NCBI GenBank assembly: GCA_963743635.1 | Contig: CAVUQO010000003.1 | Span: 96,001-160,000, forward strand | Direction of reading: 5' to 3' | Source: Candidatus Babeliales bacterium | Lineage (GTDB): Bacteria; Babelota; Babeliae; Babelales; Vermiphilaceae | Length of the DNA stretch: 64,000 nucleotides | Translations under genes and position numbers: made by a program | The notes under the pieces: model-generated | Database searches by the model: none | Seen by the model: only the letters and a program-made list of their open reading frames with translations | Told to the model about the DNA's origin: nothing | Shown here: piece by piece, positions 1 through 64,000 of the stretch | Position numbering within the stretch: position 1 is the stretch's first letter | Layout of the letters: each line of letters begins with the position of its first letter

Positions 1-1
1 T

Positions 2-421
2 CTGAAGGCGATTGATTTTAGCATGAGTAGCGAAGCAGATATTCAGGCAATGGTGGAATCAGCGTGTCATAAAGTTGATGCGCTGCTTGCGCCAACTGAT
101 AATATGATCGGATCGGCGATCGCTATAATTGCTACGATAGCACTGAAACATAACACACCGCTCATTGTGAGTGATAATATGCTTGTTAAAGATGGTGCGC
201 TTGCCGCTCAAGGCGTTGACTATAAGGCCGGTGGTAAACAGTCTGCGCAGATTGCGTATGAAATTCTTGTTGGTGGGAAAAAACCATATGAGTTGCCCAT
301 TGAGCAGATACAAGGCGGTCAAATATTTATTAATAAAAAAACTTTAGATACGCTGGGATTATCTATTCCAGAATCGTTAAAAGATCATATTGTTTTGCTT
401 CATTCGCAAAAAGATGTTTAA
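2..421 (+). CDS. ABC transporter substrate-binding protein, C-terminal part (5'-truncated by window edge)
   Basis: Frame open from base 2; motifs PTDN, GALAAQGVDY, INKKT..LG..IP of the ABC_sub_bind family; followed by permease and ATPase. Confidence 0.85.
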   Translation: MKAIDFSMSSEADIQAMVESACHKVDALLAPTDNMIGSAIAIIATIALKHNTPLIVSDNMLVKDGALAAQGVDYKAGGKQSAQIAYEILVGGKKPYELPIEQIQGGQIFINKKTLDTLGLSIPESLKDHIVLLHSQKDV

Positions 422-449
422 TTTAATTTTAATGTAGTCGAATAGAAAG

Positions 450-508
450 TCCGGCGTAGCAAAATACTTCGTGGAGTAGAAACTTCGAAGTAAATAGCGA
501 AGCCTGGA
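450..508. repeat. Palindromic intergenic repeat, family A (CCGGCGTAGC...GCGAAGCCTGG)
   Basis: GC-rich imperfect hairpin; related ends recur at about 9122, 11888, 16434, 17672, 30139, 42445, 61217. Confidence 0.6.
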
Positions 509-528
509 TAGTGTAATAAGGAAAAACA

Positions 529-1374
529 ATGACTGAATTGGTGCACATAGTTCAAGGCATTATCGAGCGGGGTCTCATTTTTGGCATTGTTGTTGCCGCC
601 GTATATTTGGCTTCACGCCTCATTCATTTTGATAACTTGGCAGTCGAGGGAGCATTTGGATTGGGCGGTGCGCTTACTGCGCTTTTGATTGGTTTGAATG
701 TAAATCCTTGGATTGCGCTTGGTGGCGCAGCATTAGCGGGAGGCTTATCGGGAGTTGCGACGGGGTTGCTTAACACGAAATTAAAATTGAACAATCTCAT
801 CAGTGGTATTGTGGTCACCACGGGCTTGTTTTCAATTACGTTGAAAACCGCAGGATCCAATATGACGCTCGGCGACAAAGCGACAATCTTTAATTCAATG
901 CCTTGGTTTTTTGCTCCGTATCAATCTTTAGTAATGTTAAGTTTTTTATGCATAGCACTGTTTGCTTTTATTGATTGGTTTTTGAAAACGGAAGTTGGCT
1001 TTTTGCTTCGCGCGGTTGGCGATACGCCGCAAATGGTCACTAACGTTGGCAAGAGTGCCGATCTTTATGTGGTGATGGGGCTTACTCTCTCAAATATGTT
1101 TGCCGCGATCAGTGGTGCATTATTCGTGCAATACACCGGCTATTTCTCTATTTGGGCGGGTGTTGGTGTGCTTATCATCGGGTTGGCGGGAATGATTCTG
1201 GCACAAACCTTCAGCCCTTATTTTGGCATATCCCTTCTTTTTGGCTCTATTGCATACCAATCGATTATTGCGCTTACGTTTGAGCTGCAACTCAATCAAG
1301 ATTGGAATAAGTTAATTACCGCCGTGCTCATTGTGTTGTTGATTGTAATCAAGCAATGGTTAGATAAGAAATAA
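529..1374 (+). CDS. ABC transporter permease
   Basis: Polytopic hydrophobic protein, FLKTEVGFLLRAVG motif, operon context. Confidence 0.9.
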   Translation: MTELVHIVQGIIERGLIFGIVVAAVYLASRLIHFDNLAVEGAFGLGGALTALLIGLNVNPWIALGGAALAGGLSGVATGLLNTKLKLNNLISGIVVTTGLFSITLKTAGSNMTLGDKATIFNSMPWFFAPYQSLVMLSFLCIALFAFIDWFLKTEVGFLLRAVGDTPQMVTNVGKSADLYVVMGLTLSNMFAAISGALFVQYTGYFSIWAGVGVLIIGLAGMILAQTFSPYFGISLLFGSIAYQSIIALTFELQLNQDWNKLITAVLIVLLIVIKQWLDKK

Positions 1375-1386
1375 GGAATTATACAT

Positions 1387-2136
1387 ATGTTAAAGTTAAA
1401 GAATATTAATGTATGGTTCGATCATAACCATATCTTGCGCGATCTTTCATGCGATGTAGAGGCGGGGGATTTTATTGTTATTGTTGGTGCGAATGGCCAG
1501 GGGAAAAGTACGCTCTTTGATACCATTGCAGGAAAAATAATTCCAAAAAGCGGTACAATCACCCTCGATGGTATAAATGTTACTGCTATGGGAGAACAGG
1601 AACGCGCTGGAATGATTACGCGTATTTTTCAGAACACACAGCTCAATTCTGTTGGATCGCTCACGGTGCAACAAAATCTTGCCATGGCTCATTATAGTCG
1701 ACGCAATGCACGTCTTATTGATGGTATGGCTGCAATGCCTCGCGAGCATGCGGAGAAATTAATCCGTAACTTGGGCATGGATGTGTCTATTTTGGATAAA
1801 ACCATGAATGCATTATCGGGCGGTCAACGCCAACTCATTGCGTTTGTAATGTCCACGCAATTGATTCCTAGAATATTATTACTCGATGAACCGACCGCTG
1901 CACTTGATCCTCAGAGTTCTACCAAGTTGCTGCAATACGCTGCGCATTTTATTAAAGAGCACAGGGTAACCACGCTTTTGATCACTCACGATCCACATAT
2001 TGCACTGAGTATCGGAAATAAAGTGTGGGTTTTAGAAGATGGTAAAATATCTAAGGAGTTTGGCCCTGAAGAAAAGAAGAGTCTCAATCCAGATAAGCTG
2101 ATTGGCCAAATCGATTATGCGAGTCTTGAGGGGTAA
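1387..2136 (+). CDS. ABC transporter ATP-binding protein
   Basis: Walker A GANGQGKST, signature LSGGQ, Walker B LLLDEP, H-loop ITHD. Confidence 0.95.
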   Translation: MLKLKNINVWFDHNHILRDLSCDVEAGDFIVIVGANGQGKSTLFDTIAGKIIPKSGTITLDGINVTAMGEQERAGMITRIFQNTQLNSVGSLTVQQNLAMAHYSRRNARLIDGMAAMPREHAEKLIRNLGMDVSILDKTMNALSGGQRQLIAFVMSTQLIPRILLLDEPTAALDPQSSTKLLQYAAHFIKEHRVTTLLITHDPHIALSIGNKVWVLEDGKISKEFGPEEKKSLNPDKLIGQIDYASLEG

Positions 2137-2161
2137 TCTGTTGTTCAGGTAAGAAGCGATC

Positions 2162-3151
2162 TTAAAATAGATAAGTTATATAATCTTTTGTTTTTCCAAT
2201 TTTTTCTGCATATGGAAAAACACCCTCAATAACCATCCTCTTATCCGCTTGAGCCTTAGAACGAAGGTGAAAGTGATAAGTGTTTCGAGAATATCCCCTT
2301 ATATGATATTTCGTCATTGCAGCATCAACAGCCGTCTCTGTGTCTGTTGTATTATCCAGAAAGGTATAACCGCAGGATAATGCTTCATGATATTGTTTCT
2401 CAGCTGGAAGATCGGGCGAAATTCTAGAAAATAAGGCTTCTAGCGCTGGTTTCTTAGATGCCACATATAAAGACACGGCTTTCCTTGTAATGAGTAGTAT
2501 GCAATTATGTAACAGATTATTCAGCTGTTCCACAGTACGATTACTGTTTGCCTCATACTGCGAGTCCCGTTTAAGATCATTAAGTGTTTTTTGATAAGCT
2601 GTGATTATCGAATCCGATTGTTTCCCAGTGATCCGATTGGTGATGTTCAGTACATTTATTTCATAATCTTTTAGAGCAAGATCTAGCTTTGCAAAATTTT
2701 CTTGCGCTTTTGCAGCGTCGGTAGGTTCTATGCTATAAAAGTTCCATATCTCTAAAATATCTTTTACACATGAATCGATAATTTGTTCCACCTCAGGCCG
2801 TGTGGTCTCAGCAAAAGAAATAAGCTCTTGGAGCGCCTGTTCTCTTGTTATTACACTTTGTTGTTGCGAATCAGAGGTTGATGGCAAGCTTTCGGTTACT
2901 TGCTCTTTTTCATAAGTACGCTCTTCTATTGCAGAATTAAATTGCAGAGCTTTTTTATCTCCCTGTCGTGGAGCTTTTTTAAGAATTGATTTTTTAGTAG
3001 GAGTTGATGGAGAAGAGGTCGAGGGGGATTCGGTGTGTGAGGAGCTACTGCTTTCTGAATTACCCTTAATAGAAGGGCTTGCTTCTTCCATAGCGTGGAT
3101 CATGGGAGTTAAGTAGATGATGGTTGCAAGTATATAATAAATGTTGTGCAT
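2162..3151 (-). CDS. Secreted hypothetical protein (signal peptide ending IHA-MEE, Ser-rich linker)
   Basis: 329-aa ORF, AAGGAG RBS, hydrophobic N-terminus. Confidence 0.75.
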   Translation of the reverse strand: MHNIYYILATIIYLTPMIHAMEEASPSIKGNSESSSSSHTESPSTSSPSTPTKKSILKKAPRQGDKKALQFNSAIEERTYEKEQVTESLPSTSDSQQQSVITREQALQELISFAETTRPEVEQIIDSCVKDILEIWNFYSIEPTDAAKAQENFAKLDLALKDYEINVLNITNRITGKQSDSIITAYQKTLNDLKRDSQYEANSNRTVEQLNNLLHNCILLITRKAVSLYVASKKPALEALFSRISPDLPAEKQYHEALSCGYTFLDNTTDTETAVDAAMTKYHIRGYSRNTYHFHLRSKAQADKRMVIEGVFPYAEKIGKTKDYITYLF

Positions 3152-3237
3152 AGAGATTACTCCTTAAAAAAATACGTATTATATTCAGTATTTTACGTAT
3201 CATATTGGAATAGTAGTCGGCAATGAAAGAAAATTCA

Positions 3238-4628
3238 TTACGCTCCTTTATAAGTTTTGAGTGCAATTTTACGTTCTTTTTCATGGTCAACAATTGGCCT
3301 TGGGTAGTCTTTGTATTTAGGGCTGTATCTTTGAACCAAGTATGAATGATCTTAGGCTCAATTTTGGAGAGTTCAGGGATCCATCTTTTTATATAGATAC
3401 ACTCAGGGTCGAATTTCTTTTGCTGAGTCCATGGATTAAAAATACGAAAGTAGGGCTGTGCATCGCAGCCAGTAGAAGCGGCCCATTGCCAATTACCATT
3501 GTTAACCGCGGGATCGTAATCAACGAGTTGTTGCGCGAAATACTTCTCGCCCCATTGCCAGTTGATATGAAGATCTTTAGTTAAGAAAGATGCGACAATC
3601 ATGCGCGCCCGATTATGCATAAATCCTGTTTCATTGAGTTGCCGCATGCCCGCATCAACGATTGGAAAGCCGGTCTTACCTTCGCACCATTTTTGAAAGT
3701 TTGCTTTGCTCGTACTCCAATGGAGAGCGTTATATTTTTTATGATAAGCATGTCCGTAGACGTAGGGCGAGTGGAACGCAACGTGATAATAGAAATCGCG
3801 CCAGTAAAGTTGGCGTAAAAGTGGATGATTGACACCAAGATGTTCTTTGATGGATGCAGCCACTTGTCGAACTGAAACGCATCCGAATTTAAGATAAGCA
3901 GATAGATGAGTAGTTAATGAAAGAGCGGGAATATCTCGCTCTTTTTCATAATGTTTAAATTTCTCAAGAGAGCGTAAAATTTTTTGCCCATTATCAGTTC
4001 CGCCATGAACGAAAATAGCGGGATTTTCTTTTGGTACTATTTTTTTAAATAATACTTTTGATAATTCGGCGCCTTTGATCGATGTGGCGTAAAAATTATG
4101 AAGACGTAAAGAAAGAGGATTTTTTATAGGAAGATGTTTAAAGCAGTATTTATAAAAGGGAGTGAAGACTGAATACGGAGTTCCGCTGCCGGTTTTAACG
4201 TCATCTGGTTCATTGAGTAAAACATCTGAATGCTGCATGAAGGGGAGATTTGCCTGATCGCAGACTTTCTGAATTGCTGTATCGCGCATGATGCTAAATG
4301 GCGTATAGTCCCGATTGCAAAAAACTGCATCAATTTTTTCTTGTTTAATCAATTTTTTAACAATGTCGTCAGGCTTGCCATAAAAAACATAAAGTTGAGC
4401 TTTTTTTGCTGCTAATTGGCCTGAAAGATCTTTAAGGGATTCAACCATAAACTGGATTGCATTTGAGCTGCGATAATCATTGCTTTTTCCGATTTGACGT
4501 GTATCGAATATAAAACACGGAATCACCGTTTCGCTTTCAGCAAGCGCCGCATATAATCCGGTATTATCCGTTAAACGGAGATCGCGCCTGAATATAAAGA
4601 GAGCTTTTCGATATTGTTTTTGTGCCAT
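3238..4628 (-). CDS. phrB: Deoxyribodipyrimidine photolyase with an apparent 1-nt frameshift near the 3' end
   Basis: FRRDLRL.DN, LSAYLKFG, WRDFY, GKTGFPIVDAGMRQL, MHNR.RM, NNGNWQW motifs; typical tail DYPRPIVDH lies in another frame ending at TAA 3238-3240. Confidence 0.9.
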
Positions 4629-4717
4629 AAAAAACCTTTTCGAGCTAGATAGTTTGTACTATTTATAGCATAGAAAAGGTTTTTATATTTTGAAAACAAA
4701 ACGATGTATTCTGCTTA

Positions 4718-5176
4718 TTATGTTGTAAATGTACGGGCAGGAATTTCTTTGATGTAATGGATACAAAGTTCTTTAACGTCTTTCTCAAGAGGCCTTAAAA
4801 GATCGAATGGGTGGACGATTAATCGCTCCGAATGATATGGATTTTTGGCGTCCAATGCAACTGTTCTTATAATGATAGTATTATAATATTGCCTTACATT
4901 ACCAATATACTTATGGTTTTCTATGGGGTTAGATTTAATGAGCCCTATAATATCAGTTAAGTTATCTATCGCGTTCCCAATAATGGAATTTTTGATATTG
5001 TGCACTATCTTATCTTCGAGGCTTTTAAATGATGGTGATTCTCGAATTACATCGTTAATCAGTTCCGCCTGCGGGTGTTGCGGCTCATCCAGCATCATCT
5101 GTTGGTTATTCATGGCGCTTGCACGTCCACAAACTGCCAGCGCTACCAGCGCCATAACTTGAAAATATTTTTTCAT
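4718..5176 (-). CDS. Secreted hypothetical protein (MKKYFQVMAL...ASA-MNN)
   Basis: Start reassigned to 5176 (GGAG RBS, signal peptide shared with 5229..5483). Confidence 0.7.
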   Translation of the reverse strand: MKKYFQVMALVALAVCGRASAMNNQQMMLDEPQHPQAELINDVIRESPSFKSLEDKIVHNIKNSIIGNAIDNLTDIIGLIKSNPIENHKYIGNVRQYYNTIIIRTVALDAKNPYHSERLIVHPFDLLRPLEKDVKELCIHYIKEIPARTFTT

Positions 5177-5228
5177 AATGTTTGCTCCGTTGCGGGTTTT
5201 GCTAATCTTGCACCTATGACATTGACGT

Positions 5229-5483
5229 CTATGGGTGCGAGTGCTCTTGTTGCATAGACATCTGCGGATGCGGCTGCTGTTGCTGCATTGGCATCTGCGC
5301 ATGCGGCTGCTCTTGCTGTAGTTGCATTGCAATTATTGGTGGCATTGGTGCTTGTGGGTGTTGTTGTTCTTGTTGAGGCATTAGCGCTTGCGGGTGCGGC
5401 TGCTCTTGTCCGTTATACATGGCTCTTGCGCGTCCATAAACGGCCAGTGCTATGAGTGCCATAACTTTAAAGTATTTTTTCAT
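5229..5483 (-). CDS. Small secreted Gln/Pro/His-rich protein with QQQPHPQ repeats
   Basis: AAGGA RBS; signal peptide paralogous to the downstream gene. Confidence 0.7.
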   Translation of the reverse strand: MKKYFKVMALIALAVYGRARAMYNGQEQPHPQALMPQQEQQHPQAPMPPIIAMQLQQEQPHAQMPMQQQQPHPQMSMQQEHSHP

Positions 5484-5503
5484 ATTATTTTTTCCTTTAT
5501 TAG

Positions 5504-5531
5504 AAAAGGCATACTCAAATGGTATGCCTTT
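5504..5531 (-). terminator. Intrinsic terminator
   Basis: AAAAGGCATAC-loop-GTATGCCTTT hairpin after the stop at 5554; near-identical copy at 6276. Confidence 0.75.
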
Positions 5532-5553
5532 AAATTTTTGTACTAATCAGTAA

Positions 5554-5988
5554 TTAATTATTATTGTTATTGTTATTATTGTTGTTCGGTTGAACTGGTG
5601 CAGCGGGATCCTGAGGAGCAATCTGATAAATCAGACGTATCATTTCTATCTTCTCGCGTAATAGAATAAATGCTCGTCTGCTTGCTTTTCCATTGAATGA
5701 GGCGACGCGATCAAGCTCTGCGCCCAAATTCACGATTTCTTGAGCACGGCCTTGTAACGCAACGGTAAGCAATTCAGGGTTTCCAAAACGATTCTTTATG
5801 AACCTAGTCATATCGATACACGCAGAGTTGATCTGGCTCGTTCTAATTTTGTTATGTATATTGGCGATTTTTTGGTCGTCGGTAAGATTTGATGTTTCAT
5901 CATCCGATGAATCCAAATCATTATTCATTGCAAAAATATTTCCCGCTGAAGCAACGAGTAGGGCAGTTAGAAGATATAATTTTTTCAT
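5554..5988 (-). CDS. Secreted hypothetical protein with poly-Asn C-terminus
   Basis: Signal peptide MKKLYLLTALLVASAGNIFA-M; paralogous ends with 6328..6750. Confidence 0.75.
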   Translation of the reverse strand: MKKLYLLTALLVASAGNIFAMNNDLDSSDDETSNLTDDQKIANIHNKIRTSQINSACIDMTRFIKNRFGNPELLTVALQGRAQEIVNLGAELDRVASFNGKASRRAFILLREKIEMIRLIYQIAPQDPAAPVQPNNNNNNNNNN

Positions 5989-6003
5989 GAAAAGTCCGTA
6001 AAT

Positions 6004-6141
6004 ATGGTTTAGATACTAATATATTGTCATATATTAGTCTACTATAATGTTTTCTATTAGTCAAATGGGTAAGGATACAGGAGTGGTGTCAGCCAAAGGC
6101 AGGGATCAAACCTGTGAAATAGGTAGGATGCAGGTTCGATG
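6004..6141. repeat. 138-bp direct repeat, copy 1 (promoter region)
   Basis: Matches 6767..6904 with 2 mismatches by eye. Confidence 0.9.
6015..6064 (-). promoter_or_regulatory. Sigma70-like promoter overlapped by a palindrome
   Basis: Minus strand TTGACT-17bp-TAGACT; inverted repeat ACTAATATAT-TGTC-ATATATTAGT overlaps the -10 and start region. Confidence 0.6.
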
Positions 6142-6275
6142 AGGTTACCCAGGCTTGCGTCTACGCTCTGGTCATCTTGATCCTGAGCGCGCCGAAGGTA
6201 ACGAAGGACGTCGTATAGGTCGCTTTTAGTCGGTACAAAGTAGTCGGGCAGCGTCCGACGAGCGAAGTTGAAAAT

Positions 6276-6306
6276 AAAAAAGGCATACTCAATGGTATGC
6301 CTTTTT
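6276..6306 (-). terminator. Intrinsic terminator
   Basis: AAAAAAGGCATAC-loop-GTATGCCTTTTT. Confidence 0.75.
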
Positions 6307-6327
6307 AAATTCTGGAATGAGCTGTGA

Positions 6328-6750
6328 TTAGTTGTTGTTATTATTGTTCTGTTGTGCATTATTCATTATTGTTCTTACTCGTCCAATCTGAGTGTTTAAA
6401 TTTAAATTGAGAGCAGTTCTTGGTAGGTGTGGTTGAATTCTTGTATTGAGATTTTGAACAATTTGAAAAGCATGGGCTGACCCTTGCATTGTTGGATTCT
6501 GTTTAATGAGATCAAGCCAATCAAGCAGCGTCTCACGAACTTCTGTATAGTCAGGATTGGTCTGATTGAGTTGGTTAGCCTCTTGAAACTGATTTGCAGC
6601 TTGAATTGCATGGCCAGCATGAGTGGTTTGCTCAAGCGGATCAATAAGTATGGATTGCGGACGAGCGCTTTCCGTGTCGTCTGGCTCATTAGCAAAAATA
6701 TTTCCTGCTGAAGCAACGAGTAAGGCAGTTAAAAGATAAACTTTTTTCAT
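6328..6750 (-). CDS. Secreted hypothetical protein with poly-Asn C-terminus
   Basis: Signal peptide 19/20 identical to that of 5554..5988. Confidence 0.75.
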   Translation of the reverse strand: MKKVYLLTALLVASAGNIFANEPDDTESARPQSILIDPLEQTTHAGHAIQAANQFQEANQLNQTNPDYTEVRETLLDWLDLIKQNPTMQGSAHAFQIVQNLNTRIQPHLPRTALNLNLNTQIGRVRTIMNNAQQNNNNNN

Positions 6751-6766
6751 TTAAAATCCCTAAAAA

Positions 6767-6904
6767 ATGGTTTAGATACTAATATATTGTCATATATTAG
6801 TCTACTATAATGTTTTCTATTAGTCGAATGGGTAAGGATACAGGAGTGGTGTCAGCCAAAGACAGGGATCAAACCTGTGAAATAGGTAGGATGCAGGTTC
6901 GATG
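6767..6904. repeat. 138-bp direct repeat, copy 2
   Basis: Matches 6004..6141; the -35 hexamer here reads TCGACT. Confidence 0.9.
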
Positions 6905-6918
6905 GGGCTTTAAATAGT

Positions 6919-6944
6919 AAAGGCACATACGAAGATGTGCCTTT
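6919..6944 (-). terminator. Intrinsic terminator
   Basis: AAAGGCACAT-loop-ATGTGCCTTT after the stop at 6972. Confidence 0.7.
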
Positions 6945-6971
6945 GAGTATCATATTTTTAGAGAATATTGA

Positions 6972-7412
6972 TTATTGAGGGTTATTCATGATGTCTTCAT
7001 CAAGGTTGCTTGGATTCCCGCTTCTTACGGGGGAGATACTTGGGCACCGGATAATTTCTTTTAAGGTGCTTAAGCGCTCAGGGAGATCCCTGAATACAGG
7101 CGTACTCGATTGTCCTTTAAAGGACGCGAGAGAAAGAATCACTCCTGCAACACCTTCCACTACAGCCAAAGATTCAAGCGCGTCAGATGAATGTGGATTT
7201 TCTTCGATAGATGTTAATAGTTGCAGCACTTCACGTGTAGCAGGTCCAAGTTCCCTCTTTGTAATATGTTCTTGGATAGTTTGATGGAATTCAACAGGCG
7301 ACCGGCTTTGTTCGTTATCCGAATCCCAGCCTGAGCCTTCATGCGAATTCATCGTAAATATAATGATATTTGTTACAAGCAGCAACGCTGCTAAGAGTTG
7401 TTTTTTGTTCAT
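6972..7412 (-). CDS. Secreted hypothetical protein, distant relative of 5554..5988
   Basis: GGAGG RBS, signal peptide; ASFKG resembles ASFNG in 5554..5988. Confidence 0.7.
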   Translation of the reverse strand: MNKKQLLAALLLVTNIIIFTMNSHEGSGWDSDNEQSRSPVEFHQTIQEHITKRELGPATREVLQLLTSIEENPHSSDALESLAVVEGVAGVILSLASFKGQSSTPVFRDLPERLSTLKEIIRCPSISPVRSGNPSNLDEDIMNNPQ

Positions 7413-7581
7413 AGAAACCTCCGATTCTCTTCAAAAAAACTTGAAATACAGGGGTATTTCTTACTCTTAAGTATACCGCGTATTTTCTACTTGTCAAATA
7501 GGTTAAGTGAGGGGTATATCCAGCCAAAAGGAGTTTAAGCCTGCAAAAGTAGAAATAAATTCTCTTGGCTAGAGATTCGGA

Positions 7582-9042
7582 TTAGCCCAAATGCTTCTTG
7601 AGCAATTCCTGAATGACCTTTGGATTACCTTTGCCTTGGGTTTTGGCCATAGCCTGCCCCACAAAATAACCAAACAACTTCACGTTGCCAGCTTTATACT
7701 GAGCTACTTGGGTAGGATTAGCAGCAATGATGTCTTTAATAATTGCTTCGATTTCGTCGTGCGATCCCATCTGCTCAAGACCGAGTTCTTTAACGATATC
7801 GACTGGGTCTTTGCCAGTTTCAGCAACTATCTCAAATACTTGTTTTGCCGCATGATTATTAATCTTATCGGTGTCCATGAGCTGAATAATGGTAGCCAGT
7901 TTTTCAGGAGTTACCTTGCATTCAGCGAGTGAAATTTTGTGTTCTTTCAAGAGTCCCATTATATCGCGCAATACCCAGTTGATGCTATTTTTGCTCGGAT
8001 GTGCTTCATAGGTTTTTTCAAAGTAGTTTGCGAGCTCGAGGTCTTCGATTAAGATTTCCGCTTCATAAGGAGAAATATTTTTTTCTTTAATCAGACGATC
8101 AAATTTTTGATGTGGCAATTCTGGCATGGTCGCAGCAATGCGCGCAATCCAGGCATCATCAATGGAGATCAGTGGTAAATCAGGATCTTGGAAGATACGA
8201 TAGTCAGCTTCGCCTTCTTTGGTACGCATTAAGACTGTCTTTTTGTTTTTGCTATCCCAAAGGCGCGTTTCTTGATAAAGTTGCCCGCCATTTTCAATCG
8301 TAGTGATATGGCGTTCAATTTCATACTCAACGGCATCGCATATAAATTTGAAGGAGTTAATGTTTTTTAATTCACAGCGAACGCCCAATTCCTTCTGTCC
8401 CTTTTTGCGTACGGAAATGTTGGTGTCTCCACGGAATGCGCCTTGTTCCATATTGCCTGTACAGATACCGAGGTATTGTACCATGGCGTGCAATTGTTTA
8501 AGGTATGCGCGTACTTCATAGGTGCTATTAATGTCCGGTTCGCTGACCATTTCCAATAATGGAGTTCCCGCACGGTTGAAATCAACAAAACTTTCACCAC
8601 TCGCTGGATCGTGAATATTTTTCCCCGCATCTTCTTCCATATGAATGCGCTTGAGCCGAATGTTTTTGATTGTGCCATCTTCTAAGCGGATGGGAATAGA
8701 GCCATTCACGCAGATAGGTACATCGTTCTGGGTAATTTGATAGTTCTTAGGAAGATCAGGATAGAAATAATGTTTGCGATCAAAATAGGAAATTTTATTG
8801 ATGGTGCAGTTAGTCGCAAGGCCTGCAAGGATTGCATACTCCAGCACTTGCCTGTTGAGTACTGGTAGTGTTCCTGGGTAACCAGTGCATATATTGCAGA
8901 TATTGGTATTTGGTTCTTTTGGAATGGTATTGGCAGAAGAACAAAAGATTTTGCTTTTGGTAGTCAGCTGGACATGGATTTCCATGCCGATTGTCAATTC
9001 ATAATCAGGGTATTTATCTAGAACAGAGGGAATCTTAGACAT
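7582..9042 (-). CDS. gatB: Asp-tRNA(Asn)/Glu-tRNA(Gln) amidotransferase subunit B
   Basis: IGMEIHVQL, RKHYFYPDLPKNYQITQ, HMEEDAGK, DFNRAGTPL, ELKNINS. Confidence 0.97.
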   Translation of the reverse strand: MSKIPSVLDKYPDYELTIGMEIHVQLTTKSKIFCSSANTIPKEPNTNICNICTGYPGTLPVLNRQVLEYAILAGLATNCTINKISYFDRKHYFYPDLPKNYQITQNDVPICVNGSIPIRLEDGTIKNIRLKRIHMEEDAGKNIHDPASGESFVDFNRAGTPLLEMVSEPDINSTYEVRAYLKQLHAMVQYLGICTGNMEQGAFRGDTNISVRKKGQKELGVRCELKNINSFKFICDAVEYEIERHITTIENGGQLYQETRLWDSKNKKTVLMRTKEGEADYRIFQDPDLPLISIDDAWIARIAATMPELPHQKFDRLIKEKNISPYEAEILIEDLELANYFEKTYEAHPSKNSINWVLRDIMGLLKEHKISLAECKVTPEKLATIIQLMDTDKINNHAAKQVFEIVAETGKDPVDIVKELGLEQMGSHDEIEAIIKDIIAANPTQVAQYKAGNVKLFGYFVGQAMAKTQGKGNPKVIQELLKKHLG

Positions 9043-9121
9043 GTGTAACCTTAACTTAATTGTATTTCTAAAATTTGTTTAATGACTTTTATTCATCACT
9101 CAAGAGTCCGTAACGACTGCG

Positions 9122-9168
9122 TCCGGCGTAGTTATCCGGGCCTTCAGGCCCGGATGAACATAGATGGA
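9122..9168. repeat. Palindromic intergenic repeat, family A
   Basis: TCCGGCGTAG-(ATCCGGGCC TTCA GGCCCGGAT)-...AGATGGA; a related copy with reversed ends lies at about 17672. Confidence 0.65.
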
Positions 9169-9172
9169 AGAA

Positions 9173-10687
9173 TCACTTTTTTTCTATTTTGTACTGCGTG
9201 GTTGTATAAGAATCTTGAGAGAAGATGGTGATTTTTACCCCATACATTTTTTCAAGCTCTAAAATTGCATTATATTCAGTAGAGGTGATGTATTCAAAAA
9301 TTTTCGGATGCACTTGGAGTGTTAACTCTTTAAGCTTTGCGTTTGCCTTGAGATCTTTTTTGATTTGCCGCAGCATTTCATAAGATTCAATTTGTAGGGA
9401 TTTGACAAATCCATATCCTCTACAAACAGAGCAATTTTCCGTGAGCTGTTGCACCAGTGTTTTGCCAGATCGCTTACGCGTCATTTGCACGAGACCAAAC
9501 TCTGATATCTTGAGCACCACCGATTGGAATTTATCCCGCTCGCGCAGCGTTTTTTCGAAAAATTTAAACAATTTTTGCTTGTTGGCATGACTTGTCATAT
9601 CAACGAAGTCAATAACAATGAGTCCACCAATATTACGCAGACGCAATTGCCGCACTACTTCTTCAGCCGCTTCAATGTTATTTTTAAATATGGTTTCTTC
9701 CATATTTGCTTTACCAATGAATTTGCCCGTGTTCACGTCAATAACGGTCATCGCTTCGGTTGTCTCAATAATAAGAGATCCACCCGATTTGAGTTCTGCG
9801 CGGCGGTGCAAAGCTTCTTCAATCTGTCTTTCAACATTGAAATGATCGAATATTCCCGCGACGCCTTCATACAAGATCACCTTGTGTGTATATTCAGGCG
9901 CAGTATTTTTGATGAATTTATAAATTTTATTTTGATTCTCTTTATCATCCGTAATAATTGATTCCACGTCATCATCAAGATGATCGCGCACTATTTGGAG
10001 TGATATTTCAAGATCCTCATGAAGCATTTCTGCGACCGCAGCTTTTTCAAACTTCTTTAGAATAGCGTCCCATGTATCAAGGAGATAACGAATATCTTTA
10101 TTGATTTCTTGAGCTTCTGCTGATGCAGAGGTGGTACGAATGATAGCGCCCATTCCCTCAGGTAATGCCGCTTTAACGAGGTCTCTCAAGCGTGCTCGTT
10201 CATCGCGATCTTCTATTTTCTTAGAAATACCTATACGAGGAATATTGGGCATGAGCACAATGAATCGCCCTGGAAGCGTAAAGCAAGTGGTAAGTTTGGC
10301 CCCTTTTTCATAAATGGGCTCCTTATTTACTTGAACAAGGACGCTTTCGCCTTCCTTGAATATCTTGCTAATATCAGGCGAAACACGCACTCGTGGCTTT
10401 TTCTTAGGCTGTTCATCATCAAGCTGAGTTGTTTTGCTAATGCGTTCGATCGCAAGTTCTCTATCAACCTCTGAAATATGCAGAAAGCCTGATTTTTCCT
10501 GACCAATATCCACAAAGGCGGTTTGAATGCCAGGGAGGAGCTTGGTTATTTTGCCTTTAAAAAAGGCGCGTTCAAGGCTGGTTGTAGCATGGTCGGAGAA
10601 GTAAACGTTCTGTAGAACGTCTTCCGTCATAATTGCTATTCGTGTTTGCCAGCTGTTTTTATTTATTATTATCTTTTTCACCGTCAT
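9173..10687 (-). CDS. rng: Ribonuclease E/G family, catalytic region only (RNase G-like)
   Basis: AFVDIG..GFLH, IDVNTG, LRLRNIGGLIVIDF, GLVQMTRKR, CxxC Zn-link; 504 aa with no long C-terminal scaffold. Confidence 0.93.
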   Translation of the reverse strand: MTVKKIIINKNSWQTRIAIMTEDVLQNVYFSDHATTSLERAFFKGKITKLLPGIQTAFVDIGQEKSGFLHISEVDRELAIERISKTTQLDDEQPKKKPRVRVSPDISKIFKEGESVLVQVNKEPIYEKGAKLTTCFTLPGRFIVLMPNIPRIGISKKIEDRDERARLRDLVKAALPEGMGAIIRTTSASAEAQEINKDIRYLLDTWDAILKKFEKAAVAEMLHEDLEISLQIVRDHLDDDVESIITDDKENQNKIYKFIKNTAPEYTHKVILYEGVAGIFDHFNVERQIEEALHRRAELKSGGSLIIETTEAMTVIDVNTGKFIGKANMEETIFKNNIEAAEEVVRQLRLRNIGGLIVIDFVDMTSHANKQKLFKFFEKTLRERDKFQSVVLKISEFGLVQMTRKRSGKTLVQQLTENCSVCRGYGFVKSLQIESYEMLRQIKKDLKANAKLKELTLQVHPKIFEYITSTEYNAILELEKMYGVKITIFSQDSYTTTQYKIEKK

Positions 10688-10852
10688 CCCATCTAGATGT
10701 TGCCTTAGACATTTTTTCTGGTACGCTTAGGCATCATATGTAATATACTGCATATTGTAGGTAATGGGTAGAAGATTGCAAAAAAATATGCTAGATTCCC
10801 TTAAAATCTGAGAATTAAGTCAAAAATTTACGCAAAAAGAAAGGAAACTCCT

Positions 10853-11497
10853 ATGAAGAGTCAATATCTTCCTCTGGTACTTTTAAGCTGTATCGTCCTT
10901 GCGGGATGCGGTGGCAAAGACAAAAAAAAGAAAATGGACACCAAAAAAGGTAAACACGAAATGTCAACGCAGGTGGACATCGAAACAGCTGGCACTGAGT
11001 CAGGATTCCTGTTTGACGATCTCAACAATGAATTCGTAAAATTAGACGATAATATCGAAGCTGAAGCTAATGTCTTAAACAATGATGAATTTGACTGGCT
11101 TGAAGAAGAAGATGTTCTAGCGAATGAAGACTTTAAGGTAGTTCGCTTTGATTTTGATAAAGCAAGCATTCGCCCAGACCAAGAACCTCTTGTAGTGCGC
11201 AATATTGACCTTGCAAAAACGCTTCTTGATGAAGGCACAGCAGAAGAAGTCACTATCGTAGTTGACGGCCACGCATGCAGTTCAGCAGGTTCACGCGCTT
11301 ACAACTTGGCTCTTTCTGAAAAACGTGCCAAAGTCTTACGTGACCGCTTTGTAGCTGCAGGTATTCCGGCTGAAAAGCTCAAGATCGTTGCTCGTGGGTC
11401 TGAAGTTCCTGTTGTGATCAATGGTCAGCCAGTAACTGGTGATCGTGTAGCTCAGGCTCCAAATCGCCGCGACGAAGTACGCATCATCTATAGCTAA
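10853..11497 (+). CDS. OmpA-family peptidoglycan-associated lipoprotein (Pal-like)
   Basis: Lipobox LAGC; FDFDK, GHA, YNLALSEKRA, NRR motifs. Confidence 0.9.
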   Translation: MKSQYLPLVLLSCIVLAGCGGKDKKKKMDTKKGKHEMSTQVDIETAGTESGFLFDDLNNEFVKLDDNIEAEANVLNNDEFDWLEEEDVLANEDFKVVRFDFDKASIRPDQEPLVVRNIDLAKTLLDEGTAEEVTIVVDGHACSSAGSRAYNLALSEKRAKVLRDRFVAAGIPAEKLKIVARGSEVPVVINGQPVTGDRVAQAPNRRDEVRIIYS

Positions 11498-11521
11498 GCT
11501 ATAATGAATATAAAAAACCTA

Positions 11522-11552
11522 AAAAGCTCGCCCTAACCGGCGGGCTTTTTTG
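11522..11552 (+). terminator. Intrinsic terminator
   Basis: AAGCTCGCC-loop-GGCGGGCTTTTTT. Confidence 0.8.
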
Positions 11553-11555
11553 TTT

Positions 11556-11936
11556 CCCGTACCCATTCGATACCTTCGCGAAGCTCAGTACTCAGGGCGA
11601 ACGGGGAATGGAGATTTTGTTAAAACACTAGGTTTTTTCATATGAATTTATTCATGTTTTTTCCTTTAATAATGCTTAATCTAACTGAAGATTCCCATCC
11701 CCGTTCGTCCCTAGTAGCCCGCAAGGGCGTAACGCGGGGTATAAGGGGAATACAAATTTTGCACACTGTTTAAAACAGGAAGTTACAGATTCATTTATAT
11801 ATTCCTTTAAAAAGGGGCCTGCCCGGCGTCCTTCGATCCTTCACGTAGTTCAGGCCTCAGGATGCACGGGTTATATGATGGGGCGTGCCCTGCGTAGCTT
11901 GCCAAGTCTGAAGACCCGGATAAGCGAAGCATGGGT
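11556..11936. repeat. Cluster of palindromic repeats (family B inverted doublet plus family A)
   Basis: CCCGTACCC...GGGCGAACGGGG at about 11556 and inverted CCCCGTTCGTCCC...GGGTATAAGGG at about 11699; further hairpins 11815-11936. Confidence 0.65.
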
Positions 11937-11991
11937 TGACGTTCCTTAATATATGCCATATTCTATAATAGAAATATATGTAAGGAATTGA

Positions 11992-13284
11992 ATGAATATT
12001 ATAAAGAATTATTATCAGTGGATTGTAGCGGTAGTGGTCGTGTTAGCGGTCTGTTTAGGCTGCTATTTTAGCTTTAAACTTCAGCCAAAGCCAGAGTCAG
12101 TGGTGGTCGCCAAAGCTAAAAAAGATTCCAAGATAATCACCGTTTTTATCCATGGATCCCTGTATCCGGATGAATCCTTTATTGATATTGTTTCCTTATC
12201 AGATCTCAATACGATCCTTTTTGATACCGTCGAAGACGATTCTGAGTATGTTAAATCATTAAAGCGGGCTCGATCGAACCCTGCAAGCTGCGGCGAACAG
12301 ATTATGTTGGCTGAAGGCTTACAGGAGATTCATGATAGCCATATAGCTCAACTGTGTGATTTTGAAGATACTGCCATTGAATCCATTCCTGACGCAAAAC
12401 CTCAAGAACATCATTGCAGTTGTTGCCATAAGGCGGCTGCACACCCAACCCCTAAGAAAAAACGCGTCTCAAAAGATACTCGCGCAGCCCATTATGCCAT
12501 TGCTTGTTATAGTGCGCTTATGGATAACCTCTTTCCGACTGATGACACTAGTTATTACACTTTTGGTCATTTAGGCGTCTTGAGCCATCGCTATCGAGAA
12601 GCAGTAGCCAAAACATTCTATCAAGAGCTTCTTAAAAAGGTGCGGCATGCGCAAGAAGAGTATGATAACGTAAAAGTTATCATCGTTGCCCATAGTCATG
12701 GCGGCACAATCTCGCTTAACATGGCGGCCGTAGAAAATGAGCTTAAAAAAGGTTTAATCATTGATGAGCTTATTTTATTTGGCACACCTCTGCAGCCTGA
12801 GACGGCACCATACGCAGCTCATCCAATGTTTAAACGCGTGATGAATTGTTATTCACTCGGTGACACGGTGCAAGGCTGCGATGTATTGACGACTGCATCG
12901 CGCAAATGCCATAACACTTTCTCATCTACCGAAGTAGTTAATCTCCAATCGGGGAAAATTTATGACATTCAACTCATTGTGAACGATGATACTCATGCAG
13001 TTACCCATGCAAAAATGTGGTATATCGATCCAAAAGATAAAAATAGTTCTCACGTAGATCCATTGCCATATGCCGTTATGGCACCTGCAATAATGGCAGC
13101 ATTGGATGCGGAAGATTTTGGATCTTCAGTCCAAGCATTCATTCAATCAAAGGATGACCATTTAGCGGTTGAGGTGAAAGATGCGCGTCTAAACGATCTG
13201 CAATACCTTTCCCCAAACACGTATGACATCGTTGCTAAAATGCGCGATCGCGCGGTATCACATATTACGCGCGAACATGCATAG
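11992..13284 (+). CDS. Membrane-anchored alpha/beta hydrolase (lipase-like)
   Basis: N-terminal TM helix, VFIHG oxyanion motif, nucleophile elbow AHSHGG, LFGTP. Confidence 0.7.
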   Translation: MNIIKNYYQWIVAVVVVLAVCLGCYFSFKLQPKPESVVVAKAKKDSKIITVFIHGSLYPDESFIDIVSLSDLNTILFDTVEDDSEYVKSLKRARSNPASCGEQIMLAEGLQEIHDSHIAQLCDFEDTAIESIPDAKPQEHHCSCCHKAAAHPTPKKKRVSKDTRAAHYAIACYSALMDNLFPTDDTSYYTFGHLGVLSHRYREAVAKTFYQELLKKVRHAQEEYDNVKVIIVAHSHGGTISLNMAAVENELKKGLIIDELILFGTPLQPETAPYAAHPMFKRVMNCYSLGDTVQGCDVLTTASRKCHNTFSSTEVVNLQSGKIYDIQLIVNDDTHAVTHAKMWYIDPKDKNSSHVDPLPYAVMAPAIMAALDAEDFGSSVQAFIQSKDDHLAVEVKDARLNDLQYLSPNTYDIVAKMRDRAVSHITREHA

Positions 13285-13473
13285 GCGCTAAAATTAAAGC
13301 CTTTCGTAAAAATACCCTCGTGGATCCCACGTATCTAACTGGTATACAAGCACGGGTATAATCGTTACGGCAATCGCAGCAATTATGATCAATGTTTTTT
13401 TGCTCAAAGTTTTGCCCGTGAGTGATTAAGGACCATGTAAAAAGAGGCTGCGCAAATGCAAGAAGATGGTGAC

Positions 13474-14607
13474 TTACTGATTACTCAAGATCTGAGTGAT
13501 CGCCGCATGAATAGTCTTATTAATATCATCTTTTTTGCGGGCTTTCATTCTCTCTTTCATGCTGTTTAGTGTTGTCGGGGATTCAACGAGTTCGTTGATA
13601 ATGCGGTAAATGTCATCGACGCTGTTTGCAACGATGCCAATTTTCTGCGCCGTCAGATAGTGCACATTAAACTGTTCCCAGGTGAGTGATCGGCCAAAGC
13701 GGGCGATAATCATAGGCACATTCATTTGAAGTGCTTCAGCAACGGAGTTAGATCCTGATTTGGTGATAAAGATATCCGCAATTGCCATTAAATCGGAAAT
13801 ATTTTTTGTGAATCCAATAACTTCCGTGGTGATATGGGGCGGGAAGGCGAGCGCTTGAATCTTTTCTGCCATTGATGCATTTTGTCCGGCACAAAAGAGT
13901 ATGTGGCAAGGTTTTTTTATTTTTTCTACATGCGCGGCAATATGGTATGTATTTTCAGATCCCATTGCGCCGAGCAGAATCATGATAACGGGAACATTTT
14001 CCGGAATATGGCGTTCTTTTTTGAGGACGCTCGGATCTTTGTGATCAAAAAAAGCGGAACGTATGACAAAACCGGTATGGATAATCTGGCTTTGCTTGAT
14101 GCCTTTATTAAGTATGTATTGATCTATTTTTGGATCGCGTATTGTCTGCGCAAAATAAAATTTGGGGTATGTTGGATTGTGAATGCCATAGAGGAAGGTG
14201 CGTGGGTCGAAATCCACCGGTATTAAAAAGAAGGGGATATTGAGTGCTTTGGCGGCATCAATAATGGCATCATTCACCAACGGGGTGACCGAGATAACGC
14301 AATCAGGTTTATATTTGGCGAGTGTTTTTTTTATGCACCATGCGTTAAATGGTCTGATGATTTTAAAGGTGCATCGCACTATGAAATTGCACGTATTTAA
14401 AAAGAGAATATGCTGCCGTTTGAGGGCATCGTTATAGAAATCGGTGCAATAATAGCGGTTTGGAATGATGGCGAATTTGATCACATCTTTAAAGATGTTG
14501 AGAATGGTAATATCATATTCAGTGCCCAAATAAGAATCGAGCGCTTGTGATGCAGCAGTATGTCCGCCGCCTGCAGTTATGGTGAAAATAAGTAATTTCT
14601 TTTTCAT
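13474..14607 (-). CDS. Diacylglycerol glycosyltransferase (MGDG synthase/UgtP-like, GT28)
   Basis: GGGHTAAS, GFT..I..LM..AD.FITKSG motifs. Confidence 0.85.
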   Translation of the reverse strand: MKKKLLIFTITAGGGHTAASQALDSYLGTEYDITILNIFKDVIKFAIIPNRYYCTDFYNDALKRQHILFLNTCNFIVRCTFKIIRPFNAWCIKKTLAKYKPDCVISVTPLVNDAIIDAAKALNIPFFLIPVDFDPRTFLYGIHNPTYPKFYFAQTIRDPKIDQYILNKGIKQSQIIHTGFVIRSAFFDHKDPSVLKKERHIPENVPVIMILLGAMGSENTYHIAAHVEKIKKPCHILFCAGQNASMAEKIQALAFPPHITTEVIGFTKNISDLMAIADIFITKSGSNSVAEALQMNVPMIIARFGRSLTWEQFNVHYLTAQKIGIVANSVDDIYRIINELVESPTTLNSMKERMKARKKDDINKTIHAAITQILSNQ

Positions 14608-14696
14608 AGTATATCCTAACGAACTCGCCGAACAATTTTAGCTCTTTTAAGATAGTACGCGCGACCAGAATATAGCAATAAGATGAAAGGCTCGCG

Positions 14697-16085
14697 TTAT
14701 TTTCCGACGCAAAATTCTTTGAAGATTGCGTTCATGCCTTCTTCACTGATCGATTTTCCGGTCAGTTCGCTGACGTGAGCGAGGGCATCATTAAGATGAT
14801 AGGAAAGGATTTCATACTGAATGGTATCGGCAATAATGGTTTCGATTTCGAGCAGTTTGTGCTCAAGCTCCATTAACAAACTAAATTGACGTTTGTTGAG
14901 TAAAAATGGCGCATCGTGGGTAGATGAAAGGCTGGCGATCTTTTGCTCAATGAGCGATTCAAGTTGCGCAATGGTTTCAGGCTGGTGCGCGGAGATGCGC
15001 AATGCGGGCTCGCACGATAAGTTTCGGGCAATAATGTTCCCTTGATCTGCTTTATTTTCGATTAACAGCAATTTAGTGCCATATGATTGAATGAGTTGTT
15101 GATAGACGTCGTGCTCTTCTTGGGAAAGTGGGCGTGTGCTATCGCATACCAGAAGGATCACGTCGGCAGTTTGGGATTCAATAAATGATCGTTTGATTCC
15201 TTCTTGCTCAATTTCATCATCGGTGGTGCGTAGACCTGCGGTGTCCACAAAGGTCCAATAAATGCCATCTTTGTAGAGCGCATCTTCAAGTACGTCGCGC
15301 GTAGTTCCCGCTTTGCTCGTGACGATTGCGCGTTGTTTATCGAGCAATGCATTGAAAATGGATGATTTGCCGGCATTGACCGAACCGAGTAATGCAACGC
15401 GAAAACCTTGTTTGATTTGCTGTTGATGACTATAGGTTTTTTTTACCGCGGTAATCATAGCGAGGACTGATTGAAGCGCAGCTCTAATTTGCGCATCAAA
15501 GGTGATTTCTTCGTCAATAAATTCAAAACTTGCTTCGGCAAAAGCGAGCATGCGAAACAGTTCTTTTTCTATTTTCACTGACCACTCAGAGAGGCTCCCT
15601 TTGAGCTGGGAGAGTGATTTTTTCAGTGCGCGCGGCGTTTGCGCGTGAATGATATCGTTAATTGCTTCTGCTTGCAGGAGGTCTACCTTTTCATTGAGCA
15701 CGGCTCGTTTGGTAAATTCGCCCTCTTGCGCAAGGCGTGCACCATGATGGATTGCAAGTTCGATAATCTGATCGATGATGAATTGATTGTTGTGGCAGGT
15801 AATTTCCACGACGTCTTGGCCGGTGAAGGTAGCAGGCGCATGCATTACAATCAACATAACTTGATCGACCCTAGCGCCCTGAGGATCAACGATCCACCCA
15901 TAATGAATGGTATGAGTCGGTACGTCTTGCACCGTTTGTTTTGATGCAAGTTTACTCATCGCGGACGAAATCGCACGCACACGCACTCCAGACATTCGGA
16001 GCAGTGCGAGAGCGCCTGACCCCTTGGGCGTGCATTGTGCGATGATTGTTTCATCGTCATGACTTTGAAGTAATGTCCCGTTCAT
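14697..16085 (-). CDS. mnmE: tRNA modification GTPase MnmE
   Basis: GSVNAGKSS, GTTRD, DTAG, NKAD, C-terminal FCVGK. Confidence 0.97.
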   Translation of the reverse strand: MNGTLLQSHDDETIIAQCTPKGSGALALLRMSGVRVRAISSAMSKLASKQTVQDVPTHTIHYGWIVDPQGARVDQVMLIVMHAPATFTGQDVVEITCHNNQFIIDQIIELAIHHGARLAQEGEFTKRAVLNEKVDLLQAEAINDIIHAQTPRALKKSLSQLKGSLSEWSVKIEKELFRMLAFAEASFEFIDEEITFDAQIRAALQSVLAMITAVKKTYSHQQQIKQGFRVALLGSVNAGKSSIFNALLDKQRAIVTSKAGTTRDVLEDALYKDGIYWTFVDTAGLRTTDDEIEQEGIKRSFIESQTADVILLVCDSTRPLSQEEHDVYQQLIQSYGTKLLLIENKADQGNIIARNLSCEPALRISAHQPETIAQLESLIEQKIASLSSTHDAPFLLNKRQFSLLMELEHKLLEIETIIADTIQYEILSYHLNDALAHVSELTGKSISEEGMNAIFKEFCVGK

Positions 16086-16152
16086 ATAACCCCACATTGA
16101 TAGTCAGGTATCGACTTATTTATATCTTTATTTATTAAATTATCGCCTACTC

Positions 16153-16320
16153 ACCGTTCGCCCAGAGGTTTTTTCGGACCGCAGGGAGAAAAATAGCGAG
16201 GGGTGCAAACTAAAATTGTTATACACCTATTTCGTAGACTAATCAGGACTTAATTTATTCCCGTACCCACTCGCTATTTTTCGCTCCTCGCGGATCGAAA
16301 AAACCTCTGGGCGAACGGGA
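16153..16320. repeat. Inverted doublet of family B repeat (REPIN-like)
   Basis: CCGTTCGCCCAGAGGTTTTTTCG and its exact reverse complement CGAAAAAACCTCTGGGCGAACGG enclose an AT-rich spacer. Confidence 0.8.
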
Positions 16321-16474
16321 AATGGATATCCTGAGTGTTGAGTTTTTGCTATGACGCGCATGTTTGGGTCAGTAGGACACAAAGCAGAATATTATAATTT
16401 TAATTATTCTGTTGCGCCTATTCAGATGGCAGCCCCGACATAGCAAAACACTTCGAAGTAATGACGTAGATGGA

Positions 16475-17545
16475 TCACGATGGACTGTGTAACACAACCT
16501 TAAGCCCACGGAATTGTTTTTTCAATTTCGTGCGGAGCATTTGCATAATGAGATATGCGCAGCTTCTAAAGAGTTGTTGCTCTAAGGCCTTCGTTTCTCG
16601 TACTGGCTTATCAAATGATACCGTCAAATAGTAGCGTTTCGGTTCGAGTGTGAATGAAATATCGCCGCAGTTAAGATTCTTGACTAAGGTGTCGATCCAT
16701 GCGCGGGTGATTTCTACCATTTCTTCGGTCCAGAATATTTTTTCAGGAGCATTTGATTCAGCTGATTCAAACTCGCGTTCTTTTGGCGCTGTTTGATGTG
16801 ATTCATAGTCACCTGCAGGAGCGGCAGGTCTTGGAGTTTGTTCTCGGCGAACTAGTTCACGCACCATTGGCTCACGACGTTCTTGAGGTTCGCGCGGTTC
16901 ACGTGCTTCACGAGGCTCGCGGGGTTCGCGACGCTCTTGAGCTTCACGCGGTTCGCGGCGTTCTCGAATTTCACGATGTTCGCTACGCTCGCGAGGTTCA
17001 CGTTGTTCGCGCTCGCGTGGCTCACGCACTACCGGTTCTCGATATTCGCGCGTCTCTCTTGATTCGCGTGGTTCACGCGGTTCGCGGACCATTGGTTCTC
17101 GATATTCACGTGTTTCTCGTGATTCACGAGGCTCGCGCGGTTCACGACGTTCGTGTTGTTCGCGCGATTCACGGTACTCGCGTCCTTCGCGTTCGCGTGG
17201 CTCTCTATATTCACGAGGCTCGCGCGATTCGCGTGGTGATGACTCATAGCGTGATGATTCTTTGCGGGCTGATTCTTTAGGATGTGTACTGAAAACTGGC
17301 TGTTCTGATGGATGCGCAGTTGGTTTGTGCCGAGCCGCATGTTCTTTTTGCTCTTTATAAGATAATTTTTTTTCAACATGCTTAAAAAAGAGACCAATTT
17401 TAGCTGACTTGGTAACCATCCCGAAAAAGTTCTTTTCAGGTTCTTCGAAAACTTTGACTGAAAATTCGTGCGGTTTTTCAGCGCGAATCCATGCTGCTTC
17501 TATAGCTTTAGCAATAGATGAAGCTTCTTCCATTATTGATTTCAT
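16475..17545 (-). CDS. jag: Jag/EloR(KhpB)-like protein with long R/E/P repeat region
   Basis: N-terminal Jag_N pattern (SIAKAIE.A...V.V.EEP.K.FFG); immediately upstream of mnmE; no R3H motif seen. Confidence 0.75.
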   Translation of the reverse strand: MKSIMEEASSIAKAIEAAWIRAEKPHEFSVKVFEEPEKNFFGMVTKSAKIGLFFKHVEKKLSYKEQKEHAARHKPTAHPSEQPVFSTHPKESARKESSRYESSPRESREPREYREPREREGREYRESREQHERREPREPRESRETREYREPMVREPREPRESRETREYREPVVREPREREQREPRERSEHREIRERREPREAQERREPREPREAREPREPQERREPMVRELVRREQTPRPAAPAGDYESHQTAPKEREFESAESNAPEKIFWTEEMVEITRAWIDTLVKNLNCGDISFTLEPKRYYLTVSFDKPVRETKALEQQLFRSCAYLIMQMLRTKLKKQFRGLKVVLHSPS

Positions 17546-17752
17546 AGAGTGTGTGCCTTTTAACGTTAAAATTTTTTATGGGTAATTAAGTACCGGTATA
17601 GTTGTAATTCTAGAACCGTAACGCCTTTTTGCGTATTGGTAAAGCTGTGAATCTGTTGTATGAATTTCCCGATCCGTCTACGCTTATCCGGGCCTTCCGG
17701 CTCGGCAAGCTGCGTCGTGACTATGATGATGCCGAATAAGGCGGACTGGCCT

Positions 17753-17949
17753 GCCATTCATTTTTATCGGCTGCGAAGAAGATTTTCACCTTACGAGGAT
17801 TGAAAAATGAATGACTTGTCAAAAAACTCTGTATCGCTTTCTCTCAGCAGGGTTCTTTTTGTGAATATACCTTAAAAGAGAATGGCTCGCCATTCATTTT
17901 TATCGGCTGCGAAGAAGATTTTCACCTTACGAGGATTGAAAAATGAATG
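17753..17949. repeat. Two identical 61-bp hairpin units downstream of tRNA-Gly
   Basis: 17753..17813 equals 17889..17949; each has CATTCATTTTT...AAAAATGAATG arms. Confidence 0.9.
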
Positions 17950-18023
17950 GAGCGGGAGACGGGATTCGAACCCGCGACCTTTGCCTTGGCAAGGCAACGC
18001 TCTACCAACTGAGCTACTCCCGC
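17948..18023 (-). tRNA. tRNA-Gly(GCC)
   Basis: 76-nt cloverleaf GCGGGAG...CTCCCGCTCCA, anticodon loop TT-GCC-AA, T-loop TTCGAAT, encoded CCA. Confidence 0.98.
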
Positions 18024-18180
18024 AATGCCGATATATGCTTGCACTGATAACTCTTAAAAGGTACCATTGGTGCTGAATTTGTCAATATTCAAACACGAGA
18101 ATTAGCTGTTTTTTATAGCTTATTGGCATATGAGTTCGAGATAATAAGAGGCAATACCCGTTTTTTGAGGTTAGATTTCG

Positions 18181-18780
18181 ATGATTCACATGATAACCGG
18201 AGTGATTAAAGCTCAGTATGATCAGTCTTTAATGGTCGATATTGGATCGATGGGATTACTTATTCAGGTTCCCCAGGGTTCGGGATTTCAGGTTGGCAGC
18301 ACGGTTTCTCTTCATACCTATCTGCATTGGAATCAGGAGCAAGGGCCGAGTATGTTCGGATTTGCCACCGATATTGAGCGGGAGGTATTCCTTTTAATTA
18401 TATCGTGTTCCGGTATTGGGCCTAAAATTGGCCTAGCGGTACTTGCCCAGATCGGAGCTCAGTCCTTTATACGTGCGGTGCAGCAGGAAGATATTGCCGC
18501 TTTGAGTAAGGTGAGTGGCATTGGGGGTAAAAAAGCGGAGCAGATTATCGTACAACTCAAGCATAAAGTAGCTCATCTCATTAAATTGGGTGTTCAGCTG
18601 GATGTCGGGGGCGATAGTGAATCATGGCATACCATTGGAGAGGTTCTTGGATCGCTGAATTACTCACGTACTGAAATCAATCAGGCGATGAAACATTTGC
18701 AGCAGGAGTATAATAGTACTCAGCTTCCCTTTGACCAGCTTATGCGCCACGCGCTATCTTTTTTATCGAAAAAACCGTAA
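18181..18780 (+). CDS. ruvA: Holliday junction branch migration protein RuvA
   Basis: OB fold, two HhH motifs SGIGPK and SGIGGKKAE.I..QLK, C-terminal L.SL.Y. Confidence 0.93.
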   Translation: MIHMITGVIKAQYDQSLMVDIGSMGLLIQVPQGSGFQVGSTVSLHTYLHWNQEQGPSMFGFATDIEREVFLLIISCSGIGPKIGLAVLAQIGAQSFIRAVQQEDIAALSKVSGIGGKKAEQIIVQLKHKVAHLIKLGVQLDVGGDSESWHTIGEVLGSLNYSRTEINQAMKHLQQEYNSTQLPFDQLMRHALSFLSKKP

Positions 18781-18872
18781 GATAAATTCATTAAAAAATG
18801 TTTAAAAATGACTATTTTGTACACGGTTATGGGAGTATAAAGTAGTCATTATTTTGTAAGTTTAGGAATTGT

Positions 18873-20183
18873 ATGGATGTTTTGGCTGGTTTGAGGTTTG
18901 CAAATGATATGTTAATGGCGCCGTTTGCGCTTTTATTCTTTGCAGTTGCCGTTATCTTAACCATCAGATCTGGGTTTTTGCAGTTTCGCGGATTACCACG
19001 CTTCTTTCAGTTGGTGAGCGGCGGCGTCAAGGAACGACACAGATACGATGAATCAAAGATTAGTTCGTTCCAAGCATTGTTTACTGCAATGGCAGGAACT
19101 ATAGGGATGGGTAACGTTGTTGGGCCGTCGGTGGCAGTATTTCTTGGTGGCCCTGGCGCACTATTTTGGCTCTTAATTTATATTTTCTTTGGATCAGTTA
19201 CTAAATTGACTGAAGTAGTCCTTGCATTACACACGCGTGAACGATTGCCCGATGGTCATATCGTTGGTGGGCCAATGCAATATCTAAAATATGTACATCC
19301 TTTTCTGGGATATTGGTACATGAGCATTGTAGCGTTTCTTTTTGTGGTCTGGTCAGGGCTACAATCAAATACACTCGGACATATTTTTGAGATGGATGGA
19401 GTGCCAAGTTGGGTAGTTGGCATTAGCTTAGCGTTCCTTGTTTATCTAGTGGTTAAAGGTGGTATTCATCGCATTGGTGCCGTGGCAACTGGGTTAGTTC
19501 CATTGATGTTTGTGCTCTATGTTAGCTTTGCATTGTACATTTTATTGCAAGATATACCGGCATTATGTAATGCATTTGTATTGATTGGTTCAAGTATATT
19601 CACTCCTGCCGCTCCAGCAGGAATGTTTGCGGGCGCCTCTATTATGACCGCTATGCAGTGGGGTGTTTATCGCAGTATTCATATTACTGAAGCAGGACTT
19701 GGCAGTTCTTCTATTGCTCATGCTATGTCCGATACTAATAAGCCCTTAGATCAAGGTATTCTTGCAATGGTATCAATGTTTGCCGATGCCATACTTTCTA
19801 TACTTTCAGGACTTCTTGTTTTGGTTACTGGTATTTGGACCCAAGGTGCATTTCGAAGTACGCTCGTATATGAAGTTTTTAAGGGGAGTTCTCCGTTTTA
19901 TGGCGCCGTTGTGTTAGTAATTAGTGTGAGCTTGTTTGTAATTACCACCGTTATAGGTAATACATTTAATGGGATGCAATCATTTGCATCACTTACGCGT
20001 GATCGTTATATGAACTTGTATTTGGGAATCACCTTATTAACCATCATGTGTGGTTCCATGATAGATCCAAGGACTGCATGGAGTATAGCTGATATTATGC
20101 TGACGTTTGTAGTAATTCCTAACATCATCGGCGTCCTTGTTCTCGCATTTCGCCATCCGGCATACTTTAAGTTGGGCAAGTAG
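18873..20183 (+). CDS. Alanine/glycine:cation symporter family protein
   Basis: SSFQAL..AMAGTIGMGN, GGPGALFW, GGPM.Y, EAGLGSS.IAH. Confidence 0.93.
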   Translation: MDVLAGLRFANDMLMAPFALLFFAVAVILTIRSGFLQFRGLPRFFQLVSGGVKERHRYDESKISSFQALFTAMAGTIGMGNVVGPSVAVFLGGPGALFWLLIYIFFGSVTKLTEVVLALHTRERLPDGHIVGGPMQYLKYVHPFLGYWYMSIVAFLFVVWSGLQSNTLGHIFEMDGVPSWVVGISLAFLVYLVVKGGIHRIGAVATGLVPLMFVLYVSFALYILLQDIPALCNAFVLIGSSIFTPAAPAGMFAGASIMTAMQWGVYRSIHITEAGLGSSSIAHAMSDTNKPLDQGILAMVSMFADAILSILSGLLVLVTGIWTQGAFRSTLVYEVFKGSSPFYGAVVLVISVSLFVITTVIGNTFNGMQSFASLTRDRYMNLYLGITLLTIMCGSMIDPRTAWSIADIMLTFVVIPNIIGVLVLAFRHPAYFKLGK

Positions 20184-20195
20184 GCATCTCTATCT

Positions 20196-21374
20196 TTAGT
20201 ATGCAAGATCAGACCATCCATGATGAGAGTATCCATAATGGGAATAGATAATTCTCACTATGATAGTGGCGATGGTGAGTGGTGGTATCCACCAATAATG
20301 GTTCAACCATTCTTGAAAGTTATTTGGGGTATACTCGTTATACTGACTATTGCTTGATACCTGATCCGTAATGATGTCGATTGCATGCAAAATGTCTTCA
20401 ACCTCTATATTTTCAATATTCAGCTCGATGTGATTGAGCGATTCTGTGAGGCCGTTGCCGGAATATAAATGGCGCAATGCTATAAAAATAACGGTCACGA
20501 ATTCTTTTACGAACGCTAAATTATCGATGAATTTATATTCCTGCACTTCTCCCCACATGTTCATTGCTGCATGATGCGTTCCCGATTCTTGCATTGCGCG
20601 TAATAACGATTCAACGCGCACTGATTTCCATGTTGTTTTGCATTGCATGGCGTGATACGGCTTTGCGCTGCGTATAAATCCGATCATCTCCATTGCTTTG
20701 GTTAATCGTTGTATATAATAAAATCGTAACGCTATCTCATCGGTTGAAGCCTCTGATTTGAGATCTAATGGCGGCGCAGGTATATGTTGTTTGTGATGGT
20801 GTATGGCAATACTGTGAGGGTGCGGCACTATCTTTTGCAATTCTTCAGTAATTGCATCAATGGCATCCAGTAATTGCTCTGTTTTTGGCGTTGCCAGTTG
20901 TTGCAATGCAGTTTGATCGTTATTAATGCCGTGGTAATCCAAGGAGGAAAGCACTGTGCGCGTTACGACAAATATTTCTTTGCTAAAATCTTCGATAAAT
21001 ATGTCATCCTCGAGCGACTTGTAGGCCACAAAATCATCCCAGATCATAAAAAGGGGTTTGAGTGTTCTTGTGTTTCTTGTATTCGCTTTAATGAACGAAT
21101 AATGCGTTTGTCATTGAATAGTGATAAATCAAAATCTATCGATCAGAGTGCGAAAAAAAGGAGCACGATGGGCCGATTGTATTTTCAGCAGAATCGCATG
21201 GTTTTATCAAGGCGTGAGATGAAATAATAGCGGCGAAATGTCAGATGTGTGCCCTGATTAATGGTTATATAATTCGATTGTTCGTTGTATTGAAACGGTT
21301 TATTCGGGTAGCGCCATCGCAGGTAACTATCGTGTTGCAGTTGCGAGTAAAATCCATCGGTAAGATAGTATCAT
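20196..21374 (-). pseudogene. Fragmented two-repeat helical protein gene (3' part intact as ORF 20196..21047)
   Basis: AAGGA-ATG at 21374; repeat motif FRRYYFISRLDK out of frame with the 3' ORF that contains LRFYYIQRLTK. Confidence 0.55.
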
Positions 21375-21407
21375 AAGATCCTTTCAGAGCGTTATAACGC
21401 GCATGTT

Positions 21408-22502
21408 TTAACGATAAGATATGCAATCGGCAGTGCGAGCAAGGTGTGAAAAACAATCGGATATCTTGAATCCATTCTTTTTTATTTTTCTTTTCCATAT
21501 TTTGCAGAACATGAGCTTGTCCGTAGTCAGGTCGATTGCATGAAGAATCTCATCAAGAGGAAGTTCATCAATATGTTCATAAAGATCAAGAATGGTGCTC
21601 ATTTCGGTGGTAATGATTTGTTCCGATTCATGGCTTAATTTCACCAACAATAAATCTTTATATACCGTAAAAGCATCATAAGCATTTCTTTTAAAAAATG
21701 GGAATCGCCTGCGTGTCTAAACCGGATAAGTTCTTGCCACATGTGTGCAAGCGGTTCAAGATTTTTTTTAATCAGTATTTGATTAAAGCAGTGATTAATG
21801 CGTTCATGAGAAAAATTTACTCCTGCATCACAGTTGTTAAAATCAATGGCGTTTTTTGCGGTGACTTGGAAATGGATCTCGAATGAGTGCAAGGAGTTGC
21901 ATTGCTTTATCAAGCCGCTGAATAAGATAATAATTGAGTGCGACATCATCGGTAGTTAGCTGTTCGTGATCGAGAAACCTCTGTTTAAAAACCTCCTTGG
22001 TTTTCGTGCGCAGGCGCATCTATCGATATTTTTATCGAATCAGGCCGAGCATTTCTTCTATGTGAGAAGGAGGAGGGGTGATGGGCAATTCTTCTCTATC
22101 GAAAATAGGATCTGTTTTATGATGCGCTGGTTTTTCAACCGATTTATAAACATAAAAAGCAGCTTGATGAAATCTTTGTGAAACACCGGGTCGTTTATAT
22201 GCCGATGCGTATTCATCTGGATGCCACAAATCTAGAAAGGGTTCTATGGTGCGATTTTTTGATTGCCTGGATGTGTTCTTTTATTACCGCATTTTCAATG
22301 TATTGAGTGGAAAGCTTATTGAAGTTAATATGTTTCCATAAGGCGGTATTATGTATATAGGTGCGTCGGCTCTTCGCATGCGTTTAATGAGGTAGTAGCG
22401 ATAATACACTTCACGCGTAAATGGATTAATCAGTTTTTCATCGAATTCGAAATCCATAACACTGCTACTGATACATACCGCGCCAATCAAAAGTAATCTC
22501 AT
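21408..22502 (-). pseudogene. Fragmented paralog of the adjacent gene
   Basis: Homologous blocks YYRYYLIKRM, DDVALNYYLIQRLDKAM, LEPL..MW, EILHAIDL.TD are split across frames. Confidence 0.55.
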
Positions 22503-22577
22503 ACCTCAGTCCCCTTCTTTTAAGCTACCTTATAAAAGGTATAGCACAGACGAGGTACGATTTGATATTATCTAGAG

Positions 22578-23324
22578 TTATGGACGAGCTATAATTATGA
22601 TAGCAGGCTTGGATGATTCTTTTTCGTATTGCAGCTGTTTGTATATCAATAAGCCGTAATTTTTTTGAATTTTTTTGCGAAGGGATTCGACTTCTTGGTC
22701 TTTTGTCTCTTTTGTATCTATGGTGAATGCATTAACTTCAGCTTGAACCTTATGGAGCAGTGGAGTAACAATGCAGACCTCTTCTTTTTTCTGTCTTTCG
22801 ATGAATGCAAGCAGCGCATGACCGAGTCCAAGGCGTAATTCATGAGCGAGTGGCGCTAATTCTTCATCACCAGCCGTTTCTTTATCAAAATTATTAACTT
22901 CATCTCTCAGGCTCGATAAGTTTTCAATTTGCTGATTTTTGCTCAGTAGATTGCGAGCATCTCGTTCATCAGTCGGCTCATTGAGAGTCGCTATTAGTTT
23001 TTGTGCTATCACGCTTCCGACACCCTGCATTGCCCCTTGAAAAACGCCTTGCACCGCTCCTTCAGCAGCAGCCTTTGCAAGAATTCCGGCAGCATTAACA
23101 ACGGGATTGTCGCTTACTGTTTGAGCCGTGAAGGTTGGTTGCTGGTGCGTGTGATACGTATTTTGTCCCGTGCTGTGCATAAAAACGTGTGGCGTATGAA
23201 CATTGGTTTCACCAGAACTGATATTGGTGCCTTGCTGTATCGGCCTTGGTGTTTCACCTTCCATAGCAAACATTGTTGCATTGATTGAAATAAGCGCCAC
23301 GATAAGACATTGTTTTTTGAACAT
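22578..23324 (-). CDS. Secreted hypothetical protein (MFA-MEG)
   Basis: 248-aa ORF with signal peptide and a Gly/Ala-rich helix. Confidence 0.7.
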   Translation of the reverse strand: MFKKQCLIVALISINATMFAMEGETPRPIQQGTNISSGETNVHTPHVFMHSTGQNTYHTHQQPTFTAQTVSDNPVVNAAGILAKAAAEGAVQGVFQGAMQGVGSVIAQKLIATLNEPTDERDARNLLSKNQQIENLSSLRDEVNNFDKETAGDEELAPLAHELRLGLGHALLAFIERQKKEEVCIVTPLLHKVQAEVNAFTIDTKETKDQEVESLRKKIQKNYGLLIYKQLQYEKESSKPAIIIIARP

Positions 23325-23437
23325 AAGAAACCTTCTAGGAAGTAATACTGCAGAGTACGCATGTTTTTTACTATTTTATCGTGGCTTAGTGTATAGTTTT
23401 GGCGCGAAGAATGCAAAATATAATGGCTATATCAGTC

Positions 23438-23935
23438 TTATTCGATGGCTATCTCGCCAACCAAGATCTCAGCAGCTTCTTTCTTTCCAAAAGCAGCTTC
23501 AAGAAGTTCCCGTTCTTTTGCGAGCATGACCTTATATTCAGAATCCTTCATATGATCATAGCCAAGCAAATGGCAGATGCCATGCACCAGGAGGCGGCGC
23601 ATGCGGCGCTCAAAAGTAATTCCTAAACGCTCCGCATCTTTTTTTACATACGCAGCGGAAATGATTAGATCGCCCAAATTTTCATCCTCAGGTTCTTTGA
23701 CCTTGATGCGTTTACCCGCCTTGAGCGTGTCATGGTAGGGGAATGAGAGAATATCGGTTGGTTTATCTTTGTGCCGATAATCCCGATTATATTTTTGAAT
23801 CGTGGTGTTCGTAGTGATCCAAATCCCGAGATCAAAATCTTCATAATCTAGCGCAGTGAGGAACTTCTGCGCATCTTTTTTAAGCTGCGCAGCATCGATC
23901 TTAATGCTGCGTTGGGTGTTTTTAATCTGTATCAT
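23438..23935 (-). CDS. ybeY: rRNA maturation endoribonuclease YbeY
   Basis: YR.KDKPTDILSF, LGDLIIS, HGICHLLGYDH. Confidence 0.96.
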   Translation of the reverse strand: MIQIKNTQRSIKIDAAQLKKDAQKFLTALDYEDFDLGIWITTNTTIQKYNRDYRHKDKPTDILSFPYHDTLKAGKRIKVKEPEDENLGDLIISAAYVKKDAERLGITFERRMRRLLVHGICHLLGYDHMKDSEYKVMLAKERELLEAAFGKKEAAEILVGEIAIE

Positions 23936-23936
23936 A

Positions 23937-24272
23937 ACGTGAACTCAATGTAAGTAACCTAATATTAAATGGTGATTTCATCATGAAATAAGTAAAATCC
24001 TCTCCTCCGTTCGTCTCGAGTGTTTCTATTCCTACGCGCAGCGTAGGAGAGAAATGTGCGAGAGATTTTAAATCAGATAATTCATATTTTAGTATGAAAT
24101 GCTTGGAAATTTTATGAGGAATATTATTTATCCACAATCTCTCGCACATTTCTCTCCCTTCGTCCTTCATTCCTTCGCTAAGCTCAGGATCAGGACTCGT
24201 GATAGAAACACTCGAGACGAACGGGATAAGGAATAATTCTTTATCTATTAAGTTCGTAGATCGAGTTTTCGT
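23937..24272. mobile_element. MITE-like non-autonomous insertion between valS and ybeY
   Basis: Imperfect terminal inverted repeats ACGTGAACTCAAT / ATCGAGTTTTCGT, flanking direct repeat TATCATA (23930-36, 24273-79), internal inverted doublet. Confidence 0.75.
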
Positions 24273-24274
24273 TA

Positions 24275-26758
24275 TCATACTTTAGCCTGCGCTTCACTCA
24301 CCGCAACATGTGCGCGCCATAATTCACCAATTTGCTCAATAGAGTTCGCGTCACGCTTAGTTGTTACATAGGAGATGGTTTGTGCGCGGGTTGATCCCTT
24401 GATAAGTTGTTCATGTTTTTTGAGTTGTTCATGTAATGCAGGAGAACCATAGATTACGAGCGAGCTCAAATCAGCCTTGAGTGAAAGTTGCTGTTCGGTT
24501 TTGAGTTTGCGTACGGTGCCGATAATGTCGATAAACTGACGCATGGTGTTCGCACTGTCCGGGTATTGCGCGGTCTGCACGCCAAAACGTGTTTGATGCA
24601 AGGAGTTAACCTCAAAACTCTTTCGGTATAACTCTTGATAAATCGTTTCCGTTACAAATGGCAAGTATGGCGCATAAAGTTGCAGAATGCGTAAGCCAAC
24701 GGTGTAAAGCGTGTAGCGCGTTGCTTCCACTTCCTCTTTGCTATAAAGATCAGGATTGAATAATTGATCTTTGACGATCTCAAGATAATTGTCGCAGAAA
24801 TCATTCCAGAAGAACTGTTCAACGCTATTGAGCGCTAAACTGAATTCGTCATTTGCAAAATATGATTCGTACGCCGCGAAAGTTTTCGCTGCAGAATCAA
24901 TGATCCATTCATTGCATACACCAAGCTTCTCAGGAGCTTTAGTTTTTGGCTCATAGAGCGCGATATGATCTTTGGTGAATATGAATGCATTCCACAGCTT
25001 TGTAATGAGGCGGTGGCCAAGTTTGAGTTGTTGCTCGGAGAATGCAGTGTCTTGCCCTAACGTGCCCGATGCTGCCCAAAAGCGTATTGCGTCAGCGGAG
25101 TGCTGAGCGAGTAGCTCTTCCGGAGTGACTGCTTTTTGGCCTTTTGATTTTGATAATTTTTCTTTGTTATCACTCAGCACGTGACCAGTAACCACAATGT
25201 TGTGCCATGGAGTGGTATCGTTATGCATCCATGCTTTAATGATGGTGTAGAATCCCCAGGTACGAATAATATCATGACCTTGTGGACGCATGCCCATTGG
25301 CAAAAATTCTGCAATGCGCGGATCAGTAAACGGTGATTTCATATCATCGTAAAAATATGATGCGCAAATATACGGCGTCAGTGATGAAGTGTTCCATGTA
25401 TCCATGACGTCAGTATCTGGAGCTATATCGCTACTCTTGCATTCAGGGCAGGTTTTGCCGGGATATGCGGTTTCTTGCGGATCGATTGGCAATTGGCTTT
25501 CATCAGCGAGTAGAATTGCTTTGCATTGTTTGCAATGCCACGCCGGAAATGGAATGCCAAAGAATCGTTGGCGTGAAAGACCCCAATCCCATCCAATATT
25601 TTCAACCCAGTTTTTATATCGAGATTTCATGAATCCAGGATGCCAGGTAATTTGATCGGCGAGTTCAAGGAGTTTTTTCTTATGATCCATAATATTTAAG
25701 AACCATTGCGGCACTTCAATATATTCGATTTCTTTTTTGCAGCGTTCATGAACGTTTACTGAATGTTTAATCGGGCGTTGGCGAATCAGTAAATTCTTTG
25801 CTTTGAGTACTTCAAGAATGAGTGCGCGTGCAGCTTCAACTTTTAGTCCGGCTAAAATGCCAGTATTATCGGCCCATTTGCCATAAGGCAAAATCGATTC
25901 TTTGTACGGCAGTGTATATTTCTTGTACCATTCAATATCGGTCTTATCGCCAAAAGTGCAGCACATTACAAGGCCCGTTCCCTTTTCAGGATCAACTGCC
26001 TCATCAGCAAATACCGGCACTTCATATTCAAAAATAGGCACTATTGCCTTGGTATTTTTTAAGTATTGATAACGCACGTCATCCGGATGATAAAAGAGCG
26101 CAACGCAGGATGAAAGTAGTTCTGGACGGGTGGTGCCGATTAATAAATCGTTGCCTTTATGATCTTTAAAGACGATATCATTAAAGAAGGAATCTTTTTC
26201 CATATCATCAAGTTCAGCTTGCGCAACGGATGTTTGGCAGGTGGTGCAAAAGAGCGCAGGTTCTTGTTTGCGATAGATGAATCCCTTTTTATAGAGACGG
26301 ATAAATGATTCTTGGGAGATAGCGCGAACACGATCAGATATCGTTGAGTAACATCGATTCCAATCGGGGGAAAGGCCCATGCGCTGCCATAATGCCTTGA
26401 ACTGCTCTTCTGCCTCATGAGTTTCTGCAAGGCAAAGTTTGATAAATTCAGAGCGTGAAAATTGATGAGCGCTCTTTTGAATTTTTTTCTCAACGTACCG
26501 TTCAGTCGGCAGGCCGTTATCATCAAAACCACATGAATAATAGACAGAAAAACCGCTCATGCGTTTGTAGCGAACGATAACATCAGTTTGGCTATACGAG
26601 AAGATATGCCCAATATGAAGTGATCCAGATACCGTTGGAGGTGGCGCGTCAACGCTATAAAGTGGTCCTGGGTTATTTTCGGCTGTATAAGTTTGTTCTC
26701 GTTCCCAGAGGGCTTGCGCTTTTTCCTGGGCAATCGTGTGTTCGTATCGTTTATCCAT
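24275..26758 (-). CDS. valS: Valine--tRNA ligase, type 2 (archaeal/rickettsial-like)
   Basis: PPPTVSGSLHIGH, GFDDNGLPTER, GTGLVMCCTFGD, DWGLSRQR, KLSKS; 827 aa without the C-terminal coiled coil. Confidence 0.95.
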   Translation of the reverse strand: MDKRYEHTIAQEKAQALWEREQTYTAENNPGPLYSVDAPPPTVSGSLHIGHIFSYSQTDVIVRYKRMSGFSVYYSCGFDDNGLPTERYVEKKIQKSAHQFSRSEFIKLCLAETHEAEEQFKALWQRMGLSPDWNRCYSTISDRVRAISQESFIRLYKKGFIYRKQEPALFCTTCQTSVAQAELDDMEKDSFFNDIVFKDHKGNDLLIGTTRPELLSSCVALFYHPDDVRYQYLKNTKAIVPIFEYEVPVFADEAVDPEKGTGLVMCCTFGDKTDIEWYKKYTLPYKESILPYGKWADNTGILAGLKVEAARALILEVLKAKNLLIRQRPIKHSVNVHERCKKEIEYIEVPQWFLNIMDHKKKLLELADQITWHPGFMKSRYKNWVENIGWDWGLSRQRFFGIPFPAWHCKQCKAILLADESQLPIDPQETAYPGKTCPECKSSDIAPDTDVMDTWNTSSLTPYICASYFYDDMKSPFTDPRIAEFLPMGMRPQGHDIIRTWGFYTIIKAWMHNDTTPWHNIVVTGHVLSDNKEKLSKSKGQKAVTPEELLAQHSADAIRFWAASGTLGQDTAFSEQQLKLGHRLITKLWNAFIFTKDHIALYEPKTKAPEKLGVCNEWIIDSAAKTFAAYESYFANDEFSLALNSVEQFFWNDFCDNYLEIVKDQLFNPDLYSKEEVEATRYTLYTVGLRILQLYAPYLPFVTETIYQELYRKSFEVNSLHQTRFGVQTAQYPDSANTMRQFIDIIGTVRKLKTEQQLSLKADLSSLVIYGSPALHEQLKKHEQLIKGSTRAQTISYVTTKRDANSIEQIGELWRAHVAVSEAQAKV

Positions 26759-26979
26759 GGATATATACTCAAAAATAGTCTTTAAATAGGCCTTATTAGT
26801 GTTCAGTGTAACACATGTAATTCTAGGGTCAAAAAGGGGATCGATGACTTGCCCTGCCTAAGGGTTTTGGCCGTCTATAGCTGGCCAATACGGTTTTTTT
26901 ATCTTTTAGGTCTGGTATACTAGAGGTTATAAGTTAATTTTTTTGTTAAATGTATCCTTTTTTAAAGTATGAGGTCGCG

Positions 26980-27720
26980 ATGAAACGTATCTATTTTTCA
27001 GGTTTGTTTATGGTATGCGGTATTGCGCTAGCGGTTGGGTTAAGTAATAAGGTAACGCAAAAAGTAACGCAATCGGTACAATCGGTACATGCTATTTCTG
27101 AAACGGAAACAAGTACCACTGAGTATCCATTTTCTGCCAACGGAACATTGAATGTTAATAATACCAATGGTTCAATTACTATCGAAAAGCATGATGCAGA
27201 TACGCTTGTTATAGAAAGTGTAAAGACGACGCATATAGGACATCTGAATGATATCGAAATTAAGATTTCAGTCATTAATGATGTTGCCACCATAGAAACA
27301 ATCGAGAAAAATCCACATTTAAAAGAAATCTGTACGCATGGGGCATCTGTGGATTATGTAATTAAGGTTCCTGCAAACACCATCGTACGTGCGAACAATG
27401 TGAATGGTTCTATCTCGAGCACAGGTATTAAAAACATTACTGCGCATACCGTCAATGGTTCAATCGATACTGATAACGTTGAACAAGCTCAATTAGAAAC
27501 AATATCGGGTGAAGTTTCAGCATCATTTTCGGGATCAGTGAAAGAAAGTTCTTTAAAATCAATCAATGGCAGCGTTAACGTTTCATTGCCTGCTTCATAT
27601 CAAGGATCAGTTGCTGCGAGTGCCATCAATGGCGCAGTGCATTCAGATTTCCCACGCGCTTGCAATGCGCAAGTTAATCTTGAAACTACTAATGGCAGTA
27701 TTCAGGCTATAAGAAGTTAA
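26980..27720 (+). CDS. DUF4097-like beta-strand repeat protein
   Basis: N-terminal anchor; repeated T/V/I-NGSI motifs; VDYVIKVP. Confidence 0.8.
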   Translation: MKRIYFSGLFMVCGIALAVGLSNKVTQKVTQSVQSVHAISETETSTTEYPFSANGTLNVNNTNGSITIEKHDADTLVIESVKTTHIGHLNDIEIKISVINDVATIETIEKNPHLKEICTHGASVDYVIKVPANTIVRANNVNGSISSTGIKNITAHTVNGSIDTDNVEQAQLETISGEVSASFSGSVKESSLKSINGSVNVSLPASYQGSVAASAINGAVHSDFPRACNAQVNLETTNGSIQAIRS

Positions 27721-27884
27721 GTAGTTAAGTATTGAGATTTTTTGGCCCTCTGATTTGTAAAAATCAGGGGGTTTTTGTATACGAAGTTCTGTGAGCCAAA
27801 TTTAAAAAGTGCTTAAAAAAAGATAAACTTCCTTCAATGAATCAGTAAGAAGCAAAGGAAGGAAGCAGGAATGATAGGACTTTA

Positions 27885-28883
27885 TTATGTCTTTTCATCA
27901 GATTCTGTCTTGGATACCTCATCATTCTGTTCATTCTTATTTTCTAATGCAAGACGACGAGCTTTAAGGCGCTCTGCACGGAAGTAAGGACTCGGGTGTT
28001 CGTCATGCAAATATAAAAGTTCTGTAAGCTGAGGGTATTTTTCCCAGAATGTATAAGGAATAAGAGATGTAAACGGTCTCTGATACCAAGGGAATGCAGA
28101 AGGATAATGTTTAAGCATTACCATTGTAGTATCGTGTAATTCTCTGTGTGTTTTTTCACTGGCTTCTAATAATTCAGCATCGTTGGGGATTGCATCATCG
28201 GCACGCATTTCATCATATTTAGAATATAATGTCGTTGCCATGGTATGGGCCAAATACATACCTGCTCCTACGAGCGTGGCAGCGCAACATTGTAGAAAAT
28301 TATTTTTGGGCATAGAAAGCATTATTTTAATTGCTGCAGCGTTGGTTATGAGGCTGCTTGCAAGTATGGCATTTGGTTTATTGCTTGATGAGTTATTTTT
28401 CATATGTCCAAGTTCATGATGGAATGTTGCTTTTAACCAATTTATTCGATCTTTATCGACTGTGTTATCTGGATTCATCGAATCTAAAAGCGTTTCGTAA
28501 TATTTTTTCTTAATGAGAACCAGGTTTAAGTCTGTAAATGTCCCCATAACATCCATTTTTTCTGATGGAAGGATAGTGATGTTCTTTAATCCGTGATGTT
28601 TATCTGCCAAGTCTTTTAAATGGCTTTGTAATGCAGGTTCATAGTCTTTGACGTCAGAGGCAAGTTCAACATCGTGGAGTTTTCCGCTGTTGTCATTTTT
28701 CTTAACATCATATGGTCGCAGACATATTTCAGGGCACAATTTTCTTAGAGCGTATTGCGCAGCGGTGATAGCCATTGCTGCCATCGGCAGTATAGTTGGA
28801 TCAAAGGTTATGCTCTTCGCGGGGACGGTTTGCCCCAAAAATGCTCCTGCAAGCAGGAATGAGAATATTTTATTCATTTTCAT
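27885..28883 (-). CDS. Secreted zinc metalloprotease, M48-like
   Basis: HELGH, E..AD, HP....R motifs; signal peptide. Confidence 0.75.
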   Translation of the reverse strand: MKMNKIFSFLLAGAFLGQTVPAKSITFDPTILPMAAMAITAAQYALRKLCPEICLRPYDVKKNDNSGKLHDVELASDVKDYEPALQSHLKDLADKHHGLKNITILPSEKMDVMGTFTDLNLVLIKKKYYETLLDSMNPDNTVDKDRINWLKATFHHELGHMKNNSSSNKPNAILASSLITNAAAIKIMLSMPKNNFLQCCAATLVGAGMYLAHTMATTLYSKYDEMRADDAIPNDAELLEASEKTHRELHDTTMVMLKHYPSAFPWYQRPFTSLIPYTFWEKYPQLTELLYLHDEHPSPYFRAERLKARRLALENKNEQNDEVSKTESDEKT

Positions 28884-29090
28884 GGTTATTTACCTTAATG
28901 AGACTTTAAATAGCCTATTTGAGCTCTATATCATACTAAAAGTATACCATGTGTTTCCCAGGTAGAAAAATGCCCCATAAAGAGAGCTTCTAGGAGCGCT
29001 TATCGTATTTTTTGAACCTGGGGTGGGGCGATTAAAAAATGGAATTACAGCCAAGAAGGTGTTTTATAGGTTAAAATTAAATGATAATTA

Positions 29091-29347
29091 TCCTATTCGG
29101 GATTAGTAAAACAGAGTTCTTTAAAATTAATTAACGGCAGTATTAACATTTCACTGCCTGCTTTATACCAAGGATCAGTTGCTGCGAGTGCCATAAATGG
29201 CGCAGTGCATTCAGATTTCCCACGCGCTTGCAATGCGCAAGTTAATCTTGAAACTACTAATGGCAGTATTCAGGCTATAAGAAGTTAAGTAGTTAAGTAC
29301 TGAGATTTTTTGGCCCTCTGATTTGTAAAAATCAGGGGGGTTTTTAT
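29091..29347 (+). repeat. Duplicated 3' end and terminator of the DUF4097 gene
   Basis: Homologous to about 27523..27777; no start codon or 5' part present. Confidence 0.9.
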
Positions 29348-29471
29348 ATGTTTTTTCCCAATTGTGCCGCTTGCAGTAAGAATAATTTAGGCCGGCGATA
29401 GCTATTGCCCAAAGATTGGATCAAAAAGGATTATGCTGGGTTGTTGATCAATGTAGAGTAAGGGTAAGAGA

Positions 29472-29966
29472 TTATTTCAGGATTGTTTTTATCGTATTGT
29501 AGATTTCTATATGGTCGAGATAAAGATGTTCGTTTTTAACTATAACATATAGATGTTTTTCTATATCGCATTGATTATTGAGATTATTGAATTCTTTTTT
29601 ATATTGTTCGATGTGATTTTTCAAATTCACATCAGTTTTAATTTTTGCGAGTAAAGGCTTTGCTTGCTGAAGCCAAGCAGGCATCACCTTGTTAGCTTCT
29701 GTTATAGATTTTTCTGCTTGAATGGCCCAACCTTGCACTTTTCCAGCTGTTTTTGTGTCCATTGCCGATTTATCTTCGCTATTCCTGTGCATCACCTTGT
29801 CAGCTTCATCTACAGCTTTATCAGTATCACGAGCTGTATTCTTCCCGTGAGTATGAATTATGCCTTGTATGATGGCTGTAGTTATAAAAACTTTATCCAT
29901 GGCGCATGCTACACTGCCAAGCGTCAGGCCTAACGATGCAATTACTGATAACAATTTGTGATTCAT
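29472..29966 (-). CDS. Secreted hypothetical protein (ACA-MDK)
   Basis: AAGGAG RBS, signal peptide. Confidence 0.7.
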   Translation of the reverse strand: MNHKLLSVIASLGLTLGSVACAMDKVFITTAIIQGIIHTHGKNTARDTDKAVDEADKVMHRNSEDKSAMDTKTAGKVQGWAIQAEKSITEANKVMPAWLQQAKPLLAKIKTDVNLKNHIEQYKKEFNNLNNQCDIEKHLYVIVKNEHLYLDHIEIYNTIKTILK

Positions 29967-30296
29967 AGCGACTCCTTATGTTGGCCTTAAATTATAGTTA
30001 ATAAATTGTATTTTCTTATTTTCAGTATATAAGAAATAATAAAAATTTTGAATATGGACGTTAAGAAAAAGGCCAATAAATGGGGGTTTTAGTGGAATGG
30101 CCGGCTGTTTTTAGGGGCGGATGTTGAGCGTGCTAAATCAGCCGTAGCCTTGTCGAGGATACATAAGGAGTAGTTCAGGCTTGTAAAGGGGGCGAAGGCT
30201 GAATCAAACGTTAGTCTGGATCAAAAAGGCTAGTCGCGGGGGGTGATTAATACAGGGTAAAAACAGGTATTTAAAGAGCTCATAAGTCCCATTTTA

Positions 30297-30325
30297 TTGC
30301 GGTTTTTCCACATTTGTGGTATTAT
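30297..30325 (+). promoter_or_regulatory. Sigma70-like promoter
   Basis: TTGCGG-17bp-TATTAT. Confidence 0.5.
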
Positions 30326-30329
30326 AGGG

Positions 30330-30735
30330 ATGTAGGTGGTCATCCTTGTGCGATTAACCATCATTCTTTGACTCGAAACTGGAACAGGCTATTTGAATAA
30401 GCCAGGGCGCATTCCCATCAGGGGAAATGTTCGGTCCCTGAGCTTCATTCTTATAAAAATAGGTTTGCGTCATGAGTTTATCAAATCCTTAAAAGATCTT
30501 TGTGATTATGTGGAAATCACTTCGTTTCTTATCTTTTGGAATCAAAACAACTTCCCTCTTATAAAGAGGCAATAGCATGACTGAGAAAACCTTGGCTTAG
30601 TCCGGGAATTCGAGCGTGCGTTTCTTTATAGTAAGTAATTAATGATACACATATTGATAATCTATTATCAGTGTGCGTAAAGTTAATTGTGCCGATCTTT
30701 CTGACGATATTTTACGTTCAGAAGGACCGGATGTT
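30330..30735 (+). ncRNA. Candidate structured RNA (leader or small RNA) upstream of the nucleotide translocase
   Basis: Five nested long-range helices plus internal hairpins read by eye; no credible ORF. Confidence 0.5.
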
Positions 30736-30762
30736 TTGTAATTTCATTATGAAAGGATTCAT

Positions 30763-32154
30763 ATGTTATCTTCTTTGGTTCATTATTTTTACCCAGATCT
30801 CAATAAAGATGAGATCAAAAAATTTAGTTATTTATCACTGACGTTCTTTTTGATTATCGGTAGCTATTGGCTCGTCCGGTTATTAAAAAATACGCTATTT
30901 TTAAAAATCGCTTTTCCTGAAGCACTTGGTTGGCTTCCTCATCAAGGTCTACTCTTCCAGCCGATTGCGAAATTCTATTCACCATTCATAGTCTTTACTT
31001 TGGTTATGGTCTATTCAAAGCTGGTCGATATGTTCAAAAAACATGTCCTTTTCTATATCATCTGTACCTTCTATGCAATTGTGTTTGGCGGCATTACCGT
31101 CATGCTTGTGTTGCGTAGCCAATATGGAGATTTATATTTAGGTAAAAATCTTTTAGCAATAGTCGGATGGGCATCCTACTTTGCTATAGAAAGTTTTGGC
31201 TCGCTTATCACTGCATTATTTTGGTCCTTCACCAATAGTATCTGTACCTCAGAATCAGCTAAAAGTGGTTACCCTATGATTCTTGCATGTGCGCAGATTG
31301 GCGCTATTGGAGGATCGATATTAATGATCTTCTCAAGCCATTTCGGATTATCCCTACTTTTTGGATTCGCAGCTTTTTTTGTTGCTGCAGTCATGCCCGT
31401 TATTCACAAGCTTATGAAAGCGGTTCCTGAATCACAAATGGTGGGTAATAAGCAAGCAGCAGCTACCGAAAAGCAAAAAGAAGGATTTATTGAAGGTTTT
31501 CTATCGGGTATAAAGCTGATTGTTACGCGACCATATATTTTTGGGATATTAATTGTCTCTACCCTTTATGAAGTCATCAATACTATTATCGAGTATCAAA
31601 TGAACACGCAAGCGAGTATGGTTTATACAACTGATATAGAATTTGCACGGTTTTCGGGTATTTATGGTACTGCAGTTAATAGCCTTGCTTTTTTGTTGGC
31701 ATTACTCGGTACGAGTTATCTCATTAAGCGCTTCGGATTGCGTTTTGGGCTCTTTATCTTCCCTGTTTCATTGTGTATTGCCTTTGCAATGTTATTTGGT
31801 TTTTATACACTCGGCGCTCCTTCAGCAGGGCATCTCCTTGCAGCAACGTTTGTGGTCATGATGATTGCAAAAGGACTCGGATATGCAGTTAATAATCCGG
31901 TCAAAGAAATGATGTATATTCCAACGAGCAAAGATGCAAAATTCAAATCAAAAGGATTCATCGATGTATTTGGCGGACGCATGTCCAAGCTTGGCGGCGC
32001 CTCAATTACGAATGCATTCAAATCAAGTCCGCATGATTTAATGGTATATGGCACAATGTTCAGTTTCGGATTAACTGGCATCTGGCTCTTGGCAGCGCTC
32101 TTTGTTGGTAAGAAGAATGCACAGTTAATCGCTGATAATGAAATCATTGAGTAG
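30763..32154 (+). CDS. Nucleotide transporter, TLC/NTT ATP/ADP translocase family
   Basis: About 12 TM helices; ESFGSL...LFW.F.N.I and KEM.YIP...D.KFK.K..ID..G.R..K.GG motifs. Confidence 0.9.
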   Translation: MLSSLVHYFYPDLNKDEIKKFSYLSLTFFLIIGSYWLVRLLKNTLFLKIAFPEALGWLPHQGLLFQPIAKFYSPFIVFTLVMVYSKLVDMFKKHVLFYIICTFYAIVFGGITVMLVLRSQYGDLYLGKNLLAIVGWASYFAIESFGSLITALFWSFTNSICTSESAKSGYPMILACAQIGAIGGSILMIFSSHFGLSLLFGFAAFFVAAVMPVIHKLMKAVPESQMVGNKQAAATEKQKEGFIEGFLSGIKLIVTRPYIFGILIVSTLYEVINTIIEYQMNTQASMVYTTDIEFARFSGIYGTAVNSLAFLLALLGTSYLIKRFGLRFGLFIFPVSLCIAFAMLFGFYTLGAPSAGHLLAATFVVMMIAKGLGYAVNNPVKEMMYIPTSKDAKFKSKGFIDVFGGRMSKLGGASITNAFKSSPHDLMVYGTMFSFGLTGIWLLAALFVGKKNAQLIADNEIIE

Positions 32155-32177
32155 CTTCTCGCCCTTTAAATGATTCG

Positions 32178-32211
32178 CACCCAGAAGGCTTTGTGGCATT
32201 CTGGGTGTTTT
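32178..32211 (+). terminator. Intrinsic terminator
   Basis: CACCCAGAA-loop-TTCTGGGTGTTTT. Confidence 0.7.
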
Positions 32212-32244
32212 AATTTTGGTGTTGTAAAGTAGTATTTTTTTAGA

Positions 32245-32279
32245 TTAAAAGGGCTCTCGTAATTGAGGGTTCTTTTTGT
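32245..32279 (+). repeat. Junction hairpin copy 1 (AAAAGGGCTCTC-GTAATT-GAG...)
   Basis: Recurs at 34442, 36879, 38225, each just upstream of an MKRI.. gene. Confidence 0.85.
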
Positions 32280-32331
32280 TATTATTTAAATGATTTTTTT
32301 GATATATCTGCAGTGTTAATTGAGGAAAAAT

Positions 32332-34419
32332 ATGAAGCGTATACTCGGTATGGTTGTTGCGGGGGTTTTAAGCGGCAGTATACATGCGATGGAGCAAGTG
32401 GCGTTGCTTACATCGGATAATCAAACGGTAATGCTTGATGTAAATAAGGTGCCATTATTTGGAACGATCCAAAGTGTAGTGGCCGACACATTTCCAAAAA
32501 CAACGGATGGTAAATTGGATTACTCGGCACAAAAAGATCCGATTCCACTACGTAACGTTTCGTATGATGTATTAACGCAGTTAGTTGATGATACCGATGG
32601 CATGCGTGATAAGGGAGCCTTGCAAATACCCACTTATTCGGATGAAACACTTTCTCATACGATGGGCTTGCTCAACGCGGCAAATTATTTGGGTACGCAT
32701 CCTTTGTTGTGCGCAAAATATGCAAAAAAAATAGCCGGATTATTGATATCGGATCGATCATTGGAGCAATTGCAACAGGCCCCAACGAAGCATCCTGCTT
32801 TCAAGCCATATGCATTGGCGTATTGCGCAAAACAGATGATTTATCCATATATGCCGCAAACATGGGTTGATCGATCTACGATTGAGCATGATGGGATTGC
32901 ATCGGTAGAATGTTCACCAGATAGCAGTGCAATACTGACTAAATCGCGATCGCGTGAAGGATCGACTTTCTTGCATGAAGCAAAAATGGCGAATGTGGCA
33001 ACGGGTAAAGTACAGTATGAGATTAGATATAAATGCGACAATAACTGCGTATATTTAGTTCCAGGTGCACTTGTAGAAGATCCAGGAAGTAGTTATGTGT
33101 GTGTGTGCGACGAGGATGAAATAAGTATAGAGAGTGCAGCATCGGGCGAGGTATATAAATTTGCTAGCAGCCACGCTCGTTTTTATCCGTTGATAATGTA
33201 CATGATTCAGCGACAGATGTTCTCGTTCAATAGCGTTATGGCAATAATGCCCCGCCGGGATGATACACTAGAAGTAGCGGACTTAGTGACGGACCGATTA
33301 TTGCATGAAATCAAGTGTGAGGGTCCGATTGCATCAGGAGTCCTTTCATCAGATGGCCGCGCGGCTGTTGTTAAATCAGAGGATGGAGTTGTAAAAATAG
33401 TAATGATTGAAACAGGCACAGTGTTTGACATTGAGCGCGAAAATACTGTTCTGGGGGCAACGGCTTCACCAGATAATAGCAAGGTTATGATTATGTTAGA
33501 TGATGATACCGCAGAGATAGTAGATATGGCAACGCATGAGGTATTGCATAGATTTAAAGGTGAATTTGGTGGACATGAAGGGTTTTTTTCGTCAGATAGT
33601 AGCATGGTGGCCAGTGTGTGGGATGGTGTTGGAAAAATACTAGATGCAGAAACAGGCCGAGTGTTGTACGAAACTGATAATAGCGGACGGCGCCGAGGAC
33701 TGGTGAAGTTTTCGCCGGATAGTAGTAAGGCGATGTTTTGTACCTACGAGTCTTCAAGTTCAATAATAGAGATAGTAAGCGTGGCAACGGGTACAGTGCT
33801 GGAGATTAAGCACGATACTCCCCTTGCAGGGGCGTTTTTTTCACCAGATAGCAATAGAGTGATGCTTTTTTTCGATAAGTCTAAGTCAGCAGAGATAATA
33901 AATGTGGCAAGGGGTGACGTAGGATTGCACGAGTTTGCGGCAAGGAATATACGCCTCTCGGGATGGTGGTTTGATAGTAAATCGGATACGCAATTTTTAC
34001 CCGACGGAAATAGGGCGGTTGTGATGTCGAAAAATACAGCAAAAATAATTGAGAAGGCCGCAAGTAACTTTGATCAGGCATTATTAATGCAATTAATGGA
34101 ATGGTGTCGCACAAATAAGCGTTCTGTGCCGCAATGTGGATGGGTGGAAGATGTAGTACATAGTTATACTGACCAGTTAACACTCAAGGCAGCAACTGAA
34201 CGAGCATTTTACATCGTCAATAGGTCCAAACAACCTTCGCAGACTATGTCAGCAATCTTGCAAGATGGTCGCCCCATAGATTCGGAAGATGACACGCCCG
34301 TGGAATCTACAGGGTCGCAGTCTGCGCATTTAATGGAAGATACATCAGATAGTCGAGTAAGACGTCTTGCCAGACAACTGAGAGCATCCTCACGAGATTC
34401 GAAATGTACGATTTCTTGA
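32332..34419 (+). CDS. Secreted Skp1/BTB-like + WD40-like beta-propeller protein with C-terminal CaaX (CTIS)
   Basis: Signal peptide; LLTSDNQ, PIPLRNVS, LLNAANYL blocks; repeated FSPD/SSDG blades; ends SKCTIS. Confidence 0.75.
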   Translation: MKRILGMVVAGVLSGSIHAMEQVALLTSDNQTVMLDVNKVPLFGTIQSVVADTFPKTTDGKLDYSAQKDPIPLRNVSYDVLTQLVDDTDGMRDKGALQIPTYSDETLSHTMGLLNAANYLGTHPLLCAKYAKKIAGLLISDRSLEQLQQAPTKHPAFKPYALAYCAKQMIYPYMPQTWVDRSTIEHDGIASVECSPDSSAILTKSRSREGSTFLHEAKMANVATGKVQYEIRYKCDNNCVYLVPGALVEDPGSSYVCVCDEDEISIESAASGEVYKFASSHARFYPLIMYMIQRQMFSFNSVMAIMPRRDDTLEVADLVTDRLLHEIKCEGPIASGVLSSDGRAAVVKSEDGVVKIVMIETGTVFDIERENTVLGATASPDNSKVMIMLDDDTAEIVDMATHEVLHRFKGEFGGHEGFFSSDSSMVASVWDGVGKILDAETGRVLYETDNSGRRRGLVKFSPDSSKAMFCTYESSSSIIEIVSVATGTVLEIKHDTPLAGAFFSPDSNRVMLFFDKSKSAEIINVARGDVGLHEFAARNIRLSGWWFDSKSDTQFLPDGNRAVVMSKNTAKIIEKAASNFDQALLMQLMEWCRTNKRSVPQCGWVEDVVHSYTDQLTLKAATERAFYIVNRSKQPSQTMSAILQDGRPIDSEDDTPVESTGSQSAHLMEDTSDSRVRRLARQLRASSRDSKCTIS

Positions 34420-34590
34420 ATATCCATAAATAAAAACATATTTAAAAGGGCTCTCGTAATTGAGAGCCCTTTTTTGTATAATGTGTGGCGTTAAATTTTT
34501 ATGCATAGCTACTGTAAGGAAATGCGTTATGAAGCGTATATTTGGTATGGCGGTTGCTGTAGCAATTTTGGGTGGAAGTTTGCATGCGAT
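34386..34590 (+). repeat. Junction repeat copy 2 (CaaX tail, terminator hairpin, -10, RBS, signal peptide)
   Basis: Similar to 38168..38375 and, from the hairpin onward, to 36879..37030. Confidence 0.85.
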
Positions 34591-34777
34591 GAAGCCAGAA
34601 AAGAAAAAAGAAGCATCTACAAATAATGCATCTACAGGCGAAGAGAAAAAAAAAGGGGGTGCATATTATTGGGCAGAGTACACAGCGCTTTTGGCGCAAA
34701 ATATAGAAACACAGGAAGATCGCGTAAAAGCGCTTGATAAGGTGATGGATAAAATGCCTAATGACTCTAAATGGTAA
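34529..34777 (+). CDS. Small secreted protein carrying the MKRIFG signal peptide
   Basis: Start reassigned by AAGGA RBS and homology to paralogs. Confidence 0.7.
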   Translation: MKRIFGMAVAVAILGGSLHAMKPEKKKEASTNNASTGEEKKKGGAYYWAEYTALLAQNIETQEDRVKALDKVMDKMPNDSKW

Positions 34778-34867
34778 TGAAATAATATGGTACGGAACTC
34801 GTTATTTGTGGATATTCTTTTAAGATAATTTATCCACTCAATACTACCCAATGAAAGGTATACAACT

Positions 34868-35251
34868 ATGCAAAAACTACTATTCATCTCTCTGATATGT
34901 TTGTCATCAGGATTGAATGCGATGTACCCCTGGAATTTATCCGAAAAGGAACGTGAAGCACGGGAGGCTGAAGGAGAGGAGCGGGCCCGAGCGCGGCATG
35001 CTCAAAGAGAGCAGGAGAGGCAAGAGCAAGAGCGCCAATGGCGAGAGGAAAGGCAGCTACAACGGCAAGAAGAAGAACGTCGACGACAACAAGAAGAACA
35101 CCAACGGCAAGAAGAAGAACGTCGACGACAGGAAGAAGAACGCCAACGGCAAGAAGAAGAACGGCTACGACGACAAGAAGAATTAGTGTATCGATTTGAA
35201 CGTGCAGTGCAATATGCCGAGGAAATGAATAAAAAAAATGAACAAAAATAA
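34868..35251 (+). CDS. Secreted charged-helix protein (RQEEERR repeats)
   Basis: Signal peptide LNA-MY; 21/42-bp tandem repeats at about 35060-35180. Confidence 0.7.
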   Translation: MQKLLFISLICLSSGLNAMYPWNLSEKEREAREAEGEERARARHAQREQERQEQERQWREERQLQRQEEERRRQQEEHQRQEEERRRQEEERQRQEEERLRRQEELVYRFERAVQYAEEMNKKNEQK

Positions 35252-35289
35252 GTAAAATCCCCATGTTCATATTAATAAAGGAAGATCTC

Positions 35290-35646
35290 ATGATTAAACG
35301 AATGTTATTAGGGTTGGTGTTGATGCCATGCTTAGCTTATGCGATGCAGCAGGAGCATCCAATGCAGTATATGTTCGGATTGACCAAAGAGGAACTGCTT
35401 ATTAAGAAGAAGGATACAGAAAATGAGGTGGAATATACGAGGAGCTTGCCCCCAAAGCTGTGCTGTGTCACGAGCCTAACTGTCTGGCTCACCAAAACAT
35501 CAAATGAATATATGTCAAGTTTAGAATCTGAGACTCCAGTGCGCTGTGGAAATTGTTGTTGGTATAAGTTCGGACAAAAAGATGAAAAGCGGGATGAGGA
35601 GCTGTTTAAAGAAATGGCCGCAGAATATGAAAAGCAACAAAAATAA
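35290..35646 (+). CDS. Secreted hypothetical protein (AYA-MQQ)
   Basis: AAGGAAG RBS, signal peptide. Confidence 0.7.
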   Translation: MIKRMLLGLVLMPCLAYAMQQEHPMQYMFGLTKEELLIKKKDTENEVEYTRSLPPKLCCVTSLTVWLTKTSNEYMSSLESETPVRCGNCCWYKFGQKDEKRDEELFKEMAAEYEKQQK

Positions 35647-35744
35647 ATTGAAGCGAAGGCAAATCATTGATAACCATTTTAAATATTGTTATTTTTTACC
35701 AGCGAATGTCCAAAATATAATCACGTAAAACCGTAAGGAACAAT

Positions 35745-36170
35745 ATGATCACAATACGAAACACCTTTTGCACAATAATGTTGGCGAGCACTGTATCGCT
35801 CTTTGCTATGGATGCGAACAGAGAAGCGCGTATGGAGGCGGACTCCAAAGCGAATAAGGAAATGACATACCTTGATTATGTGAAGTCTAATGCGGAAATG
35901 GAAGAGAAGATGGCATACAAAGAAGCGTATGTGCATGCGCAGGTAAGATCTGCATTTAAGCGAGCAACAAAGCCTGCAATTTTGACTAAAGAGCAATGTG
36001 AAGAGGCGTGTAAAGATGCAGAAAGATCAGCGCTAGGTGGTATACGAACTGCTGCTGATCTTTCTGCAAGCGAGTATGACGGACTGATTGCACGTGCTCT
36101 CTGGGATCAAGAGTTCAGGGCGAAAATAACCTATCCTGGATGGTTCAAGGCGAAATATTTCCACAACTAA
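35745..36170 (+). CDS. Secreted hypothetical protein (LFA-MDA)
   Basis: AAGGA RBS, signal peptide; terminator-like hairpin at 36204-36231. Confidence 0.7.
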   Translation: MITIRNTFCTIMLASTVSLFAMDANREARMEADSKANKEMTYLDYVKSNAEMEEKMAYKEAYVHAQVRSAFKRATKPAILTKEQCEEACKDAERSALGGIRTAADLSASEYDGLIARALWDQEFRAKITYPGWFKAKYFHN

Positions 36171-36415
36171 GACTCATCTGTTAGATCGAGTTCGCATTAA
36201 ATAAAAACCCCACTAAAAATAGTGGGGTAAAATTTAAACGTTAACAATTGGTGTTATTTTTTTAATGCCAAAAAGCGCTAACATATCCTTTGGATCAACA
36301 CCGGATGCAAAAACAAGCCTTGCGTCTTTGTAGTACGGTCCGGTGGCACCAGTTGCGCCAATATCGCCAGCAACACCCGTTATCTCAGTAGAGCCCGTAA
36401 GGCCTGTATTAGAAG

Positions 36416-36742
36416 TCACTCCCACCGATTGGATCGTGAGCCGCTTTCGATATTGTGGAAAGGGGGTAATCCGTTTTTCAAGTTTTGTTTAATTAGCGCC
36501 TCCGCATTCTCTATATATCGTTTCGTACTGTCGTCGTGCTTGGCCAATTCAGCTAGACGTTGTGCTCTCCACTCTAGGTATTTAGGGTCTTTAAAGTCCA
36601 TAGCAGGAGCACTCGTAGACTGGCCTGAGATATTTTGGGCGTTGGCAGTATTAGGCGTTTCATTAGGGTTCATCGCGTGTAAATAATTCGCTGATGCAGA
36701 GGTAGCGACAAACAAAAGGAAATTCAACGACTTTGTTTTCAT
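36416..36742 (-). CDS. Secreted hypothetical protein (LHA-MNP)
   Basis: AAGGA RBS, signal peptide. Confidence 0.65.
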   Translation of the reverse strand: MKTKSLNFLLFVATSASANYLHAMNPNETPNTANAQNISGQSTSAPAMDFKDPKYLEWRAQRLAELAKHDDSTKRYIENAEALIKQNLKNGLPPFHNIESGSRSNRWE

Positions 36743-36878
36743 AAGACATATCCTTTAGAAAAAGAACAACATTAAAATTTTGATCTAATGTACATTCATA
36801 ATGAGAAAAAACAAATTATGTGAACCAAATTTAGATCTCCAGTTTTTTCATATAAATAAACATTAAAAATAATGTCTT

Positions 36879-37030
36879 TAAAAAGGGCTCTCGTAATTGA
36901 GGGCCCTTTTTTGTATAGTGGGTGACGTTAAAATTTTATGCATAGTTACTGTAAGGAAGCGGACTATGAAACGGATATTCGGTATGGCGGTTGGTTTGGG
37001 AATTTTGGGTGGAAATTTGCATGCGATGGA
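36879..37030 (+). repeat. Junction repeat copy 3
   Basis: Hairpin, TATAGT, RBS and signal-peptide codons conserved. Confidence 0.85.
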
Positions 37031-38201
37031 ACAAGGGCAATCGAGTCAACAGCTTGATTATTCGTTTGTAAAAGCAGGCAATTATGAACATAAGAATGTT
37101 GATTTTGCAACTATTTCACCTGATGGCAACACCATCGCGAGCGTCTCGTGTTTGGCTAGAACGGTAAAGATTAAGTCATTGAGAACAGACGAACCTCCCT
37201 GTTGTTTTTCATTGCCCCATGAATACGAGGTAAAACTAGCAGAATTTTCACCCGATTCCAGCAAAATTGCGGTTGTGACTAAATATGATGCTCCTGGATG
37301 TTTTTTCATACTTGATGTAATTAAGAAGCAGAAAGGAGATAACGCTATAATATCTCCAAAGGCTTTCATGTTTCCCTGCGAATCAATAACGTTTGTACCC
37401 GGCAAAGAAAAGGTGATTGTGGCTGATCAAAAATCGGTAAAAGTTGTTAATATTTCTACGGGGCAAGCCGAGCATGAAATTGCGCTCGACCACTTCAAGT
37501 ATATTCGAGCATATTATTTACAAGGAGCTACTACGTTGCTTGCCTTATTGAATAATGGCATAGCAAAAAGAGTGAATCTTTCTACAAATGAAGATTTATC
37601 GGATATTACTTATCAAAGTGGTTCGATTGGAGGGAATGCTGGCTGGGGTGCAAGAATGGGCAACACGTCGGCTTTATCGGGCAATAAGATGGTGATCATC
37701 TCAGATGATAATAGCGTTGATGCGAAAACGGGTGATAATAGCGTGGGGGTCTATGATGCGACAACGGGTGAAAAAAAAATTGTAGTACCTACAGACCTTG
37801 TTAAGCGGGCGAGTACGGTAGCTTTATCTCCAGATGGTAAGGTTTTAGGATTTGCGCATCGTACTAGATACGTTTCTATAGTAGATGCAGAGACGGCTGA
37901 ATTGAAGCATACGGTACCTAATAAATCGAGCGGCTCTATCGTCTCTATAACGTTTTCACAAGATAATCGTTTTATGTTGGTTAGGCCTTGTTGGAACGGT
38001 GGGCCAGTCACTCTCTACGATGTTCAAACAGGTGAGAGTAAATTTGAATTTGAAGGCAGAATGCATACTTCGGGAGTATTTTCGACCGCAGGTGATTATG
38101 TGGTAGTCTCATCGTGTGATCTGAGCAAGGTCATGATTGTTCGGCGAATAATTGCCCAGTCTGCGCAATCCTCACAAGATTCGAAATGTATAATTTCTTG
38201 A
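36966..38201 (+). CDS. Secreted WD40-like beta-propeller protein with C-terminal CaaX (CIIS)
   Basis: SPDG/FSPD blades, YD..TG turns, ends SKCIIS. Confidence 0.8.
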   Translation: MKRIFGMAVGLGILGGNLHAMEQGQSSQQLDYSFVKAGNYEHKNVDFATISPDGNTIASVSCLARTVKIKSLRTDEPPCCFSLPHEYEVKLAEFSPDSSKIAVVTKYDAPGCFFILDVIKKQKGDNAIISPKAFMFPCESITFVPGKEKVIVADQKSVKVVNISTGQAEHEIALDHFKYIRAYYLQGATTLLALLNNGIAKRVNLSTNEDLSDITYQSGSIGGNAGWGARMGNTSALSGNKMVIISDDNSVDAKTGDNSVGVYDATTGEKKIVVPTDLVKRASTVALSPDGKVLGFAHRTRYVSIVDAETAELKHTVPNKSSGSIVSITFSQDNRFMLVRPCWNGGPVTLYDVQTGESKFEFEGRMHTSGVFSTAGDYVVVSSCDLSKVMIVRRIIAQSAQSSQDSKCIIS

Positions 38202-38375
38202 ACATCCATAAATAACAAGGCTATTTAAAAGGGCTCTCGTAATTGAGGGCCCTTTTTTGTATAGTGGGTGACGTTAAAATTTTATACATAGGTATCGTGA
38301 AGGAAATGGACTATGAAACGGATATTTGTTATAGCGGTTGTGGCGGGATTTTTGGGCGGCAGTGTGCATGCAATG
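38168..38375 (+). repeat. Junction repeat copy 4
   Basis: CaaX-coding tail, hairpin and leader as in copy 2. Confidence 0.85.
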
Positions 38376-39701
38376 CAGCAGAAACAATCGAGTCAGCAGC
38401 TTGAATACTCTTTCGTAAAGGCAGGCAATTATGAACATAAGAATGTTGATTTTGCAACTATTTCACCTGATGGCAAGGCGTTATTAACAACATCGCATGG
38501 AGGGTGGAAAGCCCCATACCGCGGAACTATAATGCTCAAACATATTGATAGTCGGGAAGAACCCGTTTGCTTTGAGCACAGGAGCAGTGAAATGTTGGCG
38601 GCCTTTTCATCCGATAGTAAACGGGCTGCAGTTTCGAGTCGGTATCACGCCAATAATGGAGCATTAATTATACTTGATGTGGTTAAGGGTAAGATAGAGA
38701 AGGAAATCCCTACTAATGATAAGGGTTGGCATTTTTTGTCGTTTGCATCAGGTGACACAAAGGTGATTACAGTTGGATATAGCTCGGTGCATATCTTTAA
38801 TAGCGATACGGGAGAAATAGAGCGTAAGATCGACGAGTATAGCGATAACATTGGAATATGTTTTTTTAAAGAGAATGTCTTGATGGCATTATTGCATAAT
38901 GGCGTGATAAAAAGTGTAGATCTCGGCACTCTTAAAGACTTGCCAGATATTACCTGTTTAGATGCACCCAAGGCTTGGGATTCTTGGGTAGGATCTGCAT
39001 CTGCGTTGGGTAATCGGGTGGTTATTGTTGGAGAAGCCGATGATGTGAACGTGTACGATGCGCAAACAGGCCATAAAATAGTGAAAATGCCTATGGGGAG
39101 AGTATCTGACTTTCATAATCGGTATCATGTGAGGCGGACTGGGTTATCATCAAGTGGCGATACTCTTGTACTTGGATTGCAGGGGAACCGAGGAGAGAAG
39201 GCAATGGTAGCTATAGCAGATATAAAGGGATGTTCAGGAATACATACTTTCAATCTTGAAATTTGTTTTAAAGAAGATGGTCTCCTAAGCCCCATAAATG
39301 CACCAGCAATAAAATTGTCGCCGGATGACCGTTCAATGTTAGTTGAGCCTGGGGATTGGAATTGTACAGGGCCCGCAGTTATCTATGATGTGCAAACGGG
39401 TGAAAAGAAATTTGAATTTGAAGGCGGCGAGAAGAATTCTACATATGGATTATTTTCTCCTAATGGTGAGTATGTGGTGGCTGCATCGGATGGAATAGTG
39501 CAGATTGCTCGGCGGATAATTGCGCAGTCCTTACAGGCGTCGGGACCATCAGAGCCTGCGCGTGCTTCACAAGCAGATGAAGATGATAAACCCGTGCAGT
39601 CTGGAGGTTCGCAATCTTTGCAGTTAGTGGAAGTGACATGGGGGAGTCGGGTCAGAAATCTTACCAGACGGCTGATAGCATCTTTACAATTTTCGAAATG
39701 A
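38313..39701 (+). CDS. Secreted WD40-like beta-propeller protein; CaaX interrupted by TGA
   Basis: Paralog of 36966..38201; 3' end reads TCG AAA TGA ATG GTT TCT TGA. Confidence 0.8.
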   Translation: MKRIFVIAVVAGFLGGSVHAMQQKQSSQQLEYSFVKAGNYEHKNVDFATISPDGKALLTTSHGGWKAPYRGTIMLKHIDSREEPVCFEHRSSEMLAAFSSDSKRAAVSSRYHANNGALIILDVVKGKIEKEIPTNDKGWHFLSFASGDTKVITVGYSSVHIFNSDTGEIERKIDEYSDNIGICFFKENVLMALLHNGVIKSVDLGTLKDLPDITCLDAPKAWDSWVGSASALGNRVVIVGEADDVNVYDAQTGHKIVKMPMGRVSDFHNRYHVRRTGLSSSGDTLVLGLQGNRGEKAMVAIADIKGCSGIHTFNLEICFKEDGLLSPINAPAIKLSPDDRSMLVEPGDWNCTGPAVIYDVQTGEKKFEFEGGEKNSTYGLFSPNGEYVVAASDGIVQIARRIIAQSLQASGPSEPARASQADEDDKPVQSGGSQSLQLVEVTWGSRVRNLTRRLIASLQFSK

Positions 39702-39860
39702 ATGGTTTCTTGATCATCTTATGTGCGGATTTTTCCTGTCATCGCCTACGGATTGGGATCTTTCCAACGACGTCTTTGCGACCGTGAGTTTGACCATCTA
39801 TCCCTTTTTACCTACACTAAAATAAGTACCAATATAAAGTCCTTTAGCATTAGTAATTCT

Positions 39861-40526
39861 ATGTATTTAACGTTAGACGTCGTCAAATCGCTCATTAATC
39901 TCCTTACTTTGATCATTACCTATTTTTGGATGGTTCCCCTTTTAGGGTGCTTTCGCGCATGGGTTGCCAAGAAGATGGGAGATTCAACCCCAGAAATGCT
40001 TGGTTTTCTAACTCTTGATCCCTTCGTGCATATCGATTTTATCGGATTAACCGTTCTGTGTCTTTTTAACATAGGCTGGGGCGTCTATTTCCCTATTTAT
40101 CTCAATAACATTCAGGGTCGCTTTGCAAATGTAAGACGCATGATTGCATTGTTTTCAGATACTCTTTTGGGCTTTGTAATCGGGGTGCTTACGGTCATTA
40201 TTATCGCATTATTCGGTTATAGCTATGATCAAATAATGTCTTCTGGTAGCCAGGCGCCATCAGCGATTGTTGCATTCTATTTATTACTTCGCAGAACGCT
40301 GGGCTTAGCTGTCTTTCTTATGCTCATTAACTTTATCATTAATTTTGTGTCGGCTATTGGATGGTTTGTTTCTCGCAGTACTTCTTTCTATAATATGTAC
40401 CTTCAAATGTTTTTAATTGGCGGTCCGCTGCTTATTTGTATCGTGTTTGGTAATGTTATTAATCAACTGATGTTTTACGCTATCGTGTATGTAGGCACAT
40501 CAATTCTTAGCTTATTTGGAATGTAA
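39861..40526 (+). CDS. Site-2 protease (M50)-like membrane protein lacking HExxH
   Basis: AWVAKKMGD.TP...G.LTLDPFVHID.IG resembles the S2P pattern; metal-binding motif absent. Confidence 0.6.
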   Translation: MYLTLDVVKSLINLLTLIITYFWMVPLLGCFRAWVAKKMGDSTPEMLGFLTLDPFVHIDFIGLTVLCLFNIGWGVYFPIYLNNIQGRFANVRRMIALFSDTLLGFVIGVLTVIIIALFGYSYDQIMSSGSQAPSAIVAFYLLLRRTLGLAVFLMLINFIINFVSAIGWFVSRSTSFYNMYLQMFLIGGPLLICIVFGNVINQLMFYAIVYVGTSILSLFGM

Positions 40527-40530
40527 TAGT

Positions 40531-41706
40531 ATGGCACATCAACTTGCAAAAAATACCGTACAAGTTTTGCCTGAAGGCGAACTTGAAAAAAAATTAGCAA
40601 CGGGCAAAAAGCTCAACATTAAGTTAGGAATGGATCCTACATCTTCCGATTTACATCTTGGTCATGCAGTTGTACTTTCCAAACTCAAAGAATTCCAAGA
40701 TGCGGGCCATAACGTTATTTTCTTGATTGGTGATTTCACCGCACGCATTGGCGATCCAACGGGGCGCTCAAAAACGCGTCCACCATTGACTGAAGAAGAT
40801 ATCAAACATAATACCAAGACCTATTTCGAACAGGTCAGCAAAATTCTTGATCCAAAGAAAATTACCATTCGATACAATTCAGAACTACTCGATCCATTAA
40901 GCGCAAAAGATATCGTGAAATTGTGCGCGAAAGTTACTCTTGCACGATTAACGGAACGTGAAGATTTTAAAAATCGTATCGAAGCAAATCAACCAATTGG
41001 TTTTCATGAGCTGCTTTATCCGCTCTTTCAAGGCTATGATTCAGTGGCATTGCATGCTGACGTCGAGCTCGGCGGAACCGATCAAACATTCAATCTTTTA
41101 ATGGGCCGTTACTTGCAAGAGCAGTATGGCCAACCCGCGCAAGTGGTGATGACGATGCCGTTACTTGAGGGCTTAGATGGTCAGCAAAAGATGTCTAAAT
41201 CATTGGGCAATACCATTGGTTTAACCGAATCTGCCGATCAGGCGTTTGGTAAATTGATGTCTATCTCAGATGTTCTTATGTGGCGCTATATGCGCGTATT
41301 GCTGAATAAAGATCAGCAAGAAATGAGCAGTTGGGAAGCGCGTGTTGCCGGAGGATCGACACATCCCATGGAATTGAAAAAAAACATGGCGCGCAATATC
41401 GTTGCAAAATTTTGGTCTGAAAAAGAGGCGGATGCTGCATTCAAACAATTTGAAGCGGTGTTTCAGAAAAAAGATTATTCCCAAGCGCAAGAAGTTTCGC
41501 TGGGCGATCTTGCCAATCCAATTTGGATCGTCGATCTTTTAAAAGCGCTCGATGCAATTAAAACATCCTCTGAAGCAAAGCGATTAATAGAAACAGGTTC
41601 AGTATCCATTGATGAGAAACCAGTCACCGAATTTAAAGCCGAAGTTGCATGGAAATCGGGCATGACCATTAAGGTTGGTAAACATAGGATATATCGCATC
41701 GCGTAA
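40531..41706 (+). CDS. tyrS: Tyrosine--tRNA ligase
   Basis: GMDPT..DLHLGH, IGDPTG, YP..QGYDS, GGTDQ, KMSKS, C-terminal S4-like domain. Confidence 0.97.
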   Translation: MAHQLAKNTVQVLPEGELEKKLATGKKLNIKLGMDPTSSDLHLGHAVVLSKLKEFQDAGHNVIFLIGDFTARIGDPTGRSKTRPPLTEEDIKHNTKTYFEQVSKILDPKKITIRYNSELLDPLSAKDIVKLCAKVTLARLTEREDFKNRIEANQPIGFHELLYPLFQGYDSVALHADVELGGTDQTFNLLMGRYLQEQYGQPAQVVMTMPLLEGLDGQQKMSKSLGNTIGLTESADQAFGKLMSISDVLMWRYMRVLLNKDQQEMSSWEARVAGGSTHPMELKKNMARNIVAKFWSEKEADAAFKQFEAVFQKKDYSQAQEVSLGDLANPIWIVDLLKALDAIKTSSEAKRLIETGSVSIDEKPVTEFKAEVAWKSGMTIKVGKHRIYRIA

Positions 41707-41730
41707 CCCATTACAGTGCGAAAACAATAT

Positions 41731-41767
41731 AAAAAAAACGAGCGATCATCATGATCGCTCGTTTTTT
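41731..41767. terminator. Bidirectional intrinsic terminator
   Basis: A-run, CGAGCGATCA-TCA-TGATCGCTCG, T-run between convergent genes. Confidence 0.85.
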
Positions 41768-41784
41768 AGTCGATAGTAAGAAAA

Positions 41785-42261
41785 TTATCGATATTCAGAC
41801 GCAAGATATTCTTCAGTAGTTGCGATTCTTTTCAAAGTAATTCCTAACCTAGTAGCTAAGTGCTCCAGAGTTCTAGTGAGGTGCTTGCATGAGTGTTTTA
41901 ACTGGTTTAACTGATGCTGCGATAATGATGTTCCCGCTTGATCGGGAGTTGTCCAATCCATCGCAGTGTTGTAACAAACTGATAGACGACTATTAAATGA
42001 ATTTTTGGAGCCTGCGCTCAGAAGATCGTAATTATGTCTGCTTGCATGTAATAACTCATGACTTTTATGGCTTATCGTTTTTATTGTGCTCTCCACTCTA
42101 TCGAACGTGTCACCGTCTGTGCCAAGGGAAAGCATGTTGAGACTATCAGTAACAGTTTTCATGTCGAGGGAAAGTTGGTTAAAAAACTCTTCTCTATCTG
42201 CCAGCGCCGATTGTCCATAACACACCAGGGCTATAATAGCCAATTGCTTTAGTATCTTCAT
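41785..42261 (-). CDS. Secreted helical hypothetical protein (MKILKQLAIIAL family)
   Basis: AAGGAG RBS; leader shared with 43247 and 43892. Confidence 0.7.
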   Translation of the reverse strand: MKILKQLAIIALVCYGQSALADREEFFNQLSLDMKTVTDSLNMLSLGTDGDTFDRVESTIKTISHKSHELLHASRHNYDLLSAGSKNSFNSRLSVCYNTAMDWTTPDQAGTSLSQHQLNQLKHSCKHLTRTLEHLATRLGITLKRIATTEEYLASEYR

Positions 42262-42444
42262 ATTCTTTTTCTCCTTTATTATGAAGATTAATACTATTAT
42301 CAATTCTCAGTCTAATTAAAAAAGGGGCTAAAAAGCAATGGTTTAGCGGGTTATTTTTATTTTTAAACACGAAACAAGCATCCATAGCCACCTTTGGCTA
42401 TGGATGCTTGTGGAAAATACCAATCAAAGGGGTTATTTGTAACC

Positions 42445-42676
42445 CTTCCGCCTACGTTTATTCAGTCTTCGCTCCTTTTTCGAGCTACGCCTGACAGGCC
42501 GGTCTTGTCGGGCAGCGTCCGAGCGTCTTTCGATGAACTCCCTACTGCGCTATCCTTCGACCCTTCGACCAGCTCAGGGCTCAGGACGAGCGGGACCCCG
42601 TTCATGGTAGTCCTGAGCGAAAAGCGAAGGGACGAACCACGAAGGGCAGGCAGGATGCACGGGATGAAGACGGAGG
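42445..42676. repeat. Composite/nested palindromic repeat cluster (families A and B)
   Basis: CCCTTCGACC-AGCTCAGGG, GTCCTGAGCG...CGAAGGG, GCTACGCCTGACAGG motifs; GC-rich island. Confidence 0.7.
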
Positions 42677-42677
42677 T

Positions 42678-42848
42678 TTATGGTGCGCGATTAAGCACAA
42701 ACGATATGACGTAAATAATCAAGAATACAAAGAATAAAATTTTCGCGATTCCTACGCTTTCTCCTGCAATGCCGCCAAATCCAAGAATTCCTGCTACGAT
42801 AGCAAGCACCAAGAAAATGAGCGTCCAATGTAATAATCCACCGTTCAT
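42678..42848 (-). CDS. DUF1328 (YtjA-like) small membrane protein, 56 aa, absent from the ORF track
   Basis: [43 protein letters not shown]..; AAGGAG RBS. Confidence 0.9.
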
Positions 42849-43246
42849 GACGTCTCCTTATATAGAGGCCCAGAGTTATACCGAGTTAGATTCTAAAAAA
42901 GATTAATGGTTAAAGGCAATAGTCCGGAGAAAATCTTTCTCTCATTGATGGGCTGGTTACCGGGGGGCATCAAGGGGATTTTTTTAGGGTTTTTTGCGTC
43001 TTGGTAACGTCTTTAGGGGTGAATTTCGCGTGCTGCCTGAGTGCCCAACCTGCCCATATCCTTAGAGGCATATAGCATTGATGGATAAGCTTTATCGATA
43101 TATTTAAAATCCGATATCATCTCCAGGAGGTTCTTTTGAATGTATGGATTTAAAAAAAGCGCTAAACTATTGCATTTCTGGGCTTGGATCGCATATTATC
43201 AGTATTGATAATAATATTAATCTTCATAAATAAGGAGAAAATGAAT

Positions 43247-43603
43247 ATGAAGACATTAAAAAACCTGGCTATAGTAGCCTTGATCATGACTGGGCAATCA
43301 TTGATTGCTGGGCCTAATCCTCACGTGCCATCCCATGCAGAAGTTAAAGCGATAGAGGATCGACTCGCGAAAAAAGGCTCAAAGGAGGCCGCAACTGAGT
43401 CTTGCATAGTTGCCTTGGGAAAGGATCGCGAAACCCTCAGAAGTTGGAAAGATAGCACTGGTAGACTTTATGAGTACGTTACAGCAACCTTGAATAAGGC
43501 TCAAAATGAACTAACTGCAGCTCGAAAAGCCTTCATGACCAAGTTGTCAACTCAGGTAAAATCAATGCAGGCGGTTGTTGAGGCAGAAAGCTCGGCTCGT
43601 TAG
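43247..43603 (+). CDS. Secreted coiled-coil hypothetical protein
   Basis: Shared leader and signal peptide; own terminator 43637-43669. Confidence 0.7.
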   Translation: MKTLKNLAIVALIMTGQSLIAGPNPHVPSHAEVKAIEDRLAKKGSKEAATESCIVALGKDRETLRSWKDSTGRLYEYVTATLNKAQNELTAARKAFMTKLSTQVKSMQAVVEAESSAR

Positions 43604-43891
43604 TGCAATCATAGCTCATGCACAATAAAAGAACCAAAAGGGGCGATCTAAAAAGTCGCCTCCTTTTTTCGATTCTGGTCCGTTTTTATGAAACGGAGAC
43701 TATCATGATTTCCCCCCCCCGATAATTTCGCCTCATAAAACTCATTTTTTTAACTGAATTTTTGGCTCTAGAAGGCACTTGTTGCTATAAAATATTCAAA
43801 AAAATATTAAATTGTTGCATTTTGATGAACGATTTGCGTAACATAAGACTTGATAATAGTATTAATCTTCATTAAAGGGGAGACTAAAAAT

Positions 43892-44272
43892 ATGAAGATG
43901 CTAAAAAATGTGGCTATCATAGCCTTGGTGATTTGCGGTAAGTCAATGAATGCCGTTTCTGATCCAGTTGTTCCAACTACTGGTACACTAAATAAGATAC
44001 AAGAAAACGTTAAAAATAAGTGGACCACTATTGCTGATATCAAACATCTTAAGCAAGCAGTCATTGAACTTGATGGCTTCATGGATGCTACGACTCGCTT
44101 ACTAAATCATGCAAGAACAGTTCAAATGAATGCCGTTAACCAGCTTACTGCATTAAGAAAAGCTGAAATTGCGAAGACAAAAGAAAAGCTACAAGGTATG
44201 GAAGAAGAAATTACGAGCGAAACTGCTGGTAAGGATCTTTGCGAAACAATGCCAATGGCGATGGAGCGATAA
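43892..44272 (+). CDS. Secreted coiled-coil hypothetical protein
   Basis: Shared leader; NQLTALRKA resembles NELTAARKA in the previous gene. Confidence 0.7.
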   Translation: MKMLKNVAIIALVICGKSMNAVSDPVVPTTGTLNKIQENVKNKWTTIADIKHLKQAVIELDGFMDATTRLLNHARTVQMNAVNQLTALRKAEIAKTKEKLQGMEEEITSETAGKDLCETMPMAMER

Positions 44273-44305
44273 GTAATACCTTTAAGCATCAAGCAACAAG
44301 TCATA

Positions 44306-44337
44306 AAAAAGAGGCAGTTCTATGGGCTGCCTCTTTT
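44306..44337. terminator. Bidirectional intrinsic terminator
   Basis: AAAAAGAGGCAG-loop-CTGCCTCTTTT between convergent genes. Confidence 0.8.
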
Positions 44338-44367
44338 AGTTTTTGAATATTCTCCAGATTTTTTTTC

Positions 44368-44862
44368 TTATGAACAGCATTGTGTTACGGTCACACTAAT
44401 TGCTGTAGATATATTCCCATATGCATCAACCGATACAATGTAATAACTGTAGACCACATTTGGTTGGCGATTGTGATCATAATATTGTAGTGGATCATTT
44501 GCCGGGATGGTTGCAATAAGTTCAGTGAGTGCTTCATCACGATAGATATTATACGCAATTGGCGCATCGCCATATGCGGGTGTAGTCCAGGTTATTTTAT
44601 TAATGAAATCGGTTTGCAAGAGAAAAACGTTTTGTATTTTACATCCTTGTACTGAATCCGGCGGGAATACTGGCGGCGGTTGGTTATTGAGCGTTGGAGG
44701 CGGTGGTGGTGGCGGTCCTCCGGGACCAAAAGGAAGGTCTGTTCTAAAGTCGGCAGCATTGGCACTGGAGTCAAAGGACTCATCGGGGGTTTGCGTGTTG
44801 ATGGTTGCATACATTGCTAAGCAGGTAAGCAACAGTAATGCTTTAATGCTGTTGCATTTCAT
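44368..44862 (-). CDS. Secreted protein: poly-Pro linker plus FN3-like C-terminal domain
   Basis: NVFLLQTDFIN.ITW..P...Y.IYRD...YSYYIVSVD domain shared with neighbours. Confidence 0.75.
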   Translation of the reverse strand: MKCNSIKALLLLTCLAMYATINTQTPDESFDSSANAADFRTDLPFGPGGPPPPPPPTLNNQPPPVFPPDSVQGCKIQNVFLLQTDFINKITWTTPAYGDAPIAYNIYRDEALTELIATIPANDPLQYYDHNRQPNVVYSYYIVSVDAYGNISTAISVTVTQCCS

Positions 44863-44908
44863 AGTGCTCTCTCTCTTTATTTAAGGGCTGTAAATGCATT
44901 AAAGATCG

Positions 44909-46318
44909 CTACGAACAGCATTGTGTTACGGTCACACTATTTGGCGTTGATACAGAGCCATTCGCATCAACCGATACAATGTAATAACTGTAGACCACAT
45001 TTGGTTGGCGATTGTGATCATAATATTGTAATGGTGCATTCGCTGGAATCGTTGCAACGAGTTCCGTGAGAGCTGGATCGCGGTAGATCTTGTATGAAAC
45101 TGGTACGGGACCGCTTGTGGGCGCTGTCCACGTAATATTGTTAATAAAATCAGTTTGCAGAAGAAATACGTTTTTCGTTTTGCATCCCTGTATTGAATTA
45201 GGAGGGTTTGGGGGTATAGTAATGACGCTTACACTGCCTAAATTGTAGGGGCCTCCGGTATCATTGACTACATACGCTCTTGTACCATCAGGAGTAAGTG
45301 CAATCCCAGTGGGAGTATTAAATGAGGGATCGTTGATAACATCAGTCACCGTATTAGAGGCAGTGTTAATGACGGTGACGCTTCCTGTGCCATAGGCGCC
45401 GCCCATCTGATTGGTTACATAGGCTGTTGCGCCATCAGGGGAAATCGTAATTACTACGGAAGTATTAAATGAGGGATCGTTGATAACATCAGTAACCGTA
45501 TTAGACTCAGTGTTAATGACGCTGACGCTTCCTGTGCCATAGGTGCCGCCGCTCTGATTGGCTACATAAACTGTTGTGCCATCAGGGGTCATTGCAAGTA
45601 CTGCAGAAATATTAAATGAGGGATTGTTGATAACGGCAGCAACCGTATTAGAGGCAGTGTTAATGACGCTGACGCATCCTGTGCCATAGGTGCCGCCCAT
45701 CTGATTGCCTACATAAGCTCTTGTACCATCAGGGGTAAAGGTTATTAATGCAGGATCATTAAATGAGGGATCATTGATAACATCAGTCACCGTATTAGAG
45801 GCGGTGTTGATGACGCTGATGCTTCCTGTGCCATAGGCGCCGCCAGTCTCATTGGCTACATAAACTGTTTTATCATCAGGAGTAATTGCAATTCCGAGGG
45901 GCTCATCAAATGAGGGATCATTGATAACGTCAGTCACCGTATTAGACACAGTGTTAATGACGCTGACGCATCCTGTGCCATGGGTGCCGCCAAGTAGATT
46001 GGCTGCATAAGCTGTTGTACCCTCAGAGGTTACGATTATTATAGGCCTATTAAATGAGGAATCGTTGATAACATCAGTAACAGTATTAGAGATGGTGTTA
46101 ATAACGGTGATGCTTCCTGTGCCGGAGGTACCGCCAGCTTGGTTGGGGACATACGCTGTTGGATTATTAGGGCTAATTTCAATCCATAAGGGCGTATCAA
46201 ATGATGGATCATTGATAACATCAGTAACCATAATTGATGAGGTGGCATAAAGCCCATGCGCGACAAGTAATGACGTGGATAATAAATATACTATACGATG
46301 AGCAACTTTTTTTAACAT
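44909..46318 (-). CDS. YncE/YVTN-type beta-propeller with FN3-like C-terminal domain
   Basis: About seven near-identical 50-aa repeats (TPDG..AYV.N..GG..GTG.VSVINT.SNTV). Confidence 0.85.
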   Translation of the reverse strand: MLKKVAHRIVYLLSTSLLVAHGLYATSSIMVTDVINDPSFDTPLWIEISPNNPTAYVPNQAGGTSGTGSITVINTISNTVTDVINDSSFNRPIIIVTSEGTTAYAANLLGGTHGTGCVSVINTVSNTVTDVINDPSFDEPLGIAITPDDKTVYVANETGGAYGTGSISVINTASNTVTDVINDPSFNDPALITFTPDGTRAYVGNQMGGTYGTGCVSVINTASNTVAAVINNPSFNISAVLAMTPDGTTVYVANQSGGTYGTGSVSVINTESNTVTDVINDPSFNTSVVITISPDGATAYVTNQMGGAYGTGSVTVINTASNTVTDVINDPSFNTPTGIALTPDGTRAYVVNDTGGPYNLGSVSVITIPPNPPNSIQGCKTKNVFLLQTDFINNITWTAPTSGPVPVSYKIYRDPALTELVATIPANAPLQYYDHNRQPNVVYSYYIVSVDANGSVSTPNSVTVTQCCS

Positions 46319-46401
46319 TATGACCTCCTAATGTGAACTATAGATATCTTAGATCTACTATTTTTTGTGTTTACAATCAACACGCAAAAAGAGTCTCATC
46401 A

Positions 46402-47337
46402 CTAAAATACGATCGACACATCGGCCCAGACGCTGAACGTGCGCGCGTGAAATAGATTTGCGGTACTCGCGTTAACGCCGCCGCCAACCACAATGGGTTT
46501 ATGCGGAATGGTACTGCGAATAAGATGCAGTACGTTAAAGTATGCTGCGTTGCGCGTGAAGTTGGGAGTTGAAACGGTCGCGGTTGGCGCTATCACTCCT
46601 TGATTCGTAAAGAAGGTAGGGTTGTAACCAGCTTCATACGCAGTGATATTTTGGCGATATTGCAGCGTCACTAAAAGATCGGTGAAGTTGCCCGGTTCAA
46701 TGATATCGCATGGCGGTAAAACCGGATTCCATGAGCGATTAAAAAGATGCACAAATCGTTGCTGAATGATGACCGACAATGTTCTTTTTTCATTTTCAAT
46801 AAATGCGTATGATCCCTCGACGCCAAATCCTGCGCCATAAAAGCGTGAGCCAACGAGGGGGCCGTAGCGATCATCTAATCGCACGGTTCTGCCTGCAGGT
46901 AATCCCGCTAAACCGTATGCTACTATTTGTCCCCTATCGCCAATAAAGTAGCGATATCCTCCAGTAAATAAGAAATCATCAAAGGCGGTGCGTGATGCAG
47001 AAAAAGGATCAGACCCGGTGAAGGTGCTGTGATCATTCTCTAATCCGGTGGTCAATTCGATCCATGAGCTCAGTGAAGGAAGATAGCGCACGTTAAACAG
47101 TGCGCCCACCACATTGCGGTATTCGTGCACATCAACTGCGGGCGTTTCGGTAACGATATGACTCCTGCGCCCGAAATAAACGGGTAGCGCGGAAACGAGC
47201 ACAAAAGATTTCTTTTTAAGCGCAAAGGGAACATGAAATGCGCGGCGTATACGCATGTTGTAGACGAGTGGATATGCTTGGATTGATGCGAAGTGCAGAG
47301 CAAACAGGAGCGCCATTAACCATTTATTGTTGTACAT
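46402..47337 (-). CDS. Putative outer-membrane beta-barrel protein
   Basis: Signal peptide, alternating amphipathic strands, terminal WADVSIVF. Confidence 0.55.
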   Translation of the reverse strand: MYNNKWLMALLFALHFASIQAYPLVYNMRIRRAFHVPFALKKKSFVLVSALPVYFGRRSHIVTETPAVDVHEYRNVVGALFNVRYLPSLSSWIELTTGLENDHSTFTGSDPFSASRTAFDDFLFTGGYRYFIGDRGQIVAYGLAGLPAGRTVRLDDRYGPLVGSRFYGAGFGVEGSYAFIENEKRTLSVIIQQRFVHLFNRSWNPVLPPCDIIEPGNFTDLLVTLQYRQNITAYEAGYNPTFFTNQGVIAPTATVSTPNFTRNAAYFNVLHLIRSTIPHKPIVVGGGVNASTANLFHARTFSVWADVSIVF

Positions 47338-47350
47338 GCATCACTCTCTC

Positions 47351-48640
47351 TTATGCGACCACTACCGGCACATGCATACTTTCTGTGCCATCGCTGTAAA
47401 CAGTGCTTATCGAGTAATTATTTTTGTCGTTACATGAAGGCAGATAAATGTTAGTTACGGGGGGACAATTTGCAGAAACTGTTTGTACCAAAGTAGTGCC
47501 CTGATAGACGTTATATGCGGTGGGATATGCCATCGCATTAGCAGTATTAGGTGTCCAGGTGATAGCCAGTACGAACCCAGTTTGAAGTAGGAAAACATTT
47601 TTTTTCACAGTTCCTGAAACGCCAGCTGGATGATTAACGGTTGTTATTGCCATGCCTACGGGCTCACTGCCCACTGGTATATCAGTTCCTGCAACCGGCG
47701 CTGCGCGATTGGTGATATTAAGTGGTGTAACAGAGTTATCACCAGTATTGGGTATATACGCATAGGAACCTTCAGGGGCAATTACAAGAGATGGGTTAGG
47801 CCCTATGCCTGCTGTGACTGATGTTCCTACTACGGGTGATGCAGGGTTTGAGATATTAATCGGAGTGACACTGCTAGCAGTGTAATTAGTTGCATAGAGA
47901 TAACCGCCATCGGGAGTTACGGCTACGCCAATAATGACACCTGGTGGCAGTGTTATCGTATTTGAAACGGTGGGCGCGAGTCGGTTTGATAGATTGAGTT
48001 GTATCACACTGCCTGCATCATTGTTAGCCACATACGCATAGCTGTTAGAAGGGTCAATGGTAATATCATAAGGAAATACTAGGGGAGCTCCCGTTACTGG
48101 AGTGCCCAATGTATTAGTTGCTATATCAATAGGGATAACGCCTATGGAGGCGCCAGTATCACATACATAAGCAGTCAAACCATTAGGTGCGATAGCGATG
48201 GCAAAAGGTCCGCTGAATCCTGGAATAACGACGTCAACACTATTGGTTGCTATATTGATGCGTTGTACGGTATCAGTACCCGCGTCAGCGCACGTGACAT
48301 ATACATAGAGGCCGTCCGGTGTTACTGCAGTAAACTGTGGTGTTGAAGAGCCGAAGGAAATATCAGGAAGGATGTGTGTGTTGGTTGCAACATCAATGCG
48401 TTTTACGGTGTTATCCGTTTTGCACGGGACAAATACCGTACTATTATCCGGGGTCACGCTGAGGCCAGGGTTAGATTCAGCGCCGAGGTCTACCGTAGCA
48501 ATCACCAGATCGGTGGCAGCATCGATAACAGAGACGGTGGTATCATTATCATTACCGACGTATATAAAGGGCGCTGTGTGAATAATGAGTCCAGCGTGCA
48601 ATGTCACAAGCGTTAACAGCATTCGTTTACGAATATTCAT
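47351..48640 (-). CDS. YncE/YVTN-type beta-propeller with divergent copy of the C-terminal domain
   Basis: TPDG.Y.YV, VSVID blades; KKNVFLLQT..ITW. Confidence 0.8.
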   Translation of the reverse strand: MNIRKRMLLTLVTLHAGLIIHTAPFIYVGNDNDTTVSVIDAATDLVIATVDLGAESNPGLSVTPDNSTVFVPCKTDNTVKRIDVATNTHILPDISFGSSTPQFTAVTPDGLYVYVTCADAGTDTVQRINIATNSVDVVIPGFSGPFAIAIAPNGLTAYVCDTGASIGVIPIDIATNTLGTPVTGAPLVFPYDITIDPSNSYAYVANNDAGSVIQLNLSNRLAPTVSNTITLPPGVIIGVAVTPDGGYLYATNYTASSVTPINISNPASPVVGTSVTAGIGPNPSLVIAPEGSYAYIPNTGDNSVTPLNITNRAAPVAGTDIPVGSEPVGMAITTVNHPAGVSGTVKKNVFLLQTGFVLAITWTPNTANAMAYPTAYNVYQGTTLVQTVSANCPPVTNIYLPSCNDKNNYSISTVYSDGTESMHVPVVVA

Positions 48641-48706
48641 ACTTTTCCTTTTTGAAATGGTGTATCGAGACTGTATCAAAGATGCGATATGGTGTGCAAG
48701 AAAAAG

Positions 48707-49858
48707 TTATACCACCGCGCAGGGAATTTGAGTGGGGAGTCGCGTAGTGATTTCTCGTGGATTAGCGCTGCCCAGACGCGCTGCAAGATCATGGGCGCGT
48801 ACGCCATCAAAATCACCCATCAAAATTACCTCATCTCCAACGCGAGCATGCGGAACGTCTGTAATATCGATGATCATAAAGTTCATGCATATGCGGCCAA
48901 GTACGGGTGCATAATAGTGAGTTTTGCGCGTGGTATCATTGGCGCTGATGATCACGTTACCATTGTTGCTCAGTTTGCGATCATATCCTTCATAATAACC
49001 AACGGGCAGAATTGCCGTGGTTGTTTCGCGTGTTGCGATAAAAAGGCGATCGTAGCTGACCGATGAGCCAGCAGGAATTGTTTTAGTGTAGATGATGCGT
49101 GTTTTCCACGCGAGCGCTTGTTTGAGTTGGATTGTATCGGTATGACGATCTAGAATATGTTTTGGCACGATTCCATAGACGCCGGCGCCAATGCGTACAA
49201 GATTATGATGCGCATCACTGATGCCTAAAACAGCAGCAGAATTTGAGGTATGTTTTATTGGAATGGTGAGACCGTGTTGCGCTAATTGAGCAATGAGGTC
49301 AGTGAATAGTGCGAGTTGTTGGCGTGTGAAGGTTTGATCTTCTTTGTCTGATTGTATGAAATGCGTGGTGATGCCACGGATGACAAGATTGGGTAATCGT
49401 GCCATGCGCATGATGACGTCAAATGCTTCATGAGCAAAGAGCCCAAAGCGCGATAATCCCGTATCAATTTTTATGTGTATGTATGCGTTTTTGCGTTGTT
49501 TTTGTGCAAACATGCTGAGCAGCACTGCCGTTTCATAATCATAAATCACCATATCAAGATCGTAGGTAACAACTGTTTCAGGATCCGCGTTCAAAAAATA
49601 CATTGCGAGGATTGGTTTTGTGATACCCGCTTCGCGCAATGCGATCGCTTCGGTAACGTTTGCGGTACATATATAGGAAACGTTATCATTGGTTTCGCAC
49701 ACGCCGCCCACTTGTAGTAAACCATGTCCATATGCATTGCTTTTCACCACAACGCCGAGCATCGCATCATTGCCAATGCGTTGTTTGTAACATGCGATGT
49801 TATGTTCCATGGCTGCGCGAGAAAGCTCAAGCCATGTCTGAGTGTATTGCGTATACAT
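48707..49858 (-). CDS. alr: Alanine racemase
   Basis: VVKSNAYGHG PLP lysine motif, HIKIDTG..R.G, VSY, GRICM. Confidence 0.96.
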   Translation of the reverse strand: MYTQYTQTWLELSRAAMEHNIACYKQRIGNDAMLGVVVKSNAYGHGLLQVGGVCETNDNVSYICTANVTEAIALREAGITKPILAMYFLNADPETVVTYDLDMVIYDYETAVLLSMFAQKQRKNAYIHIKIDTGLSRFGLFAHEAFDVIMRMARLPNLVIRGITTHFIQSDKEDQTFTRQQLALFTDLIAQLAQHGLTIPIKHTSNSAAVLGISDAHHNLVRIGAGVYGIVPKHILDRHTDTIQLKQALAWKTRIIYTKTIPAGSSVSYDRLFIATRETTTAILPVGYYEGYDRKLSNNGNVIISANDTTRKTHYYAPVLGRICMNFMIIDITDVPHARVGDEVILMGDFDGVRAHDLAARLGSANPREITTRLPTQIPCAVV

Positions 49859-49981
49859 ACGGTATCCTGGGGAAAAACTTACGTTTAATGCATTTCCAGG
49901 CTACCGTTTTTACATTATATACGCAAGTATTCGCCCTGAGTATTTCGAGCCTAAAAGCGAGAACTGTGTCGAAGGGTATAG

Positions 49982-51262
49982 TTAAGCGGTGTAGCGTATG
50001 AGTGAAAAAGTACTATCACTTAGTCCGGCGGTTACCGCTTCTCCGTCTGACTGAATACCGACAGCCTGAGCGAAAGCAAATGATCCGACGCTGGTAGAAG
50101 TGTAGCCATTGGTGCCATACGAGAGATTAAGAGATCCCGACGGAGTATATCGTGCGATATTCGTGTTATAAGTTAGGCCGGCGCTACTGTATCCAGCCGC
50201 TATAATATCATCGGTATAAGAATAATCATTGGTTTGTAATGCGAGTGCGTAGAATTCAGAGCTGTAGTTTATTTGCGTGGTAACATATCCTGTGCCATTA
50301 AATGAGGTGTCAAGGGCGCCACTTGGAGTGCATCTGATAAGAAGAGAGTTATAAACCTGATCAAAATCATCTTCCGCAACAAAAATGCTTCCGGCTATAA
50401 CGATGTAATTATTTTGATCAAGTATCATATCGTATCCAACTGCAACGTTGCCAACGCTGGGCATAAATATTCCTGATGAGCCAAAGCTAGGATCAAGTGC
50501 ACCACTTGGCGTGTAGCGCGCAAGCGTAATTTGTTCGTCTGAATTGCCCAGCACAATAATATAATCCTGATAAATACCACTGGGTACGATAGCAATTGCT
50601 TGTATGTATGAGATAACCCCAATTTGGGTAGTAGTGATGCCGGCTGTTCCAAAAGAGGTATCAAGAGTTCCCGCATAAACTCCCGAAGCGATAAAGCGTG
50701 CGAGTGTAAATTGAGGAGTCTCATTATTGATGCTAACGCCTGCGACAATAATATTTCCTGAGCTTTGTATGCCTACCGCATATGCAGCAGATCCATCGCC
50801 GGTGGTAACGGTAGCATAACCATTAGGGCTATTGAATGCGGTGTCGAGGGTGCCGTTCGTATTATAACGAGCGACGAGCATGTTGGTTTCAGTTTGAAAG
50901 GTAAAGCCTGATACCACAATTTTTTGATCAGAAGGTTGCAATGCAAGATCATATCCTTCAGCGCGGGTGCCAACTAAAAGCGCGTTGGTGCCTGGTGTGC
51001 TGCCTCCGCTGTTAAATGTAGTATCAAGAACGCCATTATTTGTGTATCGCGCTAAAAAAAGTTCTGGATATGTCTGCGAGCTGGTTCCTGTAATGACAAT
51101 GTCATTGTTAGTTTGTATTTGAAGACTTCTCAGAATGTCGCGACGACTTGCTTGTGTCAGAGTAAAACCAACATTACCAAAGCTGGTATCAATTTGGCCT
51201 GAAGTAATAATAGATACACTGTGTATAAGGTAGATTGCGGTGATAATATATTTCATATTCAT
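49982..51262 (-). CDS. Delta-60 (DUF5122-like) repeat beta-propeller protein
   Basis: Repeated ARY..NG.LDT.F...G and Q.D.KIVV.G units; signal peptide. Confidence 0.85.
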   Translation of the reverse strand: MNMKYIITAIYLIHSVSIITSGQIDTSFGNVGFTLTQASRRDILRSLQIQTNNDIVITGTSSQTYPELFLARYTNNGVLDTTFNSGGSTPGTNALLVGTRAEGYDLALQPSDQKIVVSGFTFQTETNMLVARYNTNGTLDTAFNSPNGYATVTTGDGSAAYAVGIQSSGNIIVAGVSINNETPQFTLARFIASGVYAGTLDTSFGTAGITTTQIGVISYIQAIAIVPSGIYQDYIIVLGNSDEQITLARYTPSGALDPSFGSSGIFMPSVGNVAVGYDMILDQNNYIVIAGSIFVAEDDFDQVYNSLLIRCTPSGALDTSFNGTGYVTTQINYSSEFYALALQTNDYSYTDDIIAAGYSSAGLTYNTNIARYTPSGSLNLSYGTNGYTSTSVGSFAFAQAVGIQSDGEAVTAGLSDSTFSLIRYTA

Positions 51263-51273
51263 GAACTTAACCC

Positions 51274-53844
<2,571 letters not shown>

Positions 53845-53915
53845 CTATATATAGCAAACAACAGAGTAAGAATGAACATTCGATAACGTTTACACTACAA
53901 TGAGGAGCCGTACAG

Positions 53916-56900
53916 ATGAAACAAAAATATTTTTTTCTATTGATAATAGGGTTCTTGCCTCTGAATGCGCTGAAGATTGATAGAGTTATTTTGGCAACTG
54001 ACAATAATCCGGCATATATAGAATTTTGGCCGGTAGTGGCAAAGGCGTGGAAAGAGCGTATTGGCGTACAACCAACCTTGGCATTAATAGCACCCAGCGA
54101 CGTGCGGGTAGATGAATCATTGGGTGATGTTATACGCTTTGAGCCCTTGCCCGACATTCCAACATCCCTGCAAGCGCAAACAATACGCTTATTGTTACCC
54201 GCATATTTTCCCGATGAGGTATCGATCATATCAGACATCGATATGATTCCGTTGAATAAAGAATATTTCGTAGATTCTGTTGCTGATGCTCCTGATGATG
54301 CATTCGTGGTGTATCGAGAAGTGGCAGAGATTCCAAAGTTTCCTATGTGTTATGTGGCGGCAAAAGGGAGCACTTTCAAAGATATATTTCAAGTACATTC
54401 TGTGCATGATATTGGCTCGATTATTACCTATTGGCATTCATTGAATATTGGTTGGAGCACTGATGAGATGGTGATGTATCACTCTTTATTGCAATGGCCG
54501 AAATATGCGCAAAAATGTATCAAATTAGGTCATGGGGTCCAAAGACGCATTGATAGATATTGGGGCTTGGAGCATGATGATCAGTTGCTTGAGCAGGGAT
54601 ATTACATCGATGCTCATTGTCCACGGCCTTACAGCGCGTATAAAAAAGAAATAGATGCACTTATAAAAACTTCACGATCTCAGAATAAATCTCATCAACA
54701 TGAAAAAAAACCAAAAGTATCCATCATAACCTCCCTCTTTAAAGGCGATGATTTTATTGTTGGATTCCTATCGGATATTACGAGACAAACGATTTTCAAT
54801 GAATGTGAACTGATCATTATCAATGCAAATTCTCCGGGGCACGAAGAACCCATAATCAGAGAGTACATGCAACGATTTCCCAATATTGTGTATAAAAAAT
54901 TAGATCATGATCCAGGGCTTTATGCCGTCTGGAATATGGCGATTAAGATGGCACGTGCTGATCTTATTACGAATGCGAACGTAGATGATAGGCGAAATCC
55001 TGAATCGCTTGAGGTGCAAGCTCGTGCACTGGAAGAAGATCCTACTGTTGATTTAGTGTATTCAAATTGTCGAGTCACCTATACTCCTAACGAAACCTTT
55101 GAGTCTAATACGGGAGAATGCATACTATGTCCGTCGGATTTTTCATCGCACCGCATGTTTTGCTGTTTACCCGGGCCGCAGCCAATGTGGCGCAAATCGA
55201 TGCATGAAAAATGCGGATTATTTGATGAGAGCTTTCAGTGTGGCGGCGATTTTGAAATGTGGAATAGAGCGGTATATGTGGGCTCGCAATTTAAAAAAAT
55301 TCCTGGGCAAAGCGGAGTCTTCTATGTTAATCCCAAGGGGCTTTCAACCGATATAGAAAAAAAATCAATTCAAGAAGCAGAGCTCGGTAGAATTTGTGAA
55401 AAATATGCATCTTTATGGCGAATGCCTCACTTCTTTTGTACAGCTGCCGATAGCAACTATTTTCCGCATCTTTTAAATCTTATTGGGAGTATACATGAAA
55501 CCAGTTTTGACGCGCTTGGCGCTATTGCGGTGTTTGATTTGGGGTTAACTGAAGAACAAATACAGCATTTGAATACTATTGAAAAGGTTTCGGTCCATAA
55601 AATAGAAATGACGCATGCTGATCTTTTAACGCGCTTTAAAACAAGTCATTCAGGAAAAGTGGCACCTGGTTGGTATGCATGGAAATTTGTAGTGCTCAAG
55701 CAAGCGCTCGAGATGTTTCCCTATGTATTATGGGTTGATTCAGGTACTACTATTTTAAAACCGCTAGATTCGATGTTTAAGTATATTTTAGAATCGGGAT
55801 ATTTTTTAGCCACTATAGGTGATGAAAAAATCAATAAGGCTATTCAGCATCCAATTCGATGGGGAGCAACGGAATATGTAAAGCAAGCATTTGATCTTTC
55901 ACGCGCTGAGCGTGCGTATGTTCTGGAAAAAGAGCCATTATTGTCTGGTACTATCGGTGTTTCACGCAAAGCTGTGGACTATTTAGTCGGCCCTTTATAT
56001 AGCCTCACCAACAACCTTAGATTATTTGAAGATGACGGCACCACGCCACATGGATTTGGTACGGGAAGACATGATCAGGCTATTTTGAGTATTTTTGCGT
56101 ATTTGCATGGACTGACGGTGCATCGCCAAGATCATACGCAAGAAACACCCCTCTGCCTCAATGTAGCCGGTAAGAATGAAGAAGTTTACATTACATGGAA
56201 TGGAAGCTGTGTAAATGAAAAAACTCATCTTTATAATTCAAGAGGTGATTTATCTCGCCATGACCATTACAGCAAAGCAATACGACGCACTGTTCGTGAA
56301 CCGGAAAGAAAAGATGATGAGTCCAAGAAGCCAAAAATTGTTGCGCTTGTGCCGGGCCGCAATGAAGCGGTATTGCTGCATCAACATTTAAAGGCGCTCT
56401 CACTCTTTGTGGATGCGATTGTGTATCTTGATGATGCATCAGATGATAGCAGTATGGAAATTCTGCAATCAATTGCTGCCGAGTGTAAGATAGAGCGTAT
56501 TATGCGCAAGGATACGTGGTACAGAGATGAGCCGGGCGATCGTAATAAGCTCCTTGCAGAGGGCAGAGCCATAGGGGGCACTCATTTTGTGGTGCTTGAT
56601 GTTGATGAGATGTTTACCGCAAATTGCCTTGATAATAATTTCTTACGCAATGCGATATTGTCGCTCAATCCAGGGGATCAGCTCGGTCTTGTCTGGATTC
56701 AGCTTTGGCGCAGTCTCGATGTATATCGCTTTGATGATTCAGTCTGGACGTGGAATTATAAGAATTTTATTTTTTGTGATGATAAAGAATGTTTTTATTC
56801 ATCTGATTTTCTGCATACATCGCGTTCACCTTGGAATTTAAAAGGCAAATCATTCATTATTCATGGATATGAGCATGGCGTGCTCCATTTCCAGTTTGTG

Positions 56901-57218
56901 AACTGGAGAAATGTAGTAATAAAGCACTGCTGGTATCGTTGTTTGGAGCATATACGTAATCCATCCAAATCAATATCTGATATTAATGCGCTGTATGGAG
57001 CGAGTTTAAATGAAGCAAATCTTAAAACGGTAAAAAGTCCGGACGCATGGTTTTCAAACTACGCTCCCTTCTTCAATCCAACGCTTTATAGTAAGCCAGA
57101 GGGCTGGAGAGAGTCTGAGATACAAAATTGGTTCAGTCAGTACGGAAAAAACTTCTTTGAATCGTTGGATATCTGGAATATAGATTGGGGATTAACCTTG
57201 ACGAATCAGTGTCAGTAA
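53916..57218 (+). CDS. Multidomain glycosyltransferase (about four GT-A-like modules) with signal peptide
   Basis: SDID; KVSIIT..NVDD; VFDLGL..AWK..WVDSG..RHDQ; RNE..DDAS.D..LDVDE. Confidence 0.75.
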   Translation: MKQKYFFLLIIGFLPLNALKIDRVILATDNNPAYIEFWPVVAKAWKERIGVQPTLALIAPSDVRVDESLGDVIRFEPLPDIPTSLQAQTIRLLLPAYFPDEVSIISDIDMIPLNKEYFVDSVADAPDDAFVVYREVAEIPKFPMCYVAAKGSTFKDIFQVHSVHDIGSIITYWHSLNIGWSTDEMVMYHSLLQWPKYAQKCIKLGHGVQRRIDRYWGLEHDDQLLEQGYYIDAHCPRPYSAYKKEIDALIKTSRSQNKSHQHEKKPKVSIITSLFKGDDFIVGFLSDITRQTIFNECELIIINANSPGHEEPIIREYMQRFPNIVYKKLDHDPGLYAVWNMAIKMARADLITNANVDDRRNPESLEVQARALEEDPTVDLVYSNCRVTYTPNETFESNTGECILCPSDFSSHRMFCCLPGPQPMWRKSMHEKCGLFDESFQCGGDFEMWNRAVYVGSQFKKIPGQSGVFYVNPKGLSTDIEKKSIQEAELGRICEKYASLWRMPHFFCTAADSNYFPHLLNLIGSIHETSFDALGAIAVFDLGLTEEQIQHLNTIEKVSVHKIEMTHADLLTRFKTSHSGKVAPGWYAWKFVVLKQALEMFPYVLWVDSGTTILKPLDSMFKYILESGYFLATIGDEKINKAIQHPIRWGATEYVKQAFDLSRAERAYVLEKEPLLSGTIGVSRKAVDYLVGPLYSLTNNLRLFEDDGTTPHGFGTGRHDQAILSIFAYLHGLTVHRQDHTQETPLCLNVAGKNEEVYITWNGSCVNEKTHLYNSRGDLSRHDHYSKAIRRTVREPERKDDESKKPKIVALVPGRNEAVLLHQHLKALSLFVDAIVYLDDASDDSSMEILQSIAAECKIERIMRKDTWYRDEPGDRNKLLAEGRAIGGTHFVVLDVDEMFTANCLDNNFLRNAILSLNPGDQLGLVWIQLWRSLDVYRFDDSVWTWNYKNFIFCDDKECFYSSDFLHTSRSPWNLKGKSFIIHGYEHGVLHFQFVNWRNVVIKHCWYRCLEHIRNPSKSISDINALYGASLNEANLKTVKSPDAWFSNYAPFFNPTLYSKPEGWRESEIQNWFSQYGKNFFESLDIWNIDWGLTLTNQCQ

Positions 57219-57242
57219 CTGTTGAACAGGTAAGGAGAATAT

Positions 57243-58136
57243 ATGGCGAGCATGATTCTTAAGTGGCGATGGGTATGCCTTTCGATTTGCTTTGCATTAT
57301 GTGTTATGCATACTACCTATGGTGATGGATTGCATGAGCATTCTGATGTGCAGCCGATTGAGTATGTAACGATTGCTATTTTGGCCAAAGATAAAGAGCA
57401 TACGTTGCCGCTTTATCTTTCATGTATAGAAAAACAAACATGGCCGTCTCAAAAAACCTATCTCTATATTCGCACCAATAATAACAATGATCGTACTTCA
57501 GATATTCTGCGCGACTGGATTGAAAAAAATCATGAAAAGTATGCAGACATTTATTTTGATGATACTGATGTTCCAGAACCGGTGCAGCAGTATAAACAAC
57601 ATGAATGGAACTGTGAACGATTTAAAGTTCTTGGAAAAATTCGGCAAGATTCTATTGCATGGGCACATGCGAAAAAATCACACTATTTCGTAGCGGACTG
57701 TGATAATATGATTAAGCCGCACACGTTGCAAGCGCTTCTTGATACGAATCTTGCCATTGTAGGACCATTATTAAAAACCGGGCATAACCTGTATGCCAAT
57801 TATCATGCTGCAATCGATGAGCAGGGTTACTATGTAGGTTCCCCACTTTATGACTCCTTATGGAGTCAAGAAATCAAAGGGCTTGTTGAAGTGCCCGTAA
57901 TACATTGTACGTATCTCATTAGGTATGAATTTCTCGATAAGCTTTCATATGATGATGAAAGTTATCGCTATGAATATGTAATTTTTAGTGATTCTGCACG
58001 TAAAAAAAAGATCCCTCAATATCTCGATAATCGAGATATGTATGGATACATAAGTTTCGCAGAAAATAAACAGCAGTTACACAATGAGCCTTGGTTGCCT
58101 AATTTTGTTGCGGCTATGTCCCTTCACCTTCAATAA
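57243..58136 (+). CDS. Glycosyltransferase resembling the N-terminal domain of procollagen galactosyltransferase
   Basis: IAILAKD..H.LP..L, N.D.T..IL..W, W..ER....K.RQ, DCDN, GYY, VPVIH.TYLI. Confidence 0.7.
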   Translation: MASMILKWRWVCLSICFALCVMHTTYGDGLHEHSDVQPIEYVTIAILAKDKEHTLPLYLSCIEKQTWPSQKTYLYIRTNNNNDRTSDILRDWIEKNHEKYADIYFDDTDVPEPVQQYKQHEWNCERFKVLGKIRQDSIAWAHAKKSHYFVADCDNMIKPHTLQALLDTNLAIVGPLLKTGHNLYANYHAAIDEQGYYVGSPLYDSLWSQEIKGLVEVPVIHCTYLIRYEFLDKLSYDDESYRYEYVIFSDSARKKKIPQYLDNRDMYGYISFAENKQQLHNEPWLPNFVAAMSLHLQ

Positions 58137-58323
58137 GCTCGACCGCTCTGATCCTGATCGCAAGCAACGGGAAAGGGAGGACGAACGGGATAAAAAATAA
58201 CCTCTTAAATATAACCTCTTACATAGAGTTCGCGTTATTGTTAAGAAAATTATTGTATCTTTGCCAAGGACCTTATAGTGTAAATACAAAGTTGTCCAGG
58301 GTGAATTATAGTAAAAAAGCCAG

Positions 58324-60024
58324 GTGCCTATGAGTACGCACGTATCAAAATTAATGCTGTTATGTATAGCTTTGAACATATCCTTTATCATTTCGGGTGC
58401 ATCCGAGTGCTTGTTTGTTACCGGCGTAAATTGTCCAACAAATTGTGATGATAACTCACTGTATAAGACGTGCGACGGGGATTTGTATGGGAAAACATTT
58501 TTCTCATTTCGGCCACAAGATTCAGATTCATCACGCAGAATTTTGGGTTGGTTCAATAAAGACCATAAAATTGCGTTTTTTAAATTTAAAAAACATGTGA
58601 TCCTAACCATATCGCCACAATACACACGTTCTTTTGACACGAATGATATTGCGCAATGGTTCTTTTTTAATGGACGAGATCGTATGTCCGTCGGCATTCC
58701 CAGCGCAACGGAATCGTTTGATATTGATGGAGAGCAAATTGGGTTGAGTTTGGGAACTATCTTTGACGAATATGAAAATACCATATCTCCTGTGGTAGGC
58801 AAAATTGGCAATGTATGGGCAAAGCCACTTGTAGAAAACTACATCGTCGACGTTGATTTGTGGTGCGATTTGAGCGCATGGCACGATGATCTATGGTCAA
58901 GGATTGAGTTCCCTATTGTGAACATGAAAACGAATATGCGCATGCGTGCATCAGGAAAAGGCACACAAAACGATGAGTATGTACCAGGACTATTTTCCCT
59001 TGAGTCTACTCCGTTTGATGGGTATGAAGATTATGCCTGCAATGCAACGCCAGTTCCTTATAGTTCCATACTCTGTGCATTGGATGGCAATCAAGGGTGG
59101 GGCGCGGTAGAGCCGCTCAAATCAGGTAAGTTTTCTCCGCGCGGGCAGAGCAAGTGGGGAGTTGCGGGGCTGCATTTTGATCTCGGATATGACATATATG
59201 ATACAGCGCCATGGTACTGTGCGGGCAGTATTCATGTAGTGTTTCCAACGGGGACACGGCCAAAGGGAACGTATGTATTGGAACCGGTCATTGGCGCAAA
59301 TAAATCATGGCAAGTTGGTGCAACGGCGATTGCTCGCTATATAAAAGAATTTGGGAAGGATGAGCTTGGTGTTTATTTCTATGGAGTTGGCACTCACCTT
59401 TTTAAAGCAGCCCAAGATCGTGTCTTCTCGTTGATTACCAATGGCCCTGGCAGTCAGTTGCTCTTGCTTAAGCAGTTTAATAGTTCAGCCAGCGGTTTAA
59501 TCAATGCAGAGCGAGAAGCAAATATTTTTTGTGGACGCACAAAAATCGGATCAGCATTCATGTTTGATGGTTCATTAATGCTGCAATGGAGTCGTAAAGA
59601 AATCGTAGTAGATCTGGGATATAATTTCTGGATTCGTACCAAAGAAAAGCGTTCCAAGAGCGTTTTATTCAGAGGCTTTTATGAAAATCAATTGGGCATT
59701 AAGGGCTATACGCCCATGGAAGACAAGCAAGCAGTTGAATCTATTTATGCACCATTGCAATGTCTTCCCGATTTGACGACGGATCATTGCGTCACCATTG
59801 CGGGCGGTTCATTTGAAGCAGATAACCCAGCAGTATTTATTAAGCCTTGTAATGTGAATTATGGATCGGCTCTTGCTCCGACTTCAATGTCGAATAAAGT
59901 ATTTGCCGCGATCGGTTATAAATCTTCGTGGTTCATCTTGTTGTCGGGTGAAGCAGAATTCGGTATCAGCAATGCAGCGATAAACCAATATGGCGTGATG
60001 TTAAAAATCGGCAAAGATTTCTAA
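58324..60024 (+). CDS. Putative outer-membrane/secreted protein
   Basis: Signal peptide, Cys-rich N-terminus, beta-rich, terminal GVMLKIGKDF. Confidence 0.6.
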   Translation: MPMSTHVSKLMLLCIALNISFIISGASECLFVTGVNCPTNCDDNSLYKTCDGDLYGKTFFSFRPQDSDSSRRILGWFNKDHKIAFFKFKKHVILTISPQYTRSFDTNDIAQWFFFNGRDRMSVGIPSATESFDIDGEQIGLSLGTIFDEYENTISPVVGKIGNVWAKPLVENYIVDVDLWCDLSAWHDDLWSRIEFPIVNMKTNMRMRASGKGTQNDEYVPGLFSLESTPFDGYEDYACNATPVPYSSILCALDGNQGWGAVEPLKSGKFSPRGQSKWGVAGLHFDLGYDIYDTAPWYCAGSIHVVFPTGTRPKGTYVLEPVIGANKSWQVGATAIARYIKEFGKDELGVYFYGVGTHLFKAAQDRVFSLITNGPGSQLLLLKQFNSSASGLINAEREANIFCGRTKIGSAFMFDGSLMLQWSRKEIVVDLGYNFWIRTKEKRSKSVLFRGFYENQLGIKGYTPMEDKQAVESIYAPLQCLPDLTTDHCVTIAGGSFEADNPAVFIKPCNVNYGSALAPTSMSNKVFAAIGYKSSWFILLSGEAEFGISNAAINQYGVMLKIGKDF

Positions 60025-60110
60025 AGTCGTACTCATTTTTGAACGTAGAACAATAATAAAAAAAGCCTGATTAAGTATTAACATATACTGAAAGCAGGCT
60101 TTCTTTTAAA

Positions 60111-61025
60111 TTACTTCAACAATGATGCGGCAAAATGTACCGTTTGTGTGCCAGTGCTAAAGGAGATGCTAAGGGCTGTGGGACTTACTGAAGCTAATGT
60201 GACGGTAGATGATCCCGATGAACGGAAGCCGGTCGCTTGCACCGATGGTGTGGCTGGAAAAGAGGGAGTAAAATTAACGGTGATTACAGAGCCAGAGACC
60301 GTATATATATATCCCGGTCCGCTACCTGATCCTGAGGTGGGAACATCTCCTTCTACGATACGCGCTTGCGTAGTGCCTGTTGGAAATAAGATTGGTATAT
60401 TGCTGGTAATATTTATTGTGTTGCTTGCTAAGATGCCGTAATCGTCGTAGTAGTAGTCGTGGTTGGGGTCAAGCAACTCTATTAAAAAAGTATGCGATCC
60501 ATTTGTAGCATTGAGTATGTATGAATATTGCCAATTACCATTGTTATTCGTAGTGGTGCTTGCTACAAACGTGCCATCACATGAAATATTTATGGTTGCA
60601 TTAGCGAGCGATGCGGTTCCAGATAGTATAATTGGATTTATAAAAACAGTACTTCCCTGCGCTGGTGTATTGGTATTGAGGAAGGTTCCATTATCTACCG
60701 TAAATGTAGTGGTCTCCAGCGCGAGAGTTGCCAAATATGGCGTGATGAGCGATGCGGATAGGGTGTAGGTTCCATTGCAAAGAGGATATGATGATCTCCA
60801 ATTCCCGAACATATCAGTATATGTAGAGGTTATTTGGGCACCATTTAAAAAAATACCGATCTCCATATTTGGTTGTGATGAGGTGCCGTAGAAAATCGTT
60901 GGGTTTCCATTAACGCTTCCATAACCACTTTCTATAGGATCATTAATAGTAACAAAATCGGCAGCATTGGGTGTTACAGTGGAAAAAAACAAGATGATGG
61001 GTAATATGAATATCATTTTTTTCAT
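60111..61025 (-). CDS. Secreted protein with two bacterial Ig-like repeats and a beta-rich C-terminal domain
   Basis: Two GT......I...G......T...GNW....L..G.(Y/H)T units. Confidence 0.7.
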   Translation of the reverse strand: MKKMIFILPIILFFSTVTPNAADFVTINDPIESGYGSVNGNPTIFYGTSSQPNMEIGIFLNGAQITSTYTDMFGNWRSSYPLCNGTYTLSASLITPYLATLALETTTFTVDNGTFLNTNTPAQGSTVFINPIILSGTASLANATINISCDGTFVASTTTNNNGNWQYSYILNATNGSHTFLIELLDPNHDYYYDDYGILASNTINITSNIPILFPTGTTQARIVEGDVPTSGSGSGPGYIYTVSGSVITVNFTPSFPATPSVQATGFRSSGSSTVTLASVSPTALSISFSTGTQTVHFAASLLK

Positions 61026-61118
61026 AGGACTCCTTTTGTGTTCTTAAAATTTTAACAATACACAACATATTAGATGATTGTTTTTCAATCTAACAAGTCA
61101 AGGCATTAATTTCTATAA

Positions 61119-61252
61119 ATAACGCGAACTCGATTTAAGGCGTTCATATTTAGTGATGTATTCATCTCAAGGCATAGACGGACGGAAGCCCGTCCTTCGT
61201 CAGGCTTCCGACTTCGCTAAAGCTTCGACGGACAGGCAGGACGATCGGGGCA
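61119..61252. repeat. Terminal-repeat motif ATAACGCGAACTCGAT followed by nested palindromes
   Basis: Same motif as the valS-ybeY element ends; reverse copies at about 36185 and 58223. Confidence 0.6.
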
Positions 61253-61344
61253 AATCCTATTGTCGTGTCGTGCAGAATTTGGTATGAACAATGCAGTGAT
61301 AAACCGAGAAATATAAATATCTAAAAAAGGTAAAGATCTCTAAC

Positions 61345-62538
61345 ATGCTCAAAAAAATAATACTGCTGTGTCTCGTGATAACCTCAGTCTATACCATCAA
61401 TGCATACGATATTGTGACTGTCGTATTGATGGTGAAAAATGAAGAAAGCGTGATTGCTAAAACATTAGAACCATACGTAAAGGCGGGCATTACCTCATAC
61501 TTAATATTTGATACTGGATCTACTGATGACACTATTTCTAATGCCAAAACATTCTTCAAGCTTCATGGTATTGAGCATTACCTCATTCTTCAAGAGCCCT
61601 TTATTGATTTTGCAACCTCGCGAAATCGGGCCCTTGATTTAGCGGACGAACACTTTCCCGATTCTTGCTTTCTCCTGATGCCCGATGCAGAGTGGTACAT
61701 GCATAATGTTGAAGGGTTGCTTAATTTTTGTGTTGAACAATGCGATAAAAATACCCCGTGTTATTTGGTGCGCATTATGAATGAAACCGTTGATTTTTCT
61801 GTACCGCGGCTCATCCGAGCGCGCGCTCATGCACGCTTCGCGGGAGCAGTGCATGAAAGTATTCCCGTAGAATCTACTGCAAAAGTACCGAGTAATGTGT
61901 ATTTTGAACTTGGAGCAAGCAGGCAAGGTATGGAAAAATCGCGCAAACGATGGGAACGAGATCTTGCTATACTCTTGAAAGAATATGAAAAAAATCCAAA
62001 TCATTCACGCACTACCTTTTACTTAGCGCAAACCTATGAATGCTTGGGAGATCTTAAAAATGCCCATCATTACTATACACTTCGCTCGGCGCTCAAGGGT
62101 TGGCTCGAGGAAGATTATGAAACCTTCTATCGACTCGGCTATATCACTGAGCGATTATCTCAAACTGATCCTGATTATACCTGGCATATGGCCTACGATT
62201 ATTATACTAAGGCACATGATATGCTACCAAGTCGCGCAGAGCCGCTGGTGCGTATTGCTAATCATTATTGGCCAGATGGCGGCGCGCCGTTAAATATTGC
62301 GTTGTGTTATATCTTTGCAAAGCGTGCCTGTGAAATAGACTATCCAGAAAATGCATTCTTGTTCGTAGACCCCAATACGTATACGTTTCAGCGATACGAA
62401 CTTTTAAGCAAATCAGCCTGGCATATCGGTGATTTTGAAAATGGCGAAATCGCCACAAGAAATGCATTGAAAAAAAAGGAGTTGCCATATCTTCTGAAGA
62501 ATCTTGCCTATTATCTTGAGCGTCGTGCTGCAGGATAA
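61345..62538 (+). CDS. GT2 glycosyltransferase with C-terminal TPR-like helices
   Basis: MVKNE, DTGSTD, DFA..RN.AL, DAEW, G.VHE, R..FYLAQTY; signal peptide. Confidence 0.85.
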   Translation: MLKKIILLCLVITSVYTINAYDIVTVVLMVKNEESVIAKTLEPYVKAGITSYLIFDTGSTDDTISNAKTFFKLHGIEHYLILQEPFIDFATSRNRALDLADEHFPDSCFLLMPDAEWYMHNVEGLLNFCVEQCDKNTPCYLVRIMNETVDFSVPRLIRARAHARFAGAVHESIPVESTAKVPSNVYFELGASRQGMEKSRKRWERDLAILLKEYEKNPNHSRTTFYLAQTYECLGDLKNAHHYYTLRSALKGWLEEDYETFYRLGYITERLSQTDPDYTWHMAYDYYTKAHDMLPSRAEPLVRIANHYWPDGGAPLNIALCYIFAKRACEIDYPENAFLFVDPNTYTFQRYELLSKSAWHIGDFENGEIATRNALKKKELPYLLKNLAYYLERRAAG

Positions 62539-62543
62539 TTACT

Positions 62544-63731
62544 ATGATGAAAAAGCTACTACTCATCTACCTTATTTTGATTGCCCACTCTCTTTGCGCA
62601 TATCAAGATGTTGTCGTTATAGTTTTAATGGTTAAAGATGAAGAAGCTTTTATGGCTAAAACATTAGAGCCATTTGTTCAAGCGGGGCTCCACTCATTTG
62701 TAATCTTTGATACCGGCTCAACGGATAATACCATTGCGGTAACTGAAGACTTTTTCAAAAGTCACCATGTTGCGCATTATGTGATTACACAAGAACCATT
62801 TATTGATTTTGCAACATCAAGAAATCGCGCGCTTGATTTTGCAGAGGAGCAGTTTCCTGATTCTCCCTTTTTTCTCATGATCGATGCCGAATGGTATATG
62901 CATAATGTAAAAGGCTTGATCGATTTTTGTGTGCAGAATCTTGAAAATCCTATTCCTGCTTACCTGATAAGAATTGTTAATCCAATTATTAGTTTCACGG
63001 TGCCGCGGCTCGTAAGAGGCAAAAGCGGAAAACGTTTTATTGGCGTTGTTCATGAAAACATTCCATTGGATATTGATGCAAGAGTGCCGAATGATACGTA
63101 TTTTGAGCTTGGAGTGAGTCGATATGGGCATGAGAAATCTAAAAAGCGATGGGAGCGAGATATCAATCTCCTTTTGAAAGAACATGAAAAAAAACCGCAT
63201 GATTCGCGAACAACCTTTTATTTAGCGCAAACATATGAATGTTTAGGTGATGCCTATAATGCCTATCGCTACTATACAATAAGAGCAGGGCAAGTGGGGT
63301 GGCCTGAAGAGGATTATGAAACATTGTATCGACTTGGTTATATAGCCGAATTCCTTTCTTTCACCGATAAAAGTTATACGTGGGATATGGCGTTTAGTTA
63401 TTATTCTATAGCACATAAGATATTGCCACATCGTGCAGAACCGCTCATACGCATCGCAGAACATTATTGGTCAGACGCTGGATCCAACATTCCATTATGT
63501 TATTTATTTGCAAAACGGGCATGTGAATTGCCATATCCAGAGCATGATTACTTATTTATAAATCCCTATTTCTATAACTTTAAGCGCTATGAAGTGTTGA
63601 GCAATGCCGCTTTAAGCATGCAGGATTGGCAAATTGGTGAAGCGGCAACAAGGCACGCTCTTTCTGTTGCCGATCTGCCGCATTTGCGCGCTAATCTTGC
63701 GGCATATGAGCAGCGGCAAGTTAAATCTTAG
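62544..63731 (+). CDS. GT2 glycosyltransferase with TPR-like helices, tandem paralog
   Basis: Same motifs, collinear with the preceding gene. Confidence 0.85.
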   Translation: MMKKLLLIYLILIAHSLCAYQDVVVIVLMVKDEEAFMAKTLEPFVQAGLHSFVIFDTGSTDNTIAVTEDFFKSHHVAHYVITQEPFIDFATSRNRALDFAEEQFPDSPFFLMIDAEWYMHNVKGLIDFCVQNLENPIPAYLIRIVNPIISFTVPRLVRGKSGKRFIGVVHENIPLDIDARVPNDTYFELGVSRYGHEKSKKRWERDINLLLKEHEKKPHDSRTTFYLAQTYECLGDAYNAYRYYTIRAGQVGWPEEDYETLYRLGYIAEFLSFTDKSYTWDMAFSYYSIAHKILPHRAEPLIRIAEHYWSDAGSNIPLCYLFAKRACELPYPEHDYLFINPYFYNFKRYEVLSNAALSMQDWQIGEAATRHALSVADLPHLRANLAAYEQRQVKS

Positions 63732-63733
63732 GA

Positions 63734-64000
63734 TTAATACATTTCTACGGTTGCAATAGCGCCTATTACTCCCGTTCCGCCCGCTATAGCCATATTAATC
63801 AGATCGCCTCCGTTGCAGCTGACAACGTTAGTATTGTTTTGGGCAAAGCCGGCAGTTCCGAGTGTAGTAGTGAGGGATGTAGCGGCGCCATTTTTATATA
63901 CAGTAAAAGTAGGACCCGTAGCGGAAACAATAGAAGTAGCTACCAAGTTTTTAAGTACGAGCGGATGAGGAGCTGTGATGGCGACACCAGTGTAGCTCGC
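63734..64000 (-). CDS. C-terminal part of a beta-rich surface protein (truncated by window edge)
   Basis: Frame open to the edge; FTVYKNG..T.L...GDLI pattern. Confidence 0.55.
   Translation of the reverse strand, partial: ASYTGVAITAPHPLVLKNLVATSIVSATGPTFTVYKNGAATSLTTTLGTAGFAQNNTNVVSCNGGDLINMAIAGGTGVIGAIATVEMY

Follow-up and report, generated by a model that had tools for sequence, protein, structure and literature searches.

A Met residue directly after the predicted signal peptidase I site sets apart a class of secreted proteins in a 1.45 Mb genome of the Dependentiae/Babeliales. Its carriers were restricted to secreted proteins of a fast-evolving, eukaryote-like or orphan kind, and it was essentially absent from envelope housekeeping proteins. 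Its consensus is [M/L/I/V/A]-x-[A, less often G/S] up to the predicted cut, followed by Met-[Asp/Glu/Asn/Gln]. With a confidence somewhat short of even, we read it as a lineage-specific variant of the Sec/signal peptidase I signal, leaving a Met-[Asp/Glu/Asn/Gln] tag on host-directed proteins.

The methionine junction in the window

The window (the whole stretch of DNA analyzed) is 64,000 nt long, and the ORFs of interest lie between positions 2,162 and 39,701; they are named here by their start positions. The original prediction listed 15 ORFs with Met after the likely cleavage site, 12 of them with D/E/N/Q next. Each was found to begin where it had been placed, and both counts were reproduced. 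The junction followed a signal-peptide-like N-terminus in 15/15 cases, with Ala at −1 in 14 and Thr in one (7412). The leaders were hydrophobic and 18–23 residues long, ending in x-x-A-M (T-M in 7412), and 14/15 contained K/R, forming an n-region ahead of the hydrophobic core, the exception being 3151. The residue after Met was D/E/N/Q in all ORFs except 5483 (MY), 34529 (MK), and 34868 (MY). Just three of the mature parts were related to each other (32332, 36966, and 38313). Shine–Dalgarno (SD)-like 4-mers preceded the leader start in 14/15 ORFs and the Met in 1/15. For the five ORFs looked up in public gene calls, the leader start was used in four and the Met start in none. The genome-wide protein set described below, from which the Pfam-scanned proteins were drawn, does not include ORF 3151. 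The ORFs are listed below, with a hyphen before the Met of the junction.

2162..3151, minus strand: ORF of 329 aa; 20-residue leader ending in MIHA-ME; Met codon at 3091; SD-like site before the leader start
4718..5176, minus strand: ORF of 152 aa; 21-residue leader ending in RASA-MN; no Pfam match
5229..5483, minus strand: ORF of 84 aa; leader ending in RARA-MY, resembling that of 5176
5554..5988, minus strand: ORF of 144 aa; leader ending in NIFA-MN; 19/20 leader residues common to the neighbor 6328..6750
6328..6750, minus strand: neighboring ORF with the leader of 5988 but N at +1 (NIFA-NEPDD), a natural contrast
6972..7412, minus strand: ORF of 146 aa; leader ending in IIFT-MN, Thr at −1
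22578..23324, minus strand: ORF of 248 aa; leader ending in TMFA-ME; no Pfam match
29472..29966, minus strand: ORF of 164 aa; leader ending in VACA-MD; no Pfam match
32332..34419, plus strand: ORF of 695 aa, beta-propeller (WD40-like); leader ending in SIHA-ME; exact leader-bearing sequence in public gene calls
34529..34777, plus strand: ORF of 82 aa; leader ending in SLHA-MK, of the type of 32332/36966/38313
34868..35251, plus strand: ORF of 127 aa; leader ending in GLNA-MY; public calls have neither start
35290..35646, plus strand: ORF of 118 aa; leader ending in LAYA-MQ
35745..36170, plus strand: ORF of 141 aa; leader ending in SLFA-MD; a paralogue at another genomic locus shares this junction
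36416..36742, minus strand: ORF of 108 aa; leader ending in YLHA-MN
36966..38201, plus strand: ORF of 411 aa, beta-propeller (WD40-like); leader ending in NLHA-ME
38313..39701, plus strand: ORF of 462 aa; leader ending in SVHA-MQ; paralogue of 36966 (39% identity)

As anticipated for the exported proteins of the 41.8–64 kb block, none of the ten leader-like ORFs found there carried the motif. The motif had also been assigned to orphans of the 2–40 kb region. The junction itself proved real, but its restriction to this region did not hold: it is genome-wide and recurs across Dependentiae.

Genome-wide enrichment of the junction

Gene calls and signal-peptide calls were made with home-made heuristics, and the cleavage sites are those predicted by them rather than by SignalP. 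Selection of a charged n-region, an uncharged hydrophobic core of ~8 or more residues, and Ala at −1 yielded 162 ORFs with the junction, spanning 116 unrelated mature-protein families. Their 5′ regions were of 102 distinct kinds, and the largest family was WD40, with 25 members. Given the genome-wide enrichment described here, the pattern in the window is far more than chance.

Among 787 leader-like ORFs, the A-M dipeptide occurred 156 times at 5–10 residues past the hydrophobic core; no other offset between −3 and +24 had more than six occurrences. The probability of Met after Ala in the mature parts was 2.0%. A blind cleavage guess, which scores just positions −3 and −1 and ignores +1, placed Met at +1 in 109/496 sites (22%), 10.2-fold above background. 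The best blind site coincided with the junction in 99 of the 149 motif proteins having a call, while the others scored better 2–8 residues upstream or 2 downstream. For the pattern [AGS]-X-[DENQ] past the h-core, Met at X was enriched 16.3-fold (145 cases), and Leu and Ile stayed at ~1-fold. E. coli, passed through the same pipeline, yielded A-M in 1/36 leaders and Met at the blind +1 in 0/20.

Residues on both sides of the cut were biased. Position +2 was D/E/N/Q in 116/162 proteins (72%), as compared with ~19.5% expected from composition, and position +3 in 48% of the motif proteins; the non-motif leaders had 18–27% at +1 and +2. At −3, 86% of the motif proteins had M/L/I/V/A, with an unusually frequent Met (21%), and G/S variants also occurred beside Ala at −1. 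The codon use of the −1 Ala was that of the genome, therefore the junction is selected at the amino-acid level; no nucleotide-level signal was seen around it. SD-like 4-mers were found 5′ of 69% of the 162 leader starts and of 2% of the +1 Met codons, the values for random internal Met codons and long-gene starts being 9% and 57%. These sites place translation initiation at the leader start and not at the Met codon. The leaders, which comprise n, h, and c regions, are therefore genuine N-termini.

Carriers of the junction, export machinery, and relatives

We compared 154 scanned motif proteins with 245 non-motif leader proteins, using Pfam at E ≤ 1e-6. Twenty-four of the motif proteins had WD40-type (15), RING/IBR (5), C2H2 (2), or DnaJ (2) domains, as opposed to none of the 245. 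According to the original prediction, the motif marks a class and not every exported protein, and an equal frequency in periplasmic housekeeping proteins would speak against this. The Pfam check bore the prediction out: 1–2 recognizable envelope housekeeping proteins had the motif, and 21 lacked it. The latter included Skp/OmpH, DegP-like, amidase, PBP-type, MreC, SpoIID, OMP, and OmpA proteins, as well as BamD, TamB, secretin, GspC, S41, ZnuA, binding proteins, and others. The envelope-type exception was one M15/VanY-like peptidase. The class had been described as orphans, which did not hold as such: 76% of the motif proteins and 63% of the non-motif leader proteins had no Pfam match at 1e-6, and it is the kind of domain that differs.

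The split between the classes is not clean. Leader-bearing ankyrin, Sel1/TPR, GNAT, LRR, SET, PP2C, and AAA proteins also occurred without Met, and the motif was present on a thioredoxin, an M15 peptidase, and M48 peptidases. About three quarters of the leader-bearing proteins were without the Met. No shared C-terminal signal was found among the motif proteins.

The features of a Sec/signal peptidase I substrate were all there, i.e., the charged n-region, the hydrophobic core, the −3/−1 residues, and a peptidase gene, with the cleavage itself being predicted. The genome encodes two tandem signal peptidase I (S26) proteins of 332 and 312 aa, as well as type II system genes (two secretins and GspC). 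Excerpts of Yeoh 2016 report the type II system as common to TM6 genomes. Features of other signal types were not found: all 162 motif proteins had Met at +1 instead of a lipobox Cys; a type IV pilin-like leader (G-FTLIE) gave an N_methyl match in just 1/154, a false positive of the motif search; the position tables from −10 to +8 of the 162 proteins contained no R-x-L of the PEXEL kind; and Pfam SVM_signal had no match in the 154. Gln at the blind +1 occurred in 16/496 sites (0.8-fold of background), thus there is no Q-rule.

The rule recurs in other Dependentiae and is missing from some sister genera. Met was enriched 9–10-fold in G005, G001, and 80 lepB-anchored loci of Babeliales/Dependentiae/TM6 MAGs; in these loci, it occupied the blind +1 in 35/344 sites, with at least one case in 53/80 loci. 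G027 showed no Met enrichment. Leader-bearing WD40 proteins had Met in 0/3 cases in G027 and 0/2 in G025, the homologues in the motif-less genera starting with A or S past the predicted cut; therefore, proteins of this kind can be exported without the Met. No gene was found to track the rule across the genomes, and neither exported-GNAT numbers nor signal peptidase type did so: the rule was present in G021, which has only an insertion-type peptidase, and in G001, which has one signal peptidase I copy. The motif proteins had almost no recognizable orthologues in the relatives sampled, so that conservation of the Met between genomes could not be demonstrated. Near lepB, two conserved families were considered as Met-conserving and rejected, the M/L/I/V in question lying at an ordinary position.

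Known signals and competing explanations

If the junction is a tag on host-directed proteins, signal peptidase I would cut before Met, and the exported protein would start with Met-[D/E/N/Q]. This new N-terminus would be read after cleavage on proteins that leave the periplasm to act on the host. Most likely, it would serve either as a sorting or secretion-competence mark for a second step across the outer membrane (type II, two secretins), or as an N-terminus that is stable and host-like once in the cytosol of the eukaryote. The data do not tell these two readouts apart. A more specific claim, which we regard as doubtful, is that Met-[Asp/Glu/Asn/Gln] is a bacterial host-targeting tag, a prokaryotic counterpart of PEXEL, and/or an N-terminus of the host-cytosolic (NatB-class) type. 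Such a tag would set proteins that have to exit the periplasm and function in the eukaryotic host apart from those staying in the envelope.

Several known systems share parts of this arrangement. The leaders resemble classical Sec/signal peptidase I signals in their positive start, hydrophobic core, c-region of ~5–10 residues, Ala at −1, and large polar/aromatic −2, but differ in the 10-fold excess of Met at +1 (E. coli had none at the 20 blind sites) and in the frequent Met at −3. The Q-rule of Bacteroidetes places Gln at P1′ in substrates of signal peptidase I, where it is cyclized to pyroglutamate, as described in excerpts of PMC5837995 and PMC10653852. The words “methionine”, “TM6”, and “Dependentiae” are absent from the available text of PMC5837995. 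The Q-rule and the Met junction are both phylum-level first-residue rules after an ordinary Sec/signal peptidase I signal and give a chemically defined new N-terminus. However, the residue here is Met instead of Gln, D/E/N/Q after Met belongs to the motif, and the rule covers ~1/5 to 1/4 of the substrates, skipping envelope housekeeping, whereas the Q-rule covers most of them. Unlike for the Q-rule, we know of no modifying enzyme for the Met junction.

The PEXEL motif of Plasmodium, RxLxE/Q/D, follows the signal sequence, and cleavage by a dedicated aspartic protease gives a processed N-terminus with E/Q/D second. As in the proposed tag, a signal sequence plus a short motif marks the host-sent subset of the secreted proteins (excerpts of PMC2408878). 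PEXEL, however, belongs to a eukaryotic parasite, and the Met motif coincides with the signal-peptidase site and has no RxL; the resemblance is functional only, an analogy. For lipoproteins, the +2 rule/Lol avoidance and the Bacteroidetes lipoprotein export signal let the first mature residues decide between periplasmic retention and onward transport. This sorting acts on lipidated Cys N-termini produced by signal peptidase II, in contrast to Met at +1 without a lipobox. The phytoplasma SVM signal is a conserved signal peptide on sequence-variable effectors. It likewise concerns effectors that a reduced intracellular bacterium exports through Sec, with a leader common to unrelated mature parts, whereas here ~100 different leaders converge on one junction.

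A special case of the tag is host N-terminal mimicry, with Met-D/E/N/Q ends evading N-degron recognition or being acetylated like host proteins after arrival in the host cytosol. D/E/N/Q is exactly the NatB substrate set, and NatB acts on eukaryotic proteins that have such termini and retain the Met. An N-terminus of this type was present in 116/162 proteins, conditional on the predicted cleavage before Met. WD40, RING/IBR, C2H2 zinc-finger, and DnaJ domains, which were exclusive to the motif proteins, act in the eukaryotic cytosol or nucleus, and the A or S of the WD40 homologues in the motif-less genera are stabilizing N-terminal residues, too. On the other hand, NatB acts mainly on nascent chains, so its action on a translocated protein is hypothetical, and the predicted +1 residues of Met-less effector-like proteins include destabilizing ones (I, L, N, E, D), although those sites are uncertain. 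We consider mimicry unlikely.

The Met could also be a functionless retained initiator, left by modular gene birth in which 5′ modules (promoter, ribosome-binding site, and signal peptide) were exchanged or fused before complete frames. Common 5′ regions do precede unrelated mature parts: one leader type was found on nine mature families, and the neighbors 5988 and 6750 have nothing in common beyond ~residue 37. Moreover, 33 of the 53 cross-family in-register DNA matches starting upstream ended 0–11 nt past the initial A of the Met codon, but the shared ATG inflates this pile-up within ~10 nt, and such a break is equally expected if gene conversion stops at the end of homology. Leaders were also shared where +1 was not Met, and the scenario needs exact, linker-free fusion in ~100 independent 5′ regions. 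Only 25% of the 258 non-exported ATG-start ORFs had D/E/N/Q as the second residue, as compared with 72% after the junction Met; therefore, selection acts on more than an inherited start. These findings make modular birth quite improbable as the origin of the rule.

We assign a small probability to a general P1′ Met preference of the lineage's signal peptidase I, comparable to that of Bacteroidetes for Gln and without class meaning. The lineage-specific occurrence of the rule, its variation between genera, and the two tandem peptidase paralogues would suit it, but ~three quarters of the leader proteins, including nearly all recognizable envelope housekeeping, are without Met, and peptidase copy number and type do not track the rule. 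Dual initiation, in which the Met is a second start giving a leaderless cytoplasmic isoform, is very improbable: the +1 Met is always ATG and hence a potential start, but SD-like sites are rarer before it than before random internal Met codons, and the junction shows no nucleotide-level signal. An artefact of chance, composition, paralogy, or ORF calling, which the home-made calls and the WD40 share of 25/162 might suggest, is effectively refuted by the 10–16-fold position-specific enrichment without Leu or Ile, the 116 families, the negative E. coli control, and the leader starts shared with public calls in 4/5.

No published description of a Met-first junction in Dependentiae was found in the literature searched. 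These widespread bacteria are obligate protist parasites, and 44% of the CDS in Chromulinavorax carry signal peptides, according to excerpts of Deeg 2019 (PMC6561590). A tag on host-directed proteins, if true, would explain how a phylum lacking type III/IV injection delivers WD40, RING, zinc-finger, and further eukaryote-like proteins by Sec and a second step alone, and would point to a new sorting or N-terminal recognition step. The rule would be the second phylum-specific P1′ residue of signal peptidase I, after the Bacteroidetes Q-rule. With genera having and lacking it side by side, comparative and swap experiments are straightforward. A rule separating host-directed from envelope proteins would give a cheap effector predictor for hundreds of uncultured genomes.

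Met after the leader in the window and across the genome

The original prediction named 15 ORFs of the window, and their translations agreed with those given. The leaders contained 18–23 residues with a hydrophobic core in each, and all but that of ORF 3151 (ORFs are named by start coordinate) had a Lys/Arg-containing start. As described, Met directly followed the x-x-Ala end of the leader in all 15 cases, with Thr replacing Ala in ORF 7412, and the next residue (+2, Met being +1) was Asp, Glu, Asn, or Gln in 12. The mature parts were akin only among ORFs 32332, 36966, and 38313, in line with the view that the set is mostly unrelated. In 14 of the 15 ORFs, a Shine–Dalgarno (SD)-like 4-mer preceded the leader start by 4–20 nt; in one, such a 4-mer preceded the +1 Met codon. 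Among five ORFs looked up in public gene calls, the exact leader-containing protein was present for four and a Met-start version for none. The 41.8–64 kb block had been claimed to lack the motif; accordingly, the junction was found in 0 of its 10 leader-like ORFs. By Pfam, these included two lactonase-type propellers and one GT2 glycosyltransferase; the remaining ones had no Pfam match. The window yielded a single Rfam match above the gathering score:

17951–18023 (–): tRNA gene

The genome containing the window (1.45 Mb, 42% GC, three contigs) gave 1756 ORFs by a crude calling (longest ORFs ≥50 aa, overlaps settled by length). ORFs were considered leader-like if, read from the first ATG or another early one, a net positive start was followed by an 8-residue uncharged core with a mean hydropathy ≥1.7. 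This generous set, membrane proteins included, comprised 787 ORFs. Ala–Met occurred 11, 28, 44, 30, 25, and 18 times at offsets 5, 6, 7, 8, 9, and 10 after the core, respectively, and at most 6 times at every other offset from –3 to +24. The Ala–Met search yielded a motif set of 162 proteins. We also guessed cleavage sites from positions –3 and –1 only, using a home-made, SignalP-free heuristic blind to +1. Met was at +1 in 109 of the 496 sites, 10.2 times its frequency in mature parts, followed by Gly (44), Ser (40), and Ala (37). Elsewhere in the proteins, Met after Ala amounted to only 2.0%. For the tripeptide [A/G/S]-X-[D/E/N/Q] lying 3–11 residues past the core, X was Met 145 times (16.3-fold), whereas Leu and Ile reached 1.0-fold and 0.9-fold. 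The effect is therefore Met-specific and not general to hydrophobic residues.

Junction residues and shared leaders

Position –3 of the 162 motif proteins was occupied by Met (21%), Leu (20%), Ile (15%), Val (15%), or Ala (15%), position –2 by His, Leu, Gln, Gly, or Phe, and position –1 by Ala. Gly, Ser, and Thr variants at –1, missed by the first search, also exist; [AGST]-M-[DENQ] added at least 15 further proteins. Gln (34), Glu (34), Asp (31), and Asn (17) accounted for 116 of the 162 residues at +2. Among 258 non-exported ORFs with an ATG start, the residue after the initiator was one of these four in 25%, far below this 72%. At +3, the same four residues were found in 48% of the motif proteins. 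In the non-motif leaders, the guessed +1 residue was Gly, Ser, or Ala, and Asp, Glu, Asn, or Gln reached only 18–27% at +1 and +2. Cleavage would take place just before Met, where the best blind –3/–1 site was located in 99 of 149 motif proteins, with a plausible site in the remainder.

The –1 Ala was encoded with the same codon use as Ala across the genome, and the bases outside the junction codons were not conserved. These results ruled out a signal in the DNA of the junction itself, whether a nucleotide motif or one for recombination, and selection therefore acts at the peptide level.

BLAST grouped the mature parts of the motif proteins into 116 families, approximately 100 of them singletons; the largest, with 25 members, consisted of WD40 propellers. 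The 5′ regions of the motif genes (150 nt upstream plus leader) formed 102 clusters. Leaderless ORF fragments at several places in the genome (g0113, g1054, and g1323) matched segments of the WD40 motif family at 60–99% identity; they probably represent pseudogenes or truncated members of this expanding family. A leader type with the consensus MK-x-LKLMALVALVCYGQS-x-LA was found on 9 mature families. In the window, two adjacent genes have 19 of 20 leader residues in common and unrelated mature parts, with no similarity past about residue 37:

5554–5988 (–): ORF 5988, with Met at +1
6328–6750 (–): ORF 6750, its neighbor, with Asn at +1

Among 53 cross-family in-register DNA matches starting upstream of the junction, 33 ended 0–11 nt past the first Met-codon base. 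Since all these genes have the ATG in common by construction, the pile-up looks sharper than it otherwise would, and we read it only as a break at the leader/mature boundary. The similarity between leader-sharing genes breaks at this boundary, and the break points fit 5′ module exchange or gene conversion halting where homology ends. A less likely rival explanation, in which modular gene birth left the junction behind as a historical by-product, has this modularity on its side; the residue preference at +2 speaks against it.

Proteins with and without the motif

The Pfam scan covered 154 of the 162 motif proteins (three straddling tile borders and five WD40 paralogues were left out) and every leader protein ≥100 aa that lacked the motif and further hydrophobic segments (245 proteins). 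Cut-offs varied by scan (1e-3, 1e-5, 1e-6), and all matches were recounted by eye at E ≤ 1e-6. At this level, 37 of 154 motif proteins (24%) had a match vs 91 of 245 non-motif proteins (37%). The proposed class of exported orphans stands insofar as the motif proteins are mostly orphan, and somewhat more so, but the non-motif proteins are mostly orphan too.

The motif is associated with protein class. The matches in the motif class were WD40-type propellers (15), RING or RING+IBR (5), GNAT (4), Sel1 with DUF5092 (3), C2H2 zinc fingers (2), and DnaJ (2). Single cases were a double-AAA ATPase, a methyltransferase, a thioredoxin, an M15/VanY peptidase, and an fn3/lactonase giant; one pilin was a false positive, and an M48 peptidase match (1.7e-6) fell just beyond the cut-off. 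WD40, RING, IBR, C2H2, and DnaJ were absent from the 245 non-motif proteins at E ≤ 1e-6. The expected separation of the motif from envelope housekeeping was borne out by Pfam, with 21 such proteins in the non-motif class:

Skp/OmpH, amidase, GH3, PBP-type beta-lactamase fold, Legionella-type OMP, MreC, SpoIID
DegP-like protease, two binding proteins, SecD-like domain, pilin, GspC, secretin
OmpA, BamD, TamB, OMP barrel, transglycosylase, S41 protease, ZnuA

Many exported hydrolases and metabolic-type enzymes also belong to this class. The split is leaky: ankyrin (5), Sel1/TPR (5), LRR, SET, PP2C, and AAA proteins occurred without Met, as did seven GNATs lacking Ala–Met, two of them with Gly–Met variants.

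Motif proteins contained more Glu, Gln, Lys, and Arg, and less Gly, Val, Tyr, and Phe. Composition and last residues revealed no common C-terminal secretion signal. The motif genes were clustered, with a median distance of 1.7 kb to the nearest other motif gene vs 3.2 kb for random gene sets (lowest median in 200 draws, 2.0 kb). Signal peptides were also observed on the following proteins, six of them of cytosolic/nuclear type (L, locus tile of the genome; C3, contig):

L046:2474–7571 (C3:222471–227571): two neighboring proteins (619 and 987 aa) with identical leaders and numerous C2H2 zinc fingers of eukaryote type (Pfam E 3e-25 and 8e-56)
L018:13006–14298: RBR-type (RING-IBR-IBR) ubiquitin ligase
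L064:6963–9359: double-AAA ATPase
L071:9297–9881: SET-domain protein
L075:11616–12485: PP2C phosphatase
L025:391–1428: PRPP synthetase
L008:16399–17955: M17 aminopeptidase

Distribution in relatives and possible readout

Relatives were compared using 400-kb samples of three genomes.

Leader-like ORFs and junctions in the samples
G005 (same family): 188 leader-like ORFs; Ala–Met 15; [G/S]-M 29; blind +1 Met 14/87
G001 (another family): 186 leader-like ORFs; Ala–Met 16; [G/S]-M 13; blind +1 Met 11/114
G027 (same family, other genus): 218 leader-like ORFs; Ala–Met 7; [G/S]-M 10; blind +1 Met outside the top six

In the tripeptide test, Ala was enriched in G027 and Met was not. We also collected the best 80 public-genome relatives of the signal peptidase, nearly all of them Candidatus Babeliales, Dependentiae, or candidate division TM6. 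In these 80 lepB-anchored loci of public Dependentiae MAGs, blind +1 was Met in 35 of 344 sites (10.2%), behind Ser only. Met was 8.8-fold enriched in the tripeptide test, with at least one case in 53 of the 80 loci. Leader-bearing WD40 proteins had Met at the junction in 3–4 of 6 cases in the relative G021, and in 0 of 3 and 0 of 2 in G027 and G025, where Ala, Ser, or Ile followed the predicted cut. Both G027 and G025, each from its own genus of the same GTDB family, lack the Met rule. Presence in many relatives and absence in these two indicate that the rule is widespread in the order yet genus-variable, and that some genera lost it or never acquired it. When the 162 mature parts were run through BLAST against the three samples, there were only five usable matches, all WD40, and a thioredoxin-domain motif protein searched in 60 genomes gave domain-level matches only. 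When 2056 leader-like ORFs were all compared with one another, homologues also had Met at +1 (x|M) in 29% vs 8%. We give this raw figure no weight: in the two best families, it came from an ordinary position varying among M, L, I, and V and not from the motif.

Two tandem signal peptidase I (S26) genes are located outside the window, with an M23 peptidase gene directly upstream:

C3:523052–525004 (L076:436–2388): signal peptidases I of 332 and 312 aa

Copy number was 1 to 2 among 40 relatives. A dedicated paralogue was rejected: G001 has one copy and the rule, and G021, with an insertion-type copy only, shows the rule, while G027 and G025 do not. Copy number or type did not correlate with the rule in the five genomes compared. 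Two secretins and a GspC-like protein carry non-motif leaders; Yeoh et al. reported that every TM6 genome they compared has a type II system, with gspD in two copies (PMC4776705). Eleven leader-bearing GNAT acetyltransferases were found (e.g., L053:1538–6429, five in a row; L048:9340–10509; L002:7526–8101). For 10 of them, NCBIfam gave rimI (a protein N-terminal acetyltransferase) as the best match, in every case with a score under its cut-off. Their numbers in G027 (10), G025 (1), G005 (7), G021 (5), and G001 (3) do not track the rule, which leaves exported RimI-like GNATs as a loose lead only for the modifying enzyme.

The Met rule was not found described in the full-text literature (main texts, few subscription journals covered). 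In Chromulinavorax, 44% of CDS have signal peptides, a set rich in ORFans, as do 78% of ankyrin proteins (Deeg 2019, PMC6561590). In the portions of text consulted, "motif" was absent from that paper, "signal peptide" from Yeoh 2016 (PMC4776705), and "methionine", "TM6", and "Dependentiae" from Bochtler 2018 (PMC5837995).

The motif is position-specific and Met-specific, lies at the peptide level, and varies in its presence across the lineage. A general peptidase preference for Met after the cut is unlikely, as about three quarters of the leader-bearing proteins lack it. Since housekeeping exports lack the Met-[D/E/N/Q] end, it would be required neither for export through Sec nor for the cleavage itself. 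Dual initiation, with a second start at the +1 Met, was ruled out by the SD statistics: SD-like sites preceded 69% of the 162 leader starts, 57% of 323 long ATG gene starts, and 9% of 322 random internal Met codons, but only 2% of the +1 Met codons, and this scarcity removes an internal start. The leaders are genuine. As for an artefact, identical scripts applied to 150 kb of E. coli K-12, a small control, picked up familiar periplasmic and outer-membrane proteins, with one Ala–Met in 36 leader-like ORFs and blind +1 Met in 0 of 20 sites.

The Met-[D/E/N/Q] end is more likely to be read after cleavage than to be needed for export. Tentatively, and with somewhat less than even confidence, we regard it as a post-cleavage tag on host-directed proteins. 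The readout may be outer-membrane sorting, or N-terminal stability or mimicry in the host; the data do not separate them. The main weakness of the tag reading is that sister genera export homologous proteins without Met. G027 and G025 are natural controls for experiments and phylogenetic profiling.

Follow-up and report, generated by a model that had tools for sequence, protein, structure and literature searches.

We found that a gene on a bacterial chromosome, preceded by a hairpin, a promoter-like box and a Shine-Dalgarno-like motif of its own, encodes a protein in which a signal-peptide-like N-terminus, a Skp1-like domain, a divergent WD40-type beta-propeller and a conserved helical module are followed by a C-terminal CaaX box. 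The gene lies in a stretch of 64,000 nucleotides, referred to here as the window. Our preferred reading, in which we have moderate confidence, is that the bacterium exports the protein as an effector, which would dock on the Cul1 of the host, recruit targets through its propeller, and be anchored to membranes by host prenylation. The features of the gene and of two nearby paralogues are listed below with the evidence used to assign them.

32247..32276, plus strand: terminator-like hairpin that opens the head cassette (RNA fold -15.5 kcal/mol, z -4.4)
32332..32391, plus strand: signal-peptide-like N-terminus MKRILGMVVAGVLSGSIHAM, residues 1-20 (translation)
32392..32886, plus strand: Skp1-like domain, residues 21-185 (profile, AF2, Foldseek, hhalign)
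32887..34053, plus strand: divergent WD40-type beta-propeller, residues 186-574 (phmmer, repeats, AF2, Foldseek)
34054..34251, plus strand: conserved helical module, residues 575-640, FDQALLMQLMEWC...GWVEDVV... (family alignment, AF2)
34252..34404, plus strand: low-confidence linker, residues 641-691 (AF2 confidence, sequence)
34405..34419, plus strand: CaaX box C-T-I-S and stop codon, with the cysteine at Cys692 (translation)
36966..38201, plus strand: paralogue 2, with the same head cassette and signal and a WD40 propeller, ending in DSKCIIS
38313..39713, plus strand: paralogue 3, which shares the head cassette and signal and has a WD40 propeller and a homologous tail

The gene and its bacterial context

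The open reading frame (32320..34419, plus strand) encodes 699 amino acids from a TTG codon or 695 from an ATG at position 32332 (MKRILG). The earlier note had begun the gene at 32332, and this start is indeed the likelier one, because a GAGGAA Shine-Dalgarno-like motif lies just 5' of the ATG, the TTG falls within that motif, and an ATG-AAR-CGN (MKR) start is common to three neighbouring genes. The blocks that the earlier note had quoted from the protein (VALLTSDNQTVMLDV, TIQSVVAD, PIPLRNVSYDVL and LLNAANYLGTHPLL, with CTIS at the end) were all found in the translation in the order claimed.

By aligning the upstream regions of four neighbouring genes, we defined a head cassette common to them, which consists of the hairpin, a TATAAT-like box, the Shine-Dalgarno-like motif, and a signal peptide starting with MKR. 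Copies of the hairpin with at most two mismatches were located at 32247, 34444, 36881, and 38227 (four observed, zero expected). The first 20 residues of the protein are of the Sec type, having a basic n-region, a hydrophobic core, and a final "AM". The last of these residues, M20, was the sole invariant column in an alignment of 18 family members, and the same kind of hydrophobic stretch with a final AM was present in the window on 11 or more plausible ORFs. The signal peptide is probably cleaved off. A Sec signal brings proteins to the periplasm and not into a host cell, which counts against delivery to a host.

The genome paired with a Dependentiae MAG in a GatB tree (support 100/100, 60% identity), and the gene directly upstream of the Skp1-WD40 gene encodes a TLC ATP/ADP transporter. 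The bacterium probably dwells inside protists. In GC and GC3, the Skp1-WD40 gene was similar to the window's housekeeping genes; a recent arrival by horizontal transfer, or contamination, was considered and is unsupported, since both values fit the neighbouring genes. No secretion-system genes were found within the 64-kb window. Very few members of the Dependentiae have been cultured, and in Chromulinavorax destructans, which belongs to this group, 44% of the CDS carry signal peptides, putative effectors included (PMC6561590, in excerpt).

A Skp1-type domain followed by a WD40 propeller

The Skp1-like domain consists of a BTB/POZ-type core and of helices located where Skp1 has its C-terminal helices, and it ends near an almost invariant tryptophan, Trp178. 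As a single sequence searched against the PDB, it had two matches at E<=10, both of them Skp1 and weak (E 0.12). A profile of 15 family N-domains had 56 matches in the same database (31 Skp1, 21 Elongin C, and others; best E 4.4e-10) and aligned over residues 2-127 of Skp1. The E-values of this profile ranged from 1e-10 to 1e-6 for Skp1 versus 1e-3 to 0.1 for Elongin C, and none of the 56 matches was a generic BTB chain. The matches are therefore of the Skp1 type rather than the BTB type, which points to Cul1 and not to Cul3. The profile also matched a genuine two-domain Skp1, P0036, in a database of 5.8 billion proteins (E 1.3e-06), and hhalign of the N-domains against P0036 gave a probability of 96.3% and an E-value of 1.7e-09. 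In Pfam, no family matched the N-domain of this protein itself at E<=10, and NCBIfam was likewise blank for it. Skp1_POZ (PF03931) did match eight of the 15 family N-domains at E<=1 (best 3.6e-07), and one full-length relative, P0017, scored above the curated Skp1_POZ cut-off (22.8 vs 21.9 bits). Generic BTB (PF00651) was detected neither in the whole protein nor in any of the 15 N-domains.

The predicted structure concurred with the family profile. The AF2 model of the domain had a pLDDT of 91.2 and a pTM of 0.85, and a Foldseek search of the PDB gave 51 matches at E<=1e-3; among the matches listed, 46 of 46 were Skp1-containing entries. The best superposition was on 1fs1_B (TM 0.75, target-normalised; rmsd 3.6 A over 134 columns), while alignments extending into the last helices had an rmsd of 8-10 A. 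Helices were predicted by AF2 at the place of the C-terminal helices of Skp1. PF01466, the F-box-binding C-terminal domain of Skp1, matched none of the 15 family N-domains at E<=1, and a forced global hhalign alignment put the near-invariant tryptophan on the C-terminal tryptophan of Skp1 with a column confidence of zero. The resemblance to Skp1 that the earlier note had proposed from short blocks is thus beyond chance, and the Skp1/BTB fold check that it called for gave a Skp1 fold within residues 21-185 in profile and fold searches alike.

Among the best-conserved motifs of the family are PIPL..V and AANYL, both of which are in common with Skp1. We take these motifs to be Cul1-facing in Skp1, and their conservation is suggestive, at most, of Cul1 binding. 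The helical half of Skp1 binds F-boxes, and the F-box contacts Cul1 too within SCF. No F-box was detected in the whole protein by Pfam scans or by a profile of the C-terminal module searched against the PDB, and affinity for a cullin may therefore differ from that of SCF.

The WD40-like blades described in the earlier note proved to be genuine though divergent. Searching the PDB with phmmer identified 69 sequences at E<=0.01 (best 7.6e-08), and the best 60 of the 69 were mostly WD40 propellers; Fbw7 was among the matches listed (E 1.1e-05), and TolB-type periplasmic propellers were among the weaker ones (E 2e-4). The WD40-type matches in Pfam were all under the curated cut-offs (best 5.4e-08). 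Seven clear xSPDxx repeats were found in the propeller, and the full-length AF2 model contained 33 strands within residues 178-575; its confidence was low in insertions near 242-254, 280-295, and 530-551. The closest propeller folds identified by Foldseek were those of ODA16 (E 5e-19). The propeller probably has eight blades.

The C-terminal tail and the family

The helical module behind the propeller was present in 15 of the 20 family representatives. Its helices were predicted by AF2 at 580-594, 603-611, and 615-632, with a pLDDT of about 85-93 up to residue 620. The module had no match in the PDB, Pfam, NCBIfam or Atlas and corresponds to no known family there. A seven-sequence profile of the module had two PDB matches at E<=10, neither of which was an F-box protein. 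The idea that the module is an F-box folded back on the Skp1-like helices is unsupported, as no F-box was matched by the single sequence, the seven-sequence profile or Atlas. The linker that follows is probably flexible according to the AF2 model, in which pLDDT was <50 at residues 627-672 and 679-695. It includes an Arg/Lys-rich stretch, RVRRLARQLRASSRDSK, immediately N-terminal to the CaaX box, and the tail as a whole had no match in Pfam or NCBIfam.

The earlier note had read the terminal CTIS as a CaaX box, and both the conservation of this ending in the family and its duplication at the DNA level in a paralogue set it apart from a chance cysteine. Six of the 20 family representatives end in CaaX (CTIS, CIIM, CAII twice, CAIL, and CVIQ), with Ile always at a2; in CTIS, the a1 residue is Thr, which is non-aliphatic. 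With a Cys frequency of 1.6% in the ORFs of the window, CxxX in six of 20 corresponds to a binomial P of 5e-07, which is a guide value only as the sequences are related. Four of the nine cluster mates that were fetched also have CaaX ends (CAII three times and CMIQ). The remaining 14 representatives, some of them truncated, have none. In a quick tree of the 15 N-domains and P0036, the members with CaaX were spread over three sub-clades. Ser, Met or Gln at position X favours farnesylation, and Leu favours geranylgeranylation.

The duplicated tail cassette extends from 34386 to 34436 and is 90% identical at the DNA level to 38168-38218, which codes for the CIIS of paralogue 2, a protein without the Skp1-like domain and without the C-terminal module. 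The tail of paralogue 3 (38313-39701) is 60% identical to that of the Skp1-WD40 protein over 40 residues. The codon for its CaaX cysteine is TGA (K-stop-M-V-S-stop), and its CaaX box is lost. A sense or selenocysteine reading of this TGA is unlikely, and the housekeeping ORFs of the window are all intact under table 11.

The protein is no lone oddity: it is a member of a small family, seen solely in metagenomes, that has the C-terminal helical module, absent from the earlier note, as a conserved part. Seventeen relatives came out of an exhaustive phmmer search of 1.84 billion proteins, and profile searches of the set of 5.8 billion proteins added only P0023, P0024, and the genuine Skp1 P0036. 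A full-length homologue search returned, out of 8000 scored candidates, only the protein itself and three generic WD40 proteins. A word-index protein search misses relatives, as known short members of the family were not among its returns. A scan of named genomes with the three closest sequences matched 27 stretches, of which none was a relative. The number of propeller repeats varies widely among the relatives. The beta-sheet half of the Skp1-like domain is absent and the helices are kept in P0011, P0013, and the second units of P0018 and P0023. Sources name the relatives "WD40 repeat protein" or not at all, and the Skp1-like domain is therefore not reflected in their names.

Possible action in the host and relation to known systems

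We infer the following course of events, from cleavage and export through arrival in the host cytosol and cullin binding to target ubiquitination and prenylation. The producer would be an obligate intracellular, Dependentiae-like bacterium, and its protein would be exported by Sec first and then delivered into the host cytosol by a further route. The Skp1-like domain could there bind the N-terminal domain of a Cul1-type cullin in the position of host Skp1, and the propeller of about eight blades, fused at the normal end of Skp1 and the site of the F-box protein, would pick host proteins for ubiquitination. Host farnesyltransferase would lipidate Cys692 of CTIS, and the ligase mimic would thereby act at the membrane, aided by the basic stretch preceding the CaaX box. 

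One-piece proteins that combine adaptor and receptor are known for Cul3 (BTB-Kelch and similar). From the earlier note's proposal of a secreted one-piece adaptor effector, we retain the structural half, namely the Skp1 fold, the propeller, and the conserved CaaX box, and treat the functional half as a prediction; the fusion principle is already known and what is new is a Skp1-type version in a bacterium. More tentatively, and with somewhat less confidence than we have in the Cul1-docking effector itself, we propose that true Skp1 homologues are met here for the first time in a bacterial family, forming self-contained, membrane-anchored SCF-type receptors that bypass host Skp1 and F-box proteins and are built from three portable modules. 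These modules would be a head cassette (promoter-like box and "AM" export signal), the Skp1-like domain together with the conserved helical module as its C-terminal partner, and a tail cassette with the CaaX box, and the same head and tail cassettes would also equip the adjacent plain WD40 proteins. If so, the parasite would have a modular way of making prenylated effectors, in a phylum whose tools for host manipulation are almost unknown.

The fold and CaaX evidence would serve equally for a Skp1 decoy or trap, which would be prenylated in the host and, with no active ligase, would sequester Cul1 or F-box proteins at the membrane and damp SCF; moreover, the half to which F-boxes bind in Skp1 is the most consistently kept part of the Skp1-like domain. 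However, the propeller joins directly behind the last helix and is itself followed by the conserved C-terminal module, an arrangement which suggests that the helical surface is used intramolecularly, and a plain decoy would need no large variable propeller. We consider a decoy unlikely, and slightly more so a cullin-independent scaffold, in which the Skp1-like domain would be used for oligomerisation or docking and the prenylated propeller would act on membranes or organelles of the host by tethering or reorganising them. Skp1 also serves in non-SCF complexes, RAVE and CBF3, and BTB/POZ folds are often oligomerisation modules. A RAVE structure that contains Skp1 is reportedly described in PMC11648922. 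The two WD40-only paralogues, which have the same signal and a homologous CaaX-type tail without the Skp1-like domain, fit a scaffold as well, and a membrane-anchored propeller should therefore have a role of its own. The preference of the profile for Skp1 over Elongin C, the lack of any generic BTB chain among its PDB matches, and the fact that the motifs in common with Skp1 are the presumed Cul1-facing ones argue against a scaffold.

A propeller of the bacterial periplasm or surface, not directed at the host and with a functionless CaaX-like end, would agree with the standard Sec appearance of the N-terminus, the weaker TolB-type matches, and a window that encodes no injection system. We nevertheless think it improbable: we know of no bacterial partner of Skp1, the CaaX box is enriched and conserved, and the family is found solely beside sequence features of the Skp1 type that belong to eukaryotes and giant viruses. 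Many presumed effectors of a related lineage also bear signal peptides (PMC6561590, in excerpt).

Ubiquitin-ligase mimicry by bacteria and viruses is a major theme of host manipulation. Known bacterial mimics copy the F-box, BTB-box or U-box/RING at the receptor end and rely on host Skp1. If the Cul1-docking reading is true, a bacterium would here have found a different solution, in which a copy of Skp1 is joined to a receptor of its own and carries a signal for lipidation by the host. Such a protein would also offer a handle on the host proteins that are destroyed or relocated by a Dependentiae-type parasite. No description of such a Skp1-WD40-CaaX protein was found in open-access papers and bioRxiv, and an earlier account elsewhere is possible.

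In comparison with eukaryotic Skp1 (PF03931 and PF01466), the predicted fold and the order of secondary structure appear alike across the 165-residue domain (profile 4.4e-10, Foldseek 1e-05), and the motifs (V/I)xLxSSD, TIK, PxPLxNV, and AANYL occur in both. The bacterial protein differs in the signal peptide ahead of the domain, in an extra insertion, FPKTTDGKLDYSAQK, ahead of the PIPL strand, in the lack of a PF01466 match, in its location on a bacterial chromosome, and in a propeller fused at the C-terminus, where Skp1 works with a separate F-box protein. In eukaryotes, poxviruses, and Mimivirus, BTB-Kelch and BTB-WD proteins likewise carry a cullin-docking BTB/POZ-type fold and a propeller on one chain. 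BTB-Kelch proteins from poxviruses were weak matches in the fold search (E 6e-3 to 4e-2), as was R739 of Mimivirus, named "BTB/POZ domain and WD-repeat protein". Unlike in these Cul3 adaptors, the docking domain here belongs to the Skp1 type, neither a BACK nor a 3-box was identified, and a signal peptide and CaaX box are added.

Legionella AnkB is an F-box effector that is anchored to membranes via host farnesylation of its CaaX box (PMC2916131, in excerpt), and seven CaaX effectors have been reported for Legionella (PMC13081727, in excerpt). Like our protein, AnkB (F-box, ankyrin, and CaaX) imitates a part of SCF and ends in a CaaX box. No sequence relationship between the two was seen, and AnkB mimics the F-box receptor and requires host Skp1, whereas the protein described here mimics Skp1 and has no detectable F-box. 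AnkB is also injected by a type IV system, while the Skp1-WD40 protein has a Sec-type signal. The F-box and BTB-box effectors of the Parachlamydiaceae are expanded, fast-evolving ubiquitin-ligase mimics that occur as tandem duplicates in intracellular bacteria associated with protists and that pair F-box, BTB-box or RING/U-box domains with LRR or TPR (PMC4209131, in excerpt). The terms "WD40", "CaaX", and "prenyl" were absent when that paper was searched for them, and "Skp1" appears there only as a host component. Those families belong to the Chlamydiae lineage, whereas the Skp1-WD40 protein is from a Dependentiae-like genome.

The best fold matches in a viral library were Skp1-family proteins of giant viruses (Pithovirus 2.7e-05, Pandoravirus 1.3e-04), which also come from parasites of protists. 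The library lists these as stand-alone proteins of 190-250 residues, with a propeller, signal peptide or CaaX box not evident from the listing. Fbw7 and beta-TrCP resemble the bacterial protein in that a WD40 propeller presumably binds the substrate, but they start with a Skp1-binding F-box, and it is Skp1-like sequence that sits at this position in the bacterial protein.

The target gene and its family

The target is encoded by one long ORF of the window, 32320..34419 (+ strand). We took the ATG of MKRILG at 32332 as its true start, giving 695 residues. This ATG was preferred because a GAGGAA Shine-Dalgarno-like motif lies just 5' of it, the alternative TTG falling within that motif, and because three neighboring genes open with ATG-AAR-CGN after a near-identical upstream region. 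All sequence blocks quoted in the earlier note were present in the translation, as was the terminal CTIS. Routine annotation was of limited use: Pfam returned only sub-threshold beta-propeller families (best 5.4e-08, residues 309-508) and no match even at E ≤ 10 for residues 21-203, 21-303, or 557-695, NCBIfam gave no match, and a word-indexed protein search with the full-length sequence retrieved, besides the target, three generic WD40 proteins.

Searched exhaustively with phmmer, 1.84 billion representative proteins yielded 17 relatives at E ≤ 1e-3, all from metagenomic sources and either unnamed or called "WD40 repeat protein." The family layout is a hydrophobic leader, a Skp1-like domain, a propeller whose length varies widely, and a C-terminal helical module (C-module). 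The leader ends in a Met, mostly as "AM," that is invariant across the 18 of 18 Skp1-WD40 family members. Two relatives (P0018 and P0023) carry two such units per chain, in polypeptides of 1020-1170 residues, where a unit consists of the helical half of the Skp1-like domain, a WD40 propeller, and the C-module. Only the helical half of the domain is retained in P0011, P0013, and the second units of P0018 and P0023.

The Skp1-homologous N-terminal domain

The N-terminal domain of the target is a Skp1 homologue. With residues 21-203 as the phmmer query against all PDB sequences, two matches were found at E ≤ 10, both human Skp1 (E 0.12), pairing PIPLRNV and NAANYL of the target with PVPLPNV and AANYL of human Skp1; the PIPL and AANYL motifs would lie at the Cul1 interface. 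The N-domain alignment comprised the window protein and 14 of the 17 relatives (15 sequences), omitting the fragment P0010 as well as P0011 and P0013, in which the domain lacks its first half. The N-domain profile matched 56 PDB sequences at E ≤ 10, namely 31 Skp1, 21 Elongin C, and four unrelated sequences with E ≥ 0.23. The best E for Skp1 was 4.4e-10, and human Skp1 was matched at ~8e-08 across its residues 2-127. The profile also retrieved P0036, a genuine Skp1 with both Pfam Skp1 domains, and hhalign of the N-domain family against this protein gave a probability of 96.3% (E 1.7e-09). When scanned singly, 8 of the 15 N-domains matched Pfam Skp1_POZ at E ≤ 1 (best 3.6e-07); the window protein's own N-domain had no Skp1_POZ match at this threshold.

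An AlphaFold2 model of the N-domain from the 15-sequence alignment (pLDDT 91.2, pTM 0.85) had 51 Foldseek matches in the PDB at E ≤ 1e-3, and all 46 of these that were listed are entries containing Skp1. The best superposition was with 1fs1_B (target-normalised TM 0.75, rmsd 3.6 A, 134 columns). Giant-virus Skp1-family proteins were the best matches in a viral structure library; poxvirus BTB-Kelch proteins and a Mimivirus "BTB/POZ domain and WD-repeat protein" were among the BTB proteins ranking below them. Leads from the protein-language-model Atlas all stayed under threshold (0.80-0.84), and every one that bore a family name belonged to a Skp1, Elongin C, or BTB cluster. The Skp1-like N-terminus claimed from the sequence is borne out by the profile search and hhalign, and both in the PDB profile search and among the listed Foldseek matches Skp1 came out ahead of BTB and Elongin C.

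The last third of the domain, the F-box-binding part in Skp1, calls for caution. Helices are predicted at this position in the target, and a forced global alignment placed a near-invariant family Trp (Trp178) opposite the C-terminal Trp of Skp1 with zero column confidence. None of the 15 N-domains matched Pfam PF01466, and Foldseek alignments taking in the last N-domain helices had an rmsd of 8-10 A.

Propeller, C-module, and CaaX tail

The WD40-like blades proposed earlier were recovered by sequence and by model. Residues 186-574 matched 69 PDB sequences at E ≤ 0.01, those listed being mostly WD40 propellers; the best match had an E of 7.6e-08, and Fbw7 (1.1e-05) and TolB (1.9e-04) were among the others. 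Seven xSPDxx repeats are obvious, and the 144 residues separating the first from the second leave room for degenerate blades. The full-length AlphaFold2 model (18 sequences; pLDDT 74.9, pTM 0.70) has 33 strands in residues 178-575, a predicted count that fits eight four-stranded blades, and its best fold matches were ODA16 propellers (E 5e-19). The C-module (residues 575-640) is helical, modeled at pLDDT ~85-93 as far as residue 620, and kept in 15 of 20 family representatives with the motif FDxALLxxxLxW...W; it had no match to any known family in Pfam, PDB, or Atlas. The final 55 residues have low confidence in the model and include a basic stretch, RVRRLARQLRASSRDSK, preceding CTIS.

Six of the 20 representatives end in a CaaX box (CTIS, CIIM, CAII twice, CAIL, and CVIQ), all with Ile at a2; several of the 14 without one are fragments. 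Under the general CaaX specificity rules, Ser, Met, or Gln at X would favor farnesylation and Leu geranylgeranylation. Among nine cluster mates fetched, four retain CaaX (CAII in three, and CMIQ beside CVIQ), two end before the CaaX position, and three come from clusters without CaaX. In a quick tree of the 15 N-domains and P0036, in which several forks are weakly supported, the proteins with CaaX are spread over three distinct sub-clades. Two downstream WD40 paralogues have the leader and tail of the target and are without the Skp1-like domain and C-module:

36966-38201, paralogue 2, C-terminus DSKCIIS
38313-39701, paralogue 3, homologous tail with TGA as Cys codon

The last 51 nt of paralogue 2, stop and 3' flank included, are 90% identical to those of the target, and both genes have TGT as the CaaX Cys codon. 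In paralogue 3 (39696-39713), the reading frame continues after the TGA at this position with ATG GTT TCT TGA (Met-Val-Ser-stop); a nonsense mutation has probably removed the prenylation box recently. The shared tails and the replaced Cys codon argue that CaaX predates the tail duplication and was lost once.

Genomic setting and proposed mechanism

Leaders ending in "AM" are found in at least 11 plausible window ORFs (from 14 raw hits in the 183 ORFs that reach 60 aa).

ORFs with "AM" leaders (coordinates or start positions)
2162-3151, - strand
5229-5483, - strand
5554-5988, - strand
22578-23324, - strand
29472-29966, - strand
36742, - strand
32332, start
34529, start
34868, start
35290, start
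35745, start
36966, start
38313, start

Many of these ORFs are unrelated to one another, and their leaders are basic and hydrophobic with the endings HAM, NAM, YAM, FAM, and CAM; the leader appears to be an export signal or cleavage motif typical of the lineage. One of them (34868-35251) encodes 127 aa, largely Glu/Arg/Gln repeats, with 21-nt tandem repeats at 35042-35182. It belongs to a cluster of short secreted-looking ORFs amid the WD40 genes, none of which had a Pfam match above cut-off. Four copies of a head cassette lie 5' of genes with differing mature parts:

32245-32360, head cassette
34424-34598, head cassette
36861-37035, head cassette
38207-38341, head cassette

The cassette combines a terminator-like hairpin (AAAAGGGCTCTC-GTAATT-GAGGGCCCTTTT) with a TATAAT-like box, an AAGGAA motif, and about 20 opening codons (MKRIFG...HAM), which suggests a promoter-plus-signal module duplicated as one.

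Around the target lie housekeeping genes of ordinary bacterial type (GatB, RNase E/G, LeuRS, MnmE, YbeY, RuvA, alanine racemase, and an aminoacyl-tRNA synthetase), and the GC (0.44) and GC3 (0.39) of the target are inside their range. Directly upstream is:

30763-32154, TLC-type ATP/ADP (NTP/NDP) transporter (Pfam TLC 2.7e-27; TIGR00769 below cut-off)

This family is typical of obligate intracellular bacteria, and its presence beside the target agrees with an intracellular life style of energy parasitism. The GatB of the window shares 60% identity with its counterpart in a Candidatus Dependentiae MAG and ≤56% with every other of the 80 loci kept. The window and MAG sequences paired with support of 100/100 in a maximum-likelihood tree of the window and 79 of the 80 loci (L002, one GatB locus, was left out by the length/X filter). 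The source organism is probably, and given a one-gene placement in a biased sample only probably, Dependentiae-like. For the cultured Dependentiae member Chromulinavorax destructans, the published study gives signal peptides on 44% of CDS and discusses secreted ankyrin proteins and outer-membrane vesicles as effector routes (PMC6561590).

The mechanism put forward in the earlier note was kept with adjustments. Domain identities, conservation, and genomic setting are observed; the functional steps are inferred. The protein would be exported and enter the host cytosol, where its Skp1-like domain would dock onto a Cul1-type cullin, the propeller would present substrates for ligase activity, and host prenylation of Cys692 would hold the protein at a membrane. 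Such an exported, host-prenylated, propeller-presenting Skp1 mimic is the most economical reading, and we give it about an even chance. A Skp1 decoy or F-box trap is considerably less probable, a cullin-independent scaffold or tether slightly less so again, and a purely bacterial envelope protein would be quite surprising.

For Cul3, adaptors that join cullin docking and a propeller in one chain are known, and this layout is also annotated in giant viruses, as in the Mimivirus protein. Bacterial ubiquitin-ligase mimics and host-prenylated effectors are likewise already known. Mimics of the F-box, U-box, and BTB-box are well established in bacteria, and large Parachlamydiaceae families pair them with LRR or TPR (PMC4209131). 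Host prenylation of effectors is described for Legionella AnkB (PMC2916131) and the Pel effectors (PMC13081727), the precedents for the proposed mechanism. The open-access literature searched yielded no bacterial Skp1 homologue, no Skp1-propeller fusion, and none such with CaaX.

Elsewhere in the window, the sole RNA gene found is a tRNA-Gly(GCC), Rfam giving nothing further at its gathering thresholds, and several repeat proteins and a glycosyltransferase are encoded:

17948-18023, - strand, tRNA-Gly(GCC)
44912-46318 and 47354-48679, two lactonase/YVTN-type propeller proteins close to the collagen-repeat gene
49985-51361, - strand, delta-60/DUF5122 repeat propeller protein, its neighbor
51277-53832, - strand, collagen triple-helix repeat protein, 852 aa, flanked by propeller and glycosyltransferase genes
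53916-57218, + strand, family-2 glycosyltransferase, 1100 aa, its other neighbor
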